In this document: one piece after another, positions 1 to 64,000 of the stretch
Numbering within the stretch: the first letter of the stretch is position 1
How the letters are laid out: each line of letters opens with the position of its first letter
Origin: an uncultured Candidatus Saccharibacteria bacterium
Lineage (GTDB): Bacteria > Patescibacteriota > Minisyncoccia > Phycocordibacterales > PALSA-1337
NCBI GenBank assembly: GCA_964403205.1
Contig: CAYOER010000001.1
Span: 14,037-78,036 of the forward strand
Direction of reading: 5' to 3'
Length of the DNA stretch: 64,000 nucleotides
The notes under the pieces: model-generated
What the model saw: the letters and a program-made list of their open reading frames with translations, nothing else
Databases searched by the model: none
Told to the model about the DNA's origin: nothing
Program-made: the position numbers and the translations under genes

Positions 1-1988
1 TACCTTTTGAAGATAATGGGTATGTATATACTTCTGTGGATGCCGGAGTATCTTGGACAAGACGAGATAGTGCAGGACAGCGTGCTTGGACAGTTATTAC
101 TTCATCATCAGACGGTATGAGATTGGCTGCTGGTAGCTATGATAATATTAATAATCCTAGTGGATACATATATACGTCTGCAGATGGCGGAGCAACATGG
201 ATACAGAGAACAGGAGTGGGATATCGTTCATGGTCATCTCTTTCTTCATCAGCCGATGGTATGAGATTGGCTGCTGGTGAGTGGGGTGTTGGTGGAAATA
301 TATATATATCTTCAGATGGTGGAGTGACTTGGGTACCGAGTTTAGGGTTAGAAAGTAATCATTCTTGGGCAGATATTGCTTCATCGAATGATGGTATGAA
401 ATTAGCAACTAATAGTTATGGTGGAAACATATATACTTCCACTGACGGTGGTTTATCATGGATACATAGATTTAATACTGGAGGTATTACATTACATTCA
501 ATTGCATCATCAGCTGATGGTATAAAGCTCATTGCAGGAGACCTTTATCATAATTATGTATCTATAGATAGTGGAATATCATGGATAATACAAGATCTTC
601 CTGTACCAGCTGTTTGGTGGAATTCATTTTCAGTATCTGATGATGGTACACGATTTGTAGCATCTGTAGATGGTGGATATATATATACTAGTTATACAGC
701 TATTCCTTCATCAACTTTTGACTACTCTCTCTCTAATGGTGGTAACAGATATATAACTCCAGGAAGTACAGTTACAAATCCTATAACTGCAAATCTAGTA
801 TCAGGTACAACACAACCAATCAATCTGTATATTTCAAGTATAAAAAATAGTTCAAATGTAGAAGTATTCAATCAAGTAAATGGTATCGGTACAACATCGA
901 GTGCCTTAACAATAAATCCTGTAACACCTACTCAATCAAGCACACTCACTCTCTCTGCAACCGCTGGAGTACCTGCTGGAGTGTATACAGTGAATGTAAA
1001 TGGTATAGGAGATGGAGTAGCTCGCTCAACAAGCTTTACCGTAACTGTAGAATCATATAACCTAACTCTCGAAGATGGTAATACAGGAAATGGTGGTGGT
1101 GCAGCGGGATGTACCACTGGCTCTATTGTATTGACTTGGGATAAGGTAACTGGAATAGATCATTATAAAGTATATAGACAAGCTGGTAGTGATCCAGAGA
1201 TAGTAGTAAATGCAAATATAGCACAACCTAGCTCAGGTACTACAGTAACCTATGCAGATCAAGATCTAGCATCAGGTATATATACATATAGGGTAGAGGG
1301 CCTTCTCTCAGATAATACAATAGTAAGTAGTTCTCAACCGCAATCACACTTTGCTCCTGTAGATCCAGCTAAATGTCTATCATGTGATAATTTCACAGTA
1401 CCAGCATCTGTAATAAGTGGAGGTTCTGCAAATCTAGTATGGAATTCTACTAATGCCACTTCTTGCACTATAAAAAATGGATCTGGAACAACTCTATATT
1501 CAACTGAAGATGGAGATGAGACAATATCTAATATTACTAATCCACAGACATATAGATTATCATGTAATGGTCCAGAACCGATCGGAGAAGATAATATGTG
1601 TAGTATAAATCGTAGTCTGGTAGTAAGTGTAGAAGATACTTTCCCTCTATGGTTAAATGGAGATAGAAATGATATATCAGACAGAATAAGGGTTGGGCGA
1701 GAAATACATTTGAATTGGGAGACAACAGGTAAAGTTTCTGGAACTATAGTTCCTGATACATGTACTGGTAAAATTAAGAAAAATGGTAGTGATAGTACAA
1801 TGTCAGGATGGACAAATACAAATCTTTCTAAAGATAATATTATAAATCCTTTTGATTTAACATTGAGTGAAAGAGGGGATTATCAATTGACAGTACGATG
1901 TGATAGAGATACAGGTACATTAACAGATAGTGTTACTAGTAATCCAGTAAATATTAAGGTAACTCAAAGTACAATACAAGAAAGATAA
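1..1988 (+). CDS. BNR/Asp-box repeat surface protein with C-terminal Ig-like/fibronectin-like regions, 5' partial (reading frame is open to the window edge)
   Basis: Repeated S-x-D-x-G-x-(T/S)-W motifs (YIYTSADGGATW, IYISSDGGVTW, IYTSTDGGLSW and others) every ~45 aa. The frame upstream of the track start (nt 3-35) still encodes a repeat (YVYTSVDAGVSW) with no stop. The C-terminal half is Thr/Ser/Asn-rich and beta-rich. Confidence 0.6.
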   Translation, partial: PFEDNGYVYTSVDAGVSWTRRDSAGQRAWTVITSSSDGMRLAAGSYDNINNPSGYIYTSADGGATWIQRTGVGYRSWSSLSSSADGMRLAAGEWGVGGNIYISSDGGVTWVPSLGLESNHSWADIASSNDGMKLATNSYGGNIYTSTDGGLSWIHRFNTGGITLHSIASSADGIKLIAGDLYHNYVSIDSGISWIIQDLPVPAVWWNSFSVSDDGTRFVASVDGGYIYTSYTAIPSSTFDYSLSNGGNRYITPGSTVTNPITANLVSGTTQPINLYISSIKNSSNVEVFNQVNGIGTTSSALTINPVTPTQSSTLTLSATAGVPAGVYTVNVNGIGDGVARSTSFTVTVESYNLTLEDGNTGNGGGAAGCTTGSIVLTWDKVTGIDHYKVYRQAGSDPEIVVNANIAQPSSGTTVTYADQDLASGIYTYRVEGLLSDNTIVSSSQPQSHFAPVDPAKCLSCDNFTVPASVISGGSANLVWNSTNATSCTIKNGSGTTLYSTEDGDETISNITNPQTYRLSCNGPEPIGEDNMCSINRSLVVSVEDTFPLWLNGDRNDISDRIRVGREIHLNWETTGKVSGTIVPDTCTGKIKKNGSDSTMSGWTNTNLSKDNIINPFDLTLSERGDYQLTVRCDRDTGTLTDSVTSNPVNIKVTQSTIQER

Positions 1989-2014
1989 AAGGTACCTAGT
2001 ATGATATAAAAAAG

Positions 2015-2050
2015 GAAGCTCCCTGACCATGTGATAGTCTGGGAGCTTTT
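2015..2050. terminator. bidirectional rho-independent terminator hairpin between convergent genes
   Basis: gaagctccc-(17 nt loop)-gggagctt followed by tttt on the + strand; on the - strand the hairpin is followed by a U-tract (the A-run at 2007-2013). Confidence 0.5.
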
Positions 2051-2061
2051 GATAATGAGTG

Positions 2062-3102
2062 TCACAGTCCTTTCACTCGAAAGAAACTGCGCTGTGAACT
2101 CGGAAGGGTGATTTCGAAAGCCTGTTCTCCATAGTAATCAGGTATCCTCTCAACCCTATAGACCTCAGTCCAAGTGGTAAAGTTCGTAGACTCTTCTAAA
2201 AGGAGTGTTCTGAAGGAGTCTCCTCCTAATACCCTGATGGTAACTGTACCATCAAGATTATTGGTGATGCTCGTACGAATAGGGATGATCCCGGGTCTTT
2301 CGACTCCAGAACCATCTACTACTCTGTATGCACCATCATTTACTATGAGCTTGAATCTATTAGGCTCACCGGTAAGAAATCTGGTCTCAATGAACAACAG
2401 TTCATTTGCTCTATCAACCCAACCAATTTCTGGATCTGGATTGTTCTTGGAGTCCTTTACTCCCCAACTAATGATGTTACCGTTCTCGTCATAAGGCTGT
2501 TGAACAGCCCAACGGATTGTTGGAATGAAAAATACAAGTTTTGGTACGATTGGCATTTTGTATCCAGACAGATCTGGAATATTGTATTTTCCACTTACAC
2601 TACTATACTGAAATTCAAGAGTTGATAAGTATTCAAAGAAGTCAAAAAACTCCATACGCCCAGCTCTACCTACGAGACCATCAGCATAAGCATGGATAAT
2701 GAATTCCTTGCTGAAATCAGCATTGGTATTTGTAAGTGTTTGATTCAATACCTCACTGAGCTTCGATTGAAACATAGCATCAACTTCAGCTTTACTCTTG
2801 AATCGAGGATTATCAACGAAAGTTCTACCTGTAACAAAGAGTTGATTATCACTCTGTCTTCTCTGCATTGCAAAGATAACAAAGGATGATCTACAGTTTG
2901 TCGCTGCATAGTTTTCCACATCGTCGAATGGAAGAGAGAGAACTGTTCCACCCTGCACCACCTGAGCTTTTGCTTCGATGGTGATTGAGATGATGACTGA
3001 AATCGCGATCAGGAGGATCGCGATGAACCGAAACCAACGATTGATCGTGTTCACGATCTTCCTTTCTCTTTTAATTGTTATTGTTCCATAGATTTCACTC
3101 AT
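2062..3102 (-). CDS. hypothetical membrane-anchored/secreted protein (N-terminal TM helix), in a G+C-elevated islet
   Basis: 346-aa ORF with a single N-terminal hydrophobic helix (RWFRFIAILLIAISVIISITI). No recognisable catalytic motif. Its composition is clearly richer in G+C than the flanks. Confidence 0.45.
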   Translation of the reverse strand: MSEIYGTITIKRERKIVNTINRWFRFIAILLIAISVIISITIEAKAQVVQGGTVLSLPFDDVENYAATNCRSSFVIFAMQRRQSDNQLFVTGRTFVDNPRFKSKAEVDAMFQSKLSEVLNQTLTNTNADFSKEFIIHAYADGLVGRAGRMEFFDFFEYLSTLEFQYSSVSGKYNIPDLSGYKMPIVPKLVFFIPTIRWAVQQPYDENGNIISWGVKDSKNNPDPEIGWVDRANELLFIETRFLTGEPNRFKLIVNDGAYRVVDGSGVERPGIIPIRTSITNNLDGTVTIRVLGGDSFRTLLLEESTNFTTWTEVYRVERIPDYYGEQAFEITLPSSQRSFFRVKGL

Positions 3103-3261
3103 TAGACGTCAATGAGCTGAATCTGTCAAGATTATAGCACAGGTAAATTAAAAGTAAAGGAATTAATAAGTCAAGTGGAAAACTCTATATTTTAGCTATA
3201 AAATAAGACGCAATTATCTAATTTAATACAATTTAAACATAATTTATGATAATATGTATTT

Positions 3262-4125
3262 ATGAGTAAGGAAATTATAGAAAAATTGGAAAAATTGAAA
3301 CTATTTCTAGATACTAAAAATAATGTTCTAGCTGCATTTTTATTTGGTTCATATGCTAAGGATATGACTCATAGGGAATCAGATATAGATATTGCTATAT
3401 ATTTTAATCCGGAAGGTAAAGATGTGGAATACGAAGAAGAAAGACAATATGATGGAGAGGATGAATTATGGTCAGAAATTGAAAAAATATTAGAGATAAA
3501 GACAGATATGGTTGTATTGAACAGAGCATCATCAACTCTTGCAGACTCTATTATAAAGACTGGGAAATTACTCATAATGAAAGATCAAAAGTATTTTACT
3601 AGATTCACAAATGTAATAAATGAAGCTGCTGATTATTATAGAGATTATATGGATGATTTTCTTAAAATAAAAGAAAGATCAAATTCATTGAGTCTTACTG
3701 ATAAAGAAAGGCTAATTAAAATAACAGAATTTCTGGAACAAGAAATTAAGGATTTTCCTATTTTCAGGCAAATTGATCAGATAAAATATCAAAATGATAG
3801 AGGAACAAAAAGAAATATGGAAAGATGGGTTGAAAATATTGTCAATTCTAGTATAGATATAGCAAAGATCATTCTTGCTTCAGAGAAAAAACTTATTCCT
3901 AATACATATAAAACAATTTTAGAGAATCTAATTGAGGTAAATAATTTTGATTTAGAAAAAGCTAAGGCTCTTGGAAGATTTGCAAAAATTAGAAATATTC
4001 TCGCTCATGAATATCTTGATCTAAGGTTCAATAAGATTAGGGAATTCCTAGCTAATTCAGAAGAATACTATTCTTATCTCGTTTCTTTTTCAAGAGATTT
4101 TATTAAAAAAGATAAGGAAATCTAA
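3262..4125 (+). CDS. single-chain fusion of a minimal nucleotidyltransferase (MNT, Pol-beta fold) and a HEPN (DUF86/HepT-like) domain
   Basis: N-terminal LFGSYAKD...ESDIDIAIYF (GS-x9-13-DxD NTase signature). C-terminal FAKIRNILAHEY matches the HEPN Rx4-6H motif. Confidence 0.6.
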   Translation: MSKEIIEKLEKLKLFLDTKNNVLAAFLFGSYAKDMTHRESDIDIAIYFNPEGKDVEYEEERQYDGEDELWSEIEKILEIKTDMVVLNRASSTLADSIIKTGKLLIMKDQKYFTRFTNVINEAADYYRDYMDDFLKIKERSNSLSLTDKERLIKITEFLEQEIKDFPIFRQIDQIKYQNDRGTKRNMERWVENIVNSSIDIAKIILASEKKLIPNTYKTILENLIEVNNFDLEKAKALGRFAKIRNILAHEYLDLRFNKIREFLANSEEYYSYLVSFSRDFIKKDKEI

Positions 4126-4196
4126 CTAATTCTTATATATATATATTGTATCTATTATTCAATATTAATCAATTAGGTTAATATTTTATTAACATT

Positions 4197-5180
4197 TTAT
4201 TTTTTTAATATTTTCTTATCAAAAACATTCTTTTCATCAATATGCTGATGTAAATTCTTTATTTCCTGATATGCATTATTGAGGTCTTTTGTTAATTCCC
4301 TAATCTTCTCCATTTGATACATTCCATTTATTACATTTTTAATAAGGGTAATACCTATAAATATAGATATGATAAATACAGCAATACTTATGTATAGTTC
4401 ATTACTATTTTCAGAAAGAATTGTACGGAATAAAAGAAATATCCAAAGTATAAAAATAGCTGTTTCAATTGCAATGATTTTTATATTGAAAAGTCTGTGC
4501 TTTGTGATGGCGTAGGAGATAATAGAAATCCATATAATACTTGAGAGCGGGCTTGTCCAATCATAATTAAATATACCTAATCTCGGTAACACGAGACTAG
4601 TAATTAATGGTGGTATAAATCCAATTATAAATACTATAATCATGAAATTAAGATTTATTATGATTTGCTTATCAATAGTTTCTCTCAGTTTTTTATATAT
4701 AATATTTATCCCAATTAAAAAAATTGTAATAAAATTAATATCGAAAATAAACCAAAGTGGACCATATTCCCAACTTGGATAATTATTACTCTGTATCGTT
4801 ATAACATTACCAATAATTAAATTTGTAAAGAATAATAGATAGAAAATTAATATTAATGATAATATTAATGGATATACAATATTATCTTGTATTTTATTTT
4901 CATACGGGTATGAAATTACAAATAATAAGAATATATTAACCATTATAAATGCTAGAAAATAACTTAATTTTATAACTAAATTTGTCATATATATATCTTC
5001 TGTCATTACTGATAAATTAGCTATTCCTATAATAAAGCTCCACATAGAAAGAAAGAGAGATAAATATGAAAATAAACGTACTGACTGAATTTTTTTACCT
5101 AAATAATATAAACCTATTGAAAAAACAATAAGTATAGCTCCAGCTGACCAATCAATAATTGAATGTAAATTTGTATCCAT
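4197..5180 (-). CDS. polytopic membrane protein resembling the N-terminal sensor module of the adjacent histidine kinase, but lacking the kinase core
   Basis: Seven or more predicted TM helices followed by a coiled-coil tail. It shares the K(H/Y)RLFNIK motif plus a following TM helix with the histidine kinase at 6848-8440. No H-box or ATPase motifs. Confidence 0.45.
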   Translation of the reverse strand: MDTNLHSIIDWSAGAILIVFSIGLYYLGKKIQSVRLFSYLSLFLSMWSFIIGIANLSVMTEDIYMTNLVIKLSYFLAFIMVNIFLLFVISYPYENKIQDNIVYPLILSLILIFYLLFFTNLIIGNVITIQSNNYPSWEYGPLWFIFDINFITIFLIGINIIYKKLRETIDKQIIINLNFMIIVFIIGFIPPLITSLVLPRLGIFNYDWTSPLSSIIWISIISYAITKHRLFNIKIIAIETAIFILWIFLLFRTILSENSNELYISIAVFIISIFIGITLIKNVINGMYQMEKIRELTKDLNNAYQEIKNLHQHIDEKNVFDKKILKK

Positions 5181-5321
5181 AAGTTTTAATTTAACATTAT
5201 ATCCATTTTAAATAAATATCAATTATTTACTTAAATGTTGTACTTAATGTATAATAATAAGAAAATGACTGAGTTCTATTTAGTATTTTATAATATTAAA
5301 TAATTCAATAACTTAATTAAT

Positions 5322-6026
5322 ATGTTAACACCAAGATTTTGGAAGAGATATTTTGAGGAATATGATTTGTTAAATGAACTTACTCCGTACAGAGAATTAT
5401 TAGATGCGATTTGTGTACGTGCTAATATTAATACTGGTAACAACATACTTGATGTAGGTTCTGGTACTGGAAATTTATCTATAAAACTTGAGAAGTATGG
5501 TGCGATTGTAACAGGTATAGATTTTTCCAAGGAAGGACTAGAAATTCATAGGAAAAAATCAAATATAACAGAGTTAATTTATGGGGATATTAATCAACCA
5601 CTTCCTTTTTCTAATGACCAGTTTGAAACGGTTGTTTCAAATAATGTGCTTTATACCGTTTCTAGGAATGAACGTTTAACTGTAATGAAAGAACTTTATC
5701 GTGTTCTTAAACCTGGAGGTCGTATTATTGTTTCTAATGTGGTTGAGGGTTTTAGGCCACATGTTATTTATTTTGATCATGTCAATAGTCTTATTAAAAA
5801 AATAGGTATTTTTAAAGCTTTTATTGTTGTATTGAAATTATCTCGGTCGACGATTAAGATTTTATATTACAATTATAAGATTAATATGGAAAATAGACAC
5901 GGTGTGTATGATTTTTTTGGTTTAGGAGAACAGAAGAAATTACTAGAGGAATCAAAGTTTAAGAATGTGTCAGAAGACTATATTTTATATAGTGGTCAAG
6001 CTGTTTTAAATTGGGGTATAAAATAG
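5322..6026 (+). CDS. class I SAM-dependent methyltransferase
   Basis: Motif I ILDVGSGTGNLS, a post-I acidic residue (GIDFS), and LKPGGRIIVSN. Confidence 0.7.
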   Translation: MLTPRFWKRYFEEYDLLNELTPYRELLDAICVRANINTGNNILDVGSGTGNLSIKLEKYGAIVTGIDFSKEGLEIHRKKSNITELIYGDINQPLPFSNDQFETVVSNNVLYTVSRNERLTVMKELYRVLKPGGRIIVSNVVEGFRPHVIYFDHVNSLIKKIGIFKAFIVVLKLSRSTIKILYYNYKINMENRHGVYDFFGLGEQKKLLEESKFKNVSEDYILYSGQAVLNWGIK

Positions 6027-6089
6027 GTGATTATTTTCCATCATGTTAGGATTAAGATATATTAATAATAATGTTATAATATTTTTATC

Positions 6090-6842
6090 ATGGTTGTATA
6101 TAGAAGTTTAAAAATTTGCAGTAATAACTTATACGAAACTATTGTATTCGGAGAAGCAATAACAAATGAAGAACTTCAGGAAGTATATCGTTTCCGTTAT
6201 GATGTATATTCTGATAAAGATTATATTGACAAGGATAAATATTCTTACGGAATTGAAAAAGATGAATATGATGAACAGAGATTCTGTCGTTATTTTGTTG
6301 CAAAAATTAATGAGAGGTTAATTGGTACGATAAGAATTATTACATGTGACCCTCTTCCGACTGAGTATAGTTTTTCTTTTGAGGAACCAGAAATTATGAA
6401 ATCTATTCCACGATCTCAACGTGTAGAACTTGGTAGGTTTATTATAATTTCTCCGTACAAACAGAATGGAATTTATCTACCTCGTGGCCTAGTTATGTTA
6501 TTTTTGTTAGATATTCTAAGTTCATATGGTCTTAGAAATAATTTTTTAGGAGGTTATGCTTTTATTAAAACAAGCTTAGAGCGTAAAATGAATAAATTAA
6601 ACTTACCTATCAGAAAAATACCGATTTATCATCAAATATATCCTAAACAAGGAATTCTTTATAAATATTTTACACAAAAAGATGATCCAGTTATTCCTAT
6701 CTATTTTTTGACCAAAGATTTTGCAGATTATTCGAATTCAAGAATCAGAAATTCGTTAATGTTCAGTAAAATTAATGATAACGATTATGTGCTGCATAAT
6801 AATTTATATACTCAATTTTTGAAAATGCTTAAAATTATTTAA
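6090..6842 (+). CDS. putative GNAT-fold N-acyltransferase (N-acyl amino acid synthase / autoinducer-synthase-like)
   Basis: YRFRYDVYSD...YDE-x-RFCRYFVA...LIGTIRII...VELGRFIIIS resembles the LRY-VF/EDE-D/ELSR pattern of FeeM/PEP-CTERM-associated N-acyl amino acid synthases. The assignment is from memory of the family pattern only. Confidence 0.35.
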   Translation: MVVYRSLKICSNNLYETIVFGEAITNEELQEVYRFRYDVYSDKDYIDKDKYSYGIEKDEYDEQRFCRYFVAKINERLIGTIRIITCDPLPTEYSFSFEEPEIMKSIPRSQRVELGRFIIISPYKQNGIYLPRGLVMLFLLDILSSYGLRNNFLGGYAFIKTSLERKMNKLNLPIRKIPIYHQIYPKQGILYKYFTQKDDPVIPIYFLTKDFADYSNSRIRNSLMFSKINDNDYVLHNNLYTQFLKMLKII

Positions 6843-6847
6843 ATATA

Positions 6848-8440
6848 ATGGATACCTTTATTTTCTCAATTTTATCTGTAGTTGCTGTTACTAATATAAT
6901 ATTAGGGGGTATTATTTTTTCACGCGGTCTTAAAGTGTTTTCAAATATTTTATTTGGGCTTATAGCATTAACTGCAGCTATTTGGAGTATTGCCATTGTT
7001 GGCTTTTATTCAGAGCAATTTGGAGGAGCTATAAATTGGGTATTATTTACACATACTGCAGCTATACTCATTTCATCATTTTTTTTAGCATTTTCAGTCA
7101 ATTTTCCTCAAAAATTACCAAATAGAAATTATATAATTTCAATTTCAGCAATAGTTACTTTTTTATTAGTCTTTTTTATCTTCTTTAGTGATTATATTGT
7201 TGGTAACACAGAAAATAATACCTATTTTATAGGTATTGCTTATTCGGTCTATGCTTTTTTTATTAGTATTTTTTTTATATCAGGTTTTTTATTTTTATGG
7301 GAACAACTGAAATTATCTAATGATAGTAATCAAAAGAAACAAATTAAATATATATTTGTAGGCACACTTATTTCTTCTGTTCTTGCTATTATACCTGATT
7401 TGATTTTACCTTATTTCAATATTTTTCAATTTACTTGGTTAGGCCCTATTTTTACTCTAATAATGGTCGTTTCTCTTTTTTTAGCTATGCTTAAATATCG
7501 TCTCTTTAATATTAAGGTAGTTTTGACTGAAGTTATAAGTGTTTTGATTGTGATGGCTTTGTTAGTAGAATTATTATTAGCCCAGACACCAACAGAGATC
7601 TTACTTAAATCAGTTGTCTTAGCTATTGTAACAGTATTTAGTTTTTTACTTATCAAAAGTGTTATCAAGGAGGTCGCTCAGCGTGAAAATATTGAAAAAC
7701 TTGCTATAGAACTTCAAAAAGCTAATGATAGATTGAAGGATCTAGATAAACAGAAAAGCGAATTCGTCTCTTTTGCTACACATCAGCTTCGTGCGCCACT
7801 TACTGCTATGAAGGGTTATGCTTCGCTCATACTGGAAGGTGATCTCGGTAATATATCAGAGGAAATTAGGAATGCTATTTCGAGAATATTCAATTCATCA
7901 GAAACATTGACACATATTGTAGATGATTATCTCAATATTTCCAGAATCGAACTCGGTACTATGAAATATACTTTTGAAAATCTAGATTTGAGGGAGCTTG
8001 TGGATGATGTTATAGCAGAGCTCAAACCAAATATAGAAAAGAGTGAGACTAAACTTTCATTTATAGTAGATAGACAGAAGAAATTCCTAGTTCGTGCTGA
8101 TAAAGATAAATTTAAGCAGATTATTGCAAATATAATAGATAATTCTGTCAAATATACAAAGGCGGGTATAGTTACAGTCAAACTTGATAAAATAGATAAT
8201 ATTAAAATATTATTATCAATTAAGGATAATGGTATAGGTATAGCACCAGAGATTATGCCGAGACTCTTTGCAAAATTCTCCAGAGCTGATAATGCAAATA
8301 AGAAAAATATACATGGCACTGGACTAGGACTCTTCGTAGCAAAGGAAATAGTCAATGCACATAGGGGACGTATCTGGGCCGAATCCGAGGGAGAAGGGAA
8401 GGGCTCGATATTCTTTGTAGAATTGGAGGGAGGGGAATAG
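6848..8440 (+). CDS. sensor histidine kinase (polytopic N-terminal membrane domain, HisKA, HATPase_c)
   Basis: H-box THQLRAPLTAMKGY; N/G boxes DNGIGIAPEIMPRLFAKF and GTGLGLFVAKEIV; an N-terminal ~270 aa with multiple TM helices. Confidence 0.85.
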   Translation: MDTFIFSILSVVAVTNIILGGIIFSRGLKVFSNILFGLIALTAAIWSIAIVGFYSEQFGGAINWVLFTHTAAILISSFFLAFSVNFPQKLPNRNYIISISAIVTFLLVFFIFFSDYIVGNTENNTYFIGIAYSVYAFFISIFFISGFLFLWEQLKLSNDSNQKKQIKYIFVGTLISSVLAIIPDLILPYFNIFQFTWLGPIFTLIMVVSLFLAMLKYRLFNIKVVLTEVISVLIVMALLVELLLAQTPTEILLKSVVLAIVTVFSFLLIKSVIKEVAQRENIEKLAIELQKANDRLKDLDKQKSEFVSFATHQLRAPLTAMKGYASLILEGDLGNISEEIRNAISRIFNSSETLTHIVDDYLNISRIELGTMKYTFENLDLRELVDDVIAELKPNIEKSETKLSFIVDRQKKFLVRADKDKFKQIIANIIDNSVKYTKAGIVTVKLDKIDNIKILLSIKDNGIGIAPEIMPRLFAKFSRADNANKKNIHGTGLGLFVAKEIVNAHRGRIWAESEGEGKGSIFFVELEGGE

Positions 8441-8441
8441 T

Positions 8442-10250
8442 GTGATACAATATTTCCTTATGAAAAAATTAGGGGAAAATGTGTCCAATGCTCAAGTTAT
8501 AAAGCATATGTGGAACGGTACAAAATCATATCGTCCATATTTTTCTATATCCTATATTCTATTTAATTTAGCTAATATTATAGGTATATTAGTACCACTT
8601 TATTATAAAGATTTCTTTGATATTCTCAGTAAATCAGATGATCGTGCATTACTCGTTCCATCACTTATAAAGATTGTAATAATAATAGCTATTATACATT
8701 TTACAACATGGTTAATCTGGAGGATTGGTACATATTTCTATAATAAATCAGTATCAAGAGTTATGGCACTTTTGAAACAGAATGCTTTTGATTATATGAT
8801 GCGTCATTCTTATAACTTTTTTACCAATAATTTTACCGGTAGTCTAGTACAGAGATTAAATAGATTCAGCCGTGCTTTCGAAGCATTGAATGATACTCTA
8901 GTATTCAATATTTTCCCTCTGATTATAGCTATAGTAAGCTCTATAATAGTTACATATTTCATAGCACCTATTATTTCTCTTGTAATTACAATATGGGTTA
9001 TATTATTTATGATATTTAATATTTCTTTTTCAATTTGGAAATTGAAATATGATACAGCTGTGGCTGAAGCGGATTCTCGTACTAGTGGTTATCTATCTGA
9101 TTCTATTACTAATAATAATGCTATTATGCTTTTCACTGGTAATAGATATGAAACAATAGGATTCAATAAAGTATCAGATGATCAATCAAATAAAACCTTT
9201 CTAACCTGGACATTGAATGAAGTTTCAGATGCAGTGCAAGTAATTCTTATTGGTACTGTAGAATTTTTTGTATTTTATTTTTCTATTAAGTATTGGCAGA
9301 ACGGTCTAGCTACAGTCGGTACATTCGTATTGGCACAGACATATATTATAGGACTTTCACATCAGCTATGGGGTGTTGGTAGAGCTGTACGCAAGATCTA
9401 TGAAAGCTTTGCAGATTCAAAGGAAATGGTAGGAATATTAGAAATGCCATATGAGGTAAAGGATATACCAAATGCAAAAAATATTATTGTGAAAAATGGT
9501 GAAATAATCTTCAAAAATGTAACTTTTGCCTTCAATGAAACAAGAGAAGTAATAAAAGATTTAAATATTACAATAAAATCTGGTGAGAAAATAGCTATTA
9601 TAGGACCATCTGGAGCGGGGAAGACGACTTTTATTCGTCTTATTATGAGATTATACAATATAACATCTGGATCTATCTCCATTGATAATCAAGATATACA
9701 TACTGTAACTCAAGACAGTCTAAGAGATAATATAAGTCTCGTCCCTCAGGATCCTGTACTTTTTCACCGTACTCTCTTAGAGAATATCCGTTATGGAAAA
9801 AGAAATGCAAATGATGAAGAGGTGATAGAGGCAGCCAGACTAGCGCATTGTGATGAATTCATAGAAACTTTACCATTGAAATATAATACCTATGTCGGCG
9901 AGCGTGGAATAAAGCTTTCTGGTGGAGAACGTCAGAGAGTAGCTATTGCTAGAGCAATATTGAAGAAAGCTCCAATACTCATATTAGATGAGGCTACATC
10001 TAGTTTAGACTCTCATTCTGAAGCTCTGATACAGGATGCATTGGACAATCTTATGAAAAATTGTACAACTATTGTTATTGCTCATCGTCTATCAACAATA
10101 AAGAAAATGGATAGGATAATAGCCATGAAAGATGGGAAAATAGTAGAAGAGGGAACACATGATGAACTTGCAAATATGGATAGTGGATTATATAAAAAGT
10201 TATGGGATCTGCAGGTAGGTGGGTTTATAAAAGAAGAGGAAGGGGAATAG
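8442..10250 (+). CDS. ABC exporter, fused permease plus ATPase (MsbA/bacteriocin-exporter type without a peptidase domain)
   Basis: Six N-terminal TM helices; Walker A GPSGAGKTT; signature LSGGERQRVAIARA; Walker B ILILDEATS; H-loop IAHRLS. Confidence 0.85.
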   Translation: MIQYFLMKKLGENVSNAQVIKHMWNGTKSYRPYFSISYILFNLANIIGILVPLYYKDFFDILSKSDDRALLVPSLIKIVIIIAIIHFTTWLIWRIGTYFYNKSVSRVMALLKQNAFDYMMRHSYNFFTNNFTGSLVQRLNRFSRAFEALNDTLVFNIFPLIIAIVSSIIVTYFIAPIISLVITIWVILFMIFNISFSIWKLKYDTAVAEADSRTSGYLSDSITNNNAIMLFTGNRYETIGFNKVSDDQSNKTFLTWTLNEVSDAVQVILIGTVEFFVFYFSIKYWQNGLATVGTFVLAQTYIIGLSHQLWGVGRAVRKIYESFADSKEMVGILEMPYEVKDIPNAKNIIVKNGEIIFKNVTFAFNETREVIKDLNITIKSGEKIAIIGPSGAGKTTFIRLIMRLYNITSGSISIDNQDIHTVTQDSLRDNISLVPQDPVLFHRTLLENIRYGKRNANDEEVIEAARLAHCDEFIETLPLKYNTYVGERGIKLSGGERQRVAIARAILKKAPILILDEATSSLDSHSEALIQDALDNLMKNCTTIVIAHRLSTIKKMDRIIAMKDGKIVEEGTHDELANMDSGLYKKLWDLQVGGFIKEEEGE

Positions 10251-10271
10251 TGTTTTAATGAATGTATAATA

Positions 10272-10754
10272 TTAAAGTATTTTATTAATTTCATTAAAAT
10301 AATCTTTACTTAATCTATGTCCTGTATTAGGTACAATAATATCTCCTGATTCATTTTCTTTATCACCATACATTATTGTCTGTTTATTCGCTAGATGTAT
10401 TGGATTGATATTTTTAATTATATCATTTACAAACTTTAAACCAGTTATATTTATTAGTTCTTTTATCATTTTCTTATCTTTCCAATAATAATATGGTGTC
10501 ATAGAAGCTAATATTATGTGTTTACATTCATAATTCTGTGCTATTAACCATGCCAAAACTGCACCTAATGAAAAACCGATAATTATGGCATCTTTAGATA
10601 CAGGAAAAATCTGTGATGATAGTTCTTTATTCCAATCTACATTTTTATGTACCACTTCATAGCCCTTTTTTTCAGCAATTTCTGCTAGTAGTTGATATGG
10701 TTTACGTTTACAGGTTTCTTCCCATCCTGGTATGATATATATGATTTTTTTCAT
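10272..10754 (-). CDS. small alpha/beta-hydrolase-fold serine hydrolase (GxSxG esterase-like)
   Basis: Nucleophile elbow GFSLGA and a ~160-aa alpha/beta pattern with a C-terminal His (NTGHRL). Confidence 0.5.
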   Translation of the reverse strand: MKKIIYIIPGWEETCKRKPYQLLAEIAEKKGYEVVHKNVDWNKELSSQIFPVSKDAIIIGFSLGAVLAWLIAQNYECKHIILASMTPYYYWKDKKMIKELINITGLKFVNDIIKNINPIHLANKQTIMYGDKENESGDIIVPNTGHRLSKDYFNEINKIL

Positions 10755-10832
10755 AATGATTATTAATACTTTAAATAAAATAAAGAACGGGTAGAGATTT
10801 GTCGTCCTACCCGTTCACACCTTCTTTGGCGC

Positions 10833-11072
10833 CTAATTGAATTCACCGCCTTTGACGCCATTGACGAACGCTTTCCATTCGTCATGGCTAAAGAACAATG
10901 TCCGCTTTCTGCGGTCTTTGCTATCTCGGACAGCAACGCCCTCGAGCTTGGTCGCAACCAACACGCAGGTCTTCGGATTGTTTTTTGACCAGGAAGATTT
11001 GGTAAAATCCTGATCATCGACATCGAAACGACCATCATTTTCTGCACTGGTAGTGGAGTTTTTCTTTTTCAT
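10833..11072 (-). CDS. DUF397-domain protein (an actinobacterial-type small domain), solitary, in a G+C-rich islet
   Basis: FTKSSWSKNNPKTCVLVA...VAVRDSKDRRKRTLFFSHDEWKAFVNGVKGGEFN matches the DUF397 pattern (KSS-S..CVEVA ... VRDSKDP.GP.L.F....W.AF...VK.G.FD). Local G+C is around 50% against a backbone of about 30%. Confidence 0.65.
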   Translation of the reverse strand: MKKKNSTTSAENDGRFDVDDQDFTKSSWSKNNPKTCVLVATKLEGVAVRDSKDRRKRTLFFSHDEWKAFVNGVKGGEFN

Positions 11073-11223
11073 TCTATCTAGCTGTTTGTGTTGTTAGGTT
11101 GAGTCACCATGACTCATCTATAAATATTATATCCTAATAATTAAACATTCGTCAATATAATGAATGTTTAGACGAGTTGTGGTATTGAAAATAAGTGGAG
11201 AAGGGGGTAGGATAGAATAATAT

Positions 11224-11715
11224 ATGAAAATAACTGAGTTTTATAAAGGATACAGTCAAACAGAATATATTCTTGAATATCATGATGCGGATAATTTCGA
11301 TAATCTTGAATATGATAAATGTAAACAGTCTTATGGAATATGTTTCTATAATGGATTACTTGTTATTGGATTTGGTGGTAAAAAGAAAACATGGGGGCCA
11401 ATAGGTGGCACTATTGAGAAGGGAGAAACTTATGAAGAGACATTAATACGTGAAGTAAAAGAAGAATCAAATATGAAAGTTCTTTCCTATAAACCTATTG
11501 GTTATCAAAAGGTAATTGATGTTAAGGAAAATAGCTTTATATATCAGCTTAGATATGCATGTATTGTAGAACCATTTGGACCATTTATATCTGATCCAGC
11601 TATGGGAGTGAGTGAAATAAAACTTATTAATCCAAATGAATATAAAAAGTATTTTGATTGGAGACAGATTGGAGATCGACTTATAGATAGGGCTAGGGGG
11701 ATAATGAAAGTTTGA
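11224..11715 (+). CDS. NUDIX hydrolase
   Basis: Nudix box GGTIEKGETYEETLIREVKEESN (G-x5-E-x7-REVxEE). Confidence 0.7.
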   Translation: MKITEFYKGYSQTEYILEYHDADNFDNLEYDKCKQSYGICFYNGLLVIGFGGKKKTWGPIGGTIEKGETYEETLIREVKEESNMKVLSYKPIGYQKVIDVKENSFIYQLRYACIVEPFGPFISDPAMGVSEIKLINPNEYKKYFDWRQIGDRLIDRARGIMKV

Positions 11716-11743
11716 TATTTGTATATTTGCTGTCTTTTAATTA

Positions 11744-11782
11744 AAAACCCCCACAGCGATTAGAACGCTTGTGGGGGGTTTT
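11744..11782. terminator. rho-independent terminator (probably bidirectional)
   Basis: cccccacagcg-attagaa-cgcttgtgggggg followed by tttt; an A-run precedes it on the + strand. Confidence 0.7.
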
Positions 11783-11800
11783 AGACTGAAGCACTACGCT

Positions 11801-12025
11801 TTAGTCTCGTTCGTTTGTAGTGTAGAGCAACCTATTTCCGGTAAAGGGAATCTTTTCTGAAGATACCACTTCTCCGGAGAAGTCCACTTCAATTATTCGA
11901 GGTGGAGGCCATAGTGGTTTGACCATTGCTTCACATGGGGGTGGTGCCCCATCAACCACTTGATGCATTTGATTGAACCACCACTGTGCTCCAGCAAACC
12001 GTTTTCTCCGCACACATTTATTCAT
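11801..12025 (-). CDS. hypothetical small Pro/Trp-rich protein in a G+C-elevated segment (start chosen at an internal Met, MNKCVRR)
   Basis: An ORF in a locally G+C-rich segment between the terminator and the YqeY gene. No recognisable domain, so it could be non-coding. Confidence 0.25.
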   Translation of the reverse strand: MNKCVRRKRFAGAQWWFNQMHQVVDGAPPPCEAMVKPLWPPPRIIEVDFSGEVVSSEKIPFTGNRLLYTTNERD

Positions 12026-12080
12026 TGTGTCCCTTTTGGTTTGGATTATACGACATGCTTTACTAACTAATAGTATTATA

Positions 12081-12533
12081 TCACCTATTGACAATCTCGT
12101 CAACTACTTGTTTAACATCGTTACCATCTGCTTTACCTTTTAGCTCTTTCATTAGCATACCTATGAATTGCCCCACTTTTGTCTTATCTATTGCTCCTGT
12201 TTTCTTTATCTTTTCTTTTACAATTTTTTCTATTTCCTTTTTACTCATTGTGGCTGGTAGGAATTCTTCTAGAATTTTCAACTCCAATTTTTCTTGTTTT
12301 GCTAGATCATCTCTGCCACCTTTTTCGAATTGCTCAATAGAATCTTTTCTTTGCTTTACACTCCTTTTTATAAGAGTTATAACATCTTCATCTTTAAGTA
12401 ATGGATCATTTATACCTTTTGCAATTAATTCATTGCTAAAAAGAGCTTGGAGTCCACGTAGAACCTCTAGACGTACACTATCTCTAGCACGCATTGCTTC
12501 TTTTGTTTGGTTTTTTATATTTTCATGCATCAT
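12081..12533 (-). CDS. yqeY: GatB/YqeY-domain protein
   Basis: Whole-length similarity to the YqeY pattern (NIKNQTKEAMRARD..RLEVLRGL...IKRSVKQRKDSIEQF...ELKILEEFLP). Confidence 0.7.
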   Translation of the reverse strand: MMHENIKNQTKEAMRARDSVRLEVLRGLQALFSNELIAKGINDPLLKDEDVITLIKRSVKQRKDSIEQFEKGGRDDLAKQEKLELKILEEFLPATMSKKEIEKIVKEKIKKTGAIDKTKVGQFIGMLMKELKGKADGNDVKQVVDEIVNR

Positions 12534-12541
12534 ATTTATAT

Positions 12542-12589
12542 TGGTTTTATATTATTATTTTTGCTATATTATAGCATATGGAAATATTA
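12542..12589 (+). repeat. copy A of a ~48-bp direct repeat (tggttttatatt..ttg[c/a]tatattatagcatATGgaaatatta) immediately upstream of the glycan cluster
   Basis: An identical 25-mer, tatattatagcatatggaaatatta, at 12565-12589 and 19663-19687; the flanking ~20 nt are also near-identical. It contains a -10-like tatatt/tattat and ends in ATG GAA ATA TTA. Confidence 0.7.
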
Positions 12590-12660
12590 AATAAATCATT
12601 ATTAATATATTTAATAGAAACATATTGTTGTTCAAATGATAACATATACTATAAGTAATT

Positions 12661-13428
12661 ATGCAGACTCAATCTTCAGACAACTCGCTTCAGGAAATCA
12701 TCAATACACTATCGAAAAACAATAATGTCGATGCTTTGCTTTTGTGCGGTTCGACTGCGACAGAAACACAAACAAAAAGTAGTGATTATGATCTAGTCTT
12801 AGTCGTAAAGGAAAAACCTGAAAAGTTATTGTCGTTATTTACATATATAAATGCCATGCCTGCTGATATATTTTTTTACTCATTAACTGATATAAAGAAT
12901 ATTATCTTAAATAAGCAGGTAAAAGAAGGTGGTGAGACATGGCTTATGCACTGGCTTTTAAAAGGAAAAATTTCATTTGATAAATCTGGAGATTTGACAA
13001 AGTTACAGAGTATAATCTCAGAAATTCAATTTCCACCAGATATTTTTGCAGGAGCATCTGCTTACAAGATCAATTATAATTTGATCAATAATACTAGATA
13101 TTTTGAATCAAACGATCCATTATATCATTTATCTCTTGAGATTCGATTGTTATATTCCATTACCGAGACCCTAGTCGGATATTTCTCAATGCGCCATATT
13201 TATTGGGAAGGTGAGAAGAAAGCGATTCAATATTTAGAAAATAATGATTCTGAATATCTTTCAATTTTTCAAAAGACTATTAGAGCATCTAATCTACAGG
13301 ATAAATTCGCAACCTATCGAGATCTTGTGGAGAAATCTTTTACGAGTGAATATCCAAAATGGGACAAAAATGTTGTTGTGAGTATCGAGGGTGATTTTGG
13401 ATCATTTTGGAAGAAAATATTATATTAA
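12661..13428 (+). CDS. nucleotidyltransferase-fold protein (ANT/KNTase-like minimal NTase with a helical C-domain)
   Basis: LLCGSTATETQTKSSDYDLVLVV (GS-x10-DxD). Confidence 0.5.
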   Translation: MQTQSSDNSLQEIINTLSKNNNVDALLLCGSTATETQTKSSDYDLVLVVKEKPEKLLSLFTYINAMPADIFFYSLTDIKNIILNKQVKEGGETWLMHWLLKGKISFDKSGDLTKLQSIISEIQFPPDIFAGASAYKINYNLINNTRYFESNDPLYHLSLEIRLLYSITETLVGYFSMRHIYWEGEKKAIQYLENNDSEYLSIFQKTIRASNLQDKFATYRDLVEKSFTSEYPKWDKNVVVSIEGDFGSFWKKILY

Positions 13429-13432
13429 TAAT

Positions 13433-14713
13433 ATGGAAAAACATTTAGTGATAGCGACATATGATGGAATTGGTACGTATTATTCAGGGGTAGGTACTAT
13501 TGCAAAAAATATTGTAAATGCTCTTGATGGATTATCTAATGATTTGAAACTTAGAGTTAGTATTGCGTATGTGAATGTAGATAAAGAATCTAGAGTATTC
13601 AATAAACAATGTTTCGATTTGGCTTCAAAATTAGTTTCTAAAACTGATGGATATATGATACCGCTATGCAATACGACTAAAGGTCAAAGTGAATGGGATA
13701 TGTGGAGGAGTTTTGATGAGTGGAATTATACTTGTGTCTCATTGGTTACTTCTCTGAATTTGATTTTGAATCCGAATGATGAAAATTATATTATCCTAAA
13801 TGATACCCCGTTTTTATTTTTTGCTAAATATAGAGAGTTAATAAATGATAAAAATGCTAAATATTTTTATTTTCCATTAAGTACCGGTAAGAATCATGCT
13901 TTTGGAAATCAAGACTGGAGAAATAACCGTATTAAAGCAGAACAGAAATGTTTCGACTTGGTCTTAAAAGACCGCAACTCGAAAGTTATTGCTTTAGGGG
14001 AAAGGTTTGCGAAAAGATTGTCCAATGACTACGGGTTATCTTTTGAGGATGATGATTTTTTGCGTAATGGTCTATGTTTCGATAAATATTCGGATTTTTT
14101 AGACAAGGCATTTACGAATCAAGATTTAAAGAAGTTTGGTATAGAGATTGAAAAAGACAAAAAATTAATTTTTGCTTGGGGCCGTTGTTCTGTTGCAAAA
14201 GGTTTTAAAGAACTTGCAATAGCGTGGGTGAAAGTACACGAACAATTACCTAATCACTATCTTATTTTACAGATGCCGAATAATTCTGGTGAGTCGGATT
14301 ACTTTAGAGTGGTTCAGGATATCCTAGCAAAGACCTCGAGGTATGTGATTATAGATGATTTTAATCCAGAAATTTGGAAGACAATACTAAGGACAAAAAC
14401 TACTGATATGGTATGTGTACCCTCAATTATGGATCCATTTCCACACACATCGATTGAAGCAAAACTTTTTTCGGATGGTATGAACTATATAACCATCATT
14501 AGTGATGTGGATGGTGCCGTTGACGCCTTTAATGCTAATGAGGCTATCTATGTTGACCCGAGAAACTCAGGGTTATTCGTAGAAAAAATATTTGAAATTG
14601 CTAATATGAATTCTGAACAGAGGAGGAGAATTATAGACAGAAATAAGGAAACCATTAACAAGTTTAATTTTTCTAAAACTTTTGAAAACTTTATCAGGGT
14701 AAATATTCTATAA
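13433..14713 (+). CDS. GT-B glycosyltransferase (GT4-like)
   Basis: The C-terminal VCVPSIMDPFPHTSIEAKLFSDGMNYITI resembles the GT4 E-x7-E / PS..E.FG...EA motif region; ~430 aa with two Rossmann-like halves. The start is set at MEKHLVIATYDG. Confidence 0.45.
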   Translation: MEKHLVIATYDGIGTYYSGVGTIAKNIVNALDGLSNDLKLRVSIAYVNVDKESRVFNKQCFDLASKLVSKTDGYMIPLCNTTKGQSEWDMWRSFDEWNYTCVSLVTSLNLILNPNDENYIILNDTPFLFFAKYRELINDKNAKYFYFPLSTGKNHAFGNQDWRNNRIKAEQKCFDLVLKDRNSKVIALGERFAKRLSNDYGLSFEDDDFLRNGLCFDKYSDFLDKAFTNQDLKKFGIEIEKDKKLIFAWGRCSVAKGFKELAIAWVKVHEQLPNHYLILQMPNNSGESDYFRVVQDILAKTSRYVIIDDFNPEIWKTILRTKTTDMVCVPSIMDPFPHTSIEAKLFSDGMNYITIISDVDGAVDAFNANEAIYVDPRNSGLFVEKIFEIANMNSEQRRRIIDRNKETINKFNFSKTFENFIRVNIL

Positions 14714-14731
14714 TCTAAAATTATAAATAAG

Positions 14732-15502
14732 ATGATATTTAGATGGTCAATTTGGGGTAATAATAAATCAAAAAATCTTGAGTTGTTAAGGTATAGCATT
14801 CTTTCCTTTAGGAAACAATTTGGTGAAAATCATAGCTATTTATTATATACAGATTCTTCAGGAGAATTGGCGAATGAGTTTAGTAATATTGTTCAGGTAT
14901 TAGATTTCAATTCTACTAATAAAGACATATATAATATACAATCCAAAGCTACTTGGATGAAATGGTGTCCGACAGCAAGAATCGATATTAGTCAAACAGA
15001 ATTTTATGTAGACTCAGATGTGTTTCTCCTCAAATATCCAGTAGAAGTTGACGAATTTCTAAATAATTTAAAAATGAAGTTTGGGATTATGGATGAGTAT
15101 TACGGTCAATCTTGGCAACATGGTGCCATGCAAAGAAAATCATATAGTGATACGCCATTTGCAAATGCCGGTTTCTTTGTTCAAAAAGCAGGTTTCAGTA
15201 TTTCCGAGGATTTATTAAGAGAGTTAGATTGGTGGAAGAAAAATATACCAGAAGATCAACAAACACACCACGATGAACAGGGGGCTTTAGCTATTGCGTT
15301 AACTAAGTATTTAAGAAATGATGAATTATATATTTTTCCGAAAGACAAATACATGCTAATTGGTCCAAACGAAAACAAGGATATAAAGAATCTAGAAAAT
15401 GTAACTCTGTTTCATGCGGTCTATCCAGATCACCCTGCTTTCTATAATTTTAAAAGTTTTCTCGATAAGATCTTGAGAAATAACAATGGTTTAATACAGT
15501 GA
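14732..15502 (+). CDS. putative GT-A-fold glycosyltransferase (DxD motif)
   Basis: A YVDSDVFLL DxD-type motif in a ~250-aa protein, in a glycosyltransferase neighbourhood. Confidence 0.3.
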   Translation: MIFRWSIWGNNKSKNLELLRYSILSFRKQFGENHSYLLYTDSSGELANEFSNIVQVLDFNSTNKDIYNIQSKATWMKWCPTARIDISQTEFYVDSDVFLLKYPVEVDEFLNNLKMKFGIMDEYYGQSWQHGAMQRKSYSDTPFANAGFFVQKAGFSISEDLLRELDWWKKNIPEDQQTHHDEQGALAIALTKYLRNDELYIFPKDKYMLIGPNENKDIKNLENVTLFHAVYPDHPAFYNFKSFLDKILRNNNGLIQ

Positions 15503-17220
15503 ATGACTTTATGAAAAAAATAAATAATAATAATAAAAATACGATAGCAATCCTTATGACCGTTAGAGACGAGGAATCATATATTGATTTTAATATTTCA
15601 TATCATCTTGATCTTGGCTTTGACTATATATTTATAGCTAACCATTGTTCTACTGATAACACGAATAAGATACTGGAGTCTTACAAAAATGATTCGAGAA
15701 TCATAGTGATAGAAGAAAAAGACCCTGTTTTTGATCATGCAAAGATTGCTAACAAATTACTCAACTGTGCTAACTCAAATTACAAGATAGATTGGTTCAT
15801 CTTTCTAGATGCAGATGAGTTCCTTTCAATAAAAGATAAATTCATACACGATTTTGTGAACAGGTTAGAAACCAATGGAATCCCTTACGCGACTATTGGT
15901 TGGGCAAATGCACTCTTTGACCATACGCTTACTGACTATACTTGTGCACCATCAAATCCGATAGATACGATGAAATATTACTATCCTTGGTCAGAGAGAG
16001 ATTGGCAAGAGTTTGGCCACTTTAGAAAAGCTATTGTCAAGAATCATAAGAATATGGAAATAGTTGTTGGAGGGCACTATGTAGAGACGGGGAATAACAG
16101 AGAATTCTTTGGCGAGTATCATTGGAACCCATTCATTATTCCTAGAGATGAGGCTAGATTATTGCATTTTGAATTTAGAGACAAAGCAGATGTTATATAT
16201 AAAAAATGGGAGAAACTAGCATCGTTTGAAAATGATTCCACTTCCACTCCTAGTTCACCGTGGCTTGAAAGGATACAGACCATTAGAAAATATGTTAAGG
16301 ATTTCAAAGATAATACAGAAGAGATTAACAAGAGGTGGTTTTGCGAACATAGAACATTTTGGGGGACAATAATACCCAAGAACAGGATAGTACTCGATAT
16401 CACAATGGCCGTCTGGTATCAAAAATATTTTAGGAGAAAGTTAGAAAGTGGTAAGGTAAAGTCAGTCTGCTTGATTCGTAATGGTCATCTTGGTGATGTT
16501 ATTATGTCGGAACCAATTGCGCGATTTCTATCTAATTATGTCGATAAGGTCTGTCTGGCTACAGAAGTCGAATATGCAGGATTATTATTCCATTCTTACG
16601 ACAAGATTTATAAATACAATCAAATCAATTCCGGAGAGATCGATTGTGATATGACGATCAGATTGATCTATGAGCTTAGTGACAATAAAAAATCATACAT
16701 ACAGGGATATATGGAGTCAATTGGTTTCGGAGAAATTATTAATAAAGAGATCCCTATAATTAATAGCGACTGGGATAATATTATTGGAGAGGAATATATA
16801 CTTGTAGCTCCATTCACGAGTCCTTGGGAGGAGGAGAAAAGAAATTGGGGGTATAATAAGTTTGTTGAACTATCGAAATTATTAGAATCTGAATATAAGG
16901 TTAAATGTATAATCTTAGAGAAACACCATTCATTCAAGGAAATGATGTCTCTCATTAAACATTGTAAATTTATTGTTGGAAACGATTCTGCTCCCACGAT
17001 AATTGCTCAGAGCCTTAAGAAACAGTCTTTTATCGTTTTTGGGGCTACTCTGCCAGATTATATACATATGTTAGAATGTACTGTACCTATTTATGATAAG
17101 AATAGACATAAACTTTGCAAACATAAATCAAGACAGGAAGAGATAGATTGTTGCGAAGAGTTTTGTATGGATAGGGTAAGAGTTAGTGATGTCTTTAATC
17201 AGATTAAATCAAACATATGA
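15499..17220 (+). CDS. bifunctional glycosyltransferase: N-terminal GT2/GT-A domain fused to a C-terminal GT9 (heptosyltransferase-like) domain
   Basis: N-terminal IAILMTVRDEESYI...FIANHCSTDNT and FLDADEF (DxD). The C-terminal half begins LIRNGHLGDVIMSEPIARFL, like the GT9 R-x-GA-x-GD-x-L-x-P motif. Confidence 0.5.
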   Translation: MNDFMKKINNNNKNTIAILMTVRDEESYIDFNISYHLDLGFDYIFIANHCSTDNTNKILESYKNDSRIIVIEEKDPVFDHAKIANKLLNCANSNYKIDWFIFLDADEFLSIKDKFIHDFVNRLETNGIPYATIGWANALFDHTLTDYTCAPSNPIDTMKYYYPWSERDWQEFGHFRKAIVKNHKNMEIVVGGHYVETGNNREFFGEYHWNPFIIPRDEARLLHFEFRDKADVIYKKWEKLASFENDSTSTPSSPWLERIQTIRKYVKDFKDNTEEINKRWFCEHRTFWGTIIPKNRIVLDITMAVWYQKYFRRKLESGKVKSVCLIRNGHLGDVIMSEPIARFLSNYVDKVCLATEVEYAGLLFHSYDKIYKYNQINSGEIDCDMTIRLIYELSDNKKSYIQGYMESIGFGEIINKEIPIINSDWDNIIGEEYILVAPFTSPWEEEKRNWGYNKFVELSKLLESEYKVKCIILEKHHSFKEMMSLIKHCKFIVGNDSAPTIIAQSLKKQSFIVFGATLPDYIHMLECTVPIYDKNRHKLCKHKSRQEEIDCCEEFCMDRVRVSDVFNQIKSNI

Positions 17221-18251
17221 ATGAACAGAAACTAGAAATTAAATTATCGTTTATAACTGGCCTTAAGGATATTGTCTTAGACGAAATAAGTAAACAAGTT
17301 AATTTTCAGGTTCTTCGTGAATATGGAGATTCTTTATACCTTAGTTATGTGGAGGATCTTAGTATTATTAAACGTCTTAGAAGTGTTGCTAGGGCTTATG
17401 TGATAGTTCATGATCCTAAATATAACCCCCTTTATATTTTCAACCACAAATCTATTTTAGGAAGCCTTGTTAAAACAGTAATTGATAATAAAGGTCAAGA
17501 CACCTTTAAGACATTTAAAGTAACATGTGCTGGTTCTGATTCTAAAGAAGTTAATGATATCAATCGATATCTAAATAATACATATGACTTGATTGAAAAA
17601 GAGGAAGCGGATATTAAGATACATATAATTAAATTGGAAGATATCTGGGAGGTAGGTGTTCAAATTACCTCAAAGCCTCTATCTGTTAGGGATTATAAGA
17701 TTAAAAATATGAGAGGAGCCATGGACCCGACCATAGCATACGCAGTTAATTCCTTATGCGGATTAGATAAGGCAAATTCCTATCTGAATGTTTTTTCTGG
17801 AAGTGCAACTCTGCTTATCGAGGCGGCTCAGTGTTATTCTAAGCTGGAGACCTTAGTAGGTTTTGATAATAATAAAAAACATATTTCTCTGGCTATACAA
17901 AATATAAAGAAGGCCGGATTGATAAAAAAGATACAACTCAAGGAAATTGATATATTTGACAAACCAAACACCGGAAAATTTGATGCAATTACATCAGATT
18001 TACCTTTTGGTATGTCTATATCTAAAAATGAGGATTTGGGGAAATTATATAGACAGTTTGTTGAATATTGTCAGGACGTTTTAACTCCCTATGGTAATAT
18101 GGTTGTTTATACGAGCGAATACGAGATTTTTGGAAAAGCTCTTCTTGGATCAGAATTTAGGATTATAAAACAACTAGAGCTTAGATTTATTACTTCAGTA
18201 AATGCATATCTTCGTCCAAAAATCTTTGTATGCGAGTTAAGGCAAAACTAG
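17217..18251 (+). CDS. SAM-dependent methyltransferase of the THUMP-associated/UPF0020 (m2G/m6A, DPPY-type) family
   Basis: Motif I NVFSGSATLLIEAA (compare DPMCGSGT.LIEAA) and motif IV ITSDLPFG (a DPPYG variant). Confidence 0.5.
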   Translation: MNEQKLEIKLSFITGLKDIVLDEISKQVNFQVLREYGDSLYLSYVEDLSIIKRLRSVARAYVIVHDPKYNPLYIFNHKSILGSLVKTVIDNKGQDTFKTFKVTCAGSDSKEVNDINRYLNNTYDLIEKEEADIKIHIIKLEDIWEVGVQITSKPLSVRDYKIKNMRGAMDPTIAYAVNSLCGLDKANSYLNVFSGSATLLIEAAQCYSKLETLVGFDNNKKHISLAIQNIKKAGLIKKIQLKEIDIFDKPNTGKFDAITSDLPFGMSISKNEDLGKLYRQFVEYCQDVLTPYGNMVVYTSEYEIFGKALLGSEFRIIKQLELRFITSVNAYLRPKIFVCELRQN

Positions 18252-18282
18252 ACCGAAAGTCATTTCGCACAATTATATAATC

Positions 18283-19041
18283 ATGAAAGAGTTTGACTTA
18301 AAGAAATATATAAGGAAATACAAAAATGCCAATGTCGATTTCCTTCGATTTCCCGGTAATTATGGGGATTCTCTTATTTGGCACGGAACAAAGAAACTTT
18401 TATTATCTCTAAATATTTCGGAGCATTGTGTAGATATTTTCTCACCAAAATATAATGATGTGCTGTTTATTGATGGTGGCGGTAATCTCGTTGACCATTA
18501 TTCTGATATTAGGAATTTCCTGATTAAAAAACCAGCTTTGTATAAAGAGGTTGTTGTACTTCCACATACAATATTTGGTGAAAAACAGGTGGAAATTCTG
18601 AATAATGTCTCAAGCAAATTGACAATCTTTTGTCGGGAGAAAATTTCTGCAAAATTCTTAGAGGATAAACTAATACAAGCCGAAATATATCTGTGGCATG
18701 ACTGTGCGTTTTATAATAAGTTTGTTCAGGTACCTGAGGGAAATCGTGTTATGAATGTATTTCGTTCAGATATCGAATCATTATTAAACATACAGCCGGA
18801 GTCTAATAATGATTTATCGTGTAATGGATATGCCACTAAACCGCTTGATGAGTTAATCGAGATTTTACAAAAATGTGTACAAGTTAATACCGATAGATTG
18901 CATATAGCTATTGCTGCAACATTATTAGGGAAGAAGGTGAAGCTATTTCCTAATTCATATTATAAGAACAAGGCAGTTTTTGAATATTCTCTCAAGAAGT
19001 TTTCTAATGTAAATTTCATCGAGGATTTTAATGATCAATAA
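18283..19041 (+). CDS. polysaccharide pyruvyl transferase-like protein
   Basis: The N-terminal FPGNYGDSLIWHGTKKLL and FIDGGGNL resemble the PS_pyruv_trans G-x-x-GNxGD / GGG pattern. Confidence 0.4.
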   Translation: MKEFDLKKYIRKYKNANVDFLRFPGNYGDSLIWHGTKKLLLSLNISEHCVDIFSPKYNDVLFIDGGGNLVDHYSDIRNFLIKKPALYKEVVVLPHTIFGEKQVEILNNVSSKLTIFCREKISAKFLEDKLIQAEIYLWHDCAFYNKFVQVPEGNRVMNVFRSDIESLLNIQPESNNDLSCNGYATKPLDELIEILQKCVQVNTDRLHIAIAATLLGKKVKLFPNSYYKNKAVFEYSLKKFSNVNFIEDFNDQ

Positions 19042-19621
19042 TATGTATAATTTAAAGGTAATATCGAATATATTCTCAGATGTTCTCGGTGGTATATCAA
19101 CCAATTTTGAATCTAGGGATCAGTTAAGTCAACTGGTAAGATTGAATATGGAAACAAATTTAGAACTATGGGGTCTTGAAGATTCAGCAAGGATGACAGA
19201 GCTTGGTTCGGATCATGTAGCTAAGACTAAGCAGGAAATCGATAAAAATAATCAAATCAGAAATGATCTGATAAGAGAGATGGATATCGAGATTGCAAAA
19301 CAAATAGATATTTCACATAGCTTTCAAGAACAGTTTTATAGTGAAAGCCCAGGCATGATCATCGATAGACTTTCAATCATGTTTATTAAACTGGCAGTTA
19401 TTCATAGTTTATTGCTGGTGATTAAAGAGAAGGATTTACAGGAAGAGTATAAAGAAAAAGAAAATATAATGCTAAAGCAGATAGATCTTGTCGGTCAATT
19501 TTTAGATGCTTATTTTGCAAAACTTGAGCGCAAGGAGATTTTCTATGAAGTTCAACCAGCAATAAAGATTTATAATGATGAAAGGATTAGAAAATATATT
19601 AAAAATCAACACAATATATAA
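19031..19621 (+). CDS. DUF4254-like protein (a family often next to GT9 heptosyltransferases)
   Basis: LELWGLEDSAR ... KQEIDKNNQIRNDLIREMD resembles the DUF4254 W-H-L-ED..R ... KRRID.SNQ.R.DLVE.ID pattern (from memory). Confidence 0.4.
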   Translation: MINNMYNLKVISNIFSDVLGGISTNFESRDQLSQLVRLNMETNLELWGLEDSARMTELGSDHVAKTKQEIDKNNQIRNDLIREMDIEIAKQIDISHSFQEQFYSESPGMIIDRLSIMFIKLAVIHSLLLVIKEKDLQEEYKEKENIMLKQIDLVGQFLDAYFAKLERKEIFYEVQPAIKIYNDERIRKYIKNQHNI

Positions 19622-19640
19622 CTTAAATCATTCAGTATCA

Positions 19641-19687
19641 TGGTTTTATATTGTTATATTTGATATATTATAGCATATGGAAATATT
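19641..19687 (+). repeat. copy B of the ~48-bp direct repeat, overlapping the rmuC start codon
   Basis: See copy A; a 25/25 identity core. Confidence 0.7.
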
Positions 19688-20729
19688 ACTCATAATACTA
19701 ATAGTACTTGTAATCATCGCTATCTTTACCATGTTTATGGTATTTTCTCGTAAATCAAAGCCAATAGAGAAAGACGATACTGGTTTCAAACTTATTCTAG
19801 AACAGATAAATGAGCTCAATAGAACAGTAGATAAGAAAATGGGTGAAAGTAATAAAGATATGAGTACGGCATTACATCGTCAATTCAGCGAATCACAGAA
19901 ATTGATTCGTGATATTACAGAGGAGGTGACTCAGGTAAAGGAAATAGGTAAGCAGAGTTTATCTATTACTGAACAATTGAGAGAATTGCAAGATATTCTA
20001 AAGAATCCTAAACAGAGAGGAATACTAGGTGAATATTATCTAGAGACTTTATTGAAAAATATCCTAGCACCTAATCAATATAAAATGCAATACGCCTTTA
20101 CAAATGGAGAAATAGTAGATGCAGTAGTCTTTGTAAAAGATAAAATAATACCGATTGATTCTAAATTCTCTTTAGAAAATTATAATAAATTAGTAGAAGA
20201 AAAAAATCCAATAGAAAAAGAGAAATTGGAGAAGAGCTTTGTCAATGATTTGAAAAATCGTATACAAGAAACAGCAAAATATATAAGACCTAGTGAGGGA
20301 ACAATGGAATTTGCCTTTATGTTTATTCCACATGAAGCAATATATTATGATCTTCTAATAAATAAAATCGGCGCAATAACCGAAGAAACAGATAATCTCA
20401 TACAGCGCGCGGCAGGGAAGTATAAAGTCATAATAGTATCTCCAACATCTTTTCTTGCATATTTACAGACAGTCTTACAAGGTTTGAAAGCAATGCAAAT
20501 AGAAGAAACAGCAAAGGATATAATAAAAAGGGTGGATGAACTTGGAACTCATCTTAAAAGATATGAAGAATACCATTCGAAGCTCGGTTCATCGCTCGGA
20601 ACTGTTATAAATCATTATAATAATTCTGGAAAAGAATTGAAGAAAGTAGATAGAGATATTCTACGTATAACAGGGGATTCTCCAGGACTAGATACGAAAA
20701 CTGTTGACCAGCCAGAAGAGATAGTGTAG
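19677..20729 (+). CDS. rmuC: DNA recombination protein RmuC
   Basis: An N-terminal TM helix, a long coiled coil, and a C-terminal RmuC nuclease-like region (TMEFAFMFIPHEAIYYDL). Confidence 0.75.
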   Translation: MEILLIILIVLVIIAIFTMFMVFSRKSKPIEKDDTGFKLILEQINELNRTVDKKMGESNKDMSTALHRQFSESQKLIRDITEEVTQVKEIGKQSLSITEQLRELQDILKNPKQRGILGEYYLETLLKNILAPNQYKMQYAFTNGEIVDAVVFVKDKIIPIDSKFSLENYNKLVEEKNPIEKEKLEKSFVNDLKNRIQETAKYIRPSEGTMEFAFMFIPHEAIYYDLLINKIGAITEETDNLIQRAAGKYKVIIVSPTSFLAYLQTVLQGLKAMQIEETAKDIIKRVDELGTHLKRYEEYHSKLGSSLGTVINHYNNSGKELKKVDRDILRITGDSPGLDTKTVDQPEEIV

Positions 20730-20741
20730 TATGTATTCACT

Positions 20742-21059
20742 ATGGAATTTGCAGTAATACAAACAGGTGGAAAGCAATACAAAGTCCAAACAGGGGATAA
20801 AGTAAAGATAGAGAAGCTTCCAGGAGACCATAAAGAAGGCGATAAAATCGTCTTTGATAAGGTTTTACTAGTAGACAATGGCACAGATACCACTATTGGT
20901 ACACCATTCATAGAGAAGGCAAAAGTTACTGCAATTATCACTAAAATCGGTACTTTACCAAAGGTAACCGTCATAAAGTACAAACAGAAGAGTCGTTATT
21001 TCAAGAAAAACGGTCATAAACAACCATATTTCGAGGTGAAGATTGAGGGGGTGAAGTAA
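20742..21059 (+). CDS. rplU: 50S ribosomal protein L21
   Basis: MEFAVIQTGGKQYKVQTGDKVKIEKL is the canonical bL21 N-terminus. Confidence 0.9.
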   Translation: MEFAVIQTGGKQYKVQTGDKVKIEKLPGDHKEGDKIVFDKVLLVDNGTDTTIGTPFIEKAKVTAIITKIGTLPKVTVIKYKQKSRYFKKNGHKQPYFEVKIEGVK

Positions 21060-21215
21060 TTTTAATACAAGAAATATTACTATTGACTTTTTAGTCATTC
21101 TGTAGTAGTGTATTAATCAGAGCTCGAACTAAACACTCGGGCAGAAAAATCAAAAATAATAAAATTAACAAGAGCTCATGATTCTTTCTGCCTAAAAAGC
21201 AGGAGGATAGTGAGT

Positions 21216-21488
21216 ATGAACAATCAGTGTCGGTATTGTCAGGTCGCCGTAGGCCAGAATCATACGCCTAACTGTCCTATAATGGATGTGAATCCGGAAT
21301 GGGCAAAGAAGGAATGGCAGACTGGCTATGATCGAGGTTTCAATGATGACTTCGCACCTCGTCGCTTCCTCTCTCACTATTCACCTCATTTCCAAAGGGG
21401 TTATCAGATGGGGAGTGACGAGATTGATAGATTGGTTGAGAATGCAGAGTCAGATCGTTACCACGGTATTGGCGAAAGAGAATACTAA
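21216..21488 (+). CDS. hypothetical small Cys-containing protein (90 aa) in a G+C-rich islet with a strong SD
   Basis: AGGAGG sits 9 nt upstream of the ATG. A CRYC...NC cysteine cluster. G+C is clearly above background. The gene is flanked by a leader inverted repeat and a terminator. Confidence 0.5.
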   Translation: MNNQCRYCQVAVGQNHTPNCPIMDVNPEWAKKEWQTGYDRGFNDDFAPRRFLSHYSPHFQRGYQMGSDEIDRLVENAESDRYHGIGEREY

Positions 21489-21546
21489 CACAGGGCAAAA
21501 CGCCCAGAAAGGAGGTTCTCATGACCTAGCAAAACAAAAAAACACA

Positions 21547-21575
21547 GGGGCACTTCGGTGCCTCTTTGATTTTAT
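21547..21575 (+). terminator. rho-independent terminator
   Basis: ggggcac-ttcg-gtgcctc followed by tttgattttat. Confidence 0.6.
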
Positions 21576-21584
21576 ATATTAATC

Positions 21585-22187
21585 CTAAACCCCCTCTCTA
21601 TTCTTCAACGCATTCTTTATAGTCTCACTATCAGAATATTCCAATTCACTTCCGGTAGATAGACCTTTCCCGAGCACTGATACTTTAATATTCTGATTAA
21701 TATCACTTATTATTTTCTTTAAAAAGACTATAGTATTTTCACCTTCAGCATTTACATTTAATGATAGGATTATCTCATTTAATTTATTCTTATTTATTCT
21801 TTCTTTTAATTCTTTCAATCTAATCTTTTTTTCTGGTCCTTTATCAAGAATGGGAATAATTCCTCCAAGAATAAAGTATAAACCATTATAAACTTTACTT
21901 TTTTCTATTGATTCAAAATCTACATCTCTGGAGACTATCATGAGTTGATCGGTTTTTCTATTTTTATCTGAACAAATAGGACATAGGGTAGATTTCCCAT
22001 CTGGGTAGAAACGGAAGCAAGATGAGCATATTCTTATACTTTTCTTAATATCCAATATTAATCTTGCGATATCTTCTAGATATGCGACATTCCTAGTCAA
22101 AAGGAAATATACGAAGCGTCTAGCTTGTCTCGGACCGATGCCGGGGAATTCGCGGAAGTATTCTGTTAATTTAGAAATCGGATCCAT
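21585..22187 (-). CDS. recR: recombination protein RecR
   Basis: HhH N-terminus (FPGIGPRQARRFVYFLL), a C4 zinc finger (CSSC...CPIC) and a Toprim region. Confidence 0.9.
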   Translation of the reverse strand: MDPISKLTEYFREFPGIGPRQARRFVYFLLTRNVAYLEDIARLILDIKKSIRICSSCFRFYPDGKSTLCPICSDKNRKTDQLMIVSRDVDFESIEKSKVYNGLYFILGGIIPILDKGPEKKIRLKELKERINKNKLNEIILSLNVNAEGENTIVFLKKIISDINQNIKVSVLGKGLSTGSELEYSDSETIKNALKNREGV

Positions 22188-24867
22188 TATTTCCTGTATT
22201 ATCTATACCCTTATCGAAATCTCCGAAATCACTTTTATCAACAGTGATAAATGTCGTTTTCTTCTCATCGAAGAATAATTCTACTGTACCAGTTGGACCA
22301 TTCCTATGTTTCTCTATCATTATTTTCGCAATATTCGGCTTCGCACTGTCTTTATTATATTTATCTTCTCTGTGTATGAACATTACAACATCTGCATCTT
22401 GCTCGATGCTATTATGTACAATGAAATCATTAGCAAGGAAATTATGATAATTAGGTACAGTAGCATCGAAGACCTCTTCTATACCATTTGATTTTATAGA
22501 TATTATCTCATCCCAATATATATCTGATTCTGCAATATGCAATAATACATCACTTGAAAGAGCAGTAGCGACTGTAGTTAGGCGTTCTCTAGATATACCT
22601 GTAGACATAAGAGCAGTGCCATTGTATGAGACTTTCATACCTTCCGAGAGATCTCTCCATGACATATCTGCCTTATCTTTCTCTGTTTCAATAAGTGATT
22701 TCCATATTTCTTTAGGAATAGTATCTGTATTTGGATTCGAAACTATATTATTTAATTTTTCTTTCAAATCATTTACTATTTTTCCTCTTTCACCGAAGGA
22801 TCCTATTAATTCTAGGAATTTGATTTGCACAGGAGCACTTTGTATATGTATTTGATATATTGGACGATATTTATTTTGTAAAACTTTTTTAATATTACTC
22901 CATATACCTAATTTCAATAGAAGATGTTGTACTCCTGAAGCAAGTTCTTCACTTGTGGATGCATAATATATAGAAGCACTAGGTTTTCTATCTTCTAGAA
23001 TTTTCCATGAAATATTACCATCTGTAGCCCATAGATGATGTAAAAATAGGCATATTTGTTGCTCACCAATCTCGAAAAATGAATTTGGAATTTTCTTTTC
23101 ATATGATCTTACAGGTTTTATACCTAATCTTTCAAACCAGATTGTTATTGGATGCTTTTTACCTCTTGCTAATCTATATGGAGAAGGAAGATATATATGC
23201 CACCAATTTTCTTGTTTTATCCTACGAGCTTCTATTCTAAATAATGATTTTGCTGTTTCTTCTACTATTGCTAGATTCTCTTTATCTGCACTTGTATAAT
23301 GAATCGGTTGTTTTGGTAATACACAACCATCACCGAGAAGATGTGCTAGTAATATAATTTCATTATTATCTATTTTCTTTACTTTTTCTGTTTCAGGTAT
23401 AAAGCGAGGTAATGCTATTCTCATCTCTCCCTTCAATTCGTCTAGTCTTTTCCATCCTGATAGTGTGAAAAATTTATGATTTGAGGAGGCTTTTATTATC
23501 CTTCCACTTCTCGTCTGCATAGAGAATATTTCTTTTTTACCGCTTGGAAATATCTTTGTTGCTAGGGTATTTATAATTTTATACTTTTCATCAATTGCGA
23601 ATACTGGTACATTTTCATGTCCTACTAAATCTTTTATACAGATTCTTTCACCGGTATCTGCTCTTATTATTTTTGTATCACCAGTAAGACATCCAGAATC
23701 GCGTAAATCAGACAATCTCGGCTCACCACCTCTCTGCTCTACTGCACGGGAAAGCTGGGAAAGAGCGAGTACAGGAACTTCTAGCTCTCTTGCCATTTGT
23801 TTCAATGATCTAGAGATTTCTGTAACCTGTTGAACCATATTGTCACTATGGCGTGCCTGTGTAGGCACCATGAGCTGTAGATAGTCTACGACTATTAGCC
23901 CGAGTCCTTTTTCACTTTTCAATCTTCTAGCAACTGCACGCATTTTCAAAATATTATTTGCTGGCTGATCATCTATATATATCGGTGCATTGGAAAGTCT
24001 ATCCATAGCATCACGAATAGCTTTGAAATCATGATCAATAGATAGATTATGTCCTGTTCTTAATTTCCATGCATCAACCTGAGACTCTGCGGCGAGCATC
24101 CTATCTACTAGCTGTTGCGAGCTCATTTCAAGAGAAAATATACCAACAGGAATATTGTGATCTATTGCAGTTTTCCTAGCAATATCTAGCGCTAGGGAAG
24201 TCTTACCCATAGAAGGTCTAGCTGCGAGAATAATTAAGTCGGATTTTTGTAATCCTGCAAGTTTATTATCTAATCCAGAGAAGCCAGTAGGGATACCACG
24301 TAGTTCACCCTTTGTATTATGAAGTCTATCAATTCTCTCCCATGCTTCAGAAAGAGTGTCCTTCAAAGCTATGAATTTATGTGTACCGGTAAAATTGGTA
24401 ACTTCGAATATTTTCTTTTCTGCTTTATCTAGTAGCTCATCTAGTTCTCCCGCTTCATCGAAACCGAGCTCGCCGACATATTCTGATGCATTGATCAGAT
24501 CTCGCATAATATGTTTTTTCTGTACTATTTCTGCATAGTACTTTGCATTCGTAGAAGAGGGAACACCATTTACAAGTTCAGAAAGATAGCTCATCTCTCC
24601 TGCTTGTTCTAATATATCTTTTTCTTTTAATCTCGATGATAAAGATAGAAGATCAATAGGTGTGCCTTTATTATGTAATTCCATCATAGTCGCCCAGATC
24701 AGCTTATGCCTATCAGAATAGAAAGATCTATCAAATATAATATCAGTAATATCGTGCATCACTTCTGGGCGAATCATAATAGATCCGAGAAGTGCTTTCT
24801 CTGCCTCGATACTCTGCGGAGGAATGCGTAAATCTTTTGCTTTGAAATATGGTGAAGTCGAGCTCAT
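22171..24867 (-). CDS. dnaB: replicative DNA helicase DnaB interrupted by a 427-aa intein (898-aa precursor)
   Basis: DnaB N-domain (IEAEKALLGSIM); Walker A ARPSMGKTSLALDIA; the RecA-like core resumes after the intein with SIEQDADVVMFIHRED. Confidence 0.9.
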   Translation of the reverse strand: MSSTSPYFKAKDLRIPPQSIEAEKALLGSIMIRPEVMHDITDIIFDRSFYSDRHKLIWATMMELHNKGTPIDLLSLSSRLKEKDILEQAGEMSYLSELVNGVPSSTNAKYYAEIVQKKHIMRDLINASEYVGELGFDEAGELDELLDKAEKKIFEVTNFTGTHKFIALKDTLSEAWERIDRLHNTKGELRGIPTGFSGLDNKLAGLQKSDLIILAARPSMGKTSLALDIARKTAIDHNIPVGIFSLEMSSQQLVDRMLAAESQVDAWKLRTGHNLSIDHDFKAIRDAMDRLSNAPIYIDDQPANNILKMRAVARRLKSEKGLGLIVVDYLQLMVPTQARHSDNMVQQVTEISRSLKQMARELEVPVLALSQLSRAVEQRGGEPRLSDLRDSGCLTGDTKIIRADTGERICIKDLVGHENVPVFAIDEKYKIINTLATKIFPSGKKEIFSMQTRSGRIIKASSNHKFFTLSGWKRLDELKGEMRIALPRFIPETEKVKKIDNNEIILLAHLLGDGCVLPKQPIHYTSADKENLAIVEETAKSLFRIEARRIKQENWWHIYLPSPYRLARGKKHPITIWFERLGIKPVRSYEKKIPNSFFEIGEQQICLFLHHLWATDGNISWKILEDRKPSASIYYASTSEELASGVQHLLLKLGIWSNIKKVLQNKYRPIYQIHIQSAPVQIKFLELIGSFGERGKIVNDLKEKLNNIVSNPNTDTIPKEIWKSLIETEKDKADMSWRDLSEGMKVSYNGTALMSTGISRERLTTVATALSSDVLLHIAESDIYWDEIISIKSNGIEEVFDATVPNYHNFLANDFIVHNSIEQDADVVMFIHREDKYNKDSAKPNIAKIMIEKHRNGPTGTVELFFDEKKTTFITVDKSDFGDFDKGIDNTGNNGSDF
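22411..23691 (-). mobile_element. DnaB intein with a LAGLIDADG homing-endonuclease domain
   Basis: Begins with Cys (LRDSG|CLTGDTKI) and ends with His-Asn before the Ser+1 extein residue (FIVHN|SIEQDAD). Two LAGLIDADG-type motifs (LLAHLLGDGCV and LFLHHLWATDGNIS). The insertion follows the conserved RDSG of DnaB. Confidence 0.85.
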
Positions 24868-24961
24868 TTGCCCATTATATTTTATATGTAATCTTTTTGC
24901 TATATAGAAAGTTAATAAGATGTGGGTAAAATGGGGATATTGCTTTTATATTGTATTTACT

Positions 24962-26359
24962 CTATTTCTTTATTATTTCTGCACCATTCTCTCCATCTTT
25001 TACTATATATCCTCTATTTTCAATCTCTTTTCTTAATGCATCTGACTTTTCCCATTCTTTATTTTTTCTTGCTTCTTCGCGCACTTCTACTAGGGCCATA
25101 ATCTCTTCTGGTATATCTGTTTTTATTTCTGATAATTCTTTTAAATCAAGACCAAACACTTTATCAAAATCATTTATCAAATCTAATTTATCTTTATTTT
25201 CTATACTAGTATCTTTTATTAGATTCCATGTGAGAGCTAATGCTTCTGGCATATTGAAATCATCTGAAATTATCTTTTCAAACTCTTTTTTATAATCGAC
25301 TTTTTCATGATCTTCTCCATGATCTCCATGATGGTGATGATGTGTACTATCTTTATCTAAAGAAGTATTACCAAGGTCAATATAAGCCTCTAGAAGGCGT
25401 AGAAAGGCAGTCTGGGATGCCTGTAATGCTTCGAAAGTAAAATTTACTGGGGATCGATAATGTGAAGTCAATAACCAATATCGGAAAGCGAGAGGACTTA
25501 TGCCAGCATCTTTTATATCTTGTATTTTATAGAAATTACCCTTGGATTTTGCCATCTTTTCTCCACTAATATTTATGAAAGCCCCATGTATCCAATATCT
25601 AACAAAAAGTTTACCAGTACTTGCTTCACTCTGCGCTATTTCATTCGTATGATGAGGGAAAAGAAGATCAATACCACCAGTATGAATATCTATAGTTTCT
25701 CCAAGAGAAGCCTTTGACATTGCAGAACACTCTATATGCCAGCCAGGACGTCCCTTGCCAAATGGTGCCTCATAGTATATATCTCCATCATCTTCTGTAT
25801 GGAATTTCCAAAGAGAAAAGTCTCTGGGATTATCTTTATCATAATTATCATTTATAATTCTCTCTTTAACTTCATTATCTAGTTTTATATTCGCCATTTT
25901 CCCATAATCAGGGAATTTCTCAATACTGAAATACACACCGTCTTTTGTCTTATATGCTATACCCTTATCTAGAAGGGTAGAGATTATCTCTATCATCTCT
26001 TTTATATATACTCTAGCATTTAATATTTTCTTTGGTTTCAAAATATGCAGAGATTCTAGATCTTCTATAAAAAGATTTTCATAATATTTTGTTAATTCTT
26101 CCAAACTTTTATTTTCTTCTATACTTCTTTTTATAGTCTTATCATCTATATCAGTAATATTCATGACTTGATCTACATCGTATTGGAAATATCCGAAAAC
26201 TCTACGGATAATATCATCCATAATAAATGTTCGGAAATTGCCGATATGTGCGGTATCCCAGACTGTCGGACCACAATTATATATACCAACCTTACCTTTT
26301 TTTAAAGGTTTAAATTCTTCTTTTTTACCAGTTAGGGTATTGTATAGTGTTATAACCAT
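24962..26359 (-). CDS. cysS: cysteinyl-tRNA synthetase
   Basis: HIGH (CGPTVWDTAHIGNFRT) and KMSKS (KMAKSKGN). The start is set at MVITLYNTLTGKKEEF by alignment to canonical CysRS N-termini. Confidence 0.9.
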   Translation of the reverse strand: MVITLYNTLTGKKEEFKPLKKGKVGIYNCGPTVWDTAHIGNFRTFIMDDIIRRVFGYFQYDVDQVMNITDIDDKTIKRSIEENKSLEELTKYYENLFIEDLESLHILKPKKILNARVYIKEMIEIISTLLDKGIAYKTKDGVYFSIEKFPDYGKMANIKLDNEVKERIINDNYDKDNPRDFSLWKFHTEDDGDIYYEAPFGKGRPGWHIECSAMSKASLGETIDIHTGGIDLLFPHHTNEIAQSEASTGKLFVRYWIHGAFINISGEKMAKSKGNFYKIQDIKDAGISPLAFRYWLLTSHYRSPVNFTFEALQASQTAFLRLLEAYIDLGNTSLDKDSTHHHHHGDHGEDHEKVDYKKEFEKIISDDFNMPEALALTWNLIKDTSIENKDKLDLINDFDKVFGLDLKELSEIKTDIPEEIMALVEVREEARKNKEWEKSDALRKEIENRGYIVKDGENGAEIIKK

Positions 26360-27297
26360 TCTTTTTTCTTGAAATAGGTAAACATAGCAATAGCTAATAC
26401 TATCACTGTTCCAGTTAATATTTCCCAATCATAAGCTAAACCAATAATCGGTGTATGTGAAGTTGGTAAAGAGAAAATGTCTAAAAGTAAAGCAAGAGGG
26501 AAAGTAACAAAAGCTAAAATAGAAAATAATCTCAAACTATCATTTTGTTTTGTAGATAATAAAGAATCATTTGTTTCGCGAAGATCTGAAAGTAGCTCTT
26601 TATTGGAGATAATAAGATTATGTATTGATGAATATGAATGTTTAAGATCATCTACAAAATAATTAAAATCTTTATCAAAAAAGTCTTTTGGAATCTCTGA
26701 TAATGATTCTATTATTTCTTTATGTAAATGTGTGATTTGTTTAAAATCTATTAATTCTCTTGAGATAAGTGATAGATTCTCTACCATTTTCCTTTCATGA
26801 CCATTGAATATATGCTTTTCTGATTCTATTAAAGAGTCTTTTATATTCTCTAAATTATTTATCATATATTCATATAATCTCTTCATAATATAGAAAAATA
26901 TAATACCAGCATGATTGCCAATACCTTTTTTATCTAGTATGGAATTTGTTTCAAATATTTTAGAAAAACCATGAAGTGGTTCTATTATTTCATCATGTGA
27001 AGTTATTATAAAGTCTTTACCAATCACAAAATCTATTTCCTTACTTTTTACAATTCTCTTTTTATTTACACTTTCATGTATAGGAATATGTAATGCTAGA
27101 AATATATAATTATCGTAGATTTCTATCTTTGGTTTCCTGGTTGGGGAAAACAATTCTTCACCAATAAGCGGATGCAAACTGTATTCATTAATAAGAGAAG
27201 ATAGCTCATCTTTCGTTGGAGAAGAGGCATCTATCCAAGAAAGATTTTTATATTTATTGATATTTACCATGGTTATAGTATATAATACTTCAATCAT
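26350..27297 (-). CDS. CorA-like divalent cation transporter homologue with a non-canonical pore motif
   Basis: ~315 aa with two C-terminal TM helices and a terminal KKKEWL, as in CorA. SLP (DIFSLPTSH) occupies the position where GMN is expected. Confidence 0.5.
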   Translation of the reverse strand: MIEVLYTITMVNINKYKNLSWIDASSPTKDELSSLINEYSLHPLIGEELFSPTRKPKIEIYDNYIFLALHIPIHESVNKKRIVKSKEIDFVIGKDFIITSHDEIIEPLHGFSKIFETNSILDKKGIGNHAGIIFFYIMKRLYEYMINNLENIKDSLIESEKHIFNGHERKMVENLSLISRELIDFKQITHLHKEIIESLSEIPKDFFDKDFNYFVDDLKHSYSSIHNLIISNKELLSDLRETNDSLLSTKQNDSLRLFSILAFVTFPLALLLDIFSLPTSHTPIIGLAYDWEILTGTVIVLAIAMFTYFKKKEWL

Positions 27298-28557
27298 ATG
27301 GACAAAGAATCACAAAAGACAACAGTTCGCATAATAGTCGGACTCATAGTCGTTTTCATAATATTTTCTATCGGTAGATACACCGGTGAAAGATCAAATA
27401 ATATTTCTTCTAGAGATGTACCAATACCAGAAGGTGTAAATGTTACGGATAAACAATTCGAACCATTCTGGAAAGTCTGGAATATTTTGAGTCAAAAGTA
27501 TGTATCTGCTACGACTACAGATACAGATAAGAGAATCTGGGGTGCTATAGAGGGTCTAGCATCATCTCAGGGTGATCCTTATACAGTATTTTTTCCACCA
27601 GAAGAGTCAAAGATGTTCAAGAGCGATATTTCCGGTAATTTCGAAGGTGTTGGAATGGAAATCGGTATAAAAGATAATATGCTAATTATTGTGGCTCCAC
27701 TCAAGAATAGCCCGGCAGAGAAGGCAGGACTCCGATCAGGAGATAAAATAATAATGATAGATGATAAAAGCACCATAGATCTCCCTACAGATAAAGCCGT
27801 GAAGCTTATACGCGGTCCAAAGGGTAGTAAAGTAAAGATAACTGTTCTAAGAGATGGTTCTACTACTCCTATAGAAAAAACTATAATAAGAGATATTATA
27901 GATATACCTACAATACAAACAGAGATGAAGAGTAATGATAGCGGAATCGTATCAGAAGATAAAAGTGTAGGTCTAAGAAATGATGGAATATTCATAATTA
28001 AACTTTTTAGTTTTACTGCACAGTCCCCAGATCTATTTAGAAAAGCTCTGAGAGAATTCGTAGAATCAGGATCGAATAAACTTATTTTAGATCTACGTGG
28101 TAATCCAGGTGGGTATCTGGATGCTGCATGGGATATGGCATCATGGTTCCTGCCTCCTGGGAAAGTCATAGTTACAGAAGATTTTGGAGGTAAAAGAGAG
28201 AATATAGTTTATAAGAGTAAAGGTTATAATATTTTCACTAAAGATTTGAAATTTGTAATACTAGTGGATTCTGGTTCTGCATCCGCATCAGAGATACTCG
28301 CTGGAGCGCTACGAGAACATGGTGTAGCAACTCTTATAGGAGGGAAGACCTTTGGTAAAGGTTCAGTACAGGAGCTTATAGAGATTACTGGTGATACATC
28401 TCTCAAGGTCACCATTGCACGTTGGCTCACTCCGAAAGGTCACAATCTTTCCAATGATGGTCTCGTACCAGATATAGAGGTAAAACCAACAGCGAAAGAT
28501 ATAGAAATAAAGAAAGATGTAATTATGGACAAAGCAGTTGAATTTCTTAAAAAATAG
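27298..28557 (+). CDS. ctpA: carboxyl-terminal processing protease (S41 family) with a PDZ domain
   Basis: PDZ region (GLRSGDKIIMIDD) and the S41 motif LDLRGNPGGYLDAA, with the Ser in DSGSASASEI. Confidence 0.85.
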   Translation: MDKESQKTTVRIIVGLIVVFIIFSIGRYTGERSNNISSRDVPIPEGVNVTDKQFEPFWKVWNILSQKYVSATTTDTDKRIWGAIEGLASSQGDPYTVFFPPEESKMFKSDISGNFEGVGMEIGIKDNMLIIVAPLKNSPAEKAGLRSGDKIIMIDDKSTIDLPTDKAVKLIRGPKGSKVKITVLRDGSTTPIEKTIIRDIIDIPTIQTEMKSNDSGIVSEDKSVGLRNDGIFIIKLFSFTAQSPDLFRKALREFVESGSNKLILDLRGNPGGYLDAAWDMASWFLPPGKVIVTEDFGGKRENIVYKSKGYNIFTKDLKFVILVDSGSASASEILAGALREHGVATLIGGKTFGKGSVQELIEITGDTSLKVTIARWLTPKGHNLSNDGLVPDIEVKPTAKDIEIKKDVIMDKAVEFLKK

Positions 28558-28572
28558 TTTAATATAGAAAAT

Positions 28573-29019
28573 ATGAAAATAATATTATTGAAAGATACAG
28601 CAAAAATAGGTAAGAAATACGATATAAAGGATGTTGCAGAAGGATATGCGTTAAATCTACTCATACCCAATAAGCTAGCAATAGTCGCTACAAAAGACGC
28701 CATAAAGCGCATGGAGATAGAGAAGGCAAGAGAAGAAGGGGAAAAGAAAGTACATGAAGATTTAATATTAAAGAATATTGATGGATTAAAGAACACCCCT
28801 CTTATTATATCTGCAAAGACAAATGATAAAGGCCATCTTTTTGCTGGTCTTCATAGAGAAGATCTAGCAAAAGAAATAGAAAGACAGACGAAATTATCTA
28901 TTGATCCAACTTTTATAAAATTGGACAATCCTATTAAAGAAATAGGGGATTATAATATAGAGATAAATGCAATAGGGAAGAGTGTGAAGTTTAAACTATC
29001 TGTACAATCTTCTTCCTAA
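28573..29019 (+). CDS. rplI: 50S ribosomal protein L9
   Basis: [32 protein letters not shown]. Confidence 0.9.
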
Positions 29020-29260
29020 GAATAGAATTGTCAAAATGTACTTTTCTTTTTGTGCGGAATTCTACCTTACCTTCCTTCAATGCAAATAGTGTATGATCTT
29101 TACCTATTCCTATATTTCTTCCTGGTAATACATCTGTACCCCTCTGGCGTACTATGATATCGCCAATTTTTGCTGTACCACCATTATTTACCTTTATTCC
29201 AAGGTATTTTGGGCTGGAATCTCGGCCGTTTTTAGTTGTTCCTCCTGATTTCTTTGTTGC
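28991..29260 (-). CDS. rpmA: 50S ribosomal protein L27
   Basis: [25 protein letters not shown]...[10 protein letters not shown]. The start is moved to the conserved MATKK, so the track ORF is 5'-extended. Confidence 0.9.
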
Positions 29261-29346
29261 CATATTGAAGAATAGTATATAACAAAGCCCTAAAAAATGC
29301 AAATATATGCCTGTAAATAGGGCTAAATTAGGACACATTTACCCAT

Positions 29347-29375
29347 TGACAGCAACTATTTAGTATGCTAATATT
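29347..29375 (+). promoter_or_regulatory. sigma70-like promoter for the transglycosylase gene
   Basis: TTGACA-17 nt-TAATAT about 55 nt upstream of the ATG at 29430. Confidence 0.4.
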
Positions 29376-29429
29376 ATAGGGTAGTGAGGTATAAAAAGGT
29401 CATTCTTTGAATACCTCATTTTCAATTAT

Positions 29430-29873
29430 ATGATAGAAATTACTACAGGTATTGCATTCCTTTTGTCATCTATGTATGGTTCCGGTAATACAATCACTGT
29501 AGCAACAGTCTCACAAAGTGGTGTAGACTCTTCTACAGTAAAAGTAGAGACTGTGAATCTACAAGATCGCAAATCAGTAGAGAAGTATCTCAGAGAACAA
29601 TATTCAGACACTCCTATATTAGTCGATATTGCAAGATGTGAATCCACATTCAGCCAAGTCGATAAAGAAGGGAAGGTTATCCGCGGTAGAGTAAATAGTG
29701 CCGATGTCGGCGTGATGCAAATCAATGAAAAGTATCACTCTGTAAAGGCAGTAGAGCTCGGATATGATCTCCATACTATAGATGGTAATATCGCTTATGC
29801 GAAATATCTCTATGAGAAGTTTGGAGCACAACCATGGAAAGCTTCGTCTAAGTGTTGGTCAAAGAAGGTATAA
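29430..29873 (+). CDS. small secreted transglycosylase-like (SLT/Rpf-type lysozyme-fold) protein
   Basis: A signal peptide, then ARCESTFSQ ... ADVGVMQINEKYH (catalytic E-S plus a GLMQI-like motif). Confidence 0.6.
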   Translation: MIEITTGIAFLLSSMYGSGNTITVATVSQSGVDSSTVKVETVNLQDRKSVEKYLREQYSDTPILVDIARCESTFSQVDKEGKVIRGRVNSADVGVMQINEKYHSVKAVELGYDLHTIDGNIAYAKYLYEKFGAQPWKASSKCWSKKV

Positions 29874-30012
29874 GGGATTGGAAGATTAGATAAAATTAAA
29901 TAAAAAAAGAAATGGCAATCAGAAATGGTTGTCTTTTCTTTTGACTATTCTTAATCTTTATTATAGACTTCTCATAAACCTTGCTCTTCTAACAATCAAC
30001 CCCAATGCTAGA

Positions 30013-30471
30013 GTTATGAATAATCAAGTAAAGCCAATATCTTTTCTGCTACTTCAGAAAGAGTTTCTCTCAGCAATAAAGTCTCAGTGTCACATGCTAG
30101 GTGTGAGGGGCAGTAAAGATCTGTCTGTCAGGACCGGTATCAGTGAGGAGACTGCTACGGTTCTCTATAACTCTGCATATAGCAAAACGCCTATCACAAC
30201 GGTGCTGGTGGTGAATGGTAGGGAATGGGATGATGTTTTTTCCTGCCTCGGTATATCCTGGGCTGTAGTGGTGAATCAAGTATTAGAAATGTCTACAGAC
30301 GAAGCCATTTCCGAGCAGGACATTCTTGTGCCTATTGATACAGAACTTTCCATTTTCGGATACTATACTGCATTCATTCTCAAGGCGAGTATGATTACAC
30401 CCGCTATGATTGGATTTCACGATGGTGACACCAGGACTATGTCCGTCAGTCATCATTTTGGTGAATGGTGA
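30013..30471 (+). CDS. hypothetical protein (G+C-rich islet); start set at MNNQVKP
   Basis: An ORF of about 50% G+C with no recognisable motif. It is followed by a strong terminator at 30498-30530 (accgcgt-catgc-acgcggt plus a T-tract). Confidence 0.45.
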   Translation, partial: VMNNQVKPISFLLLQKEFLSAIKSQCHMLGVRGSKDLSVRTGISEETATVLYNSAYSKTPITTVLVVNGREWDDVFSCLGISWAVVVNQVLEMSTDEAISEQDILVPIDTELSIFGYYTAFILKASMITPAMIGFHDGDTRTMSVSHHFGEW

Positions 30472-30497
30472 ATTCTGAGGTGTGAACAAAAACACGG

Positions 30498-30530
30498 AAC
30501 CGCGTCATGCACGCGGTTTTCTTTTGTTTT
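30498..30530 (+). terminator. rho-independent terminator
   Basis: accgcgt / acgcggt stem followed by ttttcttttgttttt. Confidence 0.7.
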
Positions 30531-30568
30531 TATAATAGATATGATATTTATTGAATAATAACGACTTC

Positions 30569-30597
30569 TTGACATATATAGAAATATAAGTTAGCAT
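30569..30597 (+). promoter_or_regulatory. sigma70-like promoter driving a leaderless short transcript
   Basis: TTGACA (30569-74), a 17-nt spacer, TAGCAT (30592-97). An ATG lies 8 nt downstream of the -10. Confidence 0.45.
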
Positions 30598-30605
30598 ATA
30601 TACAC

Positions 30606-30689
30606 ATGACAAATTTTATCAACAACTTTAATACGTCACCAAATCCTGCACCTAAAGCAGGCTCTCTACGCTGTGTTCCCAGTATTTAA
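30606..30689 (+). other. candidate leaderless 27-codon small ORF (MTNFINNFNTSPNPAPKAGSLRCVPSI) or a ~130-nt sRNA/cis-regulatory leader, with its own terminator, upstream of an ABC exporter
   Basis: An ORF begins at the predicted TSS. An internal hairpin cctgc-acctaaa-gcagg. A terminator at 30714-30737 (acaccgc-gcagat-gcggtgt then tttt). Not in the ORF track because it is under 60 aa. Confidence 0.3.
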
Positions 30690-30713
30690 ACCATAAAACG
30701 TTGAATACCTAAA

Positions 30714-30737
30714 ACACCGCGCAGATGCGGTGTTTTT
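30714..30737 (+). terminator. rho-independent terminator ending the short transcript
   Basis: A 7-bp GC-rich stem with a 6-nt loop followed by tttt. Confidence 0.55.
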
Positions 30738-30801
30738 AGTTCTTTGATTATATTGTTCTTTCTGTTCTTAGACAATTCAAAACTCAACAAAAAGGTTAGA
30801 A

Positions 30802-32574
30802 ATGAAAATAATCGGTAATGACCCGATCAGTTATCTGTTTGGGAAAACGTGGAAGTATTCCGAAGGGAATAGGAAAAAGATAGTTGCGTACTGGCTGTGT
30901 TTCATCACTGCCAACGCTTTCTCTCTCATCACATATCCACTCACATTGTCGGAGTTAATCAATACGGTGCAGTTGCAGGGAATTACGAGCGATAACTTCG
31001 CATATTTATGCATGTTGCTCGCTATACTTCCTCTGACGAACTTCATCTTTTGGTGTTTCCATGGACCAGGTAGATACCTAGAAAGTATGAACAGCTTTCG
31101 CTGTCGGATAAATAAACGCAAACATCTCTTTAAGGGTGTTATGACGCTTCCTATGCAATGGCATGTAGATCATCATTCTGGGGACACAATCAGTAAAGTA
31201 GGAAAGGGCACACAGGCACTTTTCGACTTTTCATCGGAGGCATTTCTTGTCATACGACTAATTGTCATGCTCATCGTCTGTTGTTACATGCTCGCTCGAA
31301 ATAGTATTTCGATTGCACTCATCGTCGCAGGTACGGTACTACTTACTACGTGTATCACGATGTATTTCGATAAGGTCATCATGGCCTATCTCGAAATCTT
31401 GAACAAGCTTGAGAATGAAGCAGCTGCAGAAGTTCAGGATAACATTGGCAATATTGTCACGGTTATTATCCTTCGGGTTGAAAACTTCGTCTATGCTCGA
31501 ATCGGCAAGAAACTTGATGAACCGCTCGCAGTTCAAGGTAAGTATCGAAAAGCAATTGAGATGAAATGGTTTCTTATCAGTATGTCTGGTGTCGTACTTA
31601 CTTCAATGGTACTTCTCTCGTACTTCATCGAGCATCTTGATAGTCCAGAGAAATTGCTTGTCGGAAGTATTGTACTTCTCACACAGTATTTGGATAGACT
31701 TGAAAATGTCTTCTACGACTTTACAAGTATCTACTCCAATATTGTGCAGCAATACACGCAAGTGCAAGACTCGGAAAAACTCACAGAAGAGTTCCGAGAA
31801 AAAAGTTTGCAAAATCATCTTCTGCCGAAGGATTGGAGGGAAATAACAGTCAGAGATCTTAACTTTTCGTATCATCGTGAGAAGAGTCGGGAACAACACC
31901 TTACCAATCTCTCATTTTGGATACGTAGAGGCGAAAAGATCGCCTTTGTCGGTAAAAGTGGAAATGGAAAGTCGACATGCTTTAGTCTGATCATGGCACT
32001 TTACGATGCATTATCGGCTGAAATCTCTGTCGATGGTGTTACTGTTCCGAATGGCTTTGAGGGGATTTGTCGTGATATCGCGCTCGTCCCACAGGCTCCA
32101 GAGATATTTGCTACCACTGTGCGTGAGAATATCACAATGGGAGCAGATGTGAGTGAAGAGACACTTCGTCACTATACAGAGATGGCTTGTCTCACCGATG
32201 TTGTCGAACGCATGCCGAAAAAGTTTGATTCGAAGATTAACGAGAAGGGTGTGAATCTTTCTGTTGGCGAACAACAACGGCTTGCCCTCGCACGAGGATT
32301 GCTAGTCTGTAAAGACAAATCAATCATCTTACTCGATGAGCCTACTAGTAGTCTCGATGCTGTAACTGAATTCCGTGTATATGAAAATGTATTTCGGATC
32401 AAAAATACAGCTGTCATCTCCTCGATTCACCGTTTCAACCTACTACCACTTTTTGACTACATTTATGTATTTGAGAAGGGTAGGATTGTCGCTCATGGAA
32501 CTCTATTAGAACTTCGTAAGCGAAGCTCTGAGTTTCAAGAATTGTACAAGAGTTACGAGAACGCTCAGAAGTAA
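30802..32574 (+). CDS. ABC exporter (fused TMD-NBD) in a G+C-rich islet
   Basis: Walker A GKSGNGKST; signature LSVGEQQRLALARGL; Walker B IILLDEPTS; an N-terminal 6-TM domain. G+C is clearly higher than the backbone. Confidence 0.8.
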   Translation: MKIIGNDPISYLFGKTWKYSEGNRKKIVAYWLCFITANAFSLITYPLTLSELINTVQLQGITSDNFAYLCMLLAILPLTNFIFWCFHGPGRYLESMNSFRCRINKRKHLFKGVMTLPMQWHVDHHSGDTISKVGKGTQALFDFSSEAFLVIRLIVMLIVCCYMLARNSISIALIVAGTVLLTTCITMYFDKVIMAYLEILNKLENEAAAEVQDNIGNIVTVIILRVENFVYARIGKKLDEPLAVQGKYRKAIEMKWFLISMSGVVLTSMVLLSYFIEHLDSPEKLLVGSIVLLTQYLDRLENVFYDFTSIYSNIVQQYTQVQDSEKLTEEFREKSLQNHLLPKDWREITVRDLNFSYHREKSREQHLTNLSFWIRRGEKIAFVGKSGNGKSTCFSLIMALYDALSAEISVDGVTVPNGFEGICRDIALVPQAPEIFATTVRENITMGADVSEETLRHYTEMACLTDVVERMPKKFDSKINEKGVNLSVGEQQRLALARGLLVCKDKSIILLDEPTSSLDAVTEFRVYENVFRIKNTAVISSIHRFNLLPLFDYIYVFEKGRIVAHGTLLELRKRSSEFQELYKSYENAQK

Positions 32575-32593
32575 CCAAGAGCAAACTATCACA

Positions 32594-32627
32594 AGCAGTC
32601 TAGGACAACCTAGGCTGCTTTTTTTTA
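32594..32627 (+). terminator. rho-independent terminator
   Basis: agcagtctagg-acaa-cctaggctgct followed by tttttttt. Confidence 0.7.
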
Positions 32628-32813
32628 ATCACTCATCCCCAACAGGGAATAGAATATAAACTATTCAAATCAAAAGTAATATTTTTTAATAATTTACCGA
32701 AAACAAGAATCCAAGATTTTATTAGTATTATAAACAGGGAACCCCTTACAGCGCTCAATGTAGAGTGTCGCACAATCTTTCTTTTACGATGTGGTTAGTT
32801 TGGTAATCCCCTG

Positions 32814-33131
32814 TTATTGCACCAAATTTGGTTCTGCGAGCTTTGGTGCAAGCTTATCTATATCTGTAGGTTCATTGTTCCCCACTTTCTTTAGATTGTT
32901 CATAGCTGGATACCAAACAATTTTTAGGAATATTTCCTTCCATAGATATGTTACTGGTTTTTTCAAAAATCCATGCCAAGCTTTATAAGCTAATGTTTGA
33001 ACATAATTGAAATTACTCTGCGTCGTAGGTGCCTCTATAGCCTTCCTAATATCGAATCCATAGTATCCGAGTACTATAAGAGCTATTACTATTATTACAA
33101 TCCATTTTATAAAGCCTTGATTTGTTTGCAT
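32814..33131 (-). CDS. small signal-anchored protein; a paralogue (N-terminal module) of the 35839-36342 protein
   Basis: MQTNQGFIKWIVIIVIALIVLGYYGF...EAPT compared with METNQGIKAWQWIVTVIVIIILIVLGYYMF...EAPT. Confidence 0.5.
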   Translation of the reverse strand: MQTNQGFIKWIVIIVIALIVLGYYGFDIRKAIEAPTTQSNFNYVQTLAYKAWHGFLKKPVTYLWKEIFLKIVWYPAMNNLKKVGNNEPTDIDKLAPKLAEPNLVQ

Positions 33132-33208
33132 AAAAATTTTTTATTAATTTAATTATATTATTTATACTTAATATTTTATCATATTTAATAAAAAGGTTTA
33201 TAGGATTT

Positions 33209-34480
33209 TTAGAGATAAGATAGGGGATTCAAATATGCTTTGAGATCAGCTACAGGGACAGTCGCACCCTTGCAATTTTTACTATTCACAAATGTAGTAA
33301 TCTGCACACCTTGGGTAGCATATACACCATAGTGTAGATGTGGACCAGTAGTATAGCCTGTATTGCCACTATAGCCGATTATCTGACCCGTAGAGACTTT
33401 GTCACCCTTTGCAACAGTCTGGAGTGATAGATGAGCATATAGAGTCGATAGACCGTTTATATGTTCTATCATTATCCATTTACCATAGGAATAGCATCCA
33501 GGAACTAGATCGGTATTGGCAACTCCTGTGACAGTACCACTGAGGGAGGCCTTTATCGGTGTACCGACAGAAGCAGCAAAATCTACACCAGTATGACCTT
33601 TACCATTATATATTTGTGGATTCTTCGTAGAGAAAGGTGTATTACCGAAATATTGCGTTATCCTAATATTCAATAATGGCCAAGCGAGTATTCCTGAACC
33701 TGTATGTGGTATAAGACTAGGGTCTATAGCGATTCTCAAGGCGCTTTCATATTCCAACATTTCCCTTTCAAATGCCTCTTTCTGTGCCTTCTTTGAAGCT
33801 AGTATTTTCTTATAATTTGATTCTGTATTTTTTGTAGATTTTAAAAGATTATTTTTCTCTACTGTATTTTCTGCTACTATCTTTTTCTGATTAACTAGAT
33901 CTTTTTCTAATGATAATAATTCGGCTTTTTTTGCTTCCGTCTTTACTTTATTTTCTTCTAGAGAAACTTTTATATCTTTTAATTCAGATATTCTATTTCT
34001 CACACTGCTCTGTAGAGCATTAAGATTATCTGTTTCCTCCCATAATTCTCCAAAGCTTTTTGCTCCTAATATAGTTTCAAATATAGAATTAGACTCTGAT
34101 CTAGATATAGCTCCTAGGGACTGGGATATCACCCTCCTACCGTCTCCTATACGGACATTCTTATCATCTATTTGTAGAGATAACTCCTGTATTTCTAGAT
34201 TTGTAGAAGATATTCTATTTTCTGTAATAGATAGATCTGCCTCCAATTTTTTCTTTGTAAGATCTAGAGATGCTAAAGTATTTTTCAATGAATCTGCTTC
34301 TTTACCCAGGCTTTCTATTTGCCCTTGATATTTCTTTATTTCTTCTTCTAGAGCTTTAATATTATTACCCTTTTCATTTATTTTATTTTTCAATTCATCT
34401 ATTGTCTGTCCATAGGCAGTAGAATATGAAAGAAATATTAGAGTAAATATAAAAAGAATTTTAAATAATTTCATAGGCAA
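33209..34480 (-). CDS. M23/LytM-family peptidoglycan endopeptidase with an N-terminal coiled coil (EnvC-like)
   Basis: A signal peptide, a long coiled coil, and a C-terminal HTGVDFAASVGTPIKA ... HLH M23 motif region. Confidence 0.8.
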   Translation of the reverse strand: MPMKLFKILFIFTLIFLSYSTAYGQTIDELKNKINEKGNNIKALEEEIKKYQGQIESLGKEADSLKNTLASLDLTKKKLEADLSITENRISSTNLEIQELSLQIDDKNVRIGDGRRVISQSLGAISRSESNSIFETILGAKSFGELWEETDNLNALQSSVRNRISELKDIKVSLEENKVKTEAKKAELLSLEKDLVNQKKIVAENTVEKNNLLKSTKNTESNYKKILASKKAQKEAFEREMLEYESALRIAIDPSLIPHTGSGILAWPLLNIRITQYFGNTPFSTKNPQIYNGKGHTGVDFAASVGTPIKASLSGTVTGVANTDLVPGCYSYGKWIMIEHINGLSTLYAHLSLQTVAKGDKVSTGQIIGYSGNTGYTTGPHLHYGVYATQGVQITTFVNSKNCKGATVPVADLKAYLNPLSYL

Positions 34481-35780
34481 AAGTAAGTCTTTTAACTGTC
34501 TCTTCTTTGCCGAGTATATCTGCTAGTATGAATGGATCCGGACTCTTATCCTTCCCTGATAGGGCATAGCGCATAGGCCAGAGGATATTGCCCTTCCCTA
34601 TCGCTATTGCTATAGGCCATATTGCAGATTTTATATTGTCTTTTGTAAAATTATCATTATCTATTTTAGAAATTATCTCTATAATATTTTTCAAATATTT
34701 TTTTGTATTTACTAGATCCTTTTCTTCCTTCCATTTCAGAGATTCTTTTGTATATTCTTTCAATTGATTAGTAAAAGACAATTCCCCTTCCAATAGTTCA
34801 GGTATTTGACTAAAATATGATATTTTTTCTTTTAATAACAGCATTATCTTATCTGGTATTTCTTTTTTAGTGAAGTCGTTTACAGATTTTATAAAATCTT
34901 CAATATTCATTTTTTCTATGTATTGTCTATTTATCCAATTCAATTTTTCTTCATTGAATATTGCTCCGCTTTTCTGTACCTTCTCTAAACTAAATTTAGA
35001 GATAATCTCTTCTATTGATAGAATCTCTTGATCTGTACCAGGATTCCAACCGAGTAGCATCATATAGTTCACCAATGCCTGTGGAAGATAGCCTTTATTT
35101 CTATATTCTGTTATAGCTAGAGCACCTTTTCTCTTCGAAAGTTTTGATTTATCAGGAGATAGAAGCAGTGGGACATGGGCATACAGTGGTTGTGGTATAC
35201 CTAGGGCTTCTTGTATCAAAATATGTCTTGGAGTATTGGATATATGGTCCTCCCCCCTTATGATAAGTGTCACTCCCATTTCACTATCATCTACTACTAC
35301 GACTAGATGGAAGACTGGCTCAGTCATGCTCCTAGCAATGATAAAATCACCGAGTTCTGTAGTATCAAATTCTATTTTCCCTCTTATAAGATCATTCCAG
35401 CTGACTTTCTTATTTGGATTTCTGAAACGTATTACTTCTTCCCTATCACCCTCATTTTTTATAGTTTCTTTTGAAATATATGCATGATTGGAATCTATAA
35501 GTTTCTGAATATATGATCTATGTATATCTTCTCTGTCACTCTGTCTATAGAATTCATCATATTTTATTCCGAGCCATTCTAAGCTCTCTATTATATTTTC
35601 TTCATATTCTTTCTTAGAACGAGCTTTATCTGTATCCTCTATTCTTAATATAAATTTACCCTTATTCTGTAGAGCATAGATATATGCAAAAAGCGCTGTT
35701 CTATAGTTGCCAGCATGTAGGAATCCTGTAGGTGATGGTGCAAATCTGGTTATTACTTTTTTATCCATATTATCATGCAT
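34461..35780 (-). CDS. gltX: glutamyl-tRNA synthetase
   Basis: RFAPSPTGFLHAGN (HIGH-class) and KLSKRKGA (KMSKS). Confidence 0.9.
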   Translation of the reverse strand: MHDNMDKKVITRFAPSPTGFLHAGNYRTALFAYIYALQNKGKFILRIEDTDKARSKKEYEENIIESLEWLGIKYDEFYRQSDREDIHRSYIQKLIDSNHAYISKETIKNEGDREEVIRFRNPNKKVSWNDLIRGKIEFDTTELGDFIIARSMTEPVFHLVVVVDDSEMGVTLIIRGEDHISNTPRHILIQEALGIPQPLYAHVPLLLSPDKSKLSKRKGALAITEYRNKGYLPQALVNYMMLLGWNPGTDQEILSIEEIISKFSLEKVQKSGAIFNEEKLNWINRQYIEKMNIEDFIKSVNDFTKKEIPDKIMLLLKEKISYFSQIPELLEGELSFTNQLKEYTKESLKWKEEKDLVNTKKYLKNIIEIISKIDNDNFTKDNIKSAIWPIAIAIGKGNILWPMRYALSGKDKSPDPFILADILGKEETVKRLTFAYEII

Positions 35781-35838
35781 TATAACATAAAAGCGCCTTT
35801 TGGCGCCTATTATGTATCTTATTTATATATGAAGTTTA

Positions 35839-36342
35839 TTATCCCTTTATCTCTGTAATATTTGTAGTTGCTCTGAATGTTTTCATTATGATATTACCCT
35901 TTGAATCCTTTAATGGTAGATCTTTACTTGCATTGAATGTCTTATCCCCGTCATCACTATGAAGCATTGCATAATACATCTTACCATCTACTGTGTTCTT
36001 TGAAAGCATAACCTTGCCTGTATTTGTACCCTTATCAAAGTATATAGATCCTATTATATCTCCTGGTATACCGTCTTTGTCCTCATGTATGACGACAAAA
36101 CCTGGCTTTGCAAATTGTACGGATGATATATATGCTACATTTCCTGGATATTGATCATTTATTACTATTCTATTTATTTCATTGGAAGTAGCTGTATCGT
36201 CTGTTAATTCTGTATCATCGCTCTCTGTTGGAGCTTCTGCACTTTTACCGCTGAACATATAATATCCTAAAACAATAAGAATAATGATAACTATTACAGT
36301 CACTATCCATTGCCATGCCTTTATTCCCTGATTTGTTTCCAT
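35839..36342 (-). CDS. signal-anchored hypothetical protein (paralogous N-terminus to the 32814-33131 protein)
   Basis: See the paralogue; the C-terminal domain is of unknown function. Confidence 0.5.
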   Translation of the reverse strand: METNQGIKAWQWIVTVIVIIILIVLGYYMFSGKSAEAPTESDDTELTDDTATSNEINRIVINDQYPGNVAYISSVQFAKPGFVVIHEDKDGIPGDIIGSIYFDKGTNTGKVMLSKNTVDGKMYYAMLHSDDGDKTFNASKDLPLKDSKGNIIMKTFRATTNITEIKG

Positions 36343-36402
36343 TTTATTTTTATTAATTAAGTTATAATGCCGATCTCTTTATTTAATAGCACTATATCAT
36401 GA

Positions 36403-37554
36403 TTAGCTTTCATGTTCAAGACCTATTGAGATTAGAGCTTCAGCTATTTTTGCTGATGCATCAGAATGGCTCCATTGCTTGGCATTCTGGCTCATCTTCT
36501 CAGAAATATGCTTATTATTTACTATATTGTCAATTTCTCTGACTAGAATAGCGTCGCTGAGATTATTTTCTTCTATTACTATACAGGCACCGGTTTTTGC
36601 ATATGAAAAGGCATTATCTACTTGATCATGACTCACCTCCTTTGGTAAAGGAATAATAATAGACGGTATTCCCCAGTTTGATATTTCAAATATTGCTGAA
36701 CCAGCACGAGATACTATAACACTGGCTATACCTGCACTCATACGTATAGCTAGATCATTGAGATAATCAAATGGATGATAGCGATATGAATTTGGATTAT
36801 CTTTCAAGACTATTTTTACCATTTCTTTTATTGGTTCTAGATTCTTCCTACCTGTCTGATGTATAACTTCATATCTTTTTATAAGCTCTGGTAGAGCATC
36901 AACTATTGTATCGTTTATAATCTGTGATCCTTGTGAACCACCTAGTATAACTATAACTGGAGTTTCATTTTCTAAATGTAGGAATTCTCTAGCACCATTT
37001 GGTAGACTCTCTATTATTCCCTTTCTTATCGGTACTCCTGTGAGAGCGATTCTTTCATCTACGATATTATCGGCGGTCTTTTTTGTAAAATATTTTGCTG
37101 ATTCTGTATATGAAATTGCAATTTTTTTAGCAAATTTCCCTGCCCATGTATTTACCATTCCCGGACTACTATCTGATTCATGGATTATGACTGGAATATG
37201 TAGAAGTTTCGCTGCAAAGAGTGCTGGGAAACTAGCATATCCACCCTTACCAAATACTATATCAGGATAAATCCTATACATCTTTATTGTGGCGATTATT
37301 ATTCCATATATAGTTCTAAAGATATCTAGGAAATTGAGTATAGAAAAATATCTACGATATTTACCAGCTGGTACATGCACATACTCTATATCATTATCAA
37401 AAAGTGCTCGAGGATTGTATTGTGTCGGAGACATGAAATACATCTTCGGTTGTATTATTTTCTTTTCTTTTACTTTATCATATATTGCTTCAGCAATAGC
37501 AATAATAGGATAGAAATGCCCACCTGTTCCACCTCCTGTAAAAAGTATTTTCAT
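36403..37554 (-). CDS. murG: UDP-GlcNAc:undecaprenyl-PP-MurNAc-pentapeptide GlcNAc transferase MurG
   Basis: MKILFTGGGTGGHFYPIIAIAEAI is the MurG G-loop; the length is about 380 aa. Confidence 0.9.
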   Translation of the reverse strand: MKILFTGGGTGGHFYPIIAIAEAIYDKVKEKKIIQPKMYFMSPTQYNPRALFDNDIEYVHVPAGKYRRYFSILNFLDIFRTIYGIIIATIKMYRIYPDIVFGKGGYASFPALFAAKLLHIPVIIHESDSSPGMVNTWAGKFAKKIAISYTESAKYFTKKTADNIVDERIALTGVPIRKGIIESLPNGAREFLHLENETPVIVILGGSQGSQIINDTIVDALPELIKRYEVIHQTGRKNLEPIKEMVKIVLKDNPNSYRYHPFDYLNDLAIRMSAGIASVIVSRAGSAIFEISNWGIPSIIIPLPKEVSHDQVDNAFSYAKTGACIVIEENNLSDAILVREIDNIVNNKHISEKMSQNAKQWSHSDASAKIAEALISIGLEHES

Positions 37555-37576
37555 GGTTTTATTATACCCTATTATA

Positions 37577-38674
37577 TCAATTCTTTTGATACTTTGAAAT
37601 ATTGGCTATTATACCGGTAGCAGAGAGTATAACGATGAGTGCTGTTCCACCATGGCTTATGAATAATAATGGCATGCCGGATATGGGTATGATACCGAGC
37701 ATAGAAGAAATATTCATAAAGGATTCTATAATAATGAGTATAGCTATACCACTAGAGACTAGTCTAGCAAATACATCTTCTGATCTAGATGCAATACGGA
37801 ATGAACTAAAAATAAATAGTAGGAATAAAATAATAAGAATAATACTACCGAGAAAACCGAATTCTTCTGCCTGCACAGCAAAGACCGAGTCCCCTATTGG
37901 CTCTGGTAAATATTTGAATTTCTGTACACTCTGGCCGAATCCCCTACCAGTGAGCTCTCCTGAACCTATCGCTATGAGACTCTGTTGAACCTGATACCCT
38001 ACTTGTTGAGAGTCTAGTGTCGGATTCAAAAAAGTCTTTATACGATTAACAATATATGGTTTACTCATGATGATAACACTCAAGGCCAGAGACATTATAA
38101 GAAAAAGTAAAAGTATATCTCTTATCCTTCCTCCAGATATAAAAAACATAATAATCCCTGTTATAGATATCACTACGAGAGTATCCATATCGCTTTGAAG
38201 ATATAATAGTATTCCTAATACTCCTATGATAATCAAATATGGTAAAGCGCCATTGGAGAAACTCGCAACCCTATCCTTTACCATTGATAGCCAAGCTGCA
38301 AAATATATAATAAATGCAATTTTTAGGAATTCCCCTGGTTGAAAGGTGATAAAACCGAGATCTATCCATCTAGAAGCTCCACCATGTGTAAAGGAGAGTG
38401 AAGGTATAAATATTAATAAATTTATTATTATTGCGAATAAGAAAATATAGAAAGAATATTTGCGAATTATTTTATAATTGATTTTTGAAATTATAATAAA
38501 AGCGCCAATGCCTATAATTAGACTAATTAATTGTTTCAATACTACATTCTGGAAGCTAGCGCCATCACGAGCGAGTAGTCCTAGAGATGCAGAACTAAAT
38601 ACAAAAAATCCTGCTATAACGAGCAAGATCACTGAAGTTAGGAAGAATTTATCAATTTTTTGTACTATCCTCAT
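37577..38674 (-). CDS. ftsW: SEDS-family peptidoglycan glycosyltransferase FtsW/RodA
   Basis: A ten-TM profile with conserved SEDS blocks (GASRWIDLG, LPEPIGDSVFAV, ISHGGTAL). Confidence 0.85.
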   Translation of the reverse strand: MRIVQKIDKFFLTSVILLVIAGFFVFSSASLGLLARDGASFQNVVLKQLISLIIGIGAFIIISKINYKIIRKYSFYIFLFAIIINLLIFIPSLSFTHGGASRWIDLGFITFQPGEFLKIAFIIYFAAWLSMVKDRVASFSNGALPYLIIIGVLGILLYLQSDMDTLVVISITGIIMFFISGGRIRDILLLFLIMSLALSVIIMSKPYIVNRIKTFLNPTLDSQQVGYQVQQSLIAIGSGELTGRGFGQSVQKFKYLPEPIGDSVFAVQAEEFGFLGSIILIILFLLFIFSSFRIASRSEDVFARLVSSGIAILIIIESFMNISSMLGIIPISGMPLLFISHGGTALIVILSATGIIANISKYQKN

Positions 38675-39209
38675 GATGTGTTTCTGTTTTATAGTTTGCT
38701 ATATCTCTTTTTACATTTTCATAATCTGGTAATTCTGTTATTTTTGATATTCCTAGATAGGATATTAATTCTAGACTGGGTTTATATAGGAAACTTCTTT
38801 GGTCTTTTGGATTATCTACTTTCTCTATGAGTCCGCGTATGAGTAGATTCCTCAGTATAAATTGGGAATTGACTCCACGTATATAGTCTATCTCCACTCT
38901 AGATAATGGACCTTCATAGAGGATAATAGATAATGTTTCTAGTCCTGCTTTTCCTAAATCTTTTATTAATTCTTCTTTTGTTAATGTTTCTATAAGACCA
39001 GATACTTCTTTAGAAGTACCGAGTGTGTATTCATCTTCCCATTCTATGAGTGTGAGTCCTCTCTCTTCTAGATCATGTGCTAGCTCTTTCAAAGCGGACT
39101 TTATTTCATCATCATCCTTTTTAAAAATCTGACAGAGACGTTTAATAGGCAAAGGTTCTGCCTTATAGAAAAGTACTGCTTCAATTTTTGCAGAAAGTGA
39201 TAATGCCAT
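38652..39209 (-). CDS. scpB: segregation and condensation protein B
   Basis: The ScpB winged-helix pattern (IEAVLFYKAEPLPIKRL...), immediately downstream of scpA. Confidence 0.85.
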   Translation of the reverse strand: MALSLSAKIEAVLFYKAEPLPIKRLCQIFKKDDDEIKSALKELAHDLEERGLTLIEWEDEYTLGTSKEVSGLIETLTKEELIKDLGKAGLETLSIILYEGPLSRVEIDYIRGVNSQFILRNLLIRGLIEKVDNPKDQRSFLYKPSLELISYLGISKITELPDYENVKRDIANYKTETHHEDSTKN

Positions 39210-39264
39210 TTATATTCGCATTATAACATAAAAATACAAAATGTATTTAATAGTTATATTTATA

Positions 39265-40041
39265 TTAATTATATCTTGGTACACCTACATTCTTTGTTTC
39301 CATCTGTATATCTCCGAAATTGCTATTCTGTTCTACATAGATAGTTCCCTGCTTTACAAGCTCAAGCATTGCGAGAAAGCCCACAATAACATTTATCTTT
39401 TCACCCTTATGATTATTAGCAAAATCTTTGAAACTCATTTTGAGCCCTACTGTTATACGTTTCGTCAGATTATCTATCATTTCTTCTAGACTAATTACTT
39501 TTCTTACTATTGCTTTTGGTATATTTTCTTTTTTAGGCAGACTATTGATTATATCTTTTATACTTTTTGCTAGAGATAATAGATTCATACTTTCATGAGG
39601 AGAAAAGATCGGCTCAATATTTCTTGCCTGTGATTGAGAAAATATTACTTCTTTACAGAATATCTCTTTTATATTGAGACTTGCTTCTTTTATTCTCTTA
39701 TATATTTTCAAACGTATTTCTAGATCATGGACATCCACCTCTTCTTCTTCTGTAAGAGATAGAGTAGGTAGGAGTGATCTGGACTTTATAAGTAGAAGAG
39801 TAGAGGCAATGAGTATGAATTGGGCACTTTCTCCTATCGGTAATTTATCAAATTGTTCTATATGATGTATATAATCATCTGTAACCTTTGCCAGAGAAAT
39901 ATCATTAATAAAAAATTTGCGCTTTTCTATTAGTGACAATAGTAGATCTAGAGGTCCTTCGAAGACTTCGGTTTTGATTTTGAATTTTATATCTGGAACT
40001 ATCTTTTCTGCTTTTATAGCTTCTATGGAGGAGTTATCCAT
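39265..40041 (-). CDS. scpA: segregation and condensation protein A
   Basis: FEGPLDLLLSLIEKRKFFINDISLAKVTDDYI is the ScpA N-terminus. Confidence 0.85.
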   Translation of the reverse strand: MDNSSIEAIKAEKIVPDIKFKIKTEVFEGPLDLLLSLIEKRKFFINDISLAKVTDDYIHHIEQFDKLPIGESAQFILIASTLLLIKSRSLLPTLSLTEEEEVDVHDLEIRLKIYKRIKEASLNIKEIFCKEVIFSQSQARNIEPIFSPHESMNLLSLAKSIKDIINSLPKKENIPKAIVRKVISLEEMIDNLTKRITVGLKMSFKDFANNHKGEKINVIVGFLAMLELVKQGTIYVEQNSNFGDIQMETKNVGVPRYN

Positions 40042-40118
40042 GAGGGAAATTATAGCATAAAAATAAAAAGCCAGGAGGATAGAACTCCTTGGCTTTCATT
40101 AATTTCTCTGATTGCGAG

Positions 40119-40598
40119 CTAGCTCGCAATGCCACACATTGCCTGCCGACGCTTCTTGCTATGCCCATTTCTGCCGTTGCGCCCATGGGTGCTATTGGCG
40201 AGAGCGACAATTTCTTCATTTGAAATACCGCCTCGAATTGGAAGGACAAGGGCTGGCTTACATGGAAACCAATCCTCTGCAATCACATCGGATTGCTGAG
40301 TCGGGAAGACTGCATCCTCCACCGGCTTTCTGGCAGTTTTTCCATCGAAACTCTTGCGAGGTCCCCAGATCCAGGCACAGAGTTTGTTGTCTGTACTTCT
40401 ACCGTCTAGGATCAGGACGATCAGATCCCCAGTCTGTGGATGTTCGTCGAGGTGGTTTTCAGTGATCCACCCAGACTCAGTCTCTCTGCAGGAATCGATG
40501 TGGATATAGACTTCGCCTTGGCTGGTATTTTCCAAGCTAGCAAAGCCGAACCCCCGATTTCCGAATCGAGTCACTGTCGCAAACCTAATCTGTGCCAT
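40119..40598 (-). CDS. cold-shock-domain (CSD) protein with a ~100-aa C-terminal extension, in a G+C-rich (about 55%) islet
   Basis: The N-terminal ATVTRFGNRGFGFASLE...GEVYIHID matches the CSD RNP motifs (G.VKWFN..KGFGFI ... DVFVHFS). Confidence 0.6.
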   Translation of the reverse strand: MAQIRFATVTRFGNRGFGFASLENTSQGEVYIHIDSCRETESGWITENHLDEHPQTGDLIVLILDGRSTDNKLCAWIWGPRKSFDGKTARKPVEDAVFPTQQSDVIAEDWFPCKPALVLPIRGGISNEEIVALANSTHGRNGRNGHSKKRRQAMCGIAS

Positions 40599-40691
40599 AT
40601 ATATCCTTAATCGAATTGTGTTGTGCTAAAGCAAAGAGATAGCCTAAAATAAGGATCCCCAAGCTCGTTCTATATAACCCTAGCATACTAT

Positions 40692-40706
40692 TGACTAGTT
40701 GTCAAT
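40692..40706. promoter_or_regulatory. near-palindromic operator-like site TTGAC-tagtt-GTCAA upstream of the CSD gene
   Basis: TTGACTAGTTGTCAA (12/15 palindromic positions) about 95 nt upstream of the CSD start; it overlaps a -35-like TTGACA on the coding strand. Confidence 0.3.
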
Positions 40707-40783
40707 ATTAATTTAATATTACCCTACTTTTCTGTGGACATTATACCAAAAAGTTCGGATTTTTCGGCGGGCGGGCTTAAATT

Positions 40784-42562
40784 CTAATTACCAACAACCT
40801 CAAATAAGCACTTATTTTTTGTAACTATATTTTTGAGATATTCGTCACAGAAATTTACCATATCCTTGAAGGGTAAAAACTTTGGCTGGGTGTTGGTAAT
40901 TTTATAAGGGAAAATATAGAAATTCATTTTATTATCTCCCAGCACTACTCCGGCTCCAATGCCTTGATTAGTCTCTGATGTTTGCTGATCGAAGATTAAA
41001 CTTCCTAAGGAATAAAAAATTGTCCTGTTCTTATATATTTCTACTGACTGAATCACATGTGGATGGTGACCAAAAATGACATCCGCTCCATTATCAATAA
41101 GGCTATGTGCTATCTCTTTTTGGATTTTTGATTGAAGTTTATCGTATTCGTAACCCCAATGAATGTTTATAACAACATAGTTATTTTCTGACTTCAGTCT
41201 CTTAACGAGAGGATAAAAATTCTCTACGGGCACAGGTTGATTTGTTTGGTCTATGCCCACAAATGCAATATTCTTGTCATGAACCTTCTTAATTACATAA
41301 CTTGATTCGAGAGATCGGTTTCCAAAGTAGCCAATATTGTAATTACTCAAATATTTTTGTGTGCTATCAATTCCCGCTTGGTAACAATCAAATGAGTGAT
41401 TATTCGCAAGATTTACTAAATCAAAATTAGCGGCGTATAACAGCTTGTTGGTAGTAGAGGCAAACTGGAAAGTAAGTTCCTTATTTTGGCACTCAGCTCT
41501 AGGTATCTCAATAATTGGACCCTCAAGATTGCCGATAATAAAGTCCACCCCCTTTAAGAAATTACCTTCGGTCCCACGAATAAACTCGAACGGGTCCTTT
41601 CCTTTTTGAGTGTATACCCTTACTCCACGATCAAACATCATATCTCCAAAGTTAAGAATAGAGACGTTTTCACTCATTACTGGTTTGCCTTTTATGAAAT
41701 ATGAAAAGAGATAACTTGTTACATCCTCTGAATCAAAATTTGCGCCAAATATAGCTGAGTTTGTATTCTTATACTCCATTTTCTGAGCGCCTTTACCTTC
41801 AAGATATTTCAAGAGAGTATATATTGACGGAGGACTATCTATCTCAAGATTTAGGACCGTATCGTAATCAAAATTATCTATAGCAGATATACTTTTCTTA
41901 TCGTGAAATTCTGAAACAATCTCTTTACTGTGATGTGAGAAATCTACGCTAGCAAGAATAAGAGTATCAACAGGGAGAGTTTTATTTAAATCACTGACTA
42001 GCTGATCTAATTTTGCTTTCGATGTCGTTCTTTTGAGGATTATAGGTACTAATTTTGAATCAGGAAAAGCTTTTTTAATGTAAGAAACATCTGCAGCGAT
42101 TGAATGCTCTATTTCAAATGGCTGTTCGTTATTATGAACGATACTATCCTGGAGGAGTTGATCAATGGTTTTACTATCCGGCTCGAGTATTCCCCACGGT
42201 GTTTGGTATGGATATTTAGAAACCAAAATATCATCAGTTCCCAAACTATAATGATTTGGTCCTATTAGTACAATCGTCTTAGGGTGTTGTTTTTTTAAAC
42301 TAGCAAAGAATTGTGCAATTTCTGAGGCCACATACAGATGATGCGAAAGAATCCCACCATAAACCTTCTCATCAAACACCTTCTTGGGCACAATCTCTTC
42401 TACATCCCCGTAGAATGATTTATCCTTAAAAGAAGCGTAGTGGAAATTTGTGTATACAATTTCTTGCACCTTTTCAGCTTTCTTGGAATAGCCTATGGCT
42501 AGCAGTGCAACTAAAGCCACCCCTAAAATTATAGGTAATAATATCAGGGTGATCTTCTTCAT
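40784..42562 (-). CDS. membrane-anchored fusion of a MEMO1/AmmeMemoRadiSam-B-like domain and a CapA/PGA_cap metallophosphoesterase domain
   Basis: N-terminal half: YGGILSHHLYVAS ... TIVLIGPNHY ... TPWG ... EHSI ... LVPIILK ... SVDFSHH (MEMO pattern). C-terminal half: HWGYEY ... GADVIFGHHPH (CapA signature). Confidence 0.55.
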   Translation of the reverse strand: MKKITLILLPIILGVALVALLAIGYSKKAEKVQEIVYTNFHYASFKDKSFYGDVEEIVPKKVFDEKVYGGILSHHLYVASEIAQFFASLKKQHPKTIVLIGPNHYSLGTDDILVSKYPYQTPWGILEPDSKTIDQLLQDSIVHNNEQPFEIEHSIAADVSYIKKAFPDSKLVPIILKRTTSKAKLDQLVSDLNKTLPVDTLILASVDFSHHSKEIVSEFHDKKSISAIDNFDYDTVLNLEIDSPPSIYTLLKYLEGKGAQKMEYKNTNSAIFGANFDSEDVTSYLFSYFIKGKPVMSENVSILNFGDMMFDRGVRVYTQKGKDPFEFIRGTEGNFLKGVDFIIGNLEGPIIEIPRAECQNKELTFQFASTTNKLLYAANFDLVNLANNHSFDCYQAGIDSTQKYLSNYNIGYFGNRSLESSYVIKKVHDKNIAFVGIDQTNQPVPVENFYPLVKRLKSENNYVVINIHWGYEYDKLQSKIQKEIAHSLIDNGADVIFGHHPHVIQSVEIYKNRTIFYSLGSLIFDQQTSETNQGIGAGVVLGDNKMNFYIFPYKITNTQPKFLPFKDMVNFCDEYLKNIVTKNKCLFEVVGN

Positions 42563-42565
42563 GTG

Positions 42566-44188
42566 TTATCTAAGTAATACTCCACCCCATTCTGCGACTA
42601 TGAATCCATTGCGCTCCGGTGTTACAGGTAGTACCTGTGGCTTTATATCTTTTGCTTGAGTTAAACCTTTTGCTGTCAACATAACTCTTATAACTGTATC
42701 TGGATAAACAGGAGAAATCTTGAGAGGTGCCATTTGGTCAAGCTGATTCTTTGGCAAGAATGAGATCTGGTAATACGGCATATCACTGAGCTTCGTAACC
42801 CAATATTCTTTGAAGTCTGCAATTTCCTTAGTATTCAATCCGAGTATCTTTAATTTTTCATCGAGGAAGCTAGCAATATTTTCTTTCTTCACTATCCAGC
42901 CTTCTGTTTCGTTTATCGGATAATTAAGACCGATTCCAGACCAGTAAAGATAGTCGTAATTATTGCCCGTCTTAAGATCGACAACATTACCGTTTGGATT
43001 CGCTTCTACGTTCCACCCGTCATCAGTATATTGAGGGATGGTCTTAATGAATCCTCCATTTGGAGTAACTTGAACATTAAGATTAGTTTTCTCCGTAGGA
43101 TAGAGATAGATTACAGGTTTACACTTCTCTGCCGCAATAAGGAATCTTTTATTCTTAAACTCAATCCATCTTCCCAGTGGGTCCTTCCAGTACATCAAAG
43201 GATGAAAATTCGTAAATTGCTGATAAGTATATTTATTTGTCGCTACTTGCTGATAATTACCAGATTCGTTACTTATGTACGCAACAGTATTTTTGTCATT
43301 ATACAAAGCCTGAAGGGTTGGATCTGAAGAATTTTTATACTCGTAAAAATCTTCTCCATTTGATGCCTTACCTGCGAGAATTAATCTGTCGTTCAGCTTC
43401 AATTCTGTATCTTTTACATCGGCAAGATACATACAAACAGCTCCACATCCTCCTATGCGAGTGAATTCATATTGCTCATTATTTTGTACATTACCGTTAA
43501 AAGTAAGATTTACTTCTCCGTTTTCAGCATTCACAAACGGTATTTTAAAATCGTATGCAATTGCTGTGTGGTCAGGCAACTCAATCATGATGCAACCATG
43601 ATCTGTTAGATAAAAATCTCCGAGGCCCACCATACTAAACAATTTCTTTACAGGCTTTACATCTTTGTAAAGCATACTTGGGGAGTACCATTTCTTCATC
43701 TTGTAATTTGATCCGGGGAAAGCTATTTCTTCCGGTAGATCAGAAATCCCATGTATTGTAAACTTGTTTTCCTCTAAAGAAACCTTTTTACCATTTGAAA
43801 TAACATAGTGATCGTAATAATCGCCTCCCATTTCGCCTTGAGCACGCAAATATATTGTTTGACCCTTCAGGGCTCCATTTGTGATCTGGCCAACAATATA
43901 TTTAGTTGAGTAATCACAACCTGGTTTGCCTTCACAATTTTCAGATACATTCGTTAACTGATTTTGCCATGCAACTTCAACCAAATAGGGTGTAACACTG
44001 AATGATATGGATGGTTCAGGTTGGTTATCAGTAGGTGTGGTATTTTTTACTGGATTATTTACAACGGGACTATTATCCACTATTTTATTAAGGGACACAT
44101 CGCCTATTTTTTTGTTTTGGAATATAAAAAATCCTGCTACTACAATAACTATTATACCGACCACAACCCAAATATTTTTGTTATGCAT
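42566..44188 (-). CDS. hypothetical secreted protein (N-terminal TM/signal anchor), probably co-transcribed with the CapA fusion
   Basis: A 540-aa ORF with an N-terminal hydrophobic helix and no recognised motif; it is 3 nt from the downstream gene. Confidence 0.5.
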   Translation of the reverse strand: MHNKNIWVVVGIIVIVVAGFFIFQNKKIGDVSLNKIVDNSPVVNNPVKNTTPTDNQPEPSISFSVTPYLVEVAWQNQLTNVSENCEGKPGCDYSTKYIVGQITNGALKGQTIYLRAQGEMGGDYYDHYVISNGKKVSLEENKFTIHGISDLPEEIAFPGSNYKMKKWYSPSMLYKDVKPVKKLFSMVGLGDFYLTDHGCIMIELPDHTAIAYDFKIPFVNAENGEVNLTFNGNVQNNEQYEFTRIGGCGAVCMYLADVKDTELKLNDRLILAGKASNGEDFYEYKNSSDPTLQALYNDKNTVAYISNESGNYQQVATNKYTYQQFTNFHPLMYWKDPLGRWIEFKNKRFLIAAEKCKPVIYLYPTEKTNLNVQVTPNGGFIKTIPQYTDDGWNVEANPNGNVVDLKTGNNYDYLYWSGIGLNYPINETEGWIVKKENIASFLDEKLKILGLNTKEIADFKEYWVTKLSDMPYYQISFLPKNQLDQMAPLKISPVYPDTVIRVMLTAKGLTQAKDIKPQVLPVTPERNGFIVAEWGGVLLR

Positions 44189-44229
44189 AATTTTGACAAA
44201 AATTAGTTAATAATATCAAGAATTCAATT

Positions 44230-45618
44230 TTACCTAAGCTTAATCCCCAATTCCTTCAATTGCTTTTCATTTGCTTCGCTTGGTGCATTCATCATAAGAT
44301 CCTTCCCTTCTCCTGTTTTCGGATAAGCTATCACTTCACGGATATTAGGTTCCCCTAATAGAATCATCACTATACGATCTATACCAGGAGCGAATCCTCC
44401 ATGTGGAGGAGCACCGTATTTGAAAGCTTCTAACATATGAGCAAATTTTCTCTGTTGTTCTTCCTCACTGATTCTTAATAATTCGAATACTCTTTTTTGT
44501 ATATCACTTTGATGTATACGAATACTACCAGAACTTAACTCATAACCATTTAATACTAGATCATAGGAATTCGCTCTTATTGAGAATAAATCTTTACCAG
44601 ACATGAAATTTCCCAAATCTTCTTCTTTTATAGAACAGAATGGATGATGTGCCGCTTGTATATTTCCTTCTTCATCTTTCTCAAACATTGGAAAATCGAC
44701 AATCCATGCAAAAGCGAGTTCATTTGGATTATTTTTATCCTTTCTTAAATCTGGCTTATCTGAACCATATTTATCCACTGATTCTTTATATGTAAGTCTT
44801 GGAAAAGGGATCTGTGTAAAGGTTTTTTCTGGAAAAAGAGTTTTTACTAATTCTATAAACATCGGTTCTGTATAGCTTAATATATCCTCTTGATTTACGA
44901 ATGACATTTCGAAATCCAGCTGTGTAAATTCTGGCTGTCTGTCTCCTCTTAGATCCTCATCTCTCATACATCTCGCTATTTGGAAATATCTATCGAATCC
45001 TGCCACCATAGAAAGTTGCTTAAACTGTTGTGGACTTTGTGGAAGAGCATAGAATTTACCATTTTCTATTCTAGATGGTACTAGATACTCTCTAGAACCC
45101 TCTGGTGTACCTTTCATAAGAATTGGAGTTTCTATTTCTACAAAATTATTCTTATGCATATACTCTCTAAAGAAAGTGATAATTTTATCTCGCATTACTA
45201 TATTTCTCTGCATCCTCGGTCTTCGGAGATCTAGGTATCTATATTTCAATCTCACCTCTTCCCCTATTTCCCTTCCATCACTTTGTACATCAAAAGGTGG
45301 AGTTTCTGCTCTATTTAAGACTTTAATATTTAAAATTTCTAATTCTATATTGCCATTCTGTTTATCTTTTTGTGCATTCTTTTCTGGACGTTTATTTACC
45401 TTTCCTTTCACCTCTACTACCCATTCTGGTCTGATTTCTTTTGCTATTTCTAATGTCTCTTTATTGTTAGATAGAACGACACCTTGTATCTTCCCTGTTA
45501 CATCACGGAAATCAAAGAAGACCATTTTACCCTGATCACGCCGAATATCGATCCAGCCGGATATGCTTATTTCTTCACCTATTTTACTTCCTAGATCCTT
45601 TATATATGTTCTTTTCAT
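44230..45618 (-). CDS. aspS: aspartyl-tRNA synthetase (class IIb, lacking the GAD insertion domain)
   Basis: Motif 2 FRDEDLRGDRQPEFTQLDFEMSF; motif 3 GGFAPGIDRIVMILLG; a bacterial AspRS-type C-terminus (AYPKTGEGKDLMMNAPSEANEKQLKELGI). Only 462 aa. Confidence 0.8.
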   Translation of the reverse strand: MKRTYIKDLGSKIGEEISISGWIDIRRDQGKMVFFDFRDVTGKIQGVVLSNNKETLEIAKEIRPEWVVEVKGKVNKRPEKNAQKDKQNGNIELEILNIKVLNRAETPPFDVQSDGREIGEEVRLKYRYLDLRRPRMQRNIVMRDKIITFFREYMHKNNFVEIETPILMKGTPEGSREYLVPSRIENGKFYALPQSPQQFKQLSMVAGFDRYFQIARCMRDEDLRGDRQPEFTQLDFEMSFVNQEDILSYTEPMFIELVKTLFPEKTFTQIPFPRLTYKESVDKYGSDKPDLRKDKNNPNELAFAWIVDFPMFEKDEEGNIQAAHHPFCSIKEEDLGNFMSGKDLFSIRANSYDLVLNGYELSSGSIRIHQSDIQKRVFELLRISEEEQQRKFAHMLEAFKYGAPPHGGFAPGIDRIVMILLGEPNIREVIAYPKTGEGKDLMMNAPSEANEKQLKELGIKLR

Positions 45619-45687
45619 ATTAGGGTAATATTAGCATATTACTGTATTCATTTCATCTGGTAATAGATAATCTTTATTGCTATTATT

Positions 45688-45975
45688 ATGTCAGAAAGGC
45701 TCCCCATGATCAACTCCGAAATTACAGATAAAATCATGCAGGGTTTGCAGGTTTCTCTGGAAGCAATAGGAAAGGATGAGGATGAGATTAGAAAATTGAT
45801 GTGGCACTTCAGAAGTATGATGATAAATGTGAATCGAAATGTGTATATTCTGCCATCCGGCGATTACAAATTCACACTTGTCATTGCTTCTGTAGCTAAT
45901 CAACAAATTCGTTTACTTGTTGCAAGTGCTCTCAATCAATCAAGCCTCAACTTCTCCACTGTTTCTGCTGTATGA
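45688..45975 (+). CDS. hypothetical small protein in a G+C-elevated segment
   Basis: A 95-aa ORF followed by the hairpin cgccacgc...gcgtggcg; no recognised motif. Confidence 0.3.
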   Translation: MSERLPMINSEITDKIMQGLQVSLEAIGKDEDEIRKLMWHFRSMMINVNRNVYILPSGDYKFTLVIASVANQQIRLLVASALNQSSLNFSTVSAV

Positions 45976-46049
45976 GAAACACAGACTCAACTAACGCCAC
46001 GCTCTGAATTAACACTCAGGCGTGGCGAGGGTTGTTATGTAAGGTTATT

Positions 46050-46442
46050 TTATTTAATCTCCACTATCTCCACCCCACTTTCCCCTACCCTTACCTCTGC
46101 ATATCTATAGACATTTGCATTTTTATAATTCCCTACTGTAGTGATCTTATGAATATTCCCTACTTTTTCTACTTTTAGAATCTGACAATATAGCCACGGC
46201 ATATCTATAGATTCATCACCCTCTCTAATTTCAAAAAAATAATCATGAATAAGCATAAGTATTGCCTGATCTATACATGAAAAAGCATAATAATGATTCA
46301 TGGTTCTATACTCTTTACGTAGAGCTTGATCAAAAAATGTTGCTGATTCTAAAGATGAATAAGAAATAAGAGCTAATAGTATGCCTGATACCATGAGTAC
46401 AATTATTATGGCGATGAAACCTTTATTATTTTTCTTTTTCAT
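46050..46442 (-). CDS. pseudopilin-like protein (N-terminal prepilin-like hydrophobic segment)
   Basis: MKKKNNKGFIAIIIVLMVSGILLALISY has a charged leader, a Gly and a hydrophobic helix, but no Glu at +5. Confidence 0.45.
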   Translation of the reverse strand: MKKKNNKGFIAIIIVLMVSGILLALISYSSLESATFFDQALRKEYRTMNHYYAFSCIDQAILMLIHDYFFEIREGDESIDMPWLYCQILKVEKVGNIHKITTVGNYKNANVYRYAEVRVGESGVEIVEIK

Positions 46443-46584
46443 AATTTTTATCTATTTTTCTTTGTTCAAGATCAATAATCATATAGACAGACGAAAAAAC
46501 ACCAATCATTAGTATTGCCAATAAAGCTGTATATATTATTGTTTCTATAAGAGTATTCCCTTTTTTATTTTTTCTTATATTCAT
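46429..46584 (-). CDS. unannotated 52-aa type IV prepilin-like ORF (class III signal peptide)
   Basis: The reverse-complement translation is MNIRKNKKG|NTLIETIIYTALLAILMIGVFSSVYMIIDLEQRKIDKNYEKEK, with a G-N-T-L-I-E prepilin peptidase motif. Its ATG overlaps the TGA of the upstream pilin gene (ATGA), and its 3' end overlaps the next pilin-like gene by 14 nt. Confidence 0.55.
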
Positions 46585-47801
46585 TTTATTTTCATTATTC
46601 CTATTCCATGACTATCTCCAGTGGCAAAATAGAAAGTGTTTCTATCACAGGTAAAAGCATTCGGTAGAAATCCGAGAGCTCTATCTAATATTTTATTTTC
46701 TAGTGTTTGATCTAATATTTGTAATTCTTTACCAGGAGACTTCGTAGATATATAGATATTAGGAGGACGAATAAGAGTATCATAAACACCACCTGGTATA
46801 TCTCTAGAATATTGTGATGATGAGGAAAATAAAAATAATTCATGATTATTAATATTATTAAATCCACCAACTGTTCTACTGAAAGCGTAAGAATCTTGGA
46901 AAAATGATAGGGATTTCCCTTCTTGAGTTTCATATCCAGATGGAGAAAATGAATCTATTTCTATAATATTAGTATGATCAGAAATATTTAACACAATCAT
47001 CTGCTCTTCATTTGCTGTAGCTAGATAAGCGAGATTACCTTTCACATATATATCATTTACGAGTGTATCAGTCTCAAATCCCCCTAGATAATTTGGTAAA
47101 TATGGATTAGAAACATCTATAATAGCGAATTCCCTACCGTTCCATTTCCTAGTACCTAGATATATTTTATTTTTATAATAGAAAATACTTTCTGCCCAAG
47201 GCGCAGTTGTAGATGCCGTGGGTAATGGTAATTTCAAAGTAGAAATAAGTATTGGATTTTCTCTATTTTCAATATCCAATATTTGCATTTGACTGACTGT
47301 GCTCTGATTTGCAAGATACGCATAGTGTCCTGCAATCTCTAGAGAAGAAAGTCCAGGACTAGTATGTATAGATGAAATAATACTCGATGATGCAGGATCT
47401 CTGGCATCTATAATATAGAAATCTGGAGCAGATAAAATACTAGAATCTGTTGTAAGGTATATAATCCCATTTCTCACTTCTATATCTGTACTGATATTCC
47501 CTATTCCAAGATCTATACCTTGTGAATACAGAGTTATATTTTCTGAATTAAAATATATATTTTCATAACAATTATCTCTACCCCATTCTCTACTATAATC
47601 ACTTAATTTATATTGATTTTCTAGATTTGGTATTTCAGCTTCCAATTTCTCTAGATTTTTCTCTGCTTGATGGTATAGAGCTTGCATAGTTTCTGATAGA
47701 GTCAGTGAGGAAATGAGAAAAAGAGTCATGAGGGAGAAAGCAATCATGATTTCAAGTAAAAGAAAACCATTTATAAATTTTAAATTTAATTTATTTTGCA
47801 T
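46581..47801 (-). CDS. large type IV pilin-like protein (prepilin N-terminus plus a ~370-aa beta-rich domain)
   Basis: N-terminal KFINGFLLLEIMIAFSLMTLF (G-F-x-L-x-E). Confidence 0.7.
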   Translation of the reverse strand: MQNKLNLKFINGFLLLEIMIAFSLMTLFLISSLTLSETMQALYHQAEKNLEKLEAEIPNLENQYKLSDYSREWGRDNCYENIYFNSENITLYSQGIDLGIGNISTDIEVRNGIIYLTTDSSILSAPDFYIIDARDPASSSIISSIHTSPGLSSLEIAGHYAYLANQSTVSQMQILDIENRENPILISTLKLPLPTASTTAPWAESIFYYKNKIYLGTRKWNGREFAIIDVSNPYLPNYLGGFETDTLVNDIYVKGNLAYLATANEEQMIVLNISDHTNIIEIDSFSPSGYETQEGKSLSFFQDSYAFSRTVGGFNNINNHELFLFSSSSQYSRDIPGGVYDTLIRPPNIYISTKSPGKELQILDQTLENKILDRALGFLPNAFTCDRNTFYFATGDSHGIGIMKIK

Positions 47802-47809
47802 TTTTTATT

Positions 47810-48850
47810 TTAACGACTGAGATGATTGGTTATTTCATATATTGGTAAAATAATAGATAGAGCTACACCACCAACCATAATTCCCATAAAGATCATGAGT
47901 ATAGGTTCAATAAAAGATGAAATTTGTTTTATAAATGAGTCCAATTCATCTTCATAGACTCTTGAAAGATTTTTAAACATAAGACCGAGTGTCCCAGTTC
48001 TCTCACCGATAGATAGCATCTCTGGAATAAGTTTAGGAAAGAATCTATTATTCTTCCGCATATAATCAGATATCGATACGCCTTTCATTATTTCATCTAG
48101 AGCATTACCCCATACCTTTTTGTATGGTTCAAAGATAGCAAAGCTTTCGCTTTTCTCAAGAATTTTTGGAATTGATTGTCCATATTCCAGAAGTATCCCT
48201 ATGGAACGACAATTAATACTCAAAGAATATTTTTTCAATATTTCTCCAATAATTGGAAGTGAAATTATCATTTTCTGTATATTGAATTTGAATTTATCTA
48301 TTTTTTTATATAAAAATATGAATAGAAAAAATAAAATAATAATTGAAATACCCGTCCATAATCCATAATCAATAGAGTATTCATATATTTTCTTCACTAA
48401 TCTAGTAATAAAGGGCAAAGTAATATTGAGACTAGAAAAAAGTGGCATAATCTTGGGGAAAATATAAATAATAAGAAAAGCTGTCATGGCTAGAGTAGAT
48501 ATAGCTATGAAAGATGGATATACCATAGCTCCGAAAAGCCTTTTCTTTATATTTTTTGATTTTTCTAATATTTCTTTTGCTTGTTTTATTGATATAGACA
48601 ATATTCCACTTTCTTCACCATAGGCGATCATGGATATGAGTATTTGATCAAAGCGTGTACTAGATAAAGTCATGCTTTTTGAAAGTGATATGCCTTTTCT
48701 TATTTTTTCTCTTATTTCATTTATTATTTTCTTTATTTTTTTATTTTCTTCAGTATTCAGAATAATAGAAAGGGTTTCTTCCATAGATATACCAGAATCT
48801 ATAAGATTGGCTATTTTATCTATGAATTGTATTTGTCTATTTTTATTCAT
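47810..48850 (-). CDS. pilC: type IV pilus/T2SS platform protein PilC (GspF family)
   Basis: A polytopic T2SSF-like protein located between pilB and the pilin genes. Confidence 0.7.
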   Translation of the reverse strand: MNKNRQIQFIDKIANLIDSGISMEETLSIILNTEENKKIKKIINEIREKIRKGISLSKSMTLSSTRFDQILISMIAYGEESGILSISIKQAKEILEKSKNIKKRLFGAMVYPSFIAISTLAMTAFLIIYIFPKIMPLFSSLNITLPFITRLVKKIYEYSIDYGLWTGISIIILFFLFIFLYKKIDKFKFNIQKMIISLPIIGEILKKYSLSINCRSIGILLEYGQSIPKILEKSESFAIFEPYKKVWGNALDEIMKGVSISDYMRKNNRFFPKLIPEMLSIGERTGTLGLMFKNLSRVYEDELDSFIKQISSFIEPILMIFMGIMVGGVALSIILPIYEITNHLSR

Positions 48851-48865
48851 TTTTTTATTTAGAAT

Positions 48866-49996
48866 CTATTCATGTAGAACTCGTAGAACTTCTTCTTTTG
48901 TGGTTATTCCCTTTTCGACCTTTTCCATACCATCCTCATACATAGATATCATTCCAGATACTCTGGCATAGCGACTAATCTCTCCTATGGAAATACGAGA
49001 CATAATGTACTTTCTCATTTCCTCATCTATTACTAGAGTTTCAGAAAGCACTGTTCTGCCTTTGTATCCACTTTTAGCACAAATATCACAACCTATTCCC
49101 TGACAATTCTTACAGATCTTTCTGACTAATCTCTGTGCAACAATAATAGAAAGTGTAGAAGCAATAAGATATGGATCCACACCCATATCTATAAGTCGGG
49201 GTATGGTAGAAATAGCAGAATTGGAATGTAGAGTAGATAATAGAAGATGTCCCGTAAGAGAAATATTGGTAGCGATACGAGCTGTTTCTGTATCTCTTAT
49301 TTCTCCAACCATGATAATATCTGGATCTTGGCGGACTATAGAACGCAGACCATTTGCAAAAGAAATACCATGCTTCTCTCTTATTTGTATTTGTCGTATT
49401 CCAGCGATAGCGTATTCTATTGGATCTTCTAGAGTGATAATAGAGGTTTTCCCATCTTGGAGAAGTTTCAATAATGTATATAGTGTGGAAGTTTTCCCTG
49501 AACCTGTAGGACCAGTGACTAATATCATACCTTGATGGTGATTTATCCCGTCTCTTATACATCTCTCATCTCTTTCGCTGAAACCGAGTGCAGATATGGA
49601 TGGTATTGTATTGTCTTCTATGAGGATTCTAAGTACTGCATTTTCTCCATAATGTGTAGGAATAATAGAAACTCGTATATCACATTCACATACACCTTCA
49701 GAATATCGGAATCTTCCGTCTTGTGGTGTGAAATGTATATCTGTACGTAGTCCTGATAATATCTTTATCCTAGCTATTATTTCTTCATGATTATCTAGAG
49801 AAAGACTGTCAATATAAATAAGTGCGCCATCTATACGGAAACGTACAACAATAGCATCAGAAGATGGATCTATATGTATATCAGATGCATTCCGATAATA
49901 TGCATATACAATAAGCGAGTCTATAAGCTCAATAGTAGAGTGAATATCATGTAGAATTTTATTTTCTTTTATAATTTCATATATTTTTTCTTTCAT
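48866..49996 (-). CDS. pilB: type IV pilus assembly ATPase PilB/GspE family (short form)
   Basis: Walker A GPTGSGKTST, a His box, and the tetracysteine CKNCQGIGCDICAKSG typical of GspE/PilB. Confidence 0.8.
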   Translation of the reverse strand: MKEKIYEIIKENKILHDIHSTIELIDSLIVYAYYRNASDIHIDPSSDAIVVRFRIDGALIYIDSLSLDNHEEIIARIKILSGLRTDIHFTPQDGRFRYSEGVCECDIRVSIIPTHYGENAVLRILIEDNTIPSISALGFSERDERCIRDGINHHQGMILVTGPTGSGKTSTLYTLLKLLQDGKTSIITLEDPIEYAIAGIRQIQIREKHGISFANGLRSIVRQDPDIIMVGEIRDTETARIATNISLTGHLLLSTLHSNSAISTIPRLIDMGVDPYLIASTLSIIVAQRLVRKICKNCQGIGCDICAKSGYKGRTVLSETLVIDEEMRKYIMSRISIGEISRYARVSGMISMYEDGMEKVEKGITTKEEVLRVLHE

Positions 49997-50179
49997 GAGG
50001 AAATCCTAGCAAAGCAGTGATAAAGAAATAATAAAAAAATAATAAAATTTCGATAAAGTTTTTACTAGAAAATAGGTGTATCAGGCATGTCAATATAGTA
50101 GCCAAATAAACCTAGTATATTGGCAATTATATACAGTATTGACCAAACTAGCATTTGTATGCTTTACTGTATACTCGTT

Positions 50180-51982
50180 ATGGAAATTAGAAATATAGCA
50201 ATAATAGCCCATGTGGACCACGGGAAGACTACTCTGACTGACGCTATCATGACTCAATGTGGCCATGGTGATGAAGGTAGTATGGACTCCAATGCTCTAG
50301 AACAAGAGCGTGGTATTACTATTTATGCGAAAAATACTTCAATAAAGTATAAAGATACAAAGATAAATATTGTAGATACTCCTGGACATGCTGATTTCGG
50401 CTCTGAAGTTGAACGTGTATTGCGTTCTATCGATACTGTCCTCCTTGTAGTAGATGCTCAGGAGGGTCCTATGCCACAGACACGCTTCGTATTGAAGAAA
50501 TCTCTAGAATTAGGATTGAAACCTATTGTAGTTATAAATAAAATTGATAAACATGCAGCAAATCCTGAACATGCTCATGAACAGGTATTAGAGCTTTTCA
50601 TGGAGCTTGGTGCAAATGATTCCCAATTAGACTTCCCTACTGTATATGCTATAGGACGTGATGGTGTAGCTATGAAGAAATTAGCAGATGAAAGAAAAGA
50701 TATAACTCCACTTCTAGACACTATATTGGAACATATTCCACCTGCAAATAAAGATCATAGCAATGAATCTCCGCTCACATTGCAGACCTTCAATCTTGGT
50801 TATGACAATTTCCTAGGACGTTTGGCAATCGGTCGTATCTATGATGGGACAATTAAAACTGGACAAACTGTCTTTGAAAAGAAGATAGATGGTTCTGTTT
50901 CCTCAGGAAAAGTTACGAAACTCTTTACATTCGAAGGAAAACAGAGGATAGAAATAGAAGAGGCGAGTGCAGGAGATATTGTGACTATTGCCGGTTTCCC
51001 AAATATATATATTGGAGAGACTATTACAGATAATGAAGCTACCCCTGCTCTACCAGCTATAAGGATAGATGAACCTACTATTTCTCTAAACTTTTTTGTA
51101 AATAATTCCCCTTTTGCTGGACGTGAGGGTAAATTCGTCACTGGTAGGCAGATACGTGAAAGACTAGAGAAAGAATTAGAAGTCAATGTCGGATTAAAAG
51201 TAGATTTTACTTCAAATGAATATTATAGAGTTTTCGGTCGTGGAGAATTGCATATCGCTATTCTATTAGAGAATATGCGTCGTGAAGGTTATGAATTACA
51301 AGTCTCTCAACCACAAGTAATCATAAAAGATATAGCAAATGAAAAAGGTGAAATGATAAAAAGTGAACCATACGAGGAACTCACTATCGATGTACCAGAT
51401 GAATTCACAGGGGCTATTATAGAAAAACTGGGTCAGAGAAAAGCCGTAATGCTCGATATGAAAAATAAAAATGGACAAACACGTATGATATTCGATATTC
51501 CCACTCGTGGTCTACTAGGATATCGTAGTGTTTTCGTAATTGATACAAAGGGTGAAGGAATACTAGGTAGTAGATTCACAGATTTCAGACCTTATGTTGG
51601 AGAAATTGAAAGACATAATACAGGATCAATGACATCTATGATGGCTGGTAAAGCACTAGCATTCGCACTGTGGAATCTACAAGAACGTGGAAGAATATTC
51701 ATAGTGCCAACTACAGAAGTCTATGAAGGAATGGTAGTCGGTGATACATCTAAGGGTGATGATATGGATGTGAATCCATGTAAAGGAAAAGCAATGTCCA
51801 ATATGCGTTCTTCTGGAAATGATGAGCATATTATGCTCACTCCGGCTTGGACGCTAGATATAGAGAAGGGGCTTGAAACAATGCGTGAAGATGAATATCT
51901 AGAGATAACACCTATAAATGTGAGGTTGCGTAAGAGATTTCTGACTGGTACAGATAGAGCTAGAGCGGGGAGGAAAGAATAG
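50180..51982 (+). CDS. typA: translational GTPase TypA/BipA
   Basis: [21 protein letters not shown], the DTPGHADF G-domain, and TypA-specific C-terminal domains. The start is set at MEIRN rather than the upstream ATG at 50120. Confidence 0.9.
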
Positions 51983-52001
51983 TTATACTCCTATTTGGGT
52001 A

Positions 52002-52805
52002 TTAATAGCAAGTTGTCCCAAGCTTTAATGATTTTGTTAAGTAATACATAGGGTTTTTGAATAATTCTGGTGAGGAAAATCTGAATGAAAATTCCCTCAC
52101 ATATTTTTCTAAATTAGTTGACCAATGATGATGATACATTCTTCTAACAAAAGTACGGTAGTTTCCAAATACTCCTTCGATTTCTGATGTATGAGCAAAT
52201 TCAAATCTTTTATGTATATCTCTACTGTGTTTAACTGGCCACCATTTGTTAATTCCTTTGTAAATCGCTGCACCATCAGTCCACAGTTTAGATCCTGGTT
52301 TAACTTTTCTAAAGAGAAAATATCCTGCATGATGTCTCTGTACTGATGTCCCAATAATGACATCATATGCTAGTTTTCTAGTTCCTTTTTGTTTACCCAT
52401 AACCAATGTCATATCCTTGAAATACGCCTCGTCTAACTGCACTATACGCTCTAGAATGTGGGTTTCCCGTGGTAATTGTCCTCTGAATGTGTCAAACCAC
52501 TTACGTATACAAAGTGGAGATAGTTCTGTAAATGCAACCGTTTGTTTAACTGGTATCTCACAACTCTAACACCAGAGTATCATCCACCACTTTTGAAGTG
52601 GTAATTTTAAATTAGAAAGCCATGTGTGTGACAGGAGAGAGAATCTGATGCGACAATCTTTACACCTATATCGACCTGATTGTATTCCTATTCGTCTCGA
52701 CTTACATTCAGGACAAAATATGTTCTTGCCAAACAATATTCTGCGAATATATTTTCTAATTTGTGCCTCACTTGGTATTTGATTGTGTGTATACATAATG
52801 TCCAT
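52002..52805 (-). pseudogene. IS1595-family (ISXO2-like) transposase disrupted by a frameshift
   Basis: The N-terminal piece (52566-52805) has the zinc ribbon CPECKSRRIG...RYRCKDCRIRFS. The C-terminal piece (52002-52442) has VQLDEAYF (the first D of DDE) and HTSEIEGVFGNYRTFVRRMYHHHW...REFSFRF. The linking segment (KWFDTFRGQLPRETHILERI) is readable only in a different frame from the N-piece. Confidence 0.75.
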
Positions 52806-52828
52806 ATTCTAATATGTATGGGACAACT
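52011..52828 (-). mobile_element. IS1595-like insertion sequence (~0.82 kb) with perfect 10-bp terminal inverted repeats
   Basis: AGTTGTCCCA at 52011-52020 and its reverse complement TGGGACAACT at 52819-52828. The left IR overlaps the transposase stop and the right IR lies just upstream of its start. Confidence 0.65.
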
Positions 52829-52901
52829 GGTATATATTACCCTCCTATTTACTATTGACAAGGATACTAAATCATGATAGTCTCGCATATAGATTCGCAC
52901 C

Positions 52902-53189
52902 ATGAAAAATGCATATCAAATCCTAGGGGTTTCCCCTGCCGCTAGTATAGCGGAAATCAAGGATGCGTACCGAAAACTCTCGGTACATTGGCATCCGGAC
53001 AAAAACAAGAGTCCGGAAGCTGGGCACACCTTTGCCTCGATTTCGGAAGCTTATGGCATCCTCTCTGACTCGCGCAAGCGACAAGAGTTGGATGAAAAGA
53101 TTTCCAAAGGCCAAGTTGAGAATATCAATGAGGTCGTGGAGAGAGTCGTGGATTCATTTCTTGATTCGTTAACTGAACGGAAACACTAA
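52902..53189 (+). CDS. J-domain-only protein (DnaJ N-terminal domain, 95 aa)
   Basis: YQILGVSPAASIAEIKDAYRKLSVHWHPDKN with the HPD tripeptide. G+C is about 50%. Confidence 0.8.
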   Translation: MKNAYQILGVSPAASIAEIKDAYRKLSVHWHPDKNKSPEAGHTFASISEAYGILSDSRKRQELDEKISKGQVENINEVVERVVDSFLDSLTERKH

Positions 53190-53219
53190 TCAACAACAAA
53201 ACAAAGAGAAAGGATACGG

Positions 53220-53648
53220 GTGAGGACACTGAACGTAGTGGTAAATGAACTTCGTGAACAAATTGAGGAGGCTACAGATCCCAAGGATCCAAACAAGCTT
53301 CCACAATACACCGCTTCGCTGCGGGATGGTATTGATTCGTTTGTCTCGATGCTCACTGATGACCCGACGATGGCCGCGCTCGCATTCCACAATCAAATCA
53401 GATACGACAATCAGTCGGTTATGATCAAAATTGTGGAACACGACACGGTATCCGGTAGTGATTGGCCGCTTATCAAGCAGTCGATCCAAGTGCGCCCCGA
53501 TGCGCATAAGGCCGTCAAAACCCTTGAACAAGCTGGGCTCGAAGCAGTATTGGCGACCGCTGTGGCCGCCAACTTCAAGCTCACACAACAACGTCGCGCT
53601 CAACGCGAGGCGTTGGAACAAGAAGAGGAGTACCAAAATGTTGAATGA
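53220..53648 (+). CDS. hypothetical protein (G+C-rich cassette gene 2)
   Basis: A 142-aa ORF with no recognised motif. Its stop overlaps the next start (ATGTTGAATGA). Confidence 0.45.
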   Translation: MRTLNVVVNELREQIEEATDPKDPNKLPQYTASLRDGIDSFVSMLTDDPTMAALAFHNQIRYDNQSVMIKIVEHDTVSGSDWPLIKQSIQVRPDAHKAVKTLEQAGLEAVLATAVAANFKLTQQRRAQREALEQEEEYQNVE

Positions 53649-54351
53649 ACAAGACAAAATGAGTGAGCATGAAAAGCTCGTCACCGTACTTCGTTATCAG
53701 GGTGCATTGGCTGTCGAAAGTCAGCTTGTGGATCTTGCCAATAAGGAGGGTGATGAAGCCATTGTGAGAATCGCCGGAAATCTATCTGCTGCCGAAGTTG
53801 CGCAAGTAACTTCTGAGGCAGATATGGTCAGCCCGTCACTTCTGCATACTGCAGTCAATCTCGAACAGTTCCGCGGAGTATTTCGGCGCATAGGCGTTCG
53901 ATGGAGCTCTGCGGAACAAGAGGATTGCTCACCTGAAACACTTCAGGAACTTCAGGATGAACTCAAACAGTTCTTCTGTGCATTCATTCTTCTGAACGAA
54001 GACGGAAAGCGTCGCGTTGAACTGATGAATGTCATTCTGGACGAGCCGCACGGTATCCATGCCCTAGTCTTCAGTGTCGTCCACGAAAAGGACTTTCTTG
54101 AATTCCTAGAATCCAATGGAAGCACTAGTGATGTCGGGGATTGGCGCGAGGTTATTGGGATCTTGCGTAACAACTTTCCCGAACAGTGGGAACGGTTCAA
54201 GAAAATTTTACCGGACTGTTACAACGGTAATGATTACCTCAACTTCATTCATGAGATCGCCGCTGAAATCTATGCGGTAGCCGTGTCTCAAGGAGCCGTC
54301 AGACGAACAGAAGTCGAAAAAGCGGATGATCTATTTATTCCGCTTGAATAG
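53638..54351 (+). CDS. hypothetical protein (G+C-rich cassette gene 3); start set at MLNEQDK
   Basis: A 238-aa ORF. The longer track ORF from 53431 overlaps gene 2 out of frame and is taken as a 5' over-extension. Confidence 0.4.
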   Translation: MLNEQDKMSEHEKLVTVLRYQGALAVESQLVDLANKEGDEAIVRIAGNLSAAEVAQVTSEADMVSPSLLHTAVNLEQFRGVFRRIGVRWSSAEQEDCSPETLQELQDELKQFFCAFILLNEDGKRRVELMNVILDEPHGIHALVFSVVHEKDFLEFLESNGSTSDVGDWREVIGILRNNFPEQWERFKKILPDCYNGNDYLNFIHEIAAEIYAVAVSQGAVRRTEVEKADDLFIPLE

Positions 54352-54413
54352 GCATGCAAACCAACAGCCTCCCCGAGTGACCCTCCGGGAGGCTGTATTT
54401 CTGAAAGGAATAT

Positions 54414-55388
54414 ATGAATCTGCAAATTAGAGATAAACGAGATCCGTTCACCCAAGCGTTGGCATTTCTTTTCAGAAGCGAGGAGAATGTGCTGACATTA
54501 AGACGAAAGCTCCATAAGGAAATGATTTCTCTTGTGACTCAAGTCGCGGTGAAAATTGGTGGTATCGATACCGAAAAAGCTGTTCGTGATCGTGCATTAG
54601 CGGTATTCACTGGAATCGTAAGTCTCTATCTGATGAATCTAACAAAAGGTTCGAACAATCCTGAAGAATGGTCAAGGATTGTGAGCTCTGGAGATCTCAG
54701 AATACTTTTCCAGCGTGGATATACGATGATACATGAAATCCTTCATGGTCGTTGGAAATTGGAGATTGAAAAGGATGGCAAAAGAATATTCTACGAAACC
54801 AGGACTGAACGACTTGAACAATTCGCTGTTCATCGGATAAATGATCAATGGGCAGGGTATATTCTATACCTCAAGGAAGCAACTTCGCTGAAAGAGGAGA
54901 TTCTCTGGAGTGAATTCGCAAATTGGTTAAAAGACGATTACAGCGGAAAAAGAGAACATAGAAGAATTTCTGAACAGAGCCTTTTTCATGAAGGAGAACT
55001 TTTTGAAGAAGGAGAAATTATCAGAAGAGTGTTCTACCACATCCTTCATTCTGGTAAGCCTTCTTTTATAATGAACTTTCGAATAGCACGTGAGATTGTG
55101 GATCACGCACAGAAAGACAAAAAGTGGCTACAGAAGGCTACAATCAACTACTCCAGATTCGTTACTAGCTTACCACTTCGTTTTCAGGAATGCTTTCTCT
55201 ATCAAGTGAGAGAAGATGAACCGGGAAACAGTATAATGAGCGAAGTATCTTCTGTTTGGAGGAATGTGAAGTGGATATGCAGAAAACGCAAGCATAGCAA
55301 TAGATCAGAAGCAATCGATTCTGTTTGTATTAATACAGGAGTTCCATCTCCTGGACTTAGTAAATCAAACAGAACTACATTCGAATAG
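54414..55388 (+). CDS. hypothetical protein (G+C-rich cassette gene 4)
   Basis: A 324-aa ORF with no recognised motif. Confidence 0.45.
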   Translation: MNLQIRDKRDPFTQALAFLFRSEENVLTLRRKLHKEMISLVTQVAVKIGGIDTEKAVRDRALAVFTGIVSLYLMNLTKGSNNPEEWSRIVSSGDLRILFQRGYTMIHEILHGRWKLEIEKDGKRIFYETRTERLEQFAVHRINDQWAGYILYLKEATSLKEEILWSEFANWLKDDYSGKREHRRISEQSLFHEGELFEEGEIIRRVFYHILHSGKPSFIMNFRIAREIVDHAQKDKKWLQKATINYSRFVTSLPLRFQECFLYQVREDEPGNSIMSEVSSVWRNVKWICRKRKHSNRSEAIDSVCINTGVPSPGLSKSNRTTFE

Positions 55389-55437
55389 CTCAACACAAAA
55401 CCGAAAACTCGTAAGAGTGAGTAGGTTTTTTTTATTA

Positions 55438-56415
55438 TCACCCCCACTTCGTCTTTATATACTCCGTCGTCTCACTCATAGAGAATGGCTGAGTGGAGTT
55501 CCCTACTCTTACAAAAAAGTCTTCTTTTTTATCTCCATTTGTGAGATATGCTGGTTTATGACTTTCTTTTACATCTACAATACAAATCTCTTTATTTTCT
55601 ATTTTCTCAAATTTTATATTTATATATTTAGAAAAAGCTAAACCAATCATATTTTTTATAAGAGTATTAACATAATTTTCAAATCCGTCTTTATCTTTTC
55701 TCTGTTGCAAAGTTTTATAATCATTTTCTAGACCGATTATTTCACCATTATCTCTTACACCGATAAGCAGAATTCCACCAGAAGCATTGAGAAAACCTAC
55801 AATAGTTTTCATAATAGATTTCTCCATTTCCTTATTCATTTCATTCTTACGGATGTCATATCGCAATGTTTCTTTGAATTCTAAAAGTAATCCTTCACCA
55901 TCTTCTATTAAACTCTTTATATCTTTTATGAAAATCTTGCCAGATGAACTATGTACCATTTGCTTTATTATATATACATATTCTTCGAAATTCCCTATAT
56001 TCTTTATTTTTGTCACTCTCTCATTATTATGTTCAAGAATAATAGTGGCATGATTCATCATCCTACCTAGAGGACTCTGATATGTCTCTACAGATGCTAC
56101 GTCAGACAAACCTACACTTTTCTTTTTTCTAAACAAAAGCCCACTTTTCTTTATTATTTCTTTTTCTCTGATTTCATAATGAGAGAAGTACCAATCTAAA
56201 AAGAGAATACCAATATAGATAAATTGAAAAAATGAGAAGATTATTATTTCAAAGATATCAAAACGGATATAATCATGAAAACCAAGATTCCTAAACATCA
56301 TTTCATAATTACCAAGAAAAGAAACGGCAAAGAAGAATAGAGAAGCGATAATTTCCATAGCTATTAGATTGCGTAGGAAAACCAATGGTCCTTCTTTTAT
56401 TATTATTACTCTCAT
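55438..56415 (-). CDS. membrane protein fusing a bPH_2 (YdbS/YdbT-like bacterial PH) domain to a Schlafen-type AlbA_2 putative DNA/RNA-binding domain
   Basis: N-terminal two TM helices plus KKSGLLFRKKKSVGLSDVASVETYQSPLGRMMNHATIILE (bPH_2). C-terminal EGLLLEFKETL...KTIVGFLNASGGILLIGVRDNGEIIGLEND (AlbA_2 pattern EFK..FaNt.GG.lliGv.d.G.i.G). Confidence 0.55.
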   Translation of the reverse strand: MRVIIIKEGPLVFLRNLIAMEIIASLFFFAVSFLGNYEMMFRNLGFHDYIRFDIFEIIIFSFFQFIYIGILFLDWYFSHYEIREKEIIKKSGLLFRKKKSVGLSDVASVETYQSPLGRMMNHATIILEHNNERVTKIKNIGNFEEYVYIIKQMVHSSSGKIFIKDIKSLIEDGEGLLLEFKETLRYDIRKNEMNKEMEKSIMKTIVGFLNASGGILLIGVRDNGEIIGLENDYKTLQQRKDKDGFENYVNTLIKNMIGLAFSKYINIKFEKIENKEICIVDVKESHKPAYLTNGDKKEDFFVRVGNSTQPFSMSETTEYIKTKWG

Positions 56416-56419
56416 ATGG

Positions 56420-57115
56420 CTATTCTAACATAATTTTAGTCCTTTTTATCGAATACGCTATAGCACCTATTCCCATATCCTTCCCTATTCTATCCGCTAG
56501 ACTCCGCATATATGTTCCACTGGAACAAACAACTTTCAACTTTATTATTTTAAATTGATTTTTTGCAAATTTCTTTCCATACTTTTCCCATTTATCTATT
56601 ATCTTTTCCTGACGGAAATCCCCTTTTACTTTTTTTATTTTTTCTATACTTTCTCTAGCTATTTCTTCTCCACTTTTCTCTATTTCAACTAATTTATTAA
56701 TAGAATAAATCTGTACCTCTTTACTTGGTATTTCATCTGGTATTTCTTTCATTGCAATTATTTTTGATGAATATCTAGGATACTTTTGTATATATCTGCC
56801 TATATATTTTTCTAATTCAATCTTATTTATTTTATTTATATTTATATTCTTTATTAATCCAAGAATATCATAGCTATCAGTTTCTAAACCAAACAAAACC
56901 TCTATTTCATATTCTTTATCTAAACCTGTATATTTATCTTTATTTTTACACTCTTCACCGATGAGGATGATGAGCATTCCTTCTGCCATCGGATCTAGTC
57001 TACCTGCATAAGTCATAGACACACTCTTATCTATACCGTTTTCTATACGGATTCTTTCTAGACATTCTAGTGGTGTCTCCCCTATTACTTTATTGCAAAT
57101 AATGACATTTTTCAT
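56420..57115 (-). CDS. truB: tRNA pseudouridine(55) synthase TruB-family (short form)
   Basis: MTYAGRLDPMAEGMLIILIGEECK (G-x-x-G-TLDP-x-A-x-G-L-L). Confidence 0.7.
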   Translation of the reverse strand: MKNVIICNKVIGETPLECLERIRIENGIDKSVSMTYAGRLDPMAEGMLIILIGEECKNKDKYTGLDKEYEIEVLFGLETDSYDILGLIKNININKINKIELEKYIGRYIQKYPRYSSKIIAMKEIPDEIPSKEVQIYSINKLVEIEKSGEEIARESIEKIKKVKGDFRQEKIIDKWEKYGKKFAKNQFKIIKLKVVCSSGTYMRSLADRIGKDMGIGAIAYSIKRTKIMLE

Positions 57116-57136
57116 AACTTTGTTACAATATACCTT

Positions 57137-58399
57137 ATGAATAAGAACTTGGGAACAGATCCATATAAAGGCGTGCGGGATTTCTATCCTGCTGATATGG
57201 CCGTGCAGAATTATATTTTTGATATTTGGAAAAGTACAGTTAAGAAATATGGTTATGAAGAATACAATGCCTCTGTTCTAGAACCAGCAGATCTGTACAG
57301 GGCCAAGACCGGTGAAGAAATAGTCAATGAACAAACATACACCTTTACTGATAGAGGTGATAGAGAAGTGACTCTACGTCCAGAGATGACTCCTACACTA
57401 GCCAGAATGGTAGCAGGCAAAAGACGTGAGCTAGTCTTCCCTCTTCGCCTTTTTTCTATTCCCAATCTTTTCCGTTATGAACAGCCACAGAGGGGGCGAC
57501 TCCGTGAACATTGGCAACTCAATGTTGATATTTTCGGCATAGACGGCATACAAGCTGAAATAGAAATATTACAAATTGCTTATGATATTACAAAGAAATT
57601 AGGATTATCAGATACGGATTTTGAAATTAGACTCAATAATCGTAAATTGATGAATTATGTGACAAAGGAAGTATTCAAGCTCGATGATGAACAATCCAGA
57701 AAGTTAGGTAAATTAATTGATAAAAAAAATAAAATTGAAAAAAGTGTATTTGAAAAAACAGCAAATGAAATTCTAGGTGAAAATACTGATAACTTTATTA
57801 CTTTACTCAATTCTAAAAATTTTGAGGAATTTACTATTCATCTTCCACAGACAAAAGAAGAGCATGATGGATTGAAAGAAATAAAGAAAATAATAGAGGC
57901 TCTAGAAAAACTTGGGATTACGAATGTACGCTTTGATCAGACACTTATGCGTGGTTTCGACTATTATACTGGAACAGTTTTTGAAATATTTGATAATAAT
58001 CCAGAGAATAGACGTTCAATATTCGGTGGTGGTCGCTATGATGATCTTCTTTCCCTTTTCGGTGGGGAGAAGGTATCTGCAGTGGGATTTGGCGCTGGGG
58101 ATGTTATAGCTCGAGATCTTCTAGAGACTTATGGAAAAATTGTAGAAGCAAAGAATACAGTAGCAGATATAGCAATATGTACTCTGGGTGAGCAGAATAT
58201 TCCCTATTCTCTAGATCTAGCTCAAACTCTACGTAATAATGGCAAGAAAGTCATGGTTGATTTCTCTTTAAAAAAAATAGGCGATAAGATAAGTAATGCA
58301 AGTAAAAGAGGTATAGAGAAGATTATCTGTATTGGTGATGAAGAAGTAAAGACTGGAAAATATAAAATAAAAGATCTGGCTACTGGAATAGAAGAGTAG
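57137..58399 (+). CDS. hisS: histidyl-tRNA synthetase
   Basis: Class II motifs (REVTLRPEMTPTLARMVA, FRYEQPQRGRLREHWQLNVDIFG, GGGRYDDL) and a C-terminal anticodon-binding domain. Confidence 0.9.
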   Translation: MNKNLGTDPYKGVRDFYPADMAVQNYIFDIWKSTVKKYGYEEYNASVLEPADLYRAKTGEEIVNEQTYTFTDRGDREVTLRPEMTPTLARMVAGKRRELVFPLRLFSIPNLFRYEQPQRGRLREHWQLNVDIFGIDGIQAEIEILQIAYDITKKLGLSDTDFEIRLNNRKLMNYVTKEVFKLDDEQSRKLGKLIDKKNKIEKSVFEKTANEILGENTDNFITLLNSKNFEEFTIHLPQTKEEHDGLKEIKKIIEALEKLGITNVRFDQTLMRGFDYYTGTVFEIFDNNPENRRSIFGGGRYDDLLSLFGGEKVSAVGFGAGDVIARDLLETYGKIVEAKNTVADIAICTLGEQNIPYSLDLAQTLRNNGKKVMVDFSLKKIGDKISNASKRGIEKIICIGDEEVKTGKYKIKDLATGIEE

Positions 58400-58423
58400 A
58401 TTGAGAAAAATTCAGAAAAGATA

Positions 58424-59008
58424 ATGAGACTGATAACATTTGATATTGAAACAAAGAATTTCTTTCAAGATGTAGGATCAAATGATCCGAAAGCTCTTGA
58501 TATTTCTGTTTTATGTATTCATGATTCTCTAGATAATAGCTATAAGAGTTTCCAAGAAAAAGACTTTCCCCTATTATGGCCTATTATAGAGAAGACAGAT
58601 GCATTGATCACATGGAATGGCGATCATTTCGATATTCCTATTCTTAATAAATATTATTCAGGAGATCTTACAAAGATAAAAAGCATAGATTTGATGAAAG
58701 AAATGAAGGATGTATTAGGAAAAAGGCTGAAACTTGATACAGTAGCAGAAGCGACTTTGGGAAAAAAGAAAAGTGGGAATGGCATGGAGGCGGTGTATTG
58801 GTGGAGAAATGGTGAAATAGATAAAATAATCAAATATTGTATAGAAGATGTAAGGATTACGAAAGAACTCTATGACTATGCAATTGCAAATAAAAGCTTG
58901 AAATACAAGGATCTAGGAGCAAATGGAGCAATATACGAAGTGAAATTAAATACAGATAATTGGGAGAAAAAGGAGGATAATGCCATGACTTTTACTTTAC
59001 CGTTCTAA
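58424..59008 (+). CDS. RNase H-like 3'-5' exonuclease (DEDD/YprB-like)
   Basis: ITFDIETKNFF (Exo I-like) and ITWNGDHFDIPIL (Exo II-like). Confidence 0.4.
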   Translation: MRLITFDIETKNFFQDVGSNDPKALDISVLCIHDSLDNSYKSFQEKDFPLLWPIIEKTDALITWNGDHFDIPILNKYYSGDLTKIKSIDLMKEMKDVLGKRLKLDTVAEATLGKKKSGNGMEAVYWWRNGEIDKIIKYCIEDVRITKELYDYAIANKSLKYKDLGANGAIYEVKLNTDNWEKKEDNAMTFTLPF

Positions 59009-59072
59009 ATGTGTATAATACAAAATATTAATGGCGGTTTGCTTATAAGAAGATAATAAAAGATATAAAGAT

Positions 59073-59816
59073 ATGAAAAAAATAATATCAGTAATCGTTA
59101 TATTAGTAGTAGTGTTAATAATAATAGCTCTAGTAGGTAGCAATAAAGCTCCTGCAGTTTCAAAACAAGTAGAGAATGCAGAGGTAGTAGCAAGTTCTAC
59201 TTCTGTTGTAGTACCAAATGTGAATCTAGTAGATGGTTCATATAGTGTTAGTCCTAGCGATGCCAAGCTCACATGGACTGGAAAGAAAAAGATTTTAAAG
59301 AATTGGATAGATAAGGGTACAATAGCATTAAAGTCAGCAGAATTCGAAGTAAAGAACGGTGCTATAGTTTCCAATAGTTTCCTCATAGATATGACAAGTA
59401 TAAAGAATCTGACAAATGGTTCAAAGAAGAATCAGGATTTAATGGCAAAACATTTGAAATCAGCAGATTTCTTTGATGTAGAGAATTTTGCAACTTCTAC
59501 ATTCATAGCAAAGGAATTCACAGCTACGACTAGTGATACTTTCCTAGTAAAAGGTGATCTTACAATAAAAGGTATAACAAATGAAATCACAATACCAGCA
59601 AGTCTAAAGTATACAGACGGCAATATAATAGTAGTGAAAGGTAAGGCAGATATTGACAGAACATTGTGGGATATAAAGTATGGCTCAGATAATTTCTTCG
59701 ATAATCTTGGAGATAATGTTATAGAAAATATATTCACTCTAGAATTCGAATTACAATTGAAATTAAATACAGTTAAAGTTGAAGGAGTATCTACTAGTAC
59801 AGTAGAGAGTATCTAA
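59073..59816 (+). CDS. YceI-like polyisoprenoid-binding protein with an N-terminal membrane anchor
   Basis: A beta-barrel pattern with KLTWTGKK ... FFDVENFATSTF ... GDLTIKGITNEITIP, typical of the YceI family. Confidence 0.6.
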   Translation: MKKIISVIVILVVVLIIIALVGSNKAPAVSKQVENAEVVASSTSVVVPNVNLVDGSYSVSPSDAKLTWTGKKKILKNWIDKGTIALKSAEFEVKNGAIVSNSFLIDMTSIKNLTNGSKKNQDLMAKHLKSADFFDVENFATSTFIAKEFTATTSDTFLVKGDLTIKGITNEITIPASLKYTDGNIIVVKGKADIDRTLWDIKYGSDNFFDNLGDNVIENIFTLEFELQLKLNTVKVEGVSTSTVESI

Positions 59817-59858
59817 TACTAATAATAAAATAATACATAGTTATTTTATTAATTTATA

Positions 59859-60377
59859 TTAAATTCCTTTAAATAGCATACCAGCAAAATAAGCAATAGA
59901 TGATGCAAGGGCGCCGATAATAAGCGTCTCTATTGCTGTTATTATAGGATGTTTATGAGATATTTCTCCTCTGATGAATCCAATAGTAAGGAAAACTAGA
60001 GCTGTAACTATGATAGATATTGTAAAAGCATTTATAGATGTGATAAAAGCAGAAGCATAAACAAATGGAAGTAGAGGTATAGTACCAACAAAAATAAATG
60101 AAAGAAAAGTAATAATTGCAGTTTTCCATGGACCTTTTTTCATATCCCCAGATAATCCTAGAGCTTCATTTGTCTGTTGTGATAGGAAATTGGAAGATGC
60201 CATGGAGAAACCATCTGCAAAGACATTAGCAAATCCTAGAGCGAGTATGATAGCTGGTGCGAGTCCAGCACCAGATACAGCAGAAATAATAGCAAAGGTA
60301 GTAACAGTACCGTCTATAGAGCCGTAGATAAATTCTGCTAGATATTTACGGGAATTAGTGGTGGGAGGCATACACAT
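59859..60377 (-). CDS. VIT1/CCC1-family (PF01988) iron/manganese transporter, short form
   Basis: YLAEFIYGSIDGTVTTFAIISAVSGAG (compare Y-x-x-VYGANDGIVSTFALVAGVAGA) plus C-terminal TM helices. Confidence 0.6.
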   Translation of the reverse strand: MCMPPTTNSRKYLAEFIYGSIDGTVTTFAIISAVSGAGLAPAIILALGFANVFADGFSMASSNFLSQQTNEALGLSGDMKKGPWKTAIITFLSFIFVGTIPLLPFVYASAFITSINAFTISIIVTALVFLTIGFIRGEISHKHPIITAIETLIIGALASSIAYFAGMLFKGI

Positions 60378-60394
60378 ATTATAACATGAATGAT

Positions 60395-60964
60395 CTAATA
60401 CTTACGAATCACTCCTTTTACAACAGCAGCGATATTTAATTCGTATTCTGGATATATTGGTTTATACTTTTTATTTGCAGGCTCTAGAAAAATAGATTTA
60501 TCAGACTTTTTTCTCAAGAATTTCATTGTCCATCCCCCATCAACCTGAGCTATGACTATATCACCGTCTTTTGGATCCTTTGTCCTCTCTACAACAACAA
60601 GATCTCCCTCTCTAATTCCCTCTTCTATCATTGAATCTCCCCTTACCTCAAGTATGAAAGTTTTAGAAGCATCTCTTATAAGATAATCATCGAAACTCAT
60701 AGTATCTAGAAGTTCTTCCTCAGCCACTGTTGGTAGTCCAGCTTCTACCAATCCTAGAAATGGGGTCTCACTTCTTAATTTCTTTGGTATGAGTCTACCC
60801 TGAGAATCTTTTGATAATACATTCTCCGCAACCAGCTTGTTCACAAGCTTATATACCGCATTTTTTGATTTGAATCCGAGTAAATTCATAATCTCTTGAT
60901 AACTCGGCATTCTCCTCTTATCGGTATAGAAAGAAACAATTTTTTGCTTATAGTTATTATTCAT
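60395..60964 (-). CDS. lexA: LexA repressor (SOS regulator)
   Basis: An N-terminal winged helix (SYQEIMNLLGFKSKNAVYKLVNKLV), the Ala-Gly cleavage site (LVEAGLP), and the S24 Ser/Lys dyad (GDSMIEEGI ... WTMKFL). Confidence 0.85.
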   Translation of the reverse strand: MNNNYKQKIVSFYTDKRRMPSYQEIMNLLGFKSKNAVYKLVNKLVAENVLSKDSQGRLIPKKLRSETPFLGLVEAGLPTVAEEELLDTMSFDDYLIRDASKTFILEVRGDSMIEEGIREGDLVVVERTKDPKDGDIVIAQVDGGWTMKFLRKKSDKSIFLEPANKKYKPIYPEYELNIAAVVKGVIRKY

Positions 60965-60971
60965 TTGATAA

Positions 60972-61256
60972 TTAGAAAATAAATGTAGTTACGTATCGAC
61001 CAAGCATTCCGAAGAAGCTAAAGAGATTCTTATCCGATGTTTTCACTGGAGCTTTTGTAGCTAATACCGGAACAGGTTTCGGAGTCTTCACATATGAATA
61101 TTGCTTCATGGCTAGAGAATTGAGCTCTGATATTAGGAATTTATGTCGACGGGAAAGGTCTTTATATGAAATGCCTTTTATAATTCTCATATCAATAAGT
61201 GTATTGATATTTTTTATTTCCTTCATAATCTCTTTTTTTAAGGTGTATTTATTCAT
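60972..61256 (-). CDS. hypothetical small protein co-transcribed upstream of lexA (first gene of the SOS-box-controlled operon)
   Basis: A 94-aa ORF 8 nt upstream of lexA, with the SOS box about 60 nt upstream. Hydrophobic C-terminus. Confidence 0.45.
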   Translation of the reverse strand: MNKYTLKKEIMKEIKNINTLIDMRIIKGISYKDLSRRHKFLISELNSLAMKQYSYVKTPKPVPVLATKAPVKTSDKNLFSFFGMLGRYVTTFIF

Positions 61257-61316
61257 ATTTTTATTTTAATTAATTAATAATTTATTATTGATAATTTATT
61301 TATAGATACATTATAG

Positions 61317-61332
61317 GTGAACGACTGTTCAC
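61317..61332. promoter_or_regulatory. Cheo-type SOS box (LexA operator) GTGAAC-gact-GTTCAC
   Basis: A GAAC-N4-GTTC palindrome (61319-61330) upstream of the small-ORF/lexA operon. Confidence 0.6.
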
Positions 61333-61365
61333 CGTCAATAAAAAGTGGGGATAACTTAATAATAA

Positions 61366-61390
61366 TAGAAAAAGAGCCATAATGGCTCTC
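61366..61390 (-). terminator. rho-independent terminator for the small membrane protein gene
   Basis: The perfect palindrome agagccat-a-atggctct; on the - strand it is followed by a U-tract (the + strand A-run at 61366-61372). Confidence 0.6.
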
Positions 61391-61407
61391 TTGAGATGAA
61401 GGAATTG

Positions 61408-61749
61408 TCATGGTAGGCTATCCATCCATGTACTTTCCTTTGGATCTGGTCTACTCCATATAAGTATAAGTATGAGAATATAAATAAATCCCATAAAGAC
61501 TTGGACAGCTCCCATAAAGTATATACCAAGGCTGATAAGGATTAGTTCCTGCCAGAGACTGTTTGGCTCGAGTAAATATCTGACAGAGATATAGATGCTA
61601 GTAGGGGTCATGCAGATAATGAACCAGAGAAGTGTGGCCAATGGCCTACGATTATGAATCCAGGATAGGATATTACGTATAACAAGCCAGATACCGAGAG
61701 ATTTCACTTCTTCCACTTCCTCGACTTCACTTGCCTCTTGAGTTTTCAC
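61408..61749 (-). CDS. small hypothetical membrane protein (3 TM helices)
   Basis: A 113-aa ORF with three hydrophobic helices. Confidence 0.4.
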   Translation of the reverse strand: MKTQEASEVEEVEEVKSLGIWLVIRNILSWIHNRRPLATLLWFIICMTPTSIYISVRYLLEPNSLWQELILISLGIYFMGAVQVFMGFIYILILILIWSRPDPKESTWMDSLP

Positions 61750-62061
61750 TTGATTCCTTTTTGTTTGAGGTGCTGATTTATGATGATATTAGCACTATGA
61801 ATTTGTAGAGTCAATAATTATCTATTAATTGAAAAACCTATCTTTCCTTTTGGCTTATTTGGCCTCTCTATAAGTTGCTTAACTACTGCATGGATATTAG
61901 ATAATGGTAAATAACGACTACCACCATGTTTTGGTCTTGCAATTTGCAATATCAAAGTATCTAGATCATTTTTTGTGAGTTGAAATATAAAATCACTAAT
62001 AAATCAATATTGTGGATAACTTGCTACACTTTTCGGTTTCTATTCGGTTATAATATTACTA

Positions 62062-63633
62062 ATGTTAAATTTAACTAAGAAACAAAAAGTGGTCTTCGAT
62101 TTCATAAATAACTATATTTCAGAAAATGGTATATCTCCTACTATTGAAGAAATAAGAAGGCAGTTAAAATTAAAGGCAGTTTCCACTATTCATGAGCATA
62201 TAAAGACTCTTACAAAAAAAGGATACCTTTTAAAATCTGATAATTCAGCACGAGGTATACATAGCAAAGAAAGCTTAGACACAGTAGTAGAAATTCCGAT
62301 ATTAGGCAGAATATCTGCTGGTCAGCCTATAGAAGCTGTTGAGGAAATACAAGGTTATGCTTCATTGACAAATACAAATATTAAAAGTCCTCAAGGCTAT
62401 TATGCTTTACGTGTTATTGGAGATAGCATGATCGATGAAGGAATCTTTGATGGTGATCTTGTAATAATCAAGAAACAATCAGTTGCTGAAAATGGGCAAA
62501 CTGTAGTTGCTATAATTGATGAAAACGAAGCAACATTAAAGAAAATATATAGGGAAAATAGTGGATTCCGCTTACAACCAGCAAATCAAACCCTGCTTCC
62601 GCTTTTTAGAAAAGAAGTAGAGATACGTGGAGTTGTAGTACAAATAATAAGAAATATTAATAAGACTAGTAGTTTAGATACAGTAACTAAGAATGAATTA
62701 CATACTATTGATCTTTTTGCTGGAGTAGGTGGTATCAGGCTAGGATTTGAAAAAGCTGGATTTAAAACAGTCTTTGCTAATGATTTTGAAGCGAAATGTA
62801 AAGACACTTATGATATGAACTTTAAAGACTCTAAACTAGTAGTAGAAGATATAAGAAAAATAGGTATCGATGATCTTCCAGAATTTGATTTTCTATTGGG
62901 TGGATTTCCTTGTCAGGCTTTCTCTATTGCTGGATATAGAGAGGGTTTCAAGGACAGAAAAGATAGAGGGAATCTGTTTTTTGATGTGGCAAAGATAATA
63001 GAAGAGAGGAAACCTAAGGGTTTCTTATTGGAGAATGTAAAAAATCTCAGAAGTCATGATGGGGGTAGGACATTTGAAATAATAGAAAATACTCTAAAAA
63101 ATCTAGGTTATCATATAAAATCAAAAGTACTTAATAGCATGGAGTATGGGAATATACCCCAAAATAGAGAGCGTATTTATATTGTAGGATTCCGAGATAA
63201 AAATCATTATGATAATTTTAATTTTCCAGAGTCAATTAAATTAACAAAAAAGATTACTGATCTGCTAGAAGATGATGTACCAGAAAAATATTACTATAAT
63301 GGAAAGCCTCTATATAAAAAATTATATGGTGTTATTAAAGATGAAGGAAAAGTATATCAATGGAGAAGACAGTATGTTAGAGAAAATAAAAAAGGAGTAT
63401 GCCCAACTCTCACAGCTAATATGGGTACGGGTGGCCATAATATACCGATAATAAAAGATAAAAAAGGTATAAGAAAATTAACCCCCTTAGAGTGTGCAAG
63501 AATACAAGGGTTTCCTAATGATTTTAAATTACCAAATATTTCAGATTCAGCATTGTATAAACAATTTGGAAATTCTGTTAGTGTGCCCGTAATTGAAGCA
63601 ATAGCTAGGCAGATATTGAAAGCAATAAATTAA
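62062..63633 (+). CDS. in-frame fusion of a full LexA (HTH + Ala-Gly site + S24 peptidase) with a C5-cytosine DNA methyltransferase
   Basis: Residues 1-~200 align motif-for-motif with LexA: LTKKQKVVFDFINNYISENGISPTIEEI...EHIKTLTKKGYL; RISAGQPIEA (the A-G cleavage site); VIGDSMIDEGIFDGDLVII...ATLKKIY (Ser/Lys dyad); ...VVVQIIRNI (the LexA C-terminus). With no stop or Met, the frame continues into MTase motif I IDLFAGVGGIRLGF, motif IV GGFPCQAFSIAG, motif VI FLLENVKNL, and motif IX/X QFGNSVSVPV. Confidence 0.75.
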   Translation: MLNLTKKQKVVFDFINNYISENGISPTIEEIRRQLKLKAVSTIHEHIKTLTKKGYLLKSDNSARGIHSKESLDTVVEIPILGRISAGQPIEAVEEIQGYASLTNTNIKSPQGYYALRVIGDSMIDEGIFDGDLVIIKKQSVAENGQTVVAIIDENEATLKKIYRENSGFRLQPANQTLLPLFRKEVEIRGVVVQIIRNINKTSSLDTVTKNELHTIDLFAGVGGIRLGFEKAGFKTVFANDFEAKCKDTYDMNFKDSKLVVEDIRKIGIDDLPEFDFLLGGFPCQAFSIAGYREGFKDRKDRGNLFFDVAKIIEERKPKGFLLENVKNLRSHDGGRTFEIIENTLKNLGYHIKSKVLNSMEYGNIPQNRERIYIVGFRDKNHYDNFNFPESIKLTKKITDLLEDDVPEKYYYNGKPLYKKLYGVIKDEGKVYQWRRQYVRENKKGVCPTLTANMGTGGHNIPIIKDKKGIRKLTPLECARIQGFPNDFKLPNISDSALYKQFGNSVSVPVIEAIARQILKAIN

Positions 63634-64000
63634 AGCTTGCTTATTAATTTTTTCCAATCGTCATCTAAATTATGTAAATATTTTACAGATTTAACATATC
63701 TATACCCGTTACTAAATTTTTGACCAGGTATTGCTTTAACTTTTTCTAATTCTTCTGCATATGCAAAACCACAAATCCAAACTGGTATTTCCTCTAATTT
63801 ACCAATTTTTTTGAAATTTTTATTATCATCAATAAATTTTCTAACCTTTCCAAAAAAAGAATGGTCTCTTAATATTCTAAAAAGATGATCACTTGGTAAA
63901 CCCACTCGCGCAAATATATAAATATCACTCCTCCTTTCTTTTAGGTCTAATTCATTTGAACCCAATACAAGAAAAGCATTCTTCATTTTACTTGCTTTAA
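63630..64000 (-). CDS. hypothetical protein, convergent with the methyltransferase; probably 5'-truncated by the window edge
   Basis: The frame remains open to nt 64000 beyond the first Met (63986). No recognisable motif (not Vsr-like). Confidence 0.35.
   Translation of the reverse strand, partial: KASKMKNAFLVLGSNELDLKERRSDIYIFARVGLPSDHLFRILRDHSFFGKVRKFIDDNKNFKKIGKLEEIPVWICGFAYAEELEKVKAIPGQKFSNGYRYVKSVKYLHNLDDDWKKLISKL

Follow-up and report, generated by a model that had tools for sequence, protein, structure and literature searches.

Two probable origins of small GC-rich islets in an AT-rich Paceibacteria chromosome: patescibacterial accessory cassettes and a resident DUF397 gene

Phage morons are independent transcription units of atypical composition that lie between genes and bring their own promoter and terminator. 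The small proteins carrying DUF397 (PF04149) are best known from Actinobacteria and include the BldB-type proteins of Streptomyces. For groundwater Patescibacteria, both genomic islands and individually transferred genes have been described (Gios et al. 2025, mSystems, PMC12455944), and for 83% of the transfers detected in Patescibacteria as recipients, the source was another member of the Patescibacteria (PMC12455944). AtcJABC is a cold-adaptation system of Shewanella oneidensis (Maillot et al. 2019, PMC6715715; Boussouar et al. 2026 preprint), and Atc systems were described mainly in Beta- and Gammaproteobacteria (294 genomes; bioRxiv 10.64898/2026.09.07.749886).

The window analyzed here, i.e., the whole stretch of 64,000 nt (33.9% GC), belongs to the chromosome of an AT-rich bacterium of the Paceibacteria (Patescibacteria/CPR). 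The backbone of the window comprises the housekeeping genes rplU, recR, dnaB, cysS, gltX, murG, ftsW, scpAB, aspS and typA. Relatives of aspS (57–88% identity) belonged mostly to Patescibacteria MAGs (Nomurabacteria, Taylorbacteria, Paceibacterota), while a minority of the records carried another phylum label or none. We attribute the GC-rich islets in this backbone, with a probability of about 0.7, to two origins: most would be patescibacterial accessory cassettes, and the DUF397 islet would be a resident gene.

Like the islands of Gios et al. (PMC12455944), the islets are compositionally atypical segments in a streamlined CPR genome, and the transfers reported there were also mostly between Patescibacteria, mostly not recent and included ABC transporters. 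The units in the window differ in being very small (0.3–2.6 kb, often a single gene), in sitting at housekeeping junctions that are re-used across the phylum, with a mobility gene near only one of them, and in that one apparent island (DUF397) is probably a resident gene. The resemblance to phage morons lies in a single ORF with a promoter-like site upstream and a hairpin terminator downstream, inserted between two otherwise adjacent genes and shifted in GC. However, the islets lie among housekeeping genes of a bacterial chromosome rather than in a prophage, and their promoters and terminators are sequence predictions. PHROG matches of the islets were restricted to DUF397 and the J-domain, and no IMG/VR relatives were found for the four proteins searched.

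The eight segments singled out in the initial annotation sum up to 8,358 bp with 43.2% GC, compared with 32.5% in the remainder of the window. Individual islets reach 41.2–45.9% GC (z = 2.1–5.0 against same-size windows outside the islets), values equalled by at most 1.2% of such windows, and the GC3 of their genes (0.35–0.53) exceeds that of the backbone (0.233 ± 0.039, maximum 0.332, 41 genes) with z = 3.0–7.6. The claim of GC-rich islets in an AT-rich backbone was thus borne out by segment GC and by GC3 profiling; tetranucleotide distance singled out islets 8, 5, 1 and 6 (z 2.8–7.9). The distances of the large islets to each other were about as large as those to the backbone. Positions 1–1750 show raised GC as well, which is an amino-acid effect since GC3 there is only 0.15. 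A GC3-rich ORF missing from the earlier list, and without a family match, was observed in addition:

61408–61749, minus strand: 113-aa membrane-protein ORF (GC 0.41, GC3 0.41, z 4.4)

The following islets hold one ORF each:

2062–3102, minus strand: islet 1, 346-aa ORF with N-terminal transmembrane helix (GC 0.41, GC3 0.39, z 3.9)
11801–12025, minus strand: islet 3, stand-alone 74-aa ORF between a NUDIX gene and yqeY (GC3 0.39)
21216–21488, plus strand: islet 4, 90-aa orphan ORF in the convergent rplU/recR gap (GC3 0.46, z 5.7)
40119–40598, minus strand: islet 6, 159-aa orphan ORF between capA/Memo and scpA (GC 0.515, GC3 0.53, z 7.5)
45688–45975, plus strand: islet 7, 95-aa ORF between aspS and a pilin-like gene (GC3 0.40)

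The reported placement of islets 4, 6 and 7 between housekeeping genes (rplU/recR, capA/scpA and aspS/pilin, respectively) was confirmed. The islet 1 ORF had no Pfam, PHROG, PADLOC or PDB match, its sole NCBIfam match, to RND_1, was weak and sub-threshold (E 0.0055), and it formed a singleton cluster at 90% identity (AF2 model pLDDT 49). The search for informative relatives of islets 1 and 3 gave none; the islet 3 ORF had no family match and no gene call in the public collection. The islet 4 ORF also formed a singleton cluster, and the islet 6 ORF matched only itself among 5.8 billion cluster representatives (AF2 pLDDT 31). Islet 7 was found in three independent same-species contigs and in a cluster of 7 at ≥90% identity. 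Among the functions named previously, DUF397, J-domain and ABC exporter held, whereas the cold-shock-domain protein proposed for islet 6 found no support, with no Pfam or PDB match.

Hairpins were readable after islets 1–7, in agreement with the stem terminators noted before: a shared bidirectional one at ~2016–2052 (islet 1), hairpins with T-run at ~10772–10816 (islet 2), ~11743–11780 (islet 3) and ~40058–40093 (islet 6), a terminator at 21546–21575 (islet 4), a hairpin with T8 at ~32595–32628 (islet 5) and one at ~45996–46027 (islet 7). Promoter-like sites precede islet 2 (11126–11155, TTGACG-18-TATAAT, 11/12) and islet 3 (12075–12103, TTGACG-17-TATAAT with TG, 11/12). In scans for promoters and terminators, the regions as a whole were not enriched over shuffled sequence. 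The promoter-like site and terminator of each, lengths of 280–740 bp and fold z values of −3.0 to −4.4 (islets 2, 3, 4 and 7, terminator hairpins included) would also fit structured non-coding RNA genes in the short islets 2, 3, 4, 6 and 7. We regard this as very improbable: there was no tRNA or Rfam family in any islet, and relaxing the threshold to E ≤ 1 still yielded no tRNA, tmRNA or Rfam match; each of the short islets has an intact ORF with start codon, and a ribosome-binding site is visible in islets 3, 4 (AGGAGG) and 6; islet 2 encodes a bona fide Pfam protein; and the rplU coding sequence, used as a control, gave a fold z of −3.6, compared with −1.25 for islet 6.

In a metagenome-assembled contig such islets could also be assembly chimeras, and the ends of same-species contigs from other samples indeed often fall within islets 2, 6 and 8 or at their margins. 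However, independent contigs from other samples cross islet–backbone junctions at 99.7–100% identity and span islets 2, 3, 7, 8 and part of 6 (L084 crosses islets 2 and 3, L001–L003 cross islet 7, L090 runs from scpA into islet 6, and L103–L105 from islet 8 into the flanking gene), which makes chimeras hardly credible.

In L029, the closest relative with synteny, gene order is retained between 32.8 and 59 kb, with 57–88% amino-acid identity. L029 lacks 40042–44229, 45619–46049 and 51983–55437, hence islets 6, 7 and 8 are missing at otherwise conserved junctions; the gaps there are 33 bp for pilin/aspS and 19 bp between typA and a 325-aa gene. Islet 8 is missing also in L007, and in L074 the 105-aa and 147-aa genes flanking islet 5 are adjacent. 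The gap between aspS and scpA measures ≤108 bp in 18 of 49 relatives and holds an insert of 0.4–8 kb in 30; that between rplU and recR is 30–91 bp in 8 of 22 relatives and 288–2843 bp in the other 14. As these genes abut in many lineages and enclose varied inserts in others, both junctions are recurrent insertion sites. Among the genes that relatives carry at these sites are toxin-antitoxin genes, ABC exporters, a transposase-like gene and small membrane proteins; the GC of this cargo lies above or below that of the host. The insertion proposed initially therefore stood for islets 4, 5, 6, 7 and 8, absent at relatives' junctions, but not for the conserved islet 2. For islets 5 and 7, absence was seen in one relative each (L074 and L029), and the pattern may instead reflect loss there. 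Searches for an integrase, an attachment site or flanking direct repeats were negative for every islet.

Two units of this kind encode larger proteins:

30016–32574, plus strand: islet 5, a 151-aa ORF (30016–30471) and a 590-aa ABC exporter (30802–32574; ABC_membrane, ABC_tran), GC3 0.41 and 0.44
40784–44188, minus strand: two-gene cassette of capA/Memo (592 aa) and a 540-aa protein, GC3 0.32–0.33

The capA/540-aa cassette, which shows only a mild GC shift and was not on the first list, shares the aspS/scpA insertion site with islet 6. L029 lacks it, as do 17 further relatives with abutting aspS and scpA. A copy in L152 has 85.5% nucleotide identity over 3,193 bp but stands in an unrelated context, with no other gene in common with the window.

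Islet 8 has four genes, one more than first read, and adjoins a decayed transposase:

52902–55388, plus strand: islet 8, putative divergent atcJABC-like operon of four genes (DnaJ domain and NCBIfam matches)
52902–53189, plus strand: AtcJ-like, 95 aa (DnaJ domain; NCBIfam AtcJ, 5e-11)
53220–53648, plus strand: AtcA-like, 142 aa (NCBIfam AtcA, 2.8e-06; PF27445 AtcA recorded)
53638–54351, plus strand: AtcB-like, 237 aa (NCBIfam AtcB, 2.9e-06)
54414–55388, plus strand: AtcC-like, 324 aa (by position in the operon)
52002–52805, minus strand: decayed IS1595-family transposase in two ORFs, adjoining islet 8
52566–52805, minus strand: IS1595 Zn-ribbon ORF (PF12760, E 7.6e-08)
52002–52442, minus strand: IS1595 DDE ORF (PF12762, E 6e-13)

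The gene order corresponds to J-A-B-C of S. oneidensis (PMC6715715; 10.64898/2026.09.07.749886): the first gene encodes a J-domain protein of 95 aa that has HPD and a short tail at the C-terminus, the next three encode products the size of AtcA, AtcB and AtcC, the NCBIfam matches to AtcJ, AtcA and AtcB are weak but ordered, and the AtcA-like protein bears the Pfam AtcA mark. In contrast, the AtcJ, AtcA and AtcB scores all lie far under the curated cut-offs, no direct match was obtained for AtcC and the PX7W motif is missing. The hosts differ as well: a Patescibacterium here, mainly Beta- and Gammaproteobacteria among the 294 genomes reported. Islet 8 is termed here an atcJABC-like operon, judged from sequence. 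The same four genes are present in L147–L151, and the operon occupies four different loci in four lineages (the window's and three in other Paceibacteria), with GC3 of 0.44–0.57 across lineages and host GC3 of 0.23–0.55. The IS1595 remnant has a backbone-like GC3 (0.26–0.33) and is missing from L029.

Islet 2, whose ORF has the corrected coordinates given here, behaves differently:

10833–11072, minus strand: islet 2, 79-aa DUF397 protein (Pfam PF04149, E 1.1e-14; 54.7 bits vs cut-off 24)
10272–10754, minus strand: 160-aa conserved partner gene directly downstream (GC3 0.155, backbone composition)

The protein shares with the BldB-type proteins a clear domain match and the small size (~70–80 aa), but represents a patescibacterial subfamily with a 160-aa alpha/beta-hydrolase-like partner gene, often a histidine kinase nearby rather than an XRE regulator, and an unusual GC3 excess in nearly every lineage. 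About 100 homologues (60–83% identity) were found, and those with an organism name are Patescibacteria except one Verrucomicrobiota-labelled MAG. The order DUF397–160-aa gene on the same strand recurs in 16 distinct lineages (gap 63–171 bp, one 484 bp), so that the pair is conserved and syntenic across many Paceibacteria, at odds with the initial view of a foreign gene. DUF397 GC3, 0.53 in the window, exceeds the local background in 15 of 16 lineages (mean +0.25; Wilcoxon p = 6e-5), compared with control offsets of 0 ± 0.05 for housekeeping genes and +0.05 for rplU. Third-position identity at conserved residues is only 0.39–0.51, i.e., synonymous sites are saturated, and a degenerate copy (L125) has a GC3 of 0.21, equal to its background. 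As its GC3 is raised in almost all lineages, the composition of DUF397 would belong to the gene itself rather than stem from a donor, and DUF397 is, on these sequence comparisons, a long-resident gene rather than an import. The excess of ~0.25 implies a gene-specific force, for which the candidates are biased gene conversion and selection, either on codon use or on mRNA stability.

One could extend this to all islets and regard them as resident or lineage-specific small genes, GC-rich through gene-specific selection (e.g., high expression, mRNA stability or biased gene conversion), none of them imported. DUF397 shows exactly such a pattern; compared with synonymous-codon shuffles, its coding sequence has the more stable fold (mean z = −1.23, p = 0.0025; neighbouring gene −0.1), islets 2 and 3 own the two best promoter matches of their region, and the orphan status of islet 6 fits a gene arisen or diverged in place. 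We consider this unlikely, though less so than the other alternatives: relatives lack islets 4–8 at conserved junctions, both the atc-like operon and the capA cassette are also present in different genomic surroundings, islet 8 has an IS remnant at its flank, the GC3 of the window's ribosomal protein genes is only 0.25–0.37, and a search for conserved RNA structure in DUF397 found none.

Repeated uptake from one higher-GC donor, possibly the host of an episymbiont, would agree with the common direction of the compositional shift, with the actinobacterial renown of DUF397 and with the mainly beta- and gammaproteobacterial occurrence of Atc systems (bioRxiv 10.64898/2026.09.07.749886). It appears improbable, since the named relatives are Patescibacteria with one exception for DUF397 and with none for the AtcC-like protein, similarity to the proteobacterial Atc models is remote (E ~1e-6, under cut-offs), the lineage retains DUF397 in conserved synteny, the GC3 of the islets varies between 0.35 and 0.53 with the large islets mutually distant in tetranucleotides, which does not suit a single donor, and inserts at the same sites in relatives include ones GC-poorer than their host. 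The best matches of the ABC exporter (L081 and L132, 47–49% identity) likewise lie in patescibacterial-type loci. The host donor suggested initially thus found no support in best-hit taxonomy, and the patescibacterial names agree with the published 83% of transfers within Patescibacteria (PMC12455944).

According to the two-origin reading, the accessory cassettes would be islets 4, 5, 6, 7 and 8 plus the capA/540-aa pair, each with one to four genes and usually its own promoter-like site and hairpin terminator. They would stem from genomes of intermediate GC, would have entered intergenic junctions of conserved housekeeping genes at which the inserts vary across the phylum, and would not yet have drifted to the composition of an unusually AT-rich recipient. 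The GC of the phylum spans ~27–58%, with the recipient at the AT-rich end. Because the traceable relatives are other Patescibacteria, and because junction inserts can be GC-richer or GC-poorer than their hosts, the GC-rich direction would mainly reflect this recipient together with undrifted imports. The comparison documents syntenic absence, the same genes in other contexts and an adjacent IS remnant; we infer the direction and mechanism of transfer. Islets 1, 3, 4, 6 and 7 had no detectable relatives, and a donor was found for no islet; for these five, it is therefore by extrapolation that islets 5 and 8, together with DUF397 and the capA cassette, suggest a patescibacterial origin. As DUF397 illustrates that a high GC3 can be a gene property, some orphan islets could be resident or newly arisen. 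Horizontally acquired islands in Patescibacteria have already been described, therefore the islet finding is largely ordinary, and beside it stand two unusual side results.

The GC-rich islets that the initial annotation had described in this AT-rich backbone are real: GC content, GC at third codon positions (GC3; synonymous sites) and tetranucleotide profiles all deviate. The window has a GC content of 33.9%, and the eight listed segments (8,358 bp in total) have 43.2% vs 32.5% in the remainder. Each islet has 41.2–45.9% GC, a value reached by at most 1.2% of non-islet windows of the same size. Islet genes showed a GC3 of 0.35–0.53, i.e., 3.0–7.6 SD higher than the 0.233 ± 0.039 (maximum 0.332) of 41 backbone genes, and islets 8, 5, 1 and 6 were the outliers in tetranucleotide distance. 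In window order, the islets carry a 346-aa ORF (islet 1), a DUF397 gene (2), ORFs of 74 aa (3) and 90 aa (4), a 151-aa ORF with an ABC exporter (5), a 159-aa orphan (6), a 95-aa ORF (7) and an atcJABC-like operon beside an IS1595 remnant (8); the last has four genes, which corrects the earlier description. Two ORFs received corrected coordinates, and one additional GC3-rich ORF had not been listed before:

10833-11072, minus strand, DUF397 ORF of islet 2 (corrected coordinates)
11801-12025, minus strand, 74-aa ORF of islet 3 (corrected coordinates)
61408-61749, additional GC3-rich ORF

As had been noted, GC-rich hairpin terminators can be read in the sequence at the ends of islets 1–7, most of them followed by T-runs. 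Among the sigma-70-like matches in their region, the two best (TTGACG-17/18-TATAAT) belong to islets 2 and 3. Because promoter and terminator scans overall gave no enrichment over shuffled sequence, these sites are descriptive only. With 21–29% GC, 3262-5180 is the part of the window richest in AT; its products are a fused nucleotidyltransferase-HEPN (HepT-like) protein and one with 7TM. Deviations within the mosaic therefore go both ways. The gene at 36-1988 (plus strand), whose 650-aa product contains repeated BNR/Asp-box-like segments, combines an elevated GC (0.37) with the lowest GC3 of the window (0.15). Its outlying tetranucleotide profile stems from the amino acids encoded, and we rejected it as a foreign islet.

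The backbone encodes rplU, recR, dnaB with an intein, cysS, corA, rplI, rpmA, gltX, murG, ftsW, scpAB, aspS, type IV pilus genes and typA. Relatives of aspS (57–88% identity) are mostly from Patescibacteria MAGs (Nomurabacteria, Taylorbacteria, Paceibacterota), with a minority labelled with another or no phylum. The intein of the DnaB replicative helicase (22171-24867, minus strand) contains a LAGLIDADG homing endonuclease at roughly residues 401–819. An assembly chimera, in which the islets would have been joined to the backbone artificially, is hardly credible: independent contigs assembled from other samples are 99.7–100% identical to the window and cross several islet junctions, so the mosaic is not an assembly artefact. 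Same-species contigs assembled from several metagenomes break off within islets 2, 6 and 8 or at their boundaries (approximately 10838, 11097, 40252-40628 and 52866-52874), and one sample yielded two contigs whose shared stretch, inside islet 6, is just 60 bp long. The pattern is suggestive of variation between strains, or of branching in the assembly graph, at these positions.

Comparison with relatives separates inserted from resident islets. The best syntenic relative, a Tayloriibacteriota MAG with 31% GC (L029), shares the gene order of 32.8–59 kb with 57–88% amino-acid identity. There, typA and a 325-aa gene lie 19 bp apart, i.e., without 51983-55437 (IS1595 remnant and islet 8); the pilin gene lies 33 bp from aspS, i.e., without islet 7; and aspS overlaps scpA, i.e., without 40042-44229, which in the window holds islet 6 and the capA/Memo and 540-aa genes. 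In a second relative, 277 bp separate typA from the 325-aa gene, and in a third the genes flanking islet 5 are directly adjacent. Altogether, islets 4, 5, 6, 7 and 8 and the capA cassette (40784-44188, minus strand) are missing at the syntenic position in relatives, for islets 5 and 7 in one relative each. The gene adjoining typA in the window, as in L029 and the second relative, encodes a protein with a bacterial PH domain and a Schlafen/AlbA_2 domain (55438-56415, minus strand) and gave a weak PADLOC match to a pAgo model.

Two junctions of housekeeping genes vary widely. The aspS-scpA gap measures at most 108 bp in 18 of 49 relatives and 0.4–8 kb in 30; that between the convergent rplU and recR is at most 91 bp in 8 of 22 and 0.3–2.8 kb in the other 14. 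The cargo in these gaps is diverse (toxin-antitoxin pairs, ABC exporters, a transposase-like gene, small membrane proteins, orphans) and its GC lies above or below that of the host (0.47 vs 0.38 in one locus, 0.28 vs 0.42 in another). Judged by gap sizes and varied cargo, tight abutment is likely the ancestral state of both junctions, and on this comparison of gene order they are recurrent insertion sites. Only islet 8 has an adjacent mobility gene, the decayed IS1595. No tRNA was found within the window, nor any repeats or attachment sites linking or flanking islets. Elsewhere, a 79-nt direct repeat (12537-12615 and 19636-19714, 78% identical) brackets a 7-kb glycosyltransferase/polysaccharide cluster, its copies sitting just upstream of the first gene of the cluster and of rmuC; it could be a shared promoter region or a scar of cluster insertion.

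The aspS gene (44230-45618, minus strand) is 88% and 85% identical to those of two other relatives (L004 and L005) and 69% identical to that of L029, to which all flanking genes are closest; at this insertion-prone site, a copy originating in another lineage may have displaced the original aspS. A small J-domain protein as a conserved aspS neighbour was considered and rejected, as the matches in relatives are canonical DnaJ proteins of 280–360 aa with host-like composition.

For islet 2, the proposed insertion does not hold. Its DUF397 assignment was corroborated (PF04149, 54.7 bits vs a gathering score of 24, E 1.1e-14, model positions 3–55 of 55). Approximately 100 homologues share 60–83% identity, and the named ones are all patescibacterial except one MAG labelled Verrucomicrobiota. 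In every recovered locus, including the window, DUF397 lies directly upstream of the same 160-aa gene, often with a histidine kinase nearby. Being conserved and syntenic across the lineage, which the initial annotation had itself named as refuting import, islet 2 is not a recent acquisition. At locus L108, the 160-aa gene's closest relative (82% identity) has no DUF397 upstream; a gap of 90 bp (3102-3191) separates it there from a divergent aminotransferase gene. DUF397 can therefore be lost from a pair that is conserved elsewhere.

The DUF397 gene is nonetheless rich in GC3 in nearly all lineages. Its GC3 was higher than in the remaining ORFs of the locus for 15 of 16 lineages (mean +0.25; Wilcoxon p = 6e-5, the lineages not being phylogenetically independent). 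An invariant GC3 was rejected, as the values track the background across the 16 lineages with a slope of about 1.1 and an offset of about +0.22; a stricter subset of 10 lineages gave a slope of 0.44 and a mean offset of +0.25. The corresponding offsets of aspS, scpA, scpB, recR, ftsW, murG, gltX and cysS were 0 ± 0.05, that of rplU +0.05 and that of the adjacent 160-aa gene −0.07. Between lineages, third-position identity at conserved residues was 0.39–0.51; synonymous sites are thus saturated and the DUF397 genes are not recent copies of each other. A degenerate copy at locus L125 has a GC3 of 0.21, equal to its background. The coding sequences fold somewhat more stably than their synonymous-codon shuffles (mean z = −1.23, p = 0.0025; neighbouring gene −0.1). 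A conserved structure in the DUF397 mRNA was rejected, as RNAalifold gave a weak consensus (−8 kcal/mol) and little covariation, with compensatory change in 3 of 22 pairs. Candidate causes of the excess are biased gene conversion or selection, the latter acting on codon use or on the stability of the mRNA. In a full-text literature search, no paper was found in which DUF397 and Patescibacteria are both mentioned.

Could all islets be resident genes under compositional selection? This holds for islet 2, but the presence/absence and context data of islets 4–8 contradict it, and as a general explanation we consider it unlikely. The earlier claim of inserted genes accordingly stands for islets 4–8, absent at the junctions of relatives. 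That the islets are structured non-coding RNAs is very improbable: their ORFs are intact, and no islet matched an RNA family (ARAGORN; Rfam at gathering thresholds and at E ≤ 1). Fold z-scores were discarded as evidence on this point, because the rplU control also reached −3.6.

Where relatives of the inserted genes could be assigned to organisms, they point to probable sources within the phylum. The capA/540-aa pair is 85.5% identical at the nucleotide level over 3.2 kb to a 38%-GC contig (L152) that has nothing else in common with the window; this match between sequences is direct evidence of a fairly recent transfer. In islet 5, the ABC exporter has its best matches (47–49% identity) at two other Paceibacteria-type loci, one a Paceibacterota MAG (L081) and the other a carrier of the DUF397/160-aa pair (L132). 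The islet 6 protein retrieved only itself among 5.8 billion cluster representatives, and for islets 1, 3, 4 and 7 neither the family libraries nor 1.3 Mb of related loci gave a match. The CSD assignment of islet 6 could not be sustained, with no Pfam family at E ≤ 1 and no CSD chain in PDB at E ≤ 10. Single-sequence AF2 models were too poor to use (pLDDT 31 for islet 6, 49 for islet 1). We rejected a prophage or defence origin, since PHROGs matched just DUF397 and the J-domain protein, PADLOC none of eight submitted islet proteins, and IMG/VR scans with four islet proteins revealed no relatives.

The suggestion of a higher-GC donor, possibly a host, fared poorly. All but one of the named DUF397 relatives and those of the AtcC-like protein of islet 8 are Patescibacteria, and the exporter's best matches are Paceibacteria-type loci. 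With the Verrucomicrobiota-labelled DUF397 MAG as the sole named relative from outside Patescibacteria, and with islets of heterogeneous composition, transfer from a host is improbable.

Islet 8 resembles the Atc system, and its J-domain, already recognized, was confirmed (DnaJ domain E 2.8e-23, HPD at residues 31–33).

Genes of the atcJABC-like operon (coordinates, product, gap to the next gene)
52902-53189, AtcJ-like, 30 bp
53220-53648, AtcA-like, −11 bp
53638-54351, AtcB-like, 62 bp
54414-55388, AtcC-like, last of the four

The order J-A-B-C with short intergenic distances is that of AtcJABC, and the order recurs at three other loci (L148, L150 and L151), so that the operon occupies four different loci. 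Like AtcJ (approximately 94 aa, with J-domain, HPD and a short C-terminal extension), the first protein has 95 aa. It matches the NCBIfam AtcJ model at E 5e-11 over positions 1–92 of 93 (42.9 bits, cut-off 150). The second matches AtcA at E 2.8e-06 (27 bits, cut-off 200) and bears a PF27445 (AtcA) mark in the public record; the third matches AtcB at E 2.9e-06 (27 bits, cut-off 440). These matches follow the gene order, but are weak and all far below the curated cut-offs. The AtcC-like protein has no direct AtcC match; one remote family member matches at E 0.0049. Unlike AtcJ, the AtcJ-like protein lacks the PX7W motif, its 30 C-terminal residues containing neither Trp nor Pro; functional Atc systems without this motif have been reported (10.64898/2026.09.07.749886).

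The AtcC-like protein has 34 representatives among 1.84 billion proteins (best 46% identity), two of them named, from a Taylorbacteria and a Paceibacterota MAG. A metagenome scan with the AtcB-like protein found no relatives. Identities between the L148 operon and that of the window are 84% (J), 62% (A), 61% (B) and 36% (C). GC3 of the operons is 0.44–0.57 and that of their hosts 0.23–0.55; the offset is near-native at L148 (+0.06) and L151 (−0.06) and about +0.2 in the window and at L150. At L150 (167-10487), a contig of Paceibacteria, the operon lies directly upstream of infA-rpsM-rpsK-rpsD-rpoA-rplQ and grpE-dnaK, neighbours that include the known partners of Shewanella Atc, RNA polymerase and DnaK. 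On a same-species contig (L105, 330-1442), the AtcA-like and AtcB-like genes were called as one 370-aa product, which may reflect either a variant with a frameshift or an error of sequencing where the two genes overlap by 11 bp. Atc systems have been described in 294 genomes, mainly of Beta- and Gammaproteobacteria, and Patescibacteria are unmentioned in that literature (10.64898/2026.09.07.749886).

Taken together, we regard it as probable (roughly 70%) that the mosaic combines accessory cassettes, inserted into re-used intergenic junctions from mid-GC and probably patescibacterial sources, with one resident gene of intrinsically high GC3, that of islet 2. A bolder version, which we hold to be doubtful, is that single-gene cassettes bearing their own promoter and terminator circulate among Patescibacteria in a moron-like fashion. 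They would enter a limited number of conserved housekeeping junctions, e.g., aspS|scpA and convergent rplU/recR, with no recognisable integrase, and DUF397, perhaps also the atc-like operon, would be held at a gene-specific GC by a force opposing the genome-wide AT bias (e.g., mRNA selection or biased gene conversion at recombination-prone loci). The small-unit anatomy is like that of phage morons, but the islets are chromosomal and show no phage signal.

Islands of horizontal gene transfer (HGT) in groundwater Patescibacteria have been published, with 83% of detected transfers within the phylum (PMC12455944); the general phenomenon is therefore known and the cassette mosaic is a further example. 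Three details appear less familiar: that particular housekeeping junctions are re-used throughout the phylum, that an Atc-like operon occurs in Patescibacteria, and that DUF397 shows a phylum-wide GC3 excess. The last calls for caution where HGT is called from composition: of the eight "foreign" islets, one holds an old resident gene, GC3-rich across lineages, which GC deviation alone misclassifies. The same excess may open a way to examine how selection or biased gene conversion acts on the base composition of uncultured bacteria. An Atc-like J-domain/RNA-polymerase module in Patescibacteria is worth following, as the literature consulted is mainly proteobacterial. For the streamlined, AT-rich genome of a CPR bacterium, these results point to a gain of accessory functions in very small units placed between conserved housekeeping genes; their source appears to be the phylum itself rather than a host.

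What the first reader, a model, noticed from the sequence alone, without database searches (positions are those of the whole stretch)
4197..10250. Candidate signalling neighbourhood: kinase-less copy of the HK sensor module, SAM-MTase, NAS-like acyltransferase, orphan sensor kinase and ABC exporter
The 327-aa membrane protein and the N-terminal half of the histidine kinase share the K(H/Y)RLFNIK-TM-coiled-coil architecture. This suggests the sensor domain was duplicated, with one copy lacking any catalytic core (a decoy, co-sensor or scaffold). Between them lie a methyltransferase and a GNAT-fold enzyme resembling N-acyl amino acid or autoinducer synthases. The kinase gene is immediately followed (2-nt gap) by an ABC exporter, and no response regulator is encoded nearby. 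A produce-export-sense circuit for a small acylated signal is a plausible, untested reading.
Basis: inference. Interest (0 to 1): 0.5.

Follow-up and report, generated by a model that had tools for sequence, protein, structure and literature searches.

The report
Lipid-signal synthase paired with membrane sensors
An ultra-small (Patescibacteria/CPR) bacterium carries a conserved gene cassette in which two enzymes probably make a methylated fatty-acyl amino-acid compound next to a GPCR-like membrane sensor kinase matched to them, plus a conserved kinase-less copy of the sensor; this looks like a self-made-signal circuit, and the ABC exporter is a recent add-on.

Summary
The 327-aa membrane protein (4197-5180, -) and the N-terminal half of the kinase (6848-8440, +) are homologous HisKA_7TM modules (BLASTP 3e-21; z = 12.6 against local shuffles). 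The 250-aa protein is a LuxI/FeeM-type GNAT by Pfam and by fold. No response regulator lies in the 64 kb.

The conserved unit is MTase + GNAT + 7TM kinase, found in 17 distinct Patescibacteria loci. GNAT and MTase are fused in both orders in other genomes.

Two reciprocal natural swaps tie the sensor module to the synthase:
- Same synthase: the sensor is kept and the kinase core is replaced.
- Synthase replaced by an alpha-oxoamine synthase: the sensor is replaced and the kinase core is kept.

The ABC exporter is a lineage-specific insertion. The kinase-less protein is an ancient paralog, not a recent duplicate. It is full-length or ATPase-less elsewhere. A 325-aa relative ending at the same point gives dN/dS of about 0.16, so it is a functional gene.

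A PlsC-like acyltransferase that often accompanies the cassette keeps a membrane-aminolipid reading alive.

The LuxI-homolog/kinase synteny in CPR was published in 2020. The MTase partner, the swaps and the kinase-less sensors were not mentioned there.

The parts
4197..5180 (-). TM327: kinase-less sensor paralog (HK2 lineage). It has a HisKA_7TM core, the KHRLFNIK motif, two more TM helices and a truncated signalling helix. It has no DHp and no ATPase domain.
   Evidence: Pfam PF16927 at 7.6e-10. Homologous to the HK1 N-terminus at 3e-21 and survives shuffle controls. Colinear with the CA-less orthologs P0035 and L004_HK2, and ends about 45 residues before their H-box. The 325-aa relative in L027 has the same end, 58% identity and dN/dS about 0.16. 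It keeps 69% of family-conserved positions, which is within the range of full-length HK2s.
5181..5321 (.). Divergent intergenic region between TM327 and the MTase. It presumably holds both promoters.
   Evidence: Sequence layout. There are promoter-like hexamers at 5226-5255 and 5265-5294, but the scan is not above shuffle expectation in this AT-rich DNA. This is inference only.
5322..6026 (+). Class I SAM-dependent methyltransferase (UbiE/Methyltransf_11 type). It is the pathway partner of the GNAT.
   Evidence: Pfam. Co-located with the GNAT in every locus, in either gene order. Fused to the GNAT as GNAT-MTase (L006, P0064, P0080) and as MTase-GNAT (P0159). The substrate is not assignable: PDB and NCBIfam hits are generic.
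6090..6842 (+). LuxI/FeeM-type GNAT N-acyltransferase (N-acyl amino acid synthase-like).
   Evidence: Pfam FeeM, Acetyltransf_5 and Autoind_synth all above cut-off. TIGR03694 at 2.5e-14 but below its cut-off. AF2 model with pLDDT 92. Foldseek top hits are LasI 8e-9, BjaI, MesI, FeeM 5e-7, EsaI, RpaI and TofI, ahead of generic GNATs. The invariant residues R36, D58, D61, R82, E113 and R116 align with LasI core residues. The family has 124 clusters at E <= 1e-30.
6848..7747 (+). HK1 sensor module: 9 TM helices (a GPCR-like 7TM bundle plus a TM8-TM9 hairpin) running into a coiled coil.
7748..8440 (+). HK1 transmitter: HisKA (H-box His312) + HATPase_c. It is exchangeable relative to the sensor.
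   Evidence: Pfam. Identity to the closest cassette relatives L020 and L022 is only 29% and 27%, while their sensors are 73% and 67% identical. It is 60-64% identical to L003/L004/L005/L007 and 63% to L028.
8442..10250 (+). MsbA-like ABC half-transporter. It is probably co-transcribed here but is a lineage-specific addition.
   Evidence: Pfam and NCBIfam. There is a 1-nt gap and a GGAGG before the GTG. It is absent next to the cassette in all other loci; relatives lie 3.3 kb away in L007 and 2.4 kb away in L010. It sits in an insertion between HK1 and YqeY relative to L004/L025/L005.

Best explanation
The core is a three-gene produce-and-sense module that is conserved in Patescibacteria.

Proposed mechanism:
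- The LuxI/FeeM-type GNAT couples a fatty acyl thioester to an amino compound (inferred).
- The SAM methyltransferase methylates that product. The most economical reading is esterification of the carboxylate, giving a neutral product like an N-acyl amino acid methyl ester (inferred).
- This membrane-partitioning product is recognised inside the bilayer by the GPCR-like 7TM module of the kinase encoded immediately downstream (inferred from comparative evidence).
- The kinase signals through an unlinked response regulator.
- TM327 is a conserved kinase-less member of a second sensor lineage encoded divergently at the same locus. It most likely binds the same or a related ligand, or pairs with a kinase-competent partner. 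It would then act as a modulator (co-sensor or sink) and not as a transmitter (inferred).
- The ABC exporter was added only in this lineage. At most it is an accessory exporter here.

What is shown: homology of the parts, their conservation, the fusions, the module swaps, and purifying selection on TM327.

What is not shown: the chemistry, ligand binding, and whether the molecule acts between cells.
For: - A 7TM sensor lies directly next to MTase + GNAT in 17 distinct loci, down to 35-40% GNAT identity, with both gene orders of MTase and GNAT.
- GNAT-MTase and MTase-GNAT fusions both exist.
- Pairwise GNAT identity correlates with sensor-module identity (rho 0.86, Mantel p = 0.0002). It does not correlate with the kinase core (rho 0.04, p = 0.36).
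- First swap: L020 and L022 keep the synthase (70% and 68%) and the sensor (73% and 67%) but carry a different kinase core (29% and 27%).
- Second swap: the positionally orthologous L028 has an alpha-oxoamine synthase in the synthase slot. It keeps the kinase core (60-71%), but its sensor is only 26-29% identical, against 50-53% among GNAT-type loci. Genome distance is equal by the YqeY yardstick.
- The GNAT fold is closest to AHL synthases and FeeM.
- The sensor has a GPCR-like 7TM bundle with almost no extramembrane loops.
- The kinase-less form is conserved with dN/dS about 0.16.
- Known precedents for a synthase next to a multi-TM kinase: PhcB methyltransferase with PhcS (PMC8578825), and CqsA with CqsS (PMC7567580).
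Against: - There is no biochemical evidence for the product, the site of methylation or ligand binding.
- Synthase and sensor module are physically adjacent. Co-inheritance and joint replacement could therefore reflect recombination blocks and not ligand matching.
- A PlsC-like O-acyltransferase lies within 8 kb in about 10 loci and is apparently operonic in 5. That is the hallmark of membrane aminolipid pathways (PMC11631085).
- No response regulator is linked: only 1 of about 19 loci has one adjacent.
- CPR bacteria generally lack fatty-acid synthesis (own knowledge), so the acyl donor is unclear.
- The relative of TM327 in L027 is not next to a cassette, so its link to this pathway is not obligatory.
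Confidence: 0.5

Rival explanations
1. Membrane aminolipid pathway with an envelope sensor. The GNAT acts like OlsB/GlsB and N-acylates an amino acid with a 3-hydroxy fatty acid. A PlsC-like enzyme acts like OlsA and adds a second acyl chain. The MTase methylates the head group, as OlsG or PmtA do. The 7TM kinase monitors the resulting membrane state, in the manner of DesK, and does not detect an intercellular signal.
For: - The GNAT passes the PF13444 cut-off, and that domain is shared by all aminolipid N-acyltransferases (PMC11631085).
- A PF01553 acyltransferase with NHxxxxD and FPEG motifs lies directly upstream on the same strand in L001, L006, L007, L008 and L010. One lies nearby in L004/L025, L013, L020, L030 and L003, and also beside HK2-type genes in L015 and L028.
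- The sensor has essentially no extracellular domain.
Against: - No PlsC-like gene exists anywhere in this 64-kb window, yet the cassette is intact. None is seen near L005, L023 or L024.
- NCBIfam gives no OlsB or OlsF match for the GNAT. Its best match is the NAS family TIGR03694.
- A sensor of general bilayer state would not need to be replaced when the synthase type changes.
- The PlsC-like gene could be the housekeeping PlsC, kept nearby by synteny.
Confidence: 0.27
2. Regulator-next-to-target. The kinase senses an external or host-derived cue unrelated to the enzymes and merely controls expression of the adjacent biosynthetic genes. The enzymes are the output, not the source of the ligand.
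For: - Regulators are commonly encoded next to their targets.
- Strict adjacency and co-inheritance are also expected under this model.
- The HK2 sensor cores diverge fast (23-34% identity), as expected for sensors of variable external cues.
Against: - The sensor module, not the transmitter, is what stays with the synthase in both natural swaps.
- No response regulator or DNA-binding output is encoded with the unit.
- Every characterised synthase next to a multi-TM kinase that I compared (PhcB/PhcS, CqsA/CqsS) is an autoinducer pair.
Confidence: 0.13
3. A canonical acyl-homoserine-lactone system. The GNAT is a true LuxI-type AHL synthase, as annotated in some MAGs and proposed by Bernard et al. 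2020, and the kinase plays the role of a LuxN-like AHL receptor.
For: - Autoind_synth scores just above its cut-off, 24.8 against 24.
- The best sequence and fold matches among solved structures are LasI, BjaI, MesI and RpaI.
- The LuxI core residues R, D, D, R, E and R are conserved.
- The sensor has nine TM helices, as reported for LuxN (own knowledge).
Against: - FeeM and TIGR03694 (NAS) score higher than Autoind_synth.
- The position equivalent to the LasI N-terminal Trp is Ile46.
- An obligatory, sometimes fused, methyltransferase has no role in AHL synthesis.
- One family member is fused to a HisC-like PLP enzyme, which suggests a separately made amine acceptor.
- There is no LuxR-type or LuxN-type match.
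Confidence: 0.1
4. TM327 is a decaying remnant of a kinase that was truncated by the rearrangement that brought in the toxin-antitoxin module. On this reading it has no function.
For: - HK2 orthologs are longer elsewhere, at 401-565 aa.
- The 3' end of TM327 abuts a region that differs from the syntenic loci: the PlsC-like gene is replaced by MntA-HepT.
- No DHp remnant is left in the 71-nt spacer.
Against: - A 325-aa relative with the same C-terminal end exists at 58% identity. dN is 0.31 and dS about 1.9, giving dN/dS about 0.16, with no frameshifts.
- The ORF is intact over 327 codons in DNA of about 25% GC.
- It keeps 69% of family-conserved positions, as many as full-length HK2s.
- ATPase-less 7TM-DHp proteins with a clean domain boundary recur. 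There are three in tandem in L017, and one is the only sensor next to the cassette in L024.
Confidence: 0.15

Closest known systems
Ralstonia phc quorum sensing (PhcB methyltransferase + PhcS sensor kinase)
   Same: A SAM-dependent methyltransferase makes a methyl-esterified fatty-acid-derived signal. A membrane histidine kinase encoded in the same operon senses it (PMC8578825, PMC11960443).
   Different: - Here a LuxI/FeeM-type GNAT is an obligatory, sometimes fused, partner of the MTase.
- No response regulator is encoded alongside.
- Homology of the MTase to PhcB and of the sensor to PhcS was not tested, because no reference sequences were available.
CqsA/CqsS and LqsA/LqsS (alpha-hydroxyketone signalling) and LuxM/LuxN
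   Same: - An autoinducer synthase is encoded next to a polytopic membrane kinase that binds the lipophilic signal within its TM domain.
- In L028 an alpha-oxoamine synthase of the BioF/Kbl/SPT/CqsA family occupies exactly the slot held here by MTase + GNAT.
   Different: - The sensor belongs to Pfam HisKA_7TM, with a GPCR-like 7TM bundle plus two helices.
- NCBIfam gives no CqsS or LuxN match.
- The synthase chemistry in this window is N-acylation plus methylation, not Claisen condensation.
CPR 'LuxI homolog / putative sensory kinase' pairs of Bernard et al. 2020 (PMC7567580)
   Same: This is the same gene family and the same synteny. That study reported 36 LuxI homologs in CPR, 18 of them next to a sensory kinase, in groups including Taylorbacteria, Yonathbacteria and Saccharibacteria.
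   Different: - That study interprets the enzymes as AHL synthases.
- 'Methyltransferase' occurs nowhere in its text or held supplements.
- A term search of that paper and its held supplements also turned up nothing on the fusions, on the sensor tracking the synthase, on the kinase-core swaps or on kinase-less sensor paralogs.
[quoted passage not shown]
   Same: They give the best HMM matches for the GNAT, share its fold, and share the E...R catalytic strand.
   Different: - The TIGR03694 score is below the family cut-off (53 against 112 bits).
- No exosortase or PEP-CTERM context was seen, and no dedicated ACP gene.
- The protein carries an extra N-terminal beta-hairpin and a C-terminal extension of about 50 residues.
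OlsB/OlsA (and GlsB/GlsA) aminolipid synthesis with OlsG-type methylation
   Same: A PF13444-type N-acyltransferase, a PF01553 O-acyltransferase in many related loci, and a methyltransferase (PMC11631085).
   Different: - No O-acyltransferase is present in this window.
- There is no OlsB or OlsF model hit.
- A strictly linked sensor kinase is not a feature of the known ols and gls loci (own knowledge).

Membership tests
LuxI-type AHL synthase (PF00765) | Pfam gathering score reached | tested here: met
   24.8 bits against a cut-off of 24.0. This is marginal, and it is weaker than FeeM at 37.6.
LuxI-type AHL synthase (PF00765) | Fold and conserved core residues (Arg, Asp, Asp, Arg, Glu, Arg; N-terminal Trp of the SAM pocket) | tested here: inconclusive
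   LasI is the top fold hit at 8e-9. R36, D58, D61, R82, E113 and R116 are invariant and align with LasI. The Trp position is Ile46, next to the invariant Tyr45. FeeM shares most of these residues, so they do not discriminate between the two families.
LuxI-type AHL synthase (PF00765) | Cognate LuxR-type (or LuxN-type) receptor | tested here: not met
   tblastn with NarL found no LuxR/NarL-type HTH in the 64 kb. The sensor module gives no LuxN match in NCBIfam.
LuxI-type AHL synthase (PF00765) | Produces an acyl-homoserine lactone from SAM and acyl-ACP or acyl-CoA | not testable with these tools
   This needs expression followed by LC-MS or a biosensor assay.
N-acyl amino acid synthase (FeeM PF21926 / TIGR03694) | Family HMM cut-offs | tested here: inconclusive
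   PF21926 is met, at 37.6 bits against 27. TIGR03694 is the best NCBIfam hit (2.5e-14) but scores 53.3 bits against a cut-off of 112.
N-acyl amino acid synthase (FeeM PF21926 / TIGR03694) | PEP-CTERM/exosortase context or a dedicated ACP partner | not tested
   None was noticed among the window ORFs that were scanned. About half of the window's ORFs were not scanned.
OlsB/OlsA-type aminolipid pathway | PF13444 N-acyltransferase | tested here: met
   29.2 bits against a cut-off of 22.4.
OlsB/OlsA-type aminolipid pathway | Adjacent PlsC-type (PF01553) O-acyltransferase | tested here: not met
   There is none in the window (tblastn, best E = 0.11). One is present within 8 kb in about 10 related loci.
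HisKA_7TM sensor family (PF16927) | Pfam gathering score for the 7TM region | tested here: met
   TM327 scores 39.4 bits against 28.6. HK1 itself gives no hit at E < 0.1, but it is homologous to TM327 (3e-21), and its orthologs P0043-P0047 carry PF16927.
Two-component sensor histidine kinase | DHp with phospho-acceptor His, plus a CA domain with N, G1 and G2 boxes | tested here: met
   HK1 has HisKA at 1.9e-14 and HATPase_c at 1.7e-26, with His312 in HQLRAPL. DNSVKYT, DNGIGI and GTGLGL are read from the translation. TM327 has none of these.
Two-component sensor histidine kinase | Cognate response regulator encoded alongside | tested here: not met
   There is none in the 64 kb. A regulator is adjacent only in L014, out of about 19 loci.
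CqsS/LqsS-type alpha-hydroxyketone sensor | Sequence membership of the TM sensor domain | tested here: inconclusive
   There is no NCBIfam hit at E <= 10. Bernard et al. report hits of their own CqsS N-terminal HMM to these CPR kinases, at 1e-9 to 6e-13.
ABC exporter as a system component | Conserved association with the synthase/sensor genes | tested here: not met
   It is adjacent only in the window. A relative lies within 8 kb in 3 of about 19 loci. Here it sits in an insertion relative to L004/L025/L005.

The most novel reading that the evidence does not exclude
Patescibacteria use a private chemical language. [quoted passage not shown] That module can be plugged onto different kinase cores, or used without any kinase as a co-receptor or decoy. 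The GNAT + MTase pair would then be the first genetic basis for N-acyl amino acid methyl ester biosynthesis, for which no genes are known (PMC11580390).
Probability: 0.2. Interest if true: 0.8.

Novelty: new variant of a known kind. Interest (0 to 1): 0.58.

Why it matters
CPR/Patescibacteria are tiny, mostly uncultured episymbionts with stripped-down metabolism. A dedicated, widely conserved synthase-plus-sensor module in such genomes implies that making and detecting a lipid-like molecule is central to how they live with hosts or with each other.

- The comparative data give a concrete, testable ligand-receptor hypothesis: express two genes, identify the product, and test it on one kinase.
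- They offer a natural example of modular rewiring, in which sensor, transmitter and synthase are each swapped independently.
- They point to a class of kinase-less 7TM sensor proteins.

Tried and rejected
- Response-regulator search of the window with four receiver queries found nothing.
- tRNA and Rfam scans of the window found nothing.
- The promoter and terminator scan was not above shuffle expectation in this AT-rich DNA, so it was uninformative.
- The first genome scan, with the 32-sequence alignment, failed for lack of a conserved stretch. It was repeated with 10 closer sequences.
- Alpha/beta-hydrolases seen near several cassettes (window 10272-10754, L001, L020, L023) were tested as a possible conserved esterase. 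They are not homologous to one another, so the idea was rejected.
- MTase specificity could not be assigned. PDB and NCBIfam hits are generic class I MTases: UbiE, ArsM, BioC, PmtA and Mtf2, all far below cut-offs.
- The fusion partner of P0127 was suspected to be CqsA-like, but it is HisC/CobD-like.
- The afdb50 fold library was unavailable.
- NCBIfam scans of the sensor modules gave no CqsS or LuxN hit.
- The HK2 sensor cores showed no clear dependence on synthase type. They diverge fast everywhere.
- The idea that the cassette had moved relative to the CysRS/CorA/L9 block (from L020) was dropped once L025, L004 and L005 showed the window is in the ancestral position with insertions.

Full report
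**What is there**

The region holds five ORFs exactly as described:
- a 327-aa membrane protein on the minus strand, TM327 (4197-5180)
- a SAM methyltransferase (5322-6026)
- a 250-aa GNAT (6090-6842)
- a 530-aa histidine kinase, HK1 (6848-8440)
- a 602-aa ABC half-transporter (8442-10250)

The last four lie on the plus strand and are tightly packed.

Pfam assigns them as follows:
- TM327 to HisKA_7TM
- the MTase to Methyltransf_11/25
- the GNAT to FeeM, Acetyltransf_5 and Autoind_synth, all above their cut-offs
- HK1 to HisKA + HATPase_c
- the transporter to ABC_membrane + ABC_tran

[quoted passage not shown] The score is below that family's cut-off.

Names attached to GNAT homologs place the organism in Patescibacteria (Paceibacterota, Yonathbacteria).

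**The two membrane modules are homologous**

- BLASTP gives E = 3e-21 over 318 columns at 26% identity.
- The Smith-Waterman score is 287. Shuffles within 12-residue windows give 82 +/- 16, and an unrelated membrane domain of the same window scores about 61.
- Both reader-specified refutation tests (GNAT assignment, membrane-domain alignment) are therefore passed.
- No receiver domain occurs in the 64 kb.

**The conserved unit**

I fetched loci through the GNAT family. MTase and GNAT are always together, in either order. A 7TM kinase directly follows them in 17 distinct loci, down to 35-40% GNAT identity. The exceptions:
- L024 has a convergent 7TM-DHp protein without an ATPase domain instead.
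- In L031 the kinase is split.
- L002 is short and shows no kinase.
- L009 carries a second MTase-GNAT pair.

An exhaustive profile search finds 124 clusters at E <= 1e-30. Among them are GNAT-MTase fusions (P0064, P0080, and L006 read directly) and an MTase-GNAT fusion (P0159). Fusions in both orders are strong evidence that the two enzymes work on one pathway.

**The sensor goes with the synthase; the transmitter does not**

- Over 12 loci, GNAT identity correlates with identity of the kinase's sensor module (Spearman 0.86, Mantel p = 0.0002). It does not correlate with the kinase core (0.04, p = 0.36).
- The closest relatives, L020 and L022, share the synthase (70% and 68%) and the sensor (73% and 67%). 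Their DHp/ATPase part is unrelated in type (29% and 27%).
- The reverse case is L028, on an 856-kb contig. Its locus is positionally orthologous: the PlsC-like gene, HK2, HK1 and YqeY all match.
- In L028 the synthase slot holds an alpha-oxoamine synthase of the BioF/Kbl/SPT/CqsA family instead of MTase + GNAT.
- There the kinase core is as similar to the window's clade as those genomes are to each other (60-71% against 60-69%). The sensor module is only 26-29% identical, against 50-53% within the clade. The neighbouring YqeY shows equal genome distance.
- Both breakpoints fall in the linker after TM9.
- Physical linkage alone could produce joint replacement. Two reciprocal events at the same domain boundary are better explained by selection to keep a synthase with its matched sensor.

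**Structures**

- The GNAT model (pLDDT 92) is closest to LasI, BjaI, MesI, FeeM, EsaI, RpaI and TofI, ahead of generic GNATs.
- The family profile reaches LasI by sequence at 1.3e-4. The invariant residues R36, D58, D61, R82, E113 and R116 align with the LuxI core.
- The sensor model (pLDDT 88) has nine helices: a 7TM bundle, a TM8-TM9 hairpin, and a helix continuing into the coiled coil.

**The kinase-less protein**

TM327 is not a recent copy of its neighbour. It belongs to a second sensor lineage, HK2, which is transcribed divergently from the cassette. The forms of HK2:
- a full kinase in L003, L005 and L028
- 7TM + DHp without the ATPase domain in L004/L025 (416 aa), L015/P0035 (401 aa, 46% identical to TM327) and L024
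- three tandem copies of the ATPase-less form in L017

The ATPase-less forms all end at the same boundary after DHp helix 2, and they keep the H-box His.

TM327 is colinear with these forms and stops about 45 residues before the H-box. A metagenome scan found a 325-aa relative in L027 with the same C-terminal end. It is 58% identical, with dN 0.31, dS about 1.9 (near saturation) and dN/dS about 0.16. TM327 keeps 69% of family-conserved positions, as many as full-length HK2s. So the kinase-less architecture is maintained by selection.

The L027 copy sits next to a different gene. It comes from the same sample as a contig identical to the window, so it may be a paralog in the same genome.

**The ABC exporter**

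The window is syntenic with L004/L025/L005. The shared order is HK2, cassette, YqeY, RmuC, RecR, DnaB, CysRS. Relative to those loci:
- ABC, a small hydrolase-like ORF and a Nudix gene are inserted between HK1 and YqeY.
- A glycosyltransferase island is inserted between YqeY and RmuC.
- A fused MntA-HepT module and other genes replace the PlsC-like gene beyond HK2.

The 1-nt gap and the GGAGG before the GTG suggest co-transcription here. The exporter is still not part of the conserved system.

**The rival that matters**

A PF01553 PlsC-like acyltransferase accompanies the cassette in about 10 loci and is apparently operonic in five. An N-acyltransferase plus an O-acyltransferase is the signature of ornithine, glycine and glutamine lipid synthesis (PMC11631085). 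Adding a methyltransferase would give methylated aminolipids.

Against this reading:
- The window has no such gene in 64 kb.
- The GNAT scores best with NAS models, not with OlsB or OlsF models.
- The sensor changes with the synthase type.

I keep this rival at about 0.27.

**Comparison with the literature**

- Bernard et al. 2020 (PMC7567580) reported 36 LuxI homologs in CPR, 18 of them next to a putative sensory kinase, in some of the same candidate phyla. They read them as AHL systems. 'Methyltransferase' does not occur in their text or held supplements.
- Functional analogues are PhcB/PhcS, CqsA/CqsS and LuxM/LuxN.
[quoted passage not shown] A NAS-like GNAT that is obligatorily paired or fused with a SAM MTase is a natural candidate, but this is inference.

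**Verdict**

- This is a new variant of the known 'synthase next to a polytopic sensor kinase' kind.
- Part of it was already noted in the literature. The MTase partner, the module swaps and the kinase-less sensors appear to add to it, though only that one paper was checked.
- The chemistry and the signalling role remain inferred.

Noticed in passing
L028:1233-7062 (856-kb metagenome contig Ga0265338_10000002): The locus layout matches the window, but an alpha-oxoamine synthase (BioF/Kbl/SPT/CqsA family, 409 aa) replaces MTase + GNAT between the two 7TM kinases. The kinase core is conserved and the sensor module has diverged.
   Followed up: yes
L017:5568-9212: Three tandem genes of about 404 aa encode HisKA_7TM + DHp proteins with no ATPase domain. 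Two tandem full-length 7TM kinases lie nearby. This looks like a recurrent class of ATPase-less sensor proteins in Patescibacteria.
   Followed up: partly
window:3262-4125 (+): A single ORF fuses an MntA-like nucleotidyltransferase antitoxin domain with a HepT-like RNase toxin domain (type VII TA). It sits where related genomes carry the PlsC-like gene, at the truncated end of TM327.
   Followed up: partly
window:22171-24867 (-): A replicative DnaB helicase is interrupted by an intein with a LAGLIDADG homing-endonuclease domain (898 aa). The syntenic DnaB in L025 is 481 aa and has no intein.
   Followed up: no
window:12661-19621 (+): An island of a nucleotidyltransferase, several glycosyltransferases (GT1, GT2/GT9 fusion), a pyruvyl transferase, an RMKL-like methyltransferase and DUF4254 is inserted between YqeY and RmuC. 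Those two genes are adjacent in L004, L025 and L005.
   Followed up: partly
window:30802-32574 (+): A second MsbA-like ABC half-transporter, about 25-32% identical to the one at 8442-10250. It could be a heterodimer partner or be unrelated.
   Followed up: no
P0127 (617 aa, from the exhaustive GNAT-family search): A GNAT of this family is fused to a HisC/CobD-like PLP-dependent aminotransferase or decarboxylase. This hints that in some lineages the amine acceptor is made by a dedicated enzyme.
   Followed up: partly
L009:5854-8944: MTase-GNAT is followed by a second, different methyltransferase (293 aa, Methyltransf_31) and a second GNAT of the same family. This is a tandem pair of synthase modules, and the contig ends before any kinase.
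   Followed up: no
L002, L008, L011 (contigs of 2.5-3.4 kb): Cassette-bearing contigs are binned to Pontiellaceae, Bacteroidales and Methylococcaceae MAGs. They are short and may be mis-binned Patescibacteria DNA, not evidence of a wider taxonomic range.
   Followed up: no
window:36-3102: A 650-aa protein with BNR/Asp-box-like repeats has only a weak Pfam hit. A 346-aa N-terminally anchored protein with no family match lies upstream of the TA module. Neither is present in the syntenic loci.
   Followed up: no
L027:891-1871 (-): A 326-aa protein has a hydrophobic N-terminal half and no Pfam match. Its C-terminal half looked GNAT-like by eye. It is encoded divergently from the 325-aa kinase-less 7TM protein, in the position that the MTase occupies in the window.
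   Followed up: partly

Follow-up and report, generated by a model that had tools for sequence, protein, structure and literature searches.

How did a block of about 7 kb come to lie between yqeY and rmuC, with nearly the same short sequence at both of its ends? We addressed this question in a 64-kb stretch of DNA, referred to as the window, from a groundwater lineage of Parcubacteria. The answer is in all likelihood a local one: about 54 bp of a resident, predicted bidirectional yqeY-rmuC promoter were duplicated inside the lineage, and the block, a nucleotidyltransferase (NTase) gene and an operon, now lies between the two copies. The structure is a neat though unremarkable mark that genome rearrangement has left in this one lineage.

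The direct repeat and the genes between its copies

The repeat, the resident genes and the block are arranged as follows.

12081–12533, − strand: yqeY, left resident gene, 150 aa (Pfam YqeY, E = 8.3e-42)
12542–12589, + strand: repeat copy A, yqeY-proximal copy of the native intergenic region with its predicted promoter and the first 12 nt of rmuC
12590–12619, no strand: filler of 30 nt that separates the duplicated unit from the NTase upstream region
12620–12660, + strand: own upstream region of the NTase gene, …AAATGATAACAT.(A)AGTATAA.TAATT-ATG, which came in with the gene
12661–13428, + strand: Polbeta-type nucleotidyltransferase, 255 aa, first gene of the block (Pfam Polbeta/NTP_transf_2)
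13433–14713, + strand: GT4 glycosyltransferase (Pfam Glycos_transf_1), first gene of the operon conserved across metagenome loci
14732–15502, + strand: conserved protein of 256 aa without family assignment, 58–71% identity at the same operon position
15511–17220, + strand: fusion of GT2 and GT9 (heptosyltransferase-like) (Pfam)
17217–18251, + strand: UPF0020/RMKL-like SAM methyltransferase (Pfam, E = 8.7e-26)
18283–19041, + strand: polysaccharide pyruvyl transferase (Pfam PS_pyruv_trans, E = 3.2e-17)
19031–19621, + strand: DUF4254 protein, terminal gene of the conserved operon (Pfam, E = 2e-23)
19641–19688, + strand: repeat copy B, rmuC-proximal copy of the predicted promoter, including the rmuC start
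19677–20729, + strand: rmuC, right resident gene, 350 aa (Pfam RmuC), with a predicted leaderless mRNA

Over 48 nt each, copies A and B are identical at 45 positions. The three mismatches (A/G, T/A and C/A) all fall within the left 23 nt, while the right core, TATATTATAGCATATGGAAATATTA, agrees at 25 of 25 positions. With up to 3 mismatches allowed, this core has only two sites in the 64-kb window, namely copies A and B, and it was matched in none of 100 dinucleotide shuffles of the window. The two copies are the top-scoring two-copy direct repeat of the window, and, aligned locally, the flanks next to yqeY and next to rmuC reach a score of 81, compared to a maximum of 35 in shuffles (z = 16.8). 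A first-pass annotation of this DNA had described a direct repeat of about 48 bp with a 25/25 core as unlikely to occur by chance, with the rmuC start codon in copy B and a 26-codon dead-end ORF (MEILNKSLL) beginning in copy A. All of this is borne out (rmuC ATG at 19677, Pfam RmuC E = 8.6e-51; ORF at 12578–12658), except that the end of copy B, given as 19687, was one base short of the correct 19688.

The seven genes fill 12661–19621 almost completely and leave no room for another gene. Pfam agrees with the earlier gene calls for the NTase, GT4, GT2-GT9, methyltransferase, pyruvyl transferase and DUF4254 proteins; the label “GT-A” for the ORF at 14732–15502 is unconfirmed, as neither Pfam nor NCBIfam returned a match. 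From GT4 to DUF4254 the cluster is a conserved Parcubacteria operon. Its gene order is kept at other genomic places in about 80 metagenome loci with 61–79% identity, a divergence that resembles that of RmuC, and it is apparently vertically inherited within Parcubacteria. None of these roughly 80 operon loci has the yqeY-to-rmuC arrangement. The GT2-GT9 fusion has 179 homologues, nearly all in Parcubacteria, with 61–86% identity.

The NTase gene, on the other hand, lies outside this glycan operon in most genomes, and its homologues elsewhere adjoin radical-SAM/PNP genes or defence genes. Its conserved upstream region, which contains a TGATAACAT box, is homologous to those of NTase genes of about 80% identity in unrelated contexts (L178, L179 and L176), a point not noticed in the earlier reading. 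Because the NTase gene has an upstream region of its own, the cluster may be independent of copy A, whose conservation might then reflect the needs of yqeY alone.

Origin of the two copies in the yqeY-rmuC intergenic region

Among 80 related Parcubacteria loci, about 60 have yqeY (−) and rmuC (+) side by side in divergent orientation, often with a spacer of only 17–55 nt, and in none of the 80 do cluster genes adjoin rmuC. The comparison of this junction, which had been proposed together with the first description of the repeat, thus shows empty sites to be the rule. The two closest syntenic relatives, L087 and L181, share with the window the order HisKA, hyp79, yqeY | rmuC, L21, RecR, DnaB, CysS, CorA and so on, and the YqeY proteins of the window and L087 are 87% identical. 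Both relatives lack the cluster between yqeY and rmuC, and each carries a single copy of the duplicated sequence, catGGTTTTATATTGTTATTTTTGCTATATTATATCATatggaaatactt. The repeat is therefore the native yqeY-rmuC intergenic region, of which one copy now stands at each end of the operon. The duplicated unit comprises about 54 bp of ancestral sequence, from yqeY +7 to rmuC +12.

The single-copy region of L087 and L181 differs from copy A at 4 of 47 positions and from copy B at 5 of 47. Measured against these two identical outgroups, copies A and B have three derived bases in common; one change and a 9-nt insertion are private to copy A, and two changes to copy B. Because the copies have three derived bases in common, we conclude that the duplication arose inside this lineage. 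L087 and L181 show no difference over the same 47 positions, while their yqeY and rmuC genes are 13% apart at the DNA level, and the intergenic region is therefore under constraint.

Gene conversion between copies A and B could mimic this “shared derived” pattern.

The boundaries of the duplication are marked by three small features.

12534–12542, no strand: 9-nt insertion ATTTATATT that separates the yqeY start codon from GGTTTT and is confined to the copy A side
12578–12658, + strand: stub ORF of 26 codons; codons 1–4 (MEIL) are the duplicated rmuC start, the remainder is unrelated
19635–19641, − strand: yqeY stub GTATCAT, complement of the yqeY start codon and codon 2, the same as in L087 and L181

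In the alignment, the 9-nt insertion is absent from copy B, L087 and L181. The 26-codon ORF stops 2 nt ahead of the NTase ATG (12661), and beyond +12 its similarity to rmuC is not significant (P = 0.05–0.11, composition-matched shuffles). A dead-end ORF of 11 codons starts in the yqeY stub and runs on the − strand from 19641 down to 19606. This retention of the yqeY start codon on the copy B side had been overlooked. One reading offered by the first-pass annotation was that an insertion at the promoter/5' end of rmuC had duplicated its target, and this part of its interpretation is supported by the empty sites and by the single copies in L087 and L181. Its other proposals, a portable promoter module and an att-like site of a mobile cassette, are not supported and are taken up below. 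A 24-mer search among 180 fetched loci found the repeat sequence in contigs of this strain only, and no flanking repeat surrounds other insertions at the yqeY-rmuC site in 28 relatives.

Predicted promoter architecture of the repeat

Within each copy there is a palindrome, as read from the sequence.

12562–12576, no strand: palindrome TGCTATAtTATAGCA of copy A, 15 bp, two overlapping extended −10 boxes in opposite orientations
19661–19675, no strand: corresponding palindrome TGATATAtTATAGCA of copy B

The + strand of copy A reads TGC-TATATT, followed 7 nt downstream by the ATG at 12578, and its − strand reads TGC-TATAAT, directed at yqeY. The C>A change in copy B affects the “n” position of TGn on the + strand and leaves TGCTATAAT on the − strand untouched. 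The rmuC ATG is again 7 nt downstream of its −10 box, so that TATATT-N7-ATG is found in both copies. We infer from this geometry that the yqeY-rmuC intergenic region is a compact pseudo-symmetric bidirectional promoter that is active in both directions. That the repeat comprises the whole two-way palindromic promoter predicted to be common to yqeY and rmuC had escaped the earlier annotation.

Pseudo-symmetric bidirectional promoters of bacteria were described by Warman et al. 2021, whose findings are summarised in PMC10268837 and PMC12825309. On the basis of these summaries, the likeness lies in the overlapping opposite-strand −10 elements within a near-palindrome: with TATTAT (12567–12572) taken as the + strand hexamer, its −11A and −7T are reciprocal with those of the − strand TATAAT. 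The geometry at 12562–12576 also fits the −10 architecture of bidirectional promoters as given in PMC10268837. Transcription is predicted to start at about 12577/8 (+) and 12560/1 (−). These divergent starts would be about 16–18 bp apart and both would lead into mRNAs (rmuC and yqeY); transcription from the −10 element directed at yqeY would give this gene a 5' UTR of about 18–27 nt. In contrast to the published promoters, the one described here is a prediction for an uncultured Parcubacterium, made from sequence and conservation; it is TGn-extended on both sides and has one side in a leaderless position. What is new relative to known bidirectional promoters is the duplication of the whole unit.

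Leaderless genes with a −10 box 6–7 nt upstream of the start codon are known in Actinobacteria, Deinococcus and archaea. The rmuC mRNA is likewise predicted to be leaderless, and the geometry is conserved across the clade: rmuC has no Shine-Dalgarno motif, and a TATAAT-like box ends 6–7 nt before its ATG in most relatives. Among 62 distinct rmuC upstream regions of relatives, 39 have such a box (at least 5/6 matches) ending 5–8 nt ahead of the ATG, with a sharp peak of the spacing at 6 nt (n = 24) and 7 nt (n = 13), and the boxes are TGn-extended in 28. The design TGnTATAAT-N6-7-ATG also precedes many operon-first genes of the window, where Shine-Dalgarno motifs are rare. The difference from the known leaderless genes is that the host is a Patescibacteria lineage and that the leaderless status is a prediction; our literature search found no paper describing leaderless genes in Patescibacteria.

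With both −10 boxes overlapping in a spacer of 35 nt, an insertion at any point would strip one of the two genes of its promoter, and therefore only a rearrangement that duplicates the promoter would keep both yqeY and rmuC expressed. We infer that selection is the reason why copies A and B are both intact. In the sequence of events that we favor, the block of about 7 kb (NTase, GT4, orf256, GT2/GT9, methyltransferase, pyruvyl transferase and DUF4254) would have been inserted between yqeY and rmuC, and the promoter would have been duplicated in the same rearrangement, so that both genes stay expressed. Copy A, which contains the predicted yqeY promoter, would serve yqeY and is also predicted to drive rightward transcription through the stub ORF of 26 codons and on into the cluster. 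Copy B would serve rmuC and probably also gives rise to a short transcript antisense to the end of the DUF4254 gene.

Possible routes to the present arrangement

The simplest physical mechanism would be a direct insertion with duplication of the target, although we know of no simple insertion mechanism that produces a 54-bp target duplication without a recombinase. Could the same duplicated native promoter have been left by a tandem duplication followed by random loss? Such changes of gene order are best known from organelle genomes. We regard this route as possible, but clearly the less probable one. It would start from an ancestor with hyp160, orf91, NUDIX and NTase to DUF4254 contiguous between ABC and hyp79-yqeY, which is a tentative reconstruction. 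A tandem copy of [NTase to DUF4254, hyp79, yqeY, the intergenic region and rmuC to +12] might then have arisen. If the first copy of the cluster and the second copy of hyp79-yqeY were later lost, the outcome would be exactly the present order, with the rmuC stub following copy A and the yqeY stub preceding copy B. The proposal draws on a second lineage-specific block.

10251–11800, strands mixed: hyp160 (−), orf91 (−) and NUDIX (+), on the far side of hyp79-yqeY

This block is absent between ABC and hyp79 in L087 and may share its origin with the cluster. In L091/92, L136, L137, L142 and L149, orthologues of its NUDIX gene (46–61% identity) precede the same operon, directly ahead of GT4 in all of these except L137, where the gene is farther upstream. 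The presence of this NUDIX type alongside the operon in five further lineages speaks for a more complex local rearrangement and against a single, simple insertion.

A single scheme of duplication and loss would account for the cluster-associated NUDIX gene immediately across hyp79-yqeY and for the two extra blocks that flank hyp79-yqeY relative to L087, and it needs no recombinase. As is typical of such changes, the block would pass its neighbours without inversion, and short stubs of genes together with duplicated regulatory DNA would mark the junctions, as they do here; the rmuC stub (12 nt) and the yqeY stub (7 nt) lie where they are predicted. NTase and NUDIX genes also adjoin in L176/L177 and are fused in P0345, but the NUDIX genes there do not clearly belong to the subfamily of the window. 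On the other hand, the scheme needs three events. A remnant of the deleted cluster is undetectable between NUDIX and hyp79, where alignments are at chance level and the spacer holds a clean terminator hairpin. Unlike in typical duplication and loss, there are no larger detectable pseudogene remnants and no intermediate arrangement was found. None of about 160 related loci shows the postulated ancestral order cluster, hyp79, yqeY, rmuC, and in L145, where the cluster is near yqeY, its orientation is different.

Both transposons and integrative islands leave target-derived direct repeats around a block that is absent from relatives, as observed here. Target-site duplications of transposons are 2–14 bp in length, and a transposon or IS element was rejected, with no transposase, no terminal inverted repeats and a duplication of about 54 bp, far longer than these. 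Pfam detected no integrase, transposase, recombinase or remnant of these among the seven block genes. The ends at 12480–12700 and 19560–19760, each scanned alone, gave short AT-rich local matches only and no terminal inverted repeats, and by inspection the inner ends at 12590–12625 and 19600–19640 contain no matching terminal pair.

Alternatively, the repeats could be the attL and attR of a site-specific integrative cassette that carried the promoter and the rmuC 5' end and restored its target on integration. We consider this improbable. Direct repeats of about 50 bp do bracket a block of varying presence between genomes, and rmuC stays intact because the proximal copy supplies its 5' end and promoter, much as tRNA-targeting islands restore the tRNA 3' end. 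Left of the core, copy B resembles the outgroup sequence, the yqeY start included, as would an element-borne attP derived from a related genome. Against a cassette speak the lack of a tyrosine or serine recombinase or other mobility gene, encoded at the ends or elsewhere in the block, and of inverted repeats. The same att sequence does not recur elsewhere, the repeat being confined to this strain's contigs among the 180 loci and without a match in the viral contigs searched. Moreover, both copies have lineage-specific derived bases in common, and the cargo, unlike that of islands with mobility genes, is a housekeeping-like operon conserved in the clade at other places. The earlier suggestion of an att-like recombination site is not supported for these reasons.

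Still less credible is the reading that a generic or portable promoter motif stands by chance ahead of two transcription units, independently of any past insertion. The layout TGnTATAAT-N6-7-ATG is a general one, both in the window and in the clade, but it explains only about 12 of the 48 positions, and no third copy exists in the 64 kb (up to 3 mismatches) or in the 180 loci. Copy A contains the first four codons of rmuC and copy B the yqeY start codon, both of them gene fragments, and in relatives the sequence occurs once, exactly between yqeY and rmuC. What had been taken for a portable module is thus the resident intergenic region. Finally, although metagenome-assembled sequences with an internal repeat are open to chimeric joins, misassembly is very unlikely, the weakest of these readings: the copies are distinguished by 3 mismatches and by their flanking sequences, the exact repeat of 25 bp is far below the k-mers in the contig names (k141, k127), the yqeY/copy A/NTase junction is present in three further metagenome contigs at 99.7–100% identity, and the whole yqeY-to-rmuC structure is found at 100% identity on a separately recorded 14.4-kb ENA contig.

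The repeat and the yqeY-rmuC junction in relatives

The seven-gene glycan cluster, which runs from NTase to DUF4254, is bracketed by two 48-nt direct repeat copies, copy A beside yqeY and copy B beside rmuC. They differ at three positions, all in the left 23 nt, and are identical over the right 25-nt core. With up to three mismatches allowed, the core matches two sites in the window, copies A and B themselves, and it was found in 0 of 100 dinucleotide-preserving shuffles; the pair is the top two-copy direct repeat of the window. Local alignment of the yqeY-proximal with the rmuC-proximal flanks scored 81 (z = 16.8), where shuffles reached at most 35. The repeat of about 48 bp with its identical core, as described in the first-pass annotation, is thus borne out. 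Because the entire yqeY-to-rmuC structure was found again on a 14.4-kb contig recorded separately, and the junction of yqeY, copy A and NTase in three more metagenome contigs at 99.7-100% identity, an assembly artefact is very unlikely.

Features of the two repeat copies and their surroundings
12542-12589: copy A
12562-12576, both strands: 15-bp palindrome TGCTATAtTATAGCA in copy A
12578-12658, plus strand: 26-codon stub ORF
12590-12619: 30-nt filler between copy A and the NTase upstream region
12620-12660: 41-nt NTase upstream region, homologous upstream of 80%-identical NTase genes in unrelated contexts
19635-19641: GTATCAT, left of copy B
19641-19688: copy B, with the rmuC start

RmuC homologues place the window in the Patescibacteria/Parcubacteria, near Taylorbacteria, from groundwater. 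One genome per species was scanned using the RmuC alignment, which gave 80 loci. None of the 80 carries any of the seven cluster genes near rmuC, so the empty site expected at the yqeY/rmuC junction of relatives does exist. In about 60 of these loci the gene immediately upstream of rmuC is yqeY, encoded on the opposite strand, with a spacer of 17-55 nt in about 20 and of up to about 200 nt in roughly 12 further loci. The closest syntenic relatives, L087 and L181 (RmuC 80% and 76% identical, respectively), share with the window the gene order HisKA, hyp79, yqeY | rmuC, L21, RecR, DnaB, CysS, CorA etc. Their spacer is 35 nt in each case, catGGTTTTATATTGTTATTTTTGCTATATTATATCATatg, and this single sequence is what the window holds twice. 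That the repeat is the duplicated native yqeY-rmuC promoter region is therefore well supported, unlike the route by which it arose.

Insertions at this position are common. Among about 62 lineages, 28 relatives have 0.2-3 kb between yqeY and rmuC (lineages L018, L020-L022, L024, L027, L028, L043, L045, L047, L051, L052, L054-L060, L070, L074 and L077-L081), and none of the 28 has a flanking repeat comparable to that of the window. The best of them, L060, gives a gapped 23-nt AT-rich match with a score of 27 versus a shuffle maximum of 24 (z = 3.8). With no relative near the window's score of 81, promoter duplication was rejected as a general feature of inserts here. The spacer is thus identified as a recurrent site of gene gain, while the duplication is peculiar to the window's lineage.

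Most of the inserted block is a conserved Parcubacteria operon of GT4, a 256-aa ORF (orf256), a GT2/GT9 fusion (179 homologues, 61-86% identity), a UPF0020 methyltransferase, a pyruvyl transferase and DUF4254. Its order is kept in about 80 metagenome loci, sometimes with a carbamoyltransferase or another gene added, and its genomic neighbourhoods vary; in none of these loci does it lie between yqeY and rmuC, and in L145 it lies 1.6 kb past the yqeY 3' end in the other orientation. Pfam agrees with the earlier gene calls for the cluster, except that the 256-aa ORF, labelled 'GT-A', has no family match in Pfam or NCBIfam; NCBIfam gave no match above cutoff for any cluster protein. The NTase gene is normally outside the operon, and its ~80%-identical homologues adjoin radical-SAM and PNP genes or sit in defence islands. 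Since the 12620-12660 region is homologous upstream of NTase genes elsewhere, it came in together with the NTase gene. The block has a GC content similar to that of its flanks and contains no integrase, transposase, terminal inverted repeats or tRNA.

Predicted promoter architecture of the repeated unit

On its plus strand the palindrome reads as an extended -10 box, TGC-TATATT, with ATG 7 nt further on, and on its minus strand as TGC-TATAAT, directed towards yqeY. The C/A mismatch between the copies sits at the free 'n' of the plus-strand TGn. Across 62 distinct rmuC upstream regions of relatives, 39 have a hexamer with at least 5/6 matches to TATAAT ending 5-8 nt upstream of the ATG; the spacing peaks sharply, with 24 cases at 6 nt and 13 at 7 nt. 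A TGn extension is present in 28 of these 39 boxes. A leaderless rmuC mRNA is inferred for the whole clade. This layout of TGn -10 box and ATG stands ahead of many operon-first genes of the window, where Shine-Dalgarno motifs are scarce. In these genes TGnTATAAT (or TACAAT) ends 6-9 nt before the ATG, for example upstream of 39265-40041(-), 57137(+), 62062(+), 36403-37554(-), 22171-24867(-), 6090(+) and 8460(+). The genome looks largely leaderless or Shine-Dalgarno-independent. At the sequence level the case offers evidence for leaderless promoters with an extended -10 box as the rule in a Parcubacteria clade.

Pseudo-symmetric bidirectional bacterial promoters show reciprocal -7T/-11A pairing and start sites ~18 bp apart (PMC10268837), and the window palindrome is like them in its overlapping, oppositely oriented -10 elements. 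Sequence and conservation together point to a bidirectional promoter, probably leaderless on the rmuC side, with predicted start sites at ~12577/8 (+) and ~12560/1 (-) and, for copy B, at 19676/7 (+) and 19659/60 (-). A generic sigma-70/terminator scan returned 48 promoter-like sites in the window versus 48 expected and is uninformative in such AT-rich DNA.

Because both -10 boxes would overlap within the 35-nt spacer, DNA placed between yqeY and rmuC would part one of the genes from its promoter. An operon would fit between two divergent genes that share one 35-nt palindromic promoter only if the promoter were duplicated, and the window would be a clean natural case of a streamlined genome solving this wiring problem. 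Copy A would serve yqeY and should also fire rightwards into the 26-codon stub ORF, which stops 2 nt ahead of the NTase ATG. Copy B would serve rmuC; its leftward direction opens an 11-codon stub ORF, and because the minus-strand box TGCTATAAT is intact, it may yield a short RNA antisense to the end of the DUF4254 gene. The generic scan found no terminator-like site between DUF4254 and rmuC, so transcription of the cluster may run on into rmuC. The conserved NTase upstream region holds its own TGATAACAT box, so that the cluster may be independent of copy A.

Extent and origin of the duplication

In a four-way alignment with both copies, L087 and L181 are identical over 47 nt, from GG to rmuC +12, whereas the DNA of their yqeY and rmuC genes has diverged by 13%, which indicates that the spacer is more strongly constrained than the genes. 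Relative to these outgroups, copies A and B have three derived bases in common; private to copy A are one substitution and a 9-nt insertion adjoining the yqeY start, and to copy B two substitutions. The copies are thus paralogues that arose within the window's lineage and not an imported promoter. The counts are very small, and they would date the event to about the final third of the branch that followed the L087/L181 split.

Left of copy B, GTATCAT matches the outgroups exactly and represents the first two yqeY codons, start codon included, and on the right the identity ends at rmuC +12. A duplicated unit of about 54 bp of ancestral sequence, from yqeY +7 to rmuC +12, is well supported by these two ends, and the high-identity block, at about -37 to +12, probably marks the functional unit. 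An extension beyond rmuC +12, suggested by an echo of rmuC codons 5-13 downstream of copy A (14/26 identities, P about 0.005 against random window segments), was not significant with composition-matched shuffles (P = 0.05-0.11), and 12590-12619 was therefore treated as filler. The signal for an extension to the left past GTATCAT was weak as well (P = 0.03 against L087, 0.45 against the window's own yqeY), and this extension too was rejected.

The simplest route would be a single insertion at rmuC +12 that duplicated 54 bp of its target. Of the insertion with target duplication proposed in the first-pass annotation, the duplicated native promoter and the empty sites hold, and the single-insertion route is only the simplest of those considered. 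Its main competitor is a tandem duplication of NTase to DUF4254, hyp79, yqeY, the spacer and rmuC up to +12, followed by loss: if the cluster disappeared from the first copy and hyp79-yqeY from the second, exactly the present order would result, and both stubs would derive from one contiguous ancestral block. Compared with L087, the window has a second extra block beyond hyp79-yqeY, at 10251-11800 between ABC and hyp79, which comprises hyp160(-), orf91(-) and NUDIX(+). This NUDIX is 46-61% identical to the NUDIX upstream of the operon in L091/92, L136, L137, L142 and L149, directly before GT4 in four of these five lineages, and it is unlikely that two unrelated insertions brought the operon and an operon-type NUDIX by coincidence. 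Against tandem duplication, alignments seeking a remnant of the lost copy between NUDIX and hyp79 stayed at chance level and no intermediate arrangement was found, so we regard this route as possible but doubtful. The ABC gene is also missing from L181, which makes the HisKA-hyp79 interval variable too.

The att-like recombination site envisaged earlier appears highly improbable: there is no recombinase, the cargo is a clade-conserved operon, and Rfam and tRNA scans of the window found nothing, which leaves no tRNA-type att target. A degenerate 45-mer of the repeat had 0 matches in viral contigs. The ~54-bp duplication approximates the rmuC promoter core (about -35 to +12) and could be read as the signature of an unrecognised, recombinase-independent (or trans-mobilised) movement of operons into active bidirectional promoters in Patescibacteria, with breaks staggered at the borders of the promoter complex and the palindrome as a recombination hot spot. 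Such a hot spot would also explain the different spacer inserts in about 28 of about 62 related lineages, yet we consider this reading very unlikely. A portable or generic promoter module is rejected, since the generic layout accounts for only about 12 of 48 positions and the copies include fragments of genes.

The feature is well explained as a lineage-specific duplication of a native palindromic promoter, predicted to be bidirectional and, on one side, leaderless; the two copies enclose a relocated 7-kb glycan operon. The case adds an example to known types of event, segmental rearrangement with target/promoter duplication and bidirectional promoters, and is not a new kind of element. Current concepts are unchanged by it; its value lies in an annotated case and a set of predicted start sites.

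Further observations on the cluster and the window

The GT4 at the operon head occurs in two forms (L094-L173), about 63-77% or about 45-49% identical to the window GT4, and many loci with the second form have a conserved preceding gene that ends ...GSNDTLEIAANLASAE.IL.VNVGD. The two forms and the extra gene indicate that the 5' end of the operon is modular.

In L086, a 140-aa protein (3305-3727), encoded alone 6 kb from yqeY, is 60% identical to the C-terminal half of the window NTase (residues ~121-255), so the NTase appears to consist of two modules. In P0345 (401 aa, Candidatus Paceibacterota) an NTase of the same family is fused to a NUDIX domain, and in L176 (5811-7616)/L177 a NUDIX gene is found two genes upstream of NTase. 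A functional connection between NTase and NUDIX is hinted at by these cases; they do not establish orthology with the window NUDIX, which the P0345 and L176 NUDIX match only around the Nudix box.

DnaB (22171-24867, minus strand) has 898 aa in the window, whereas L087 and L181 each have a DnaB of 469 aa. The ~420 additional residues form an intein within the DnaB_C domain, in which Pfam recognises Intein_splicing (E = 4.6e-27) and a LAGLIDADG homing-endonuclease domain (LAGLIDADG_3, E = 6.8e-18). Inside the first long ORF (117-1988), three diverged 60-nt direct repeats lie 135-144 nt apart at 75-413, the second and third 80% and 67% identical to the first; the ORF looks like one that encodes a repeat-domain protein. 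Between the convergent NUDIX and hyp79-yqeY, a G+C-rich hairpin at 11748-11782, AAAAACCCCCACAGCG...CGCTTGTGGGGGGTTTT, is flanked by A and T runs and resembles an intrinsic terminator that acts in both directions; at 9197-9232 L087 has a hairpin that is analogous to it but not homologous.
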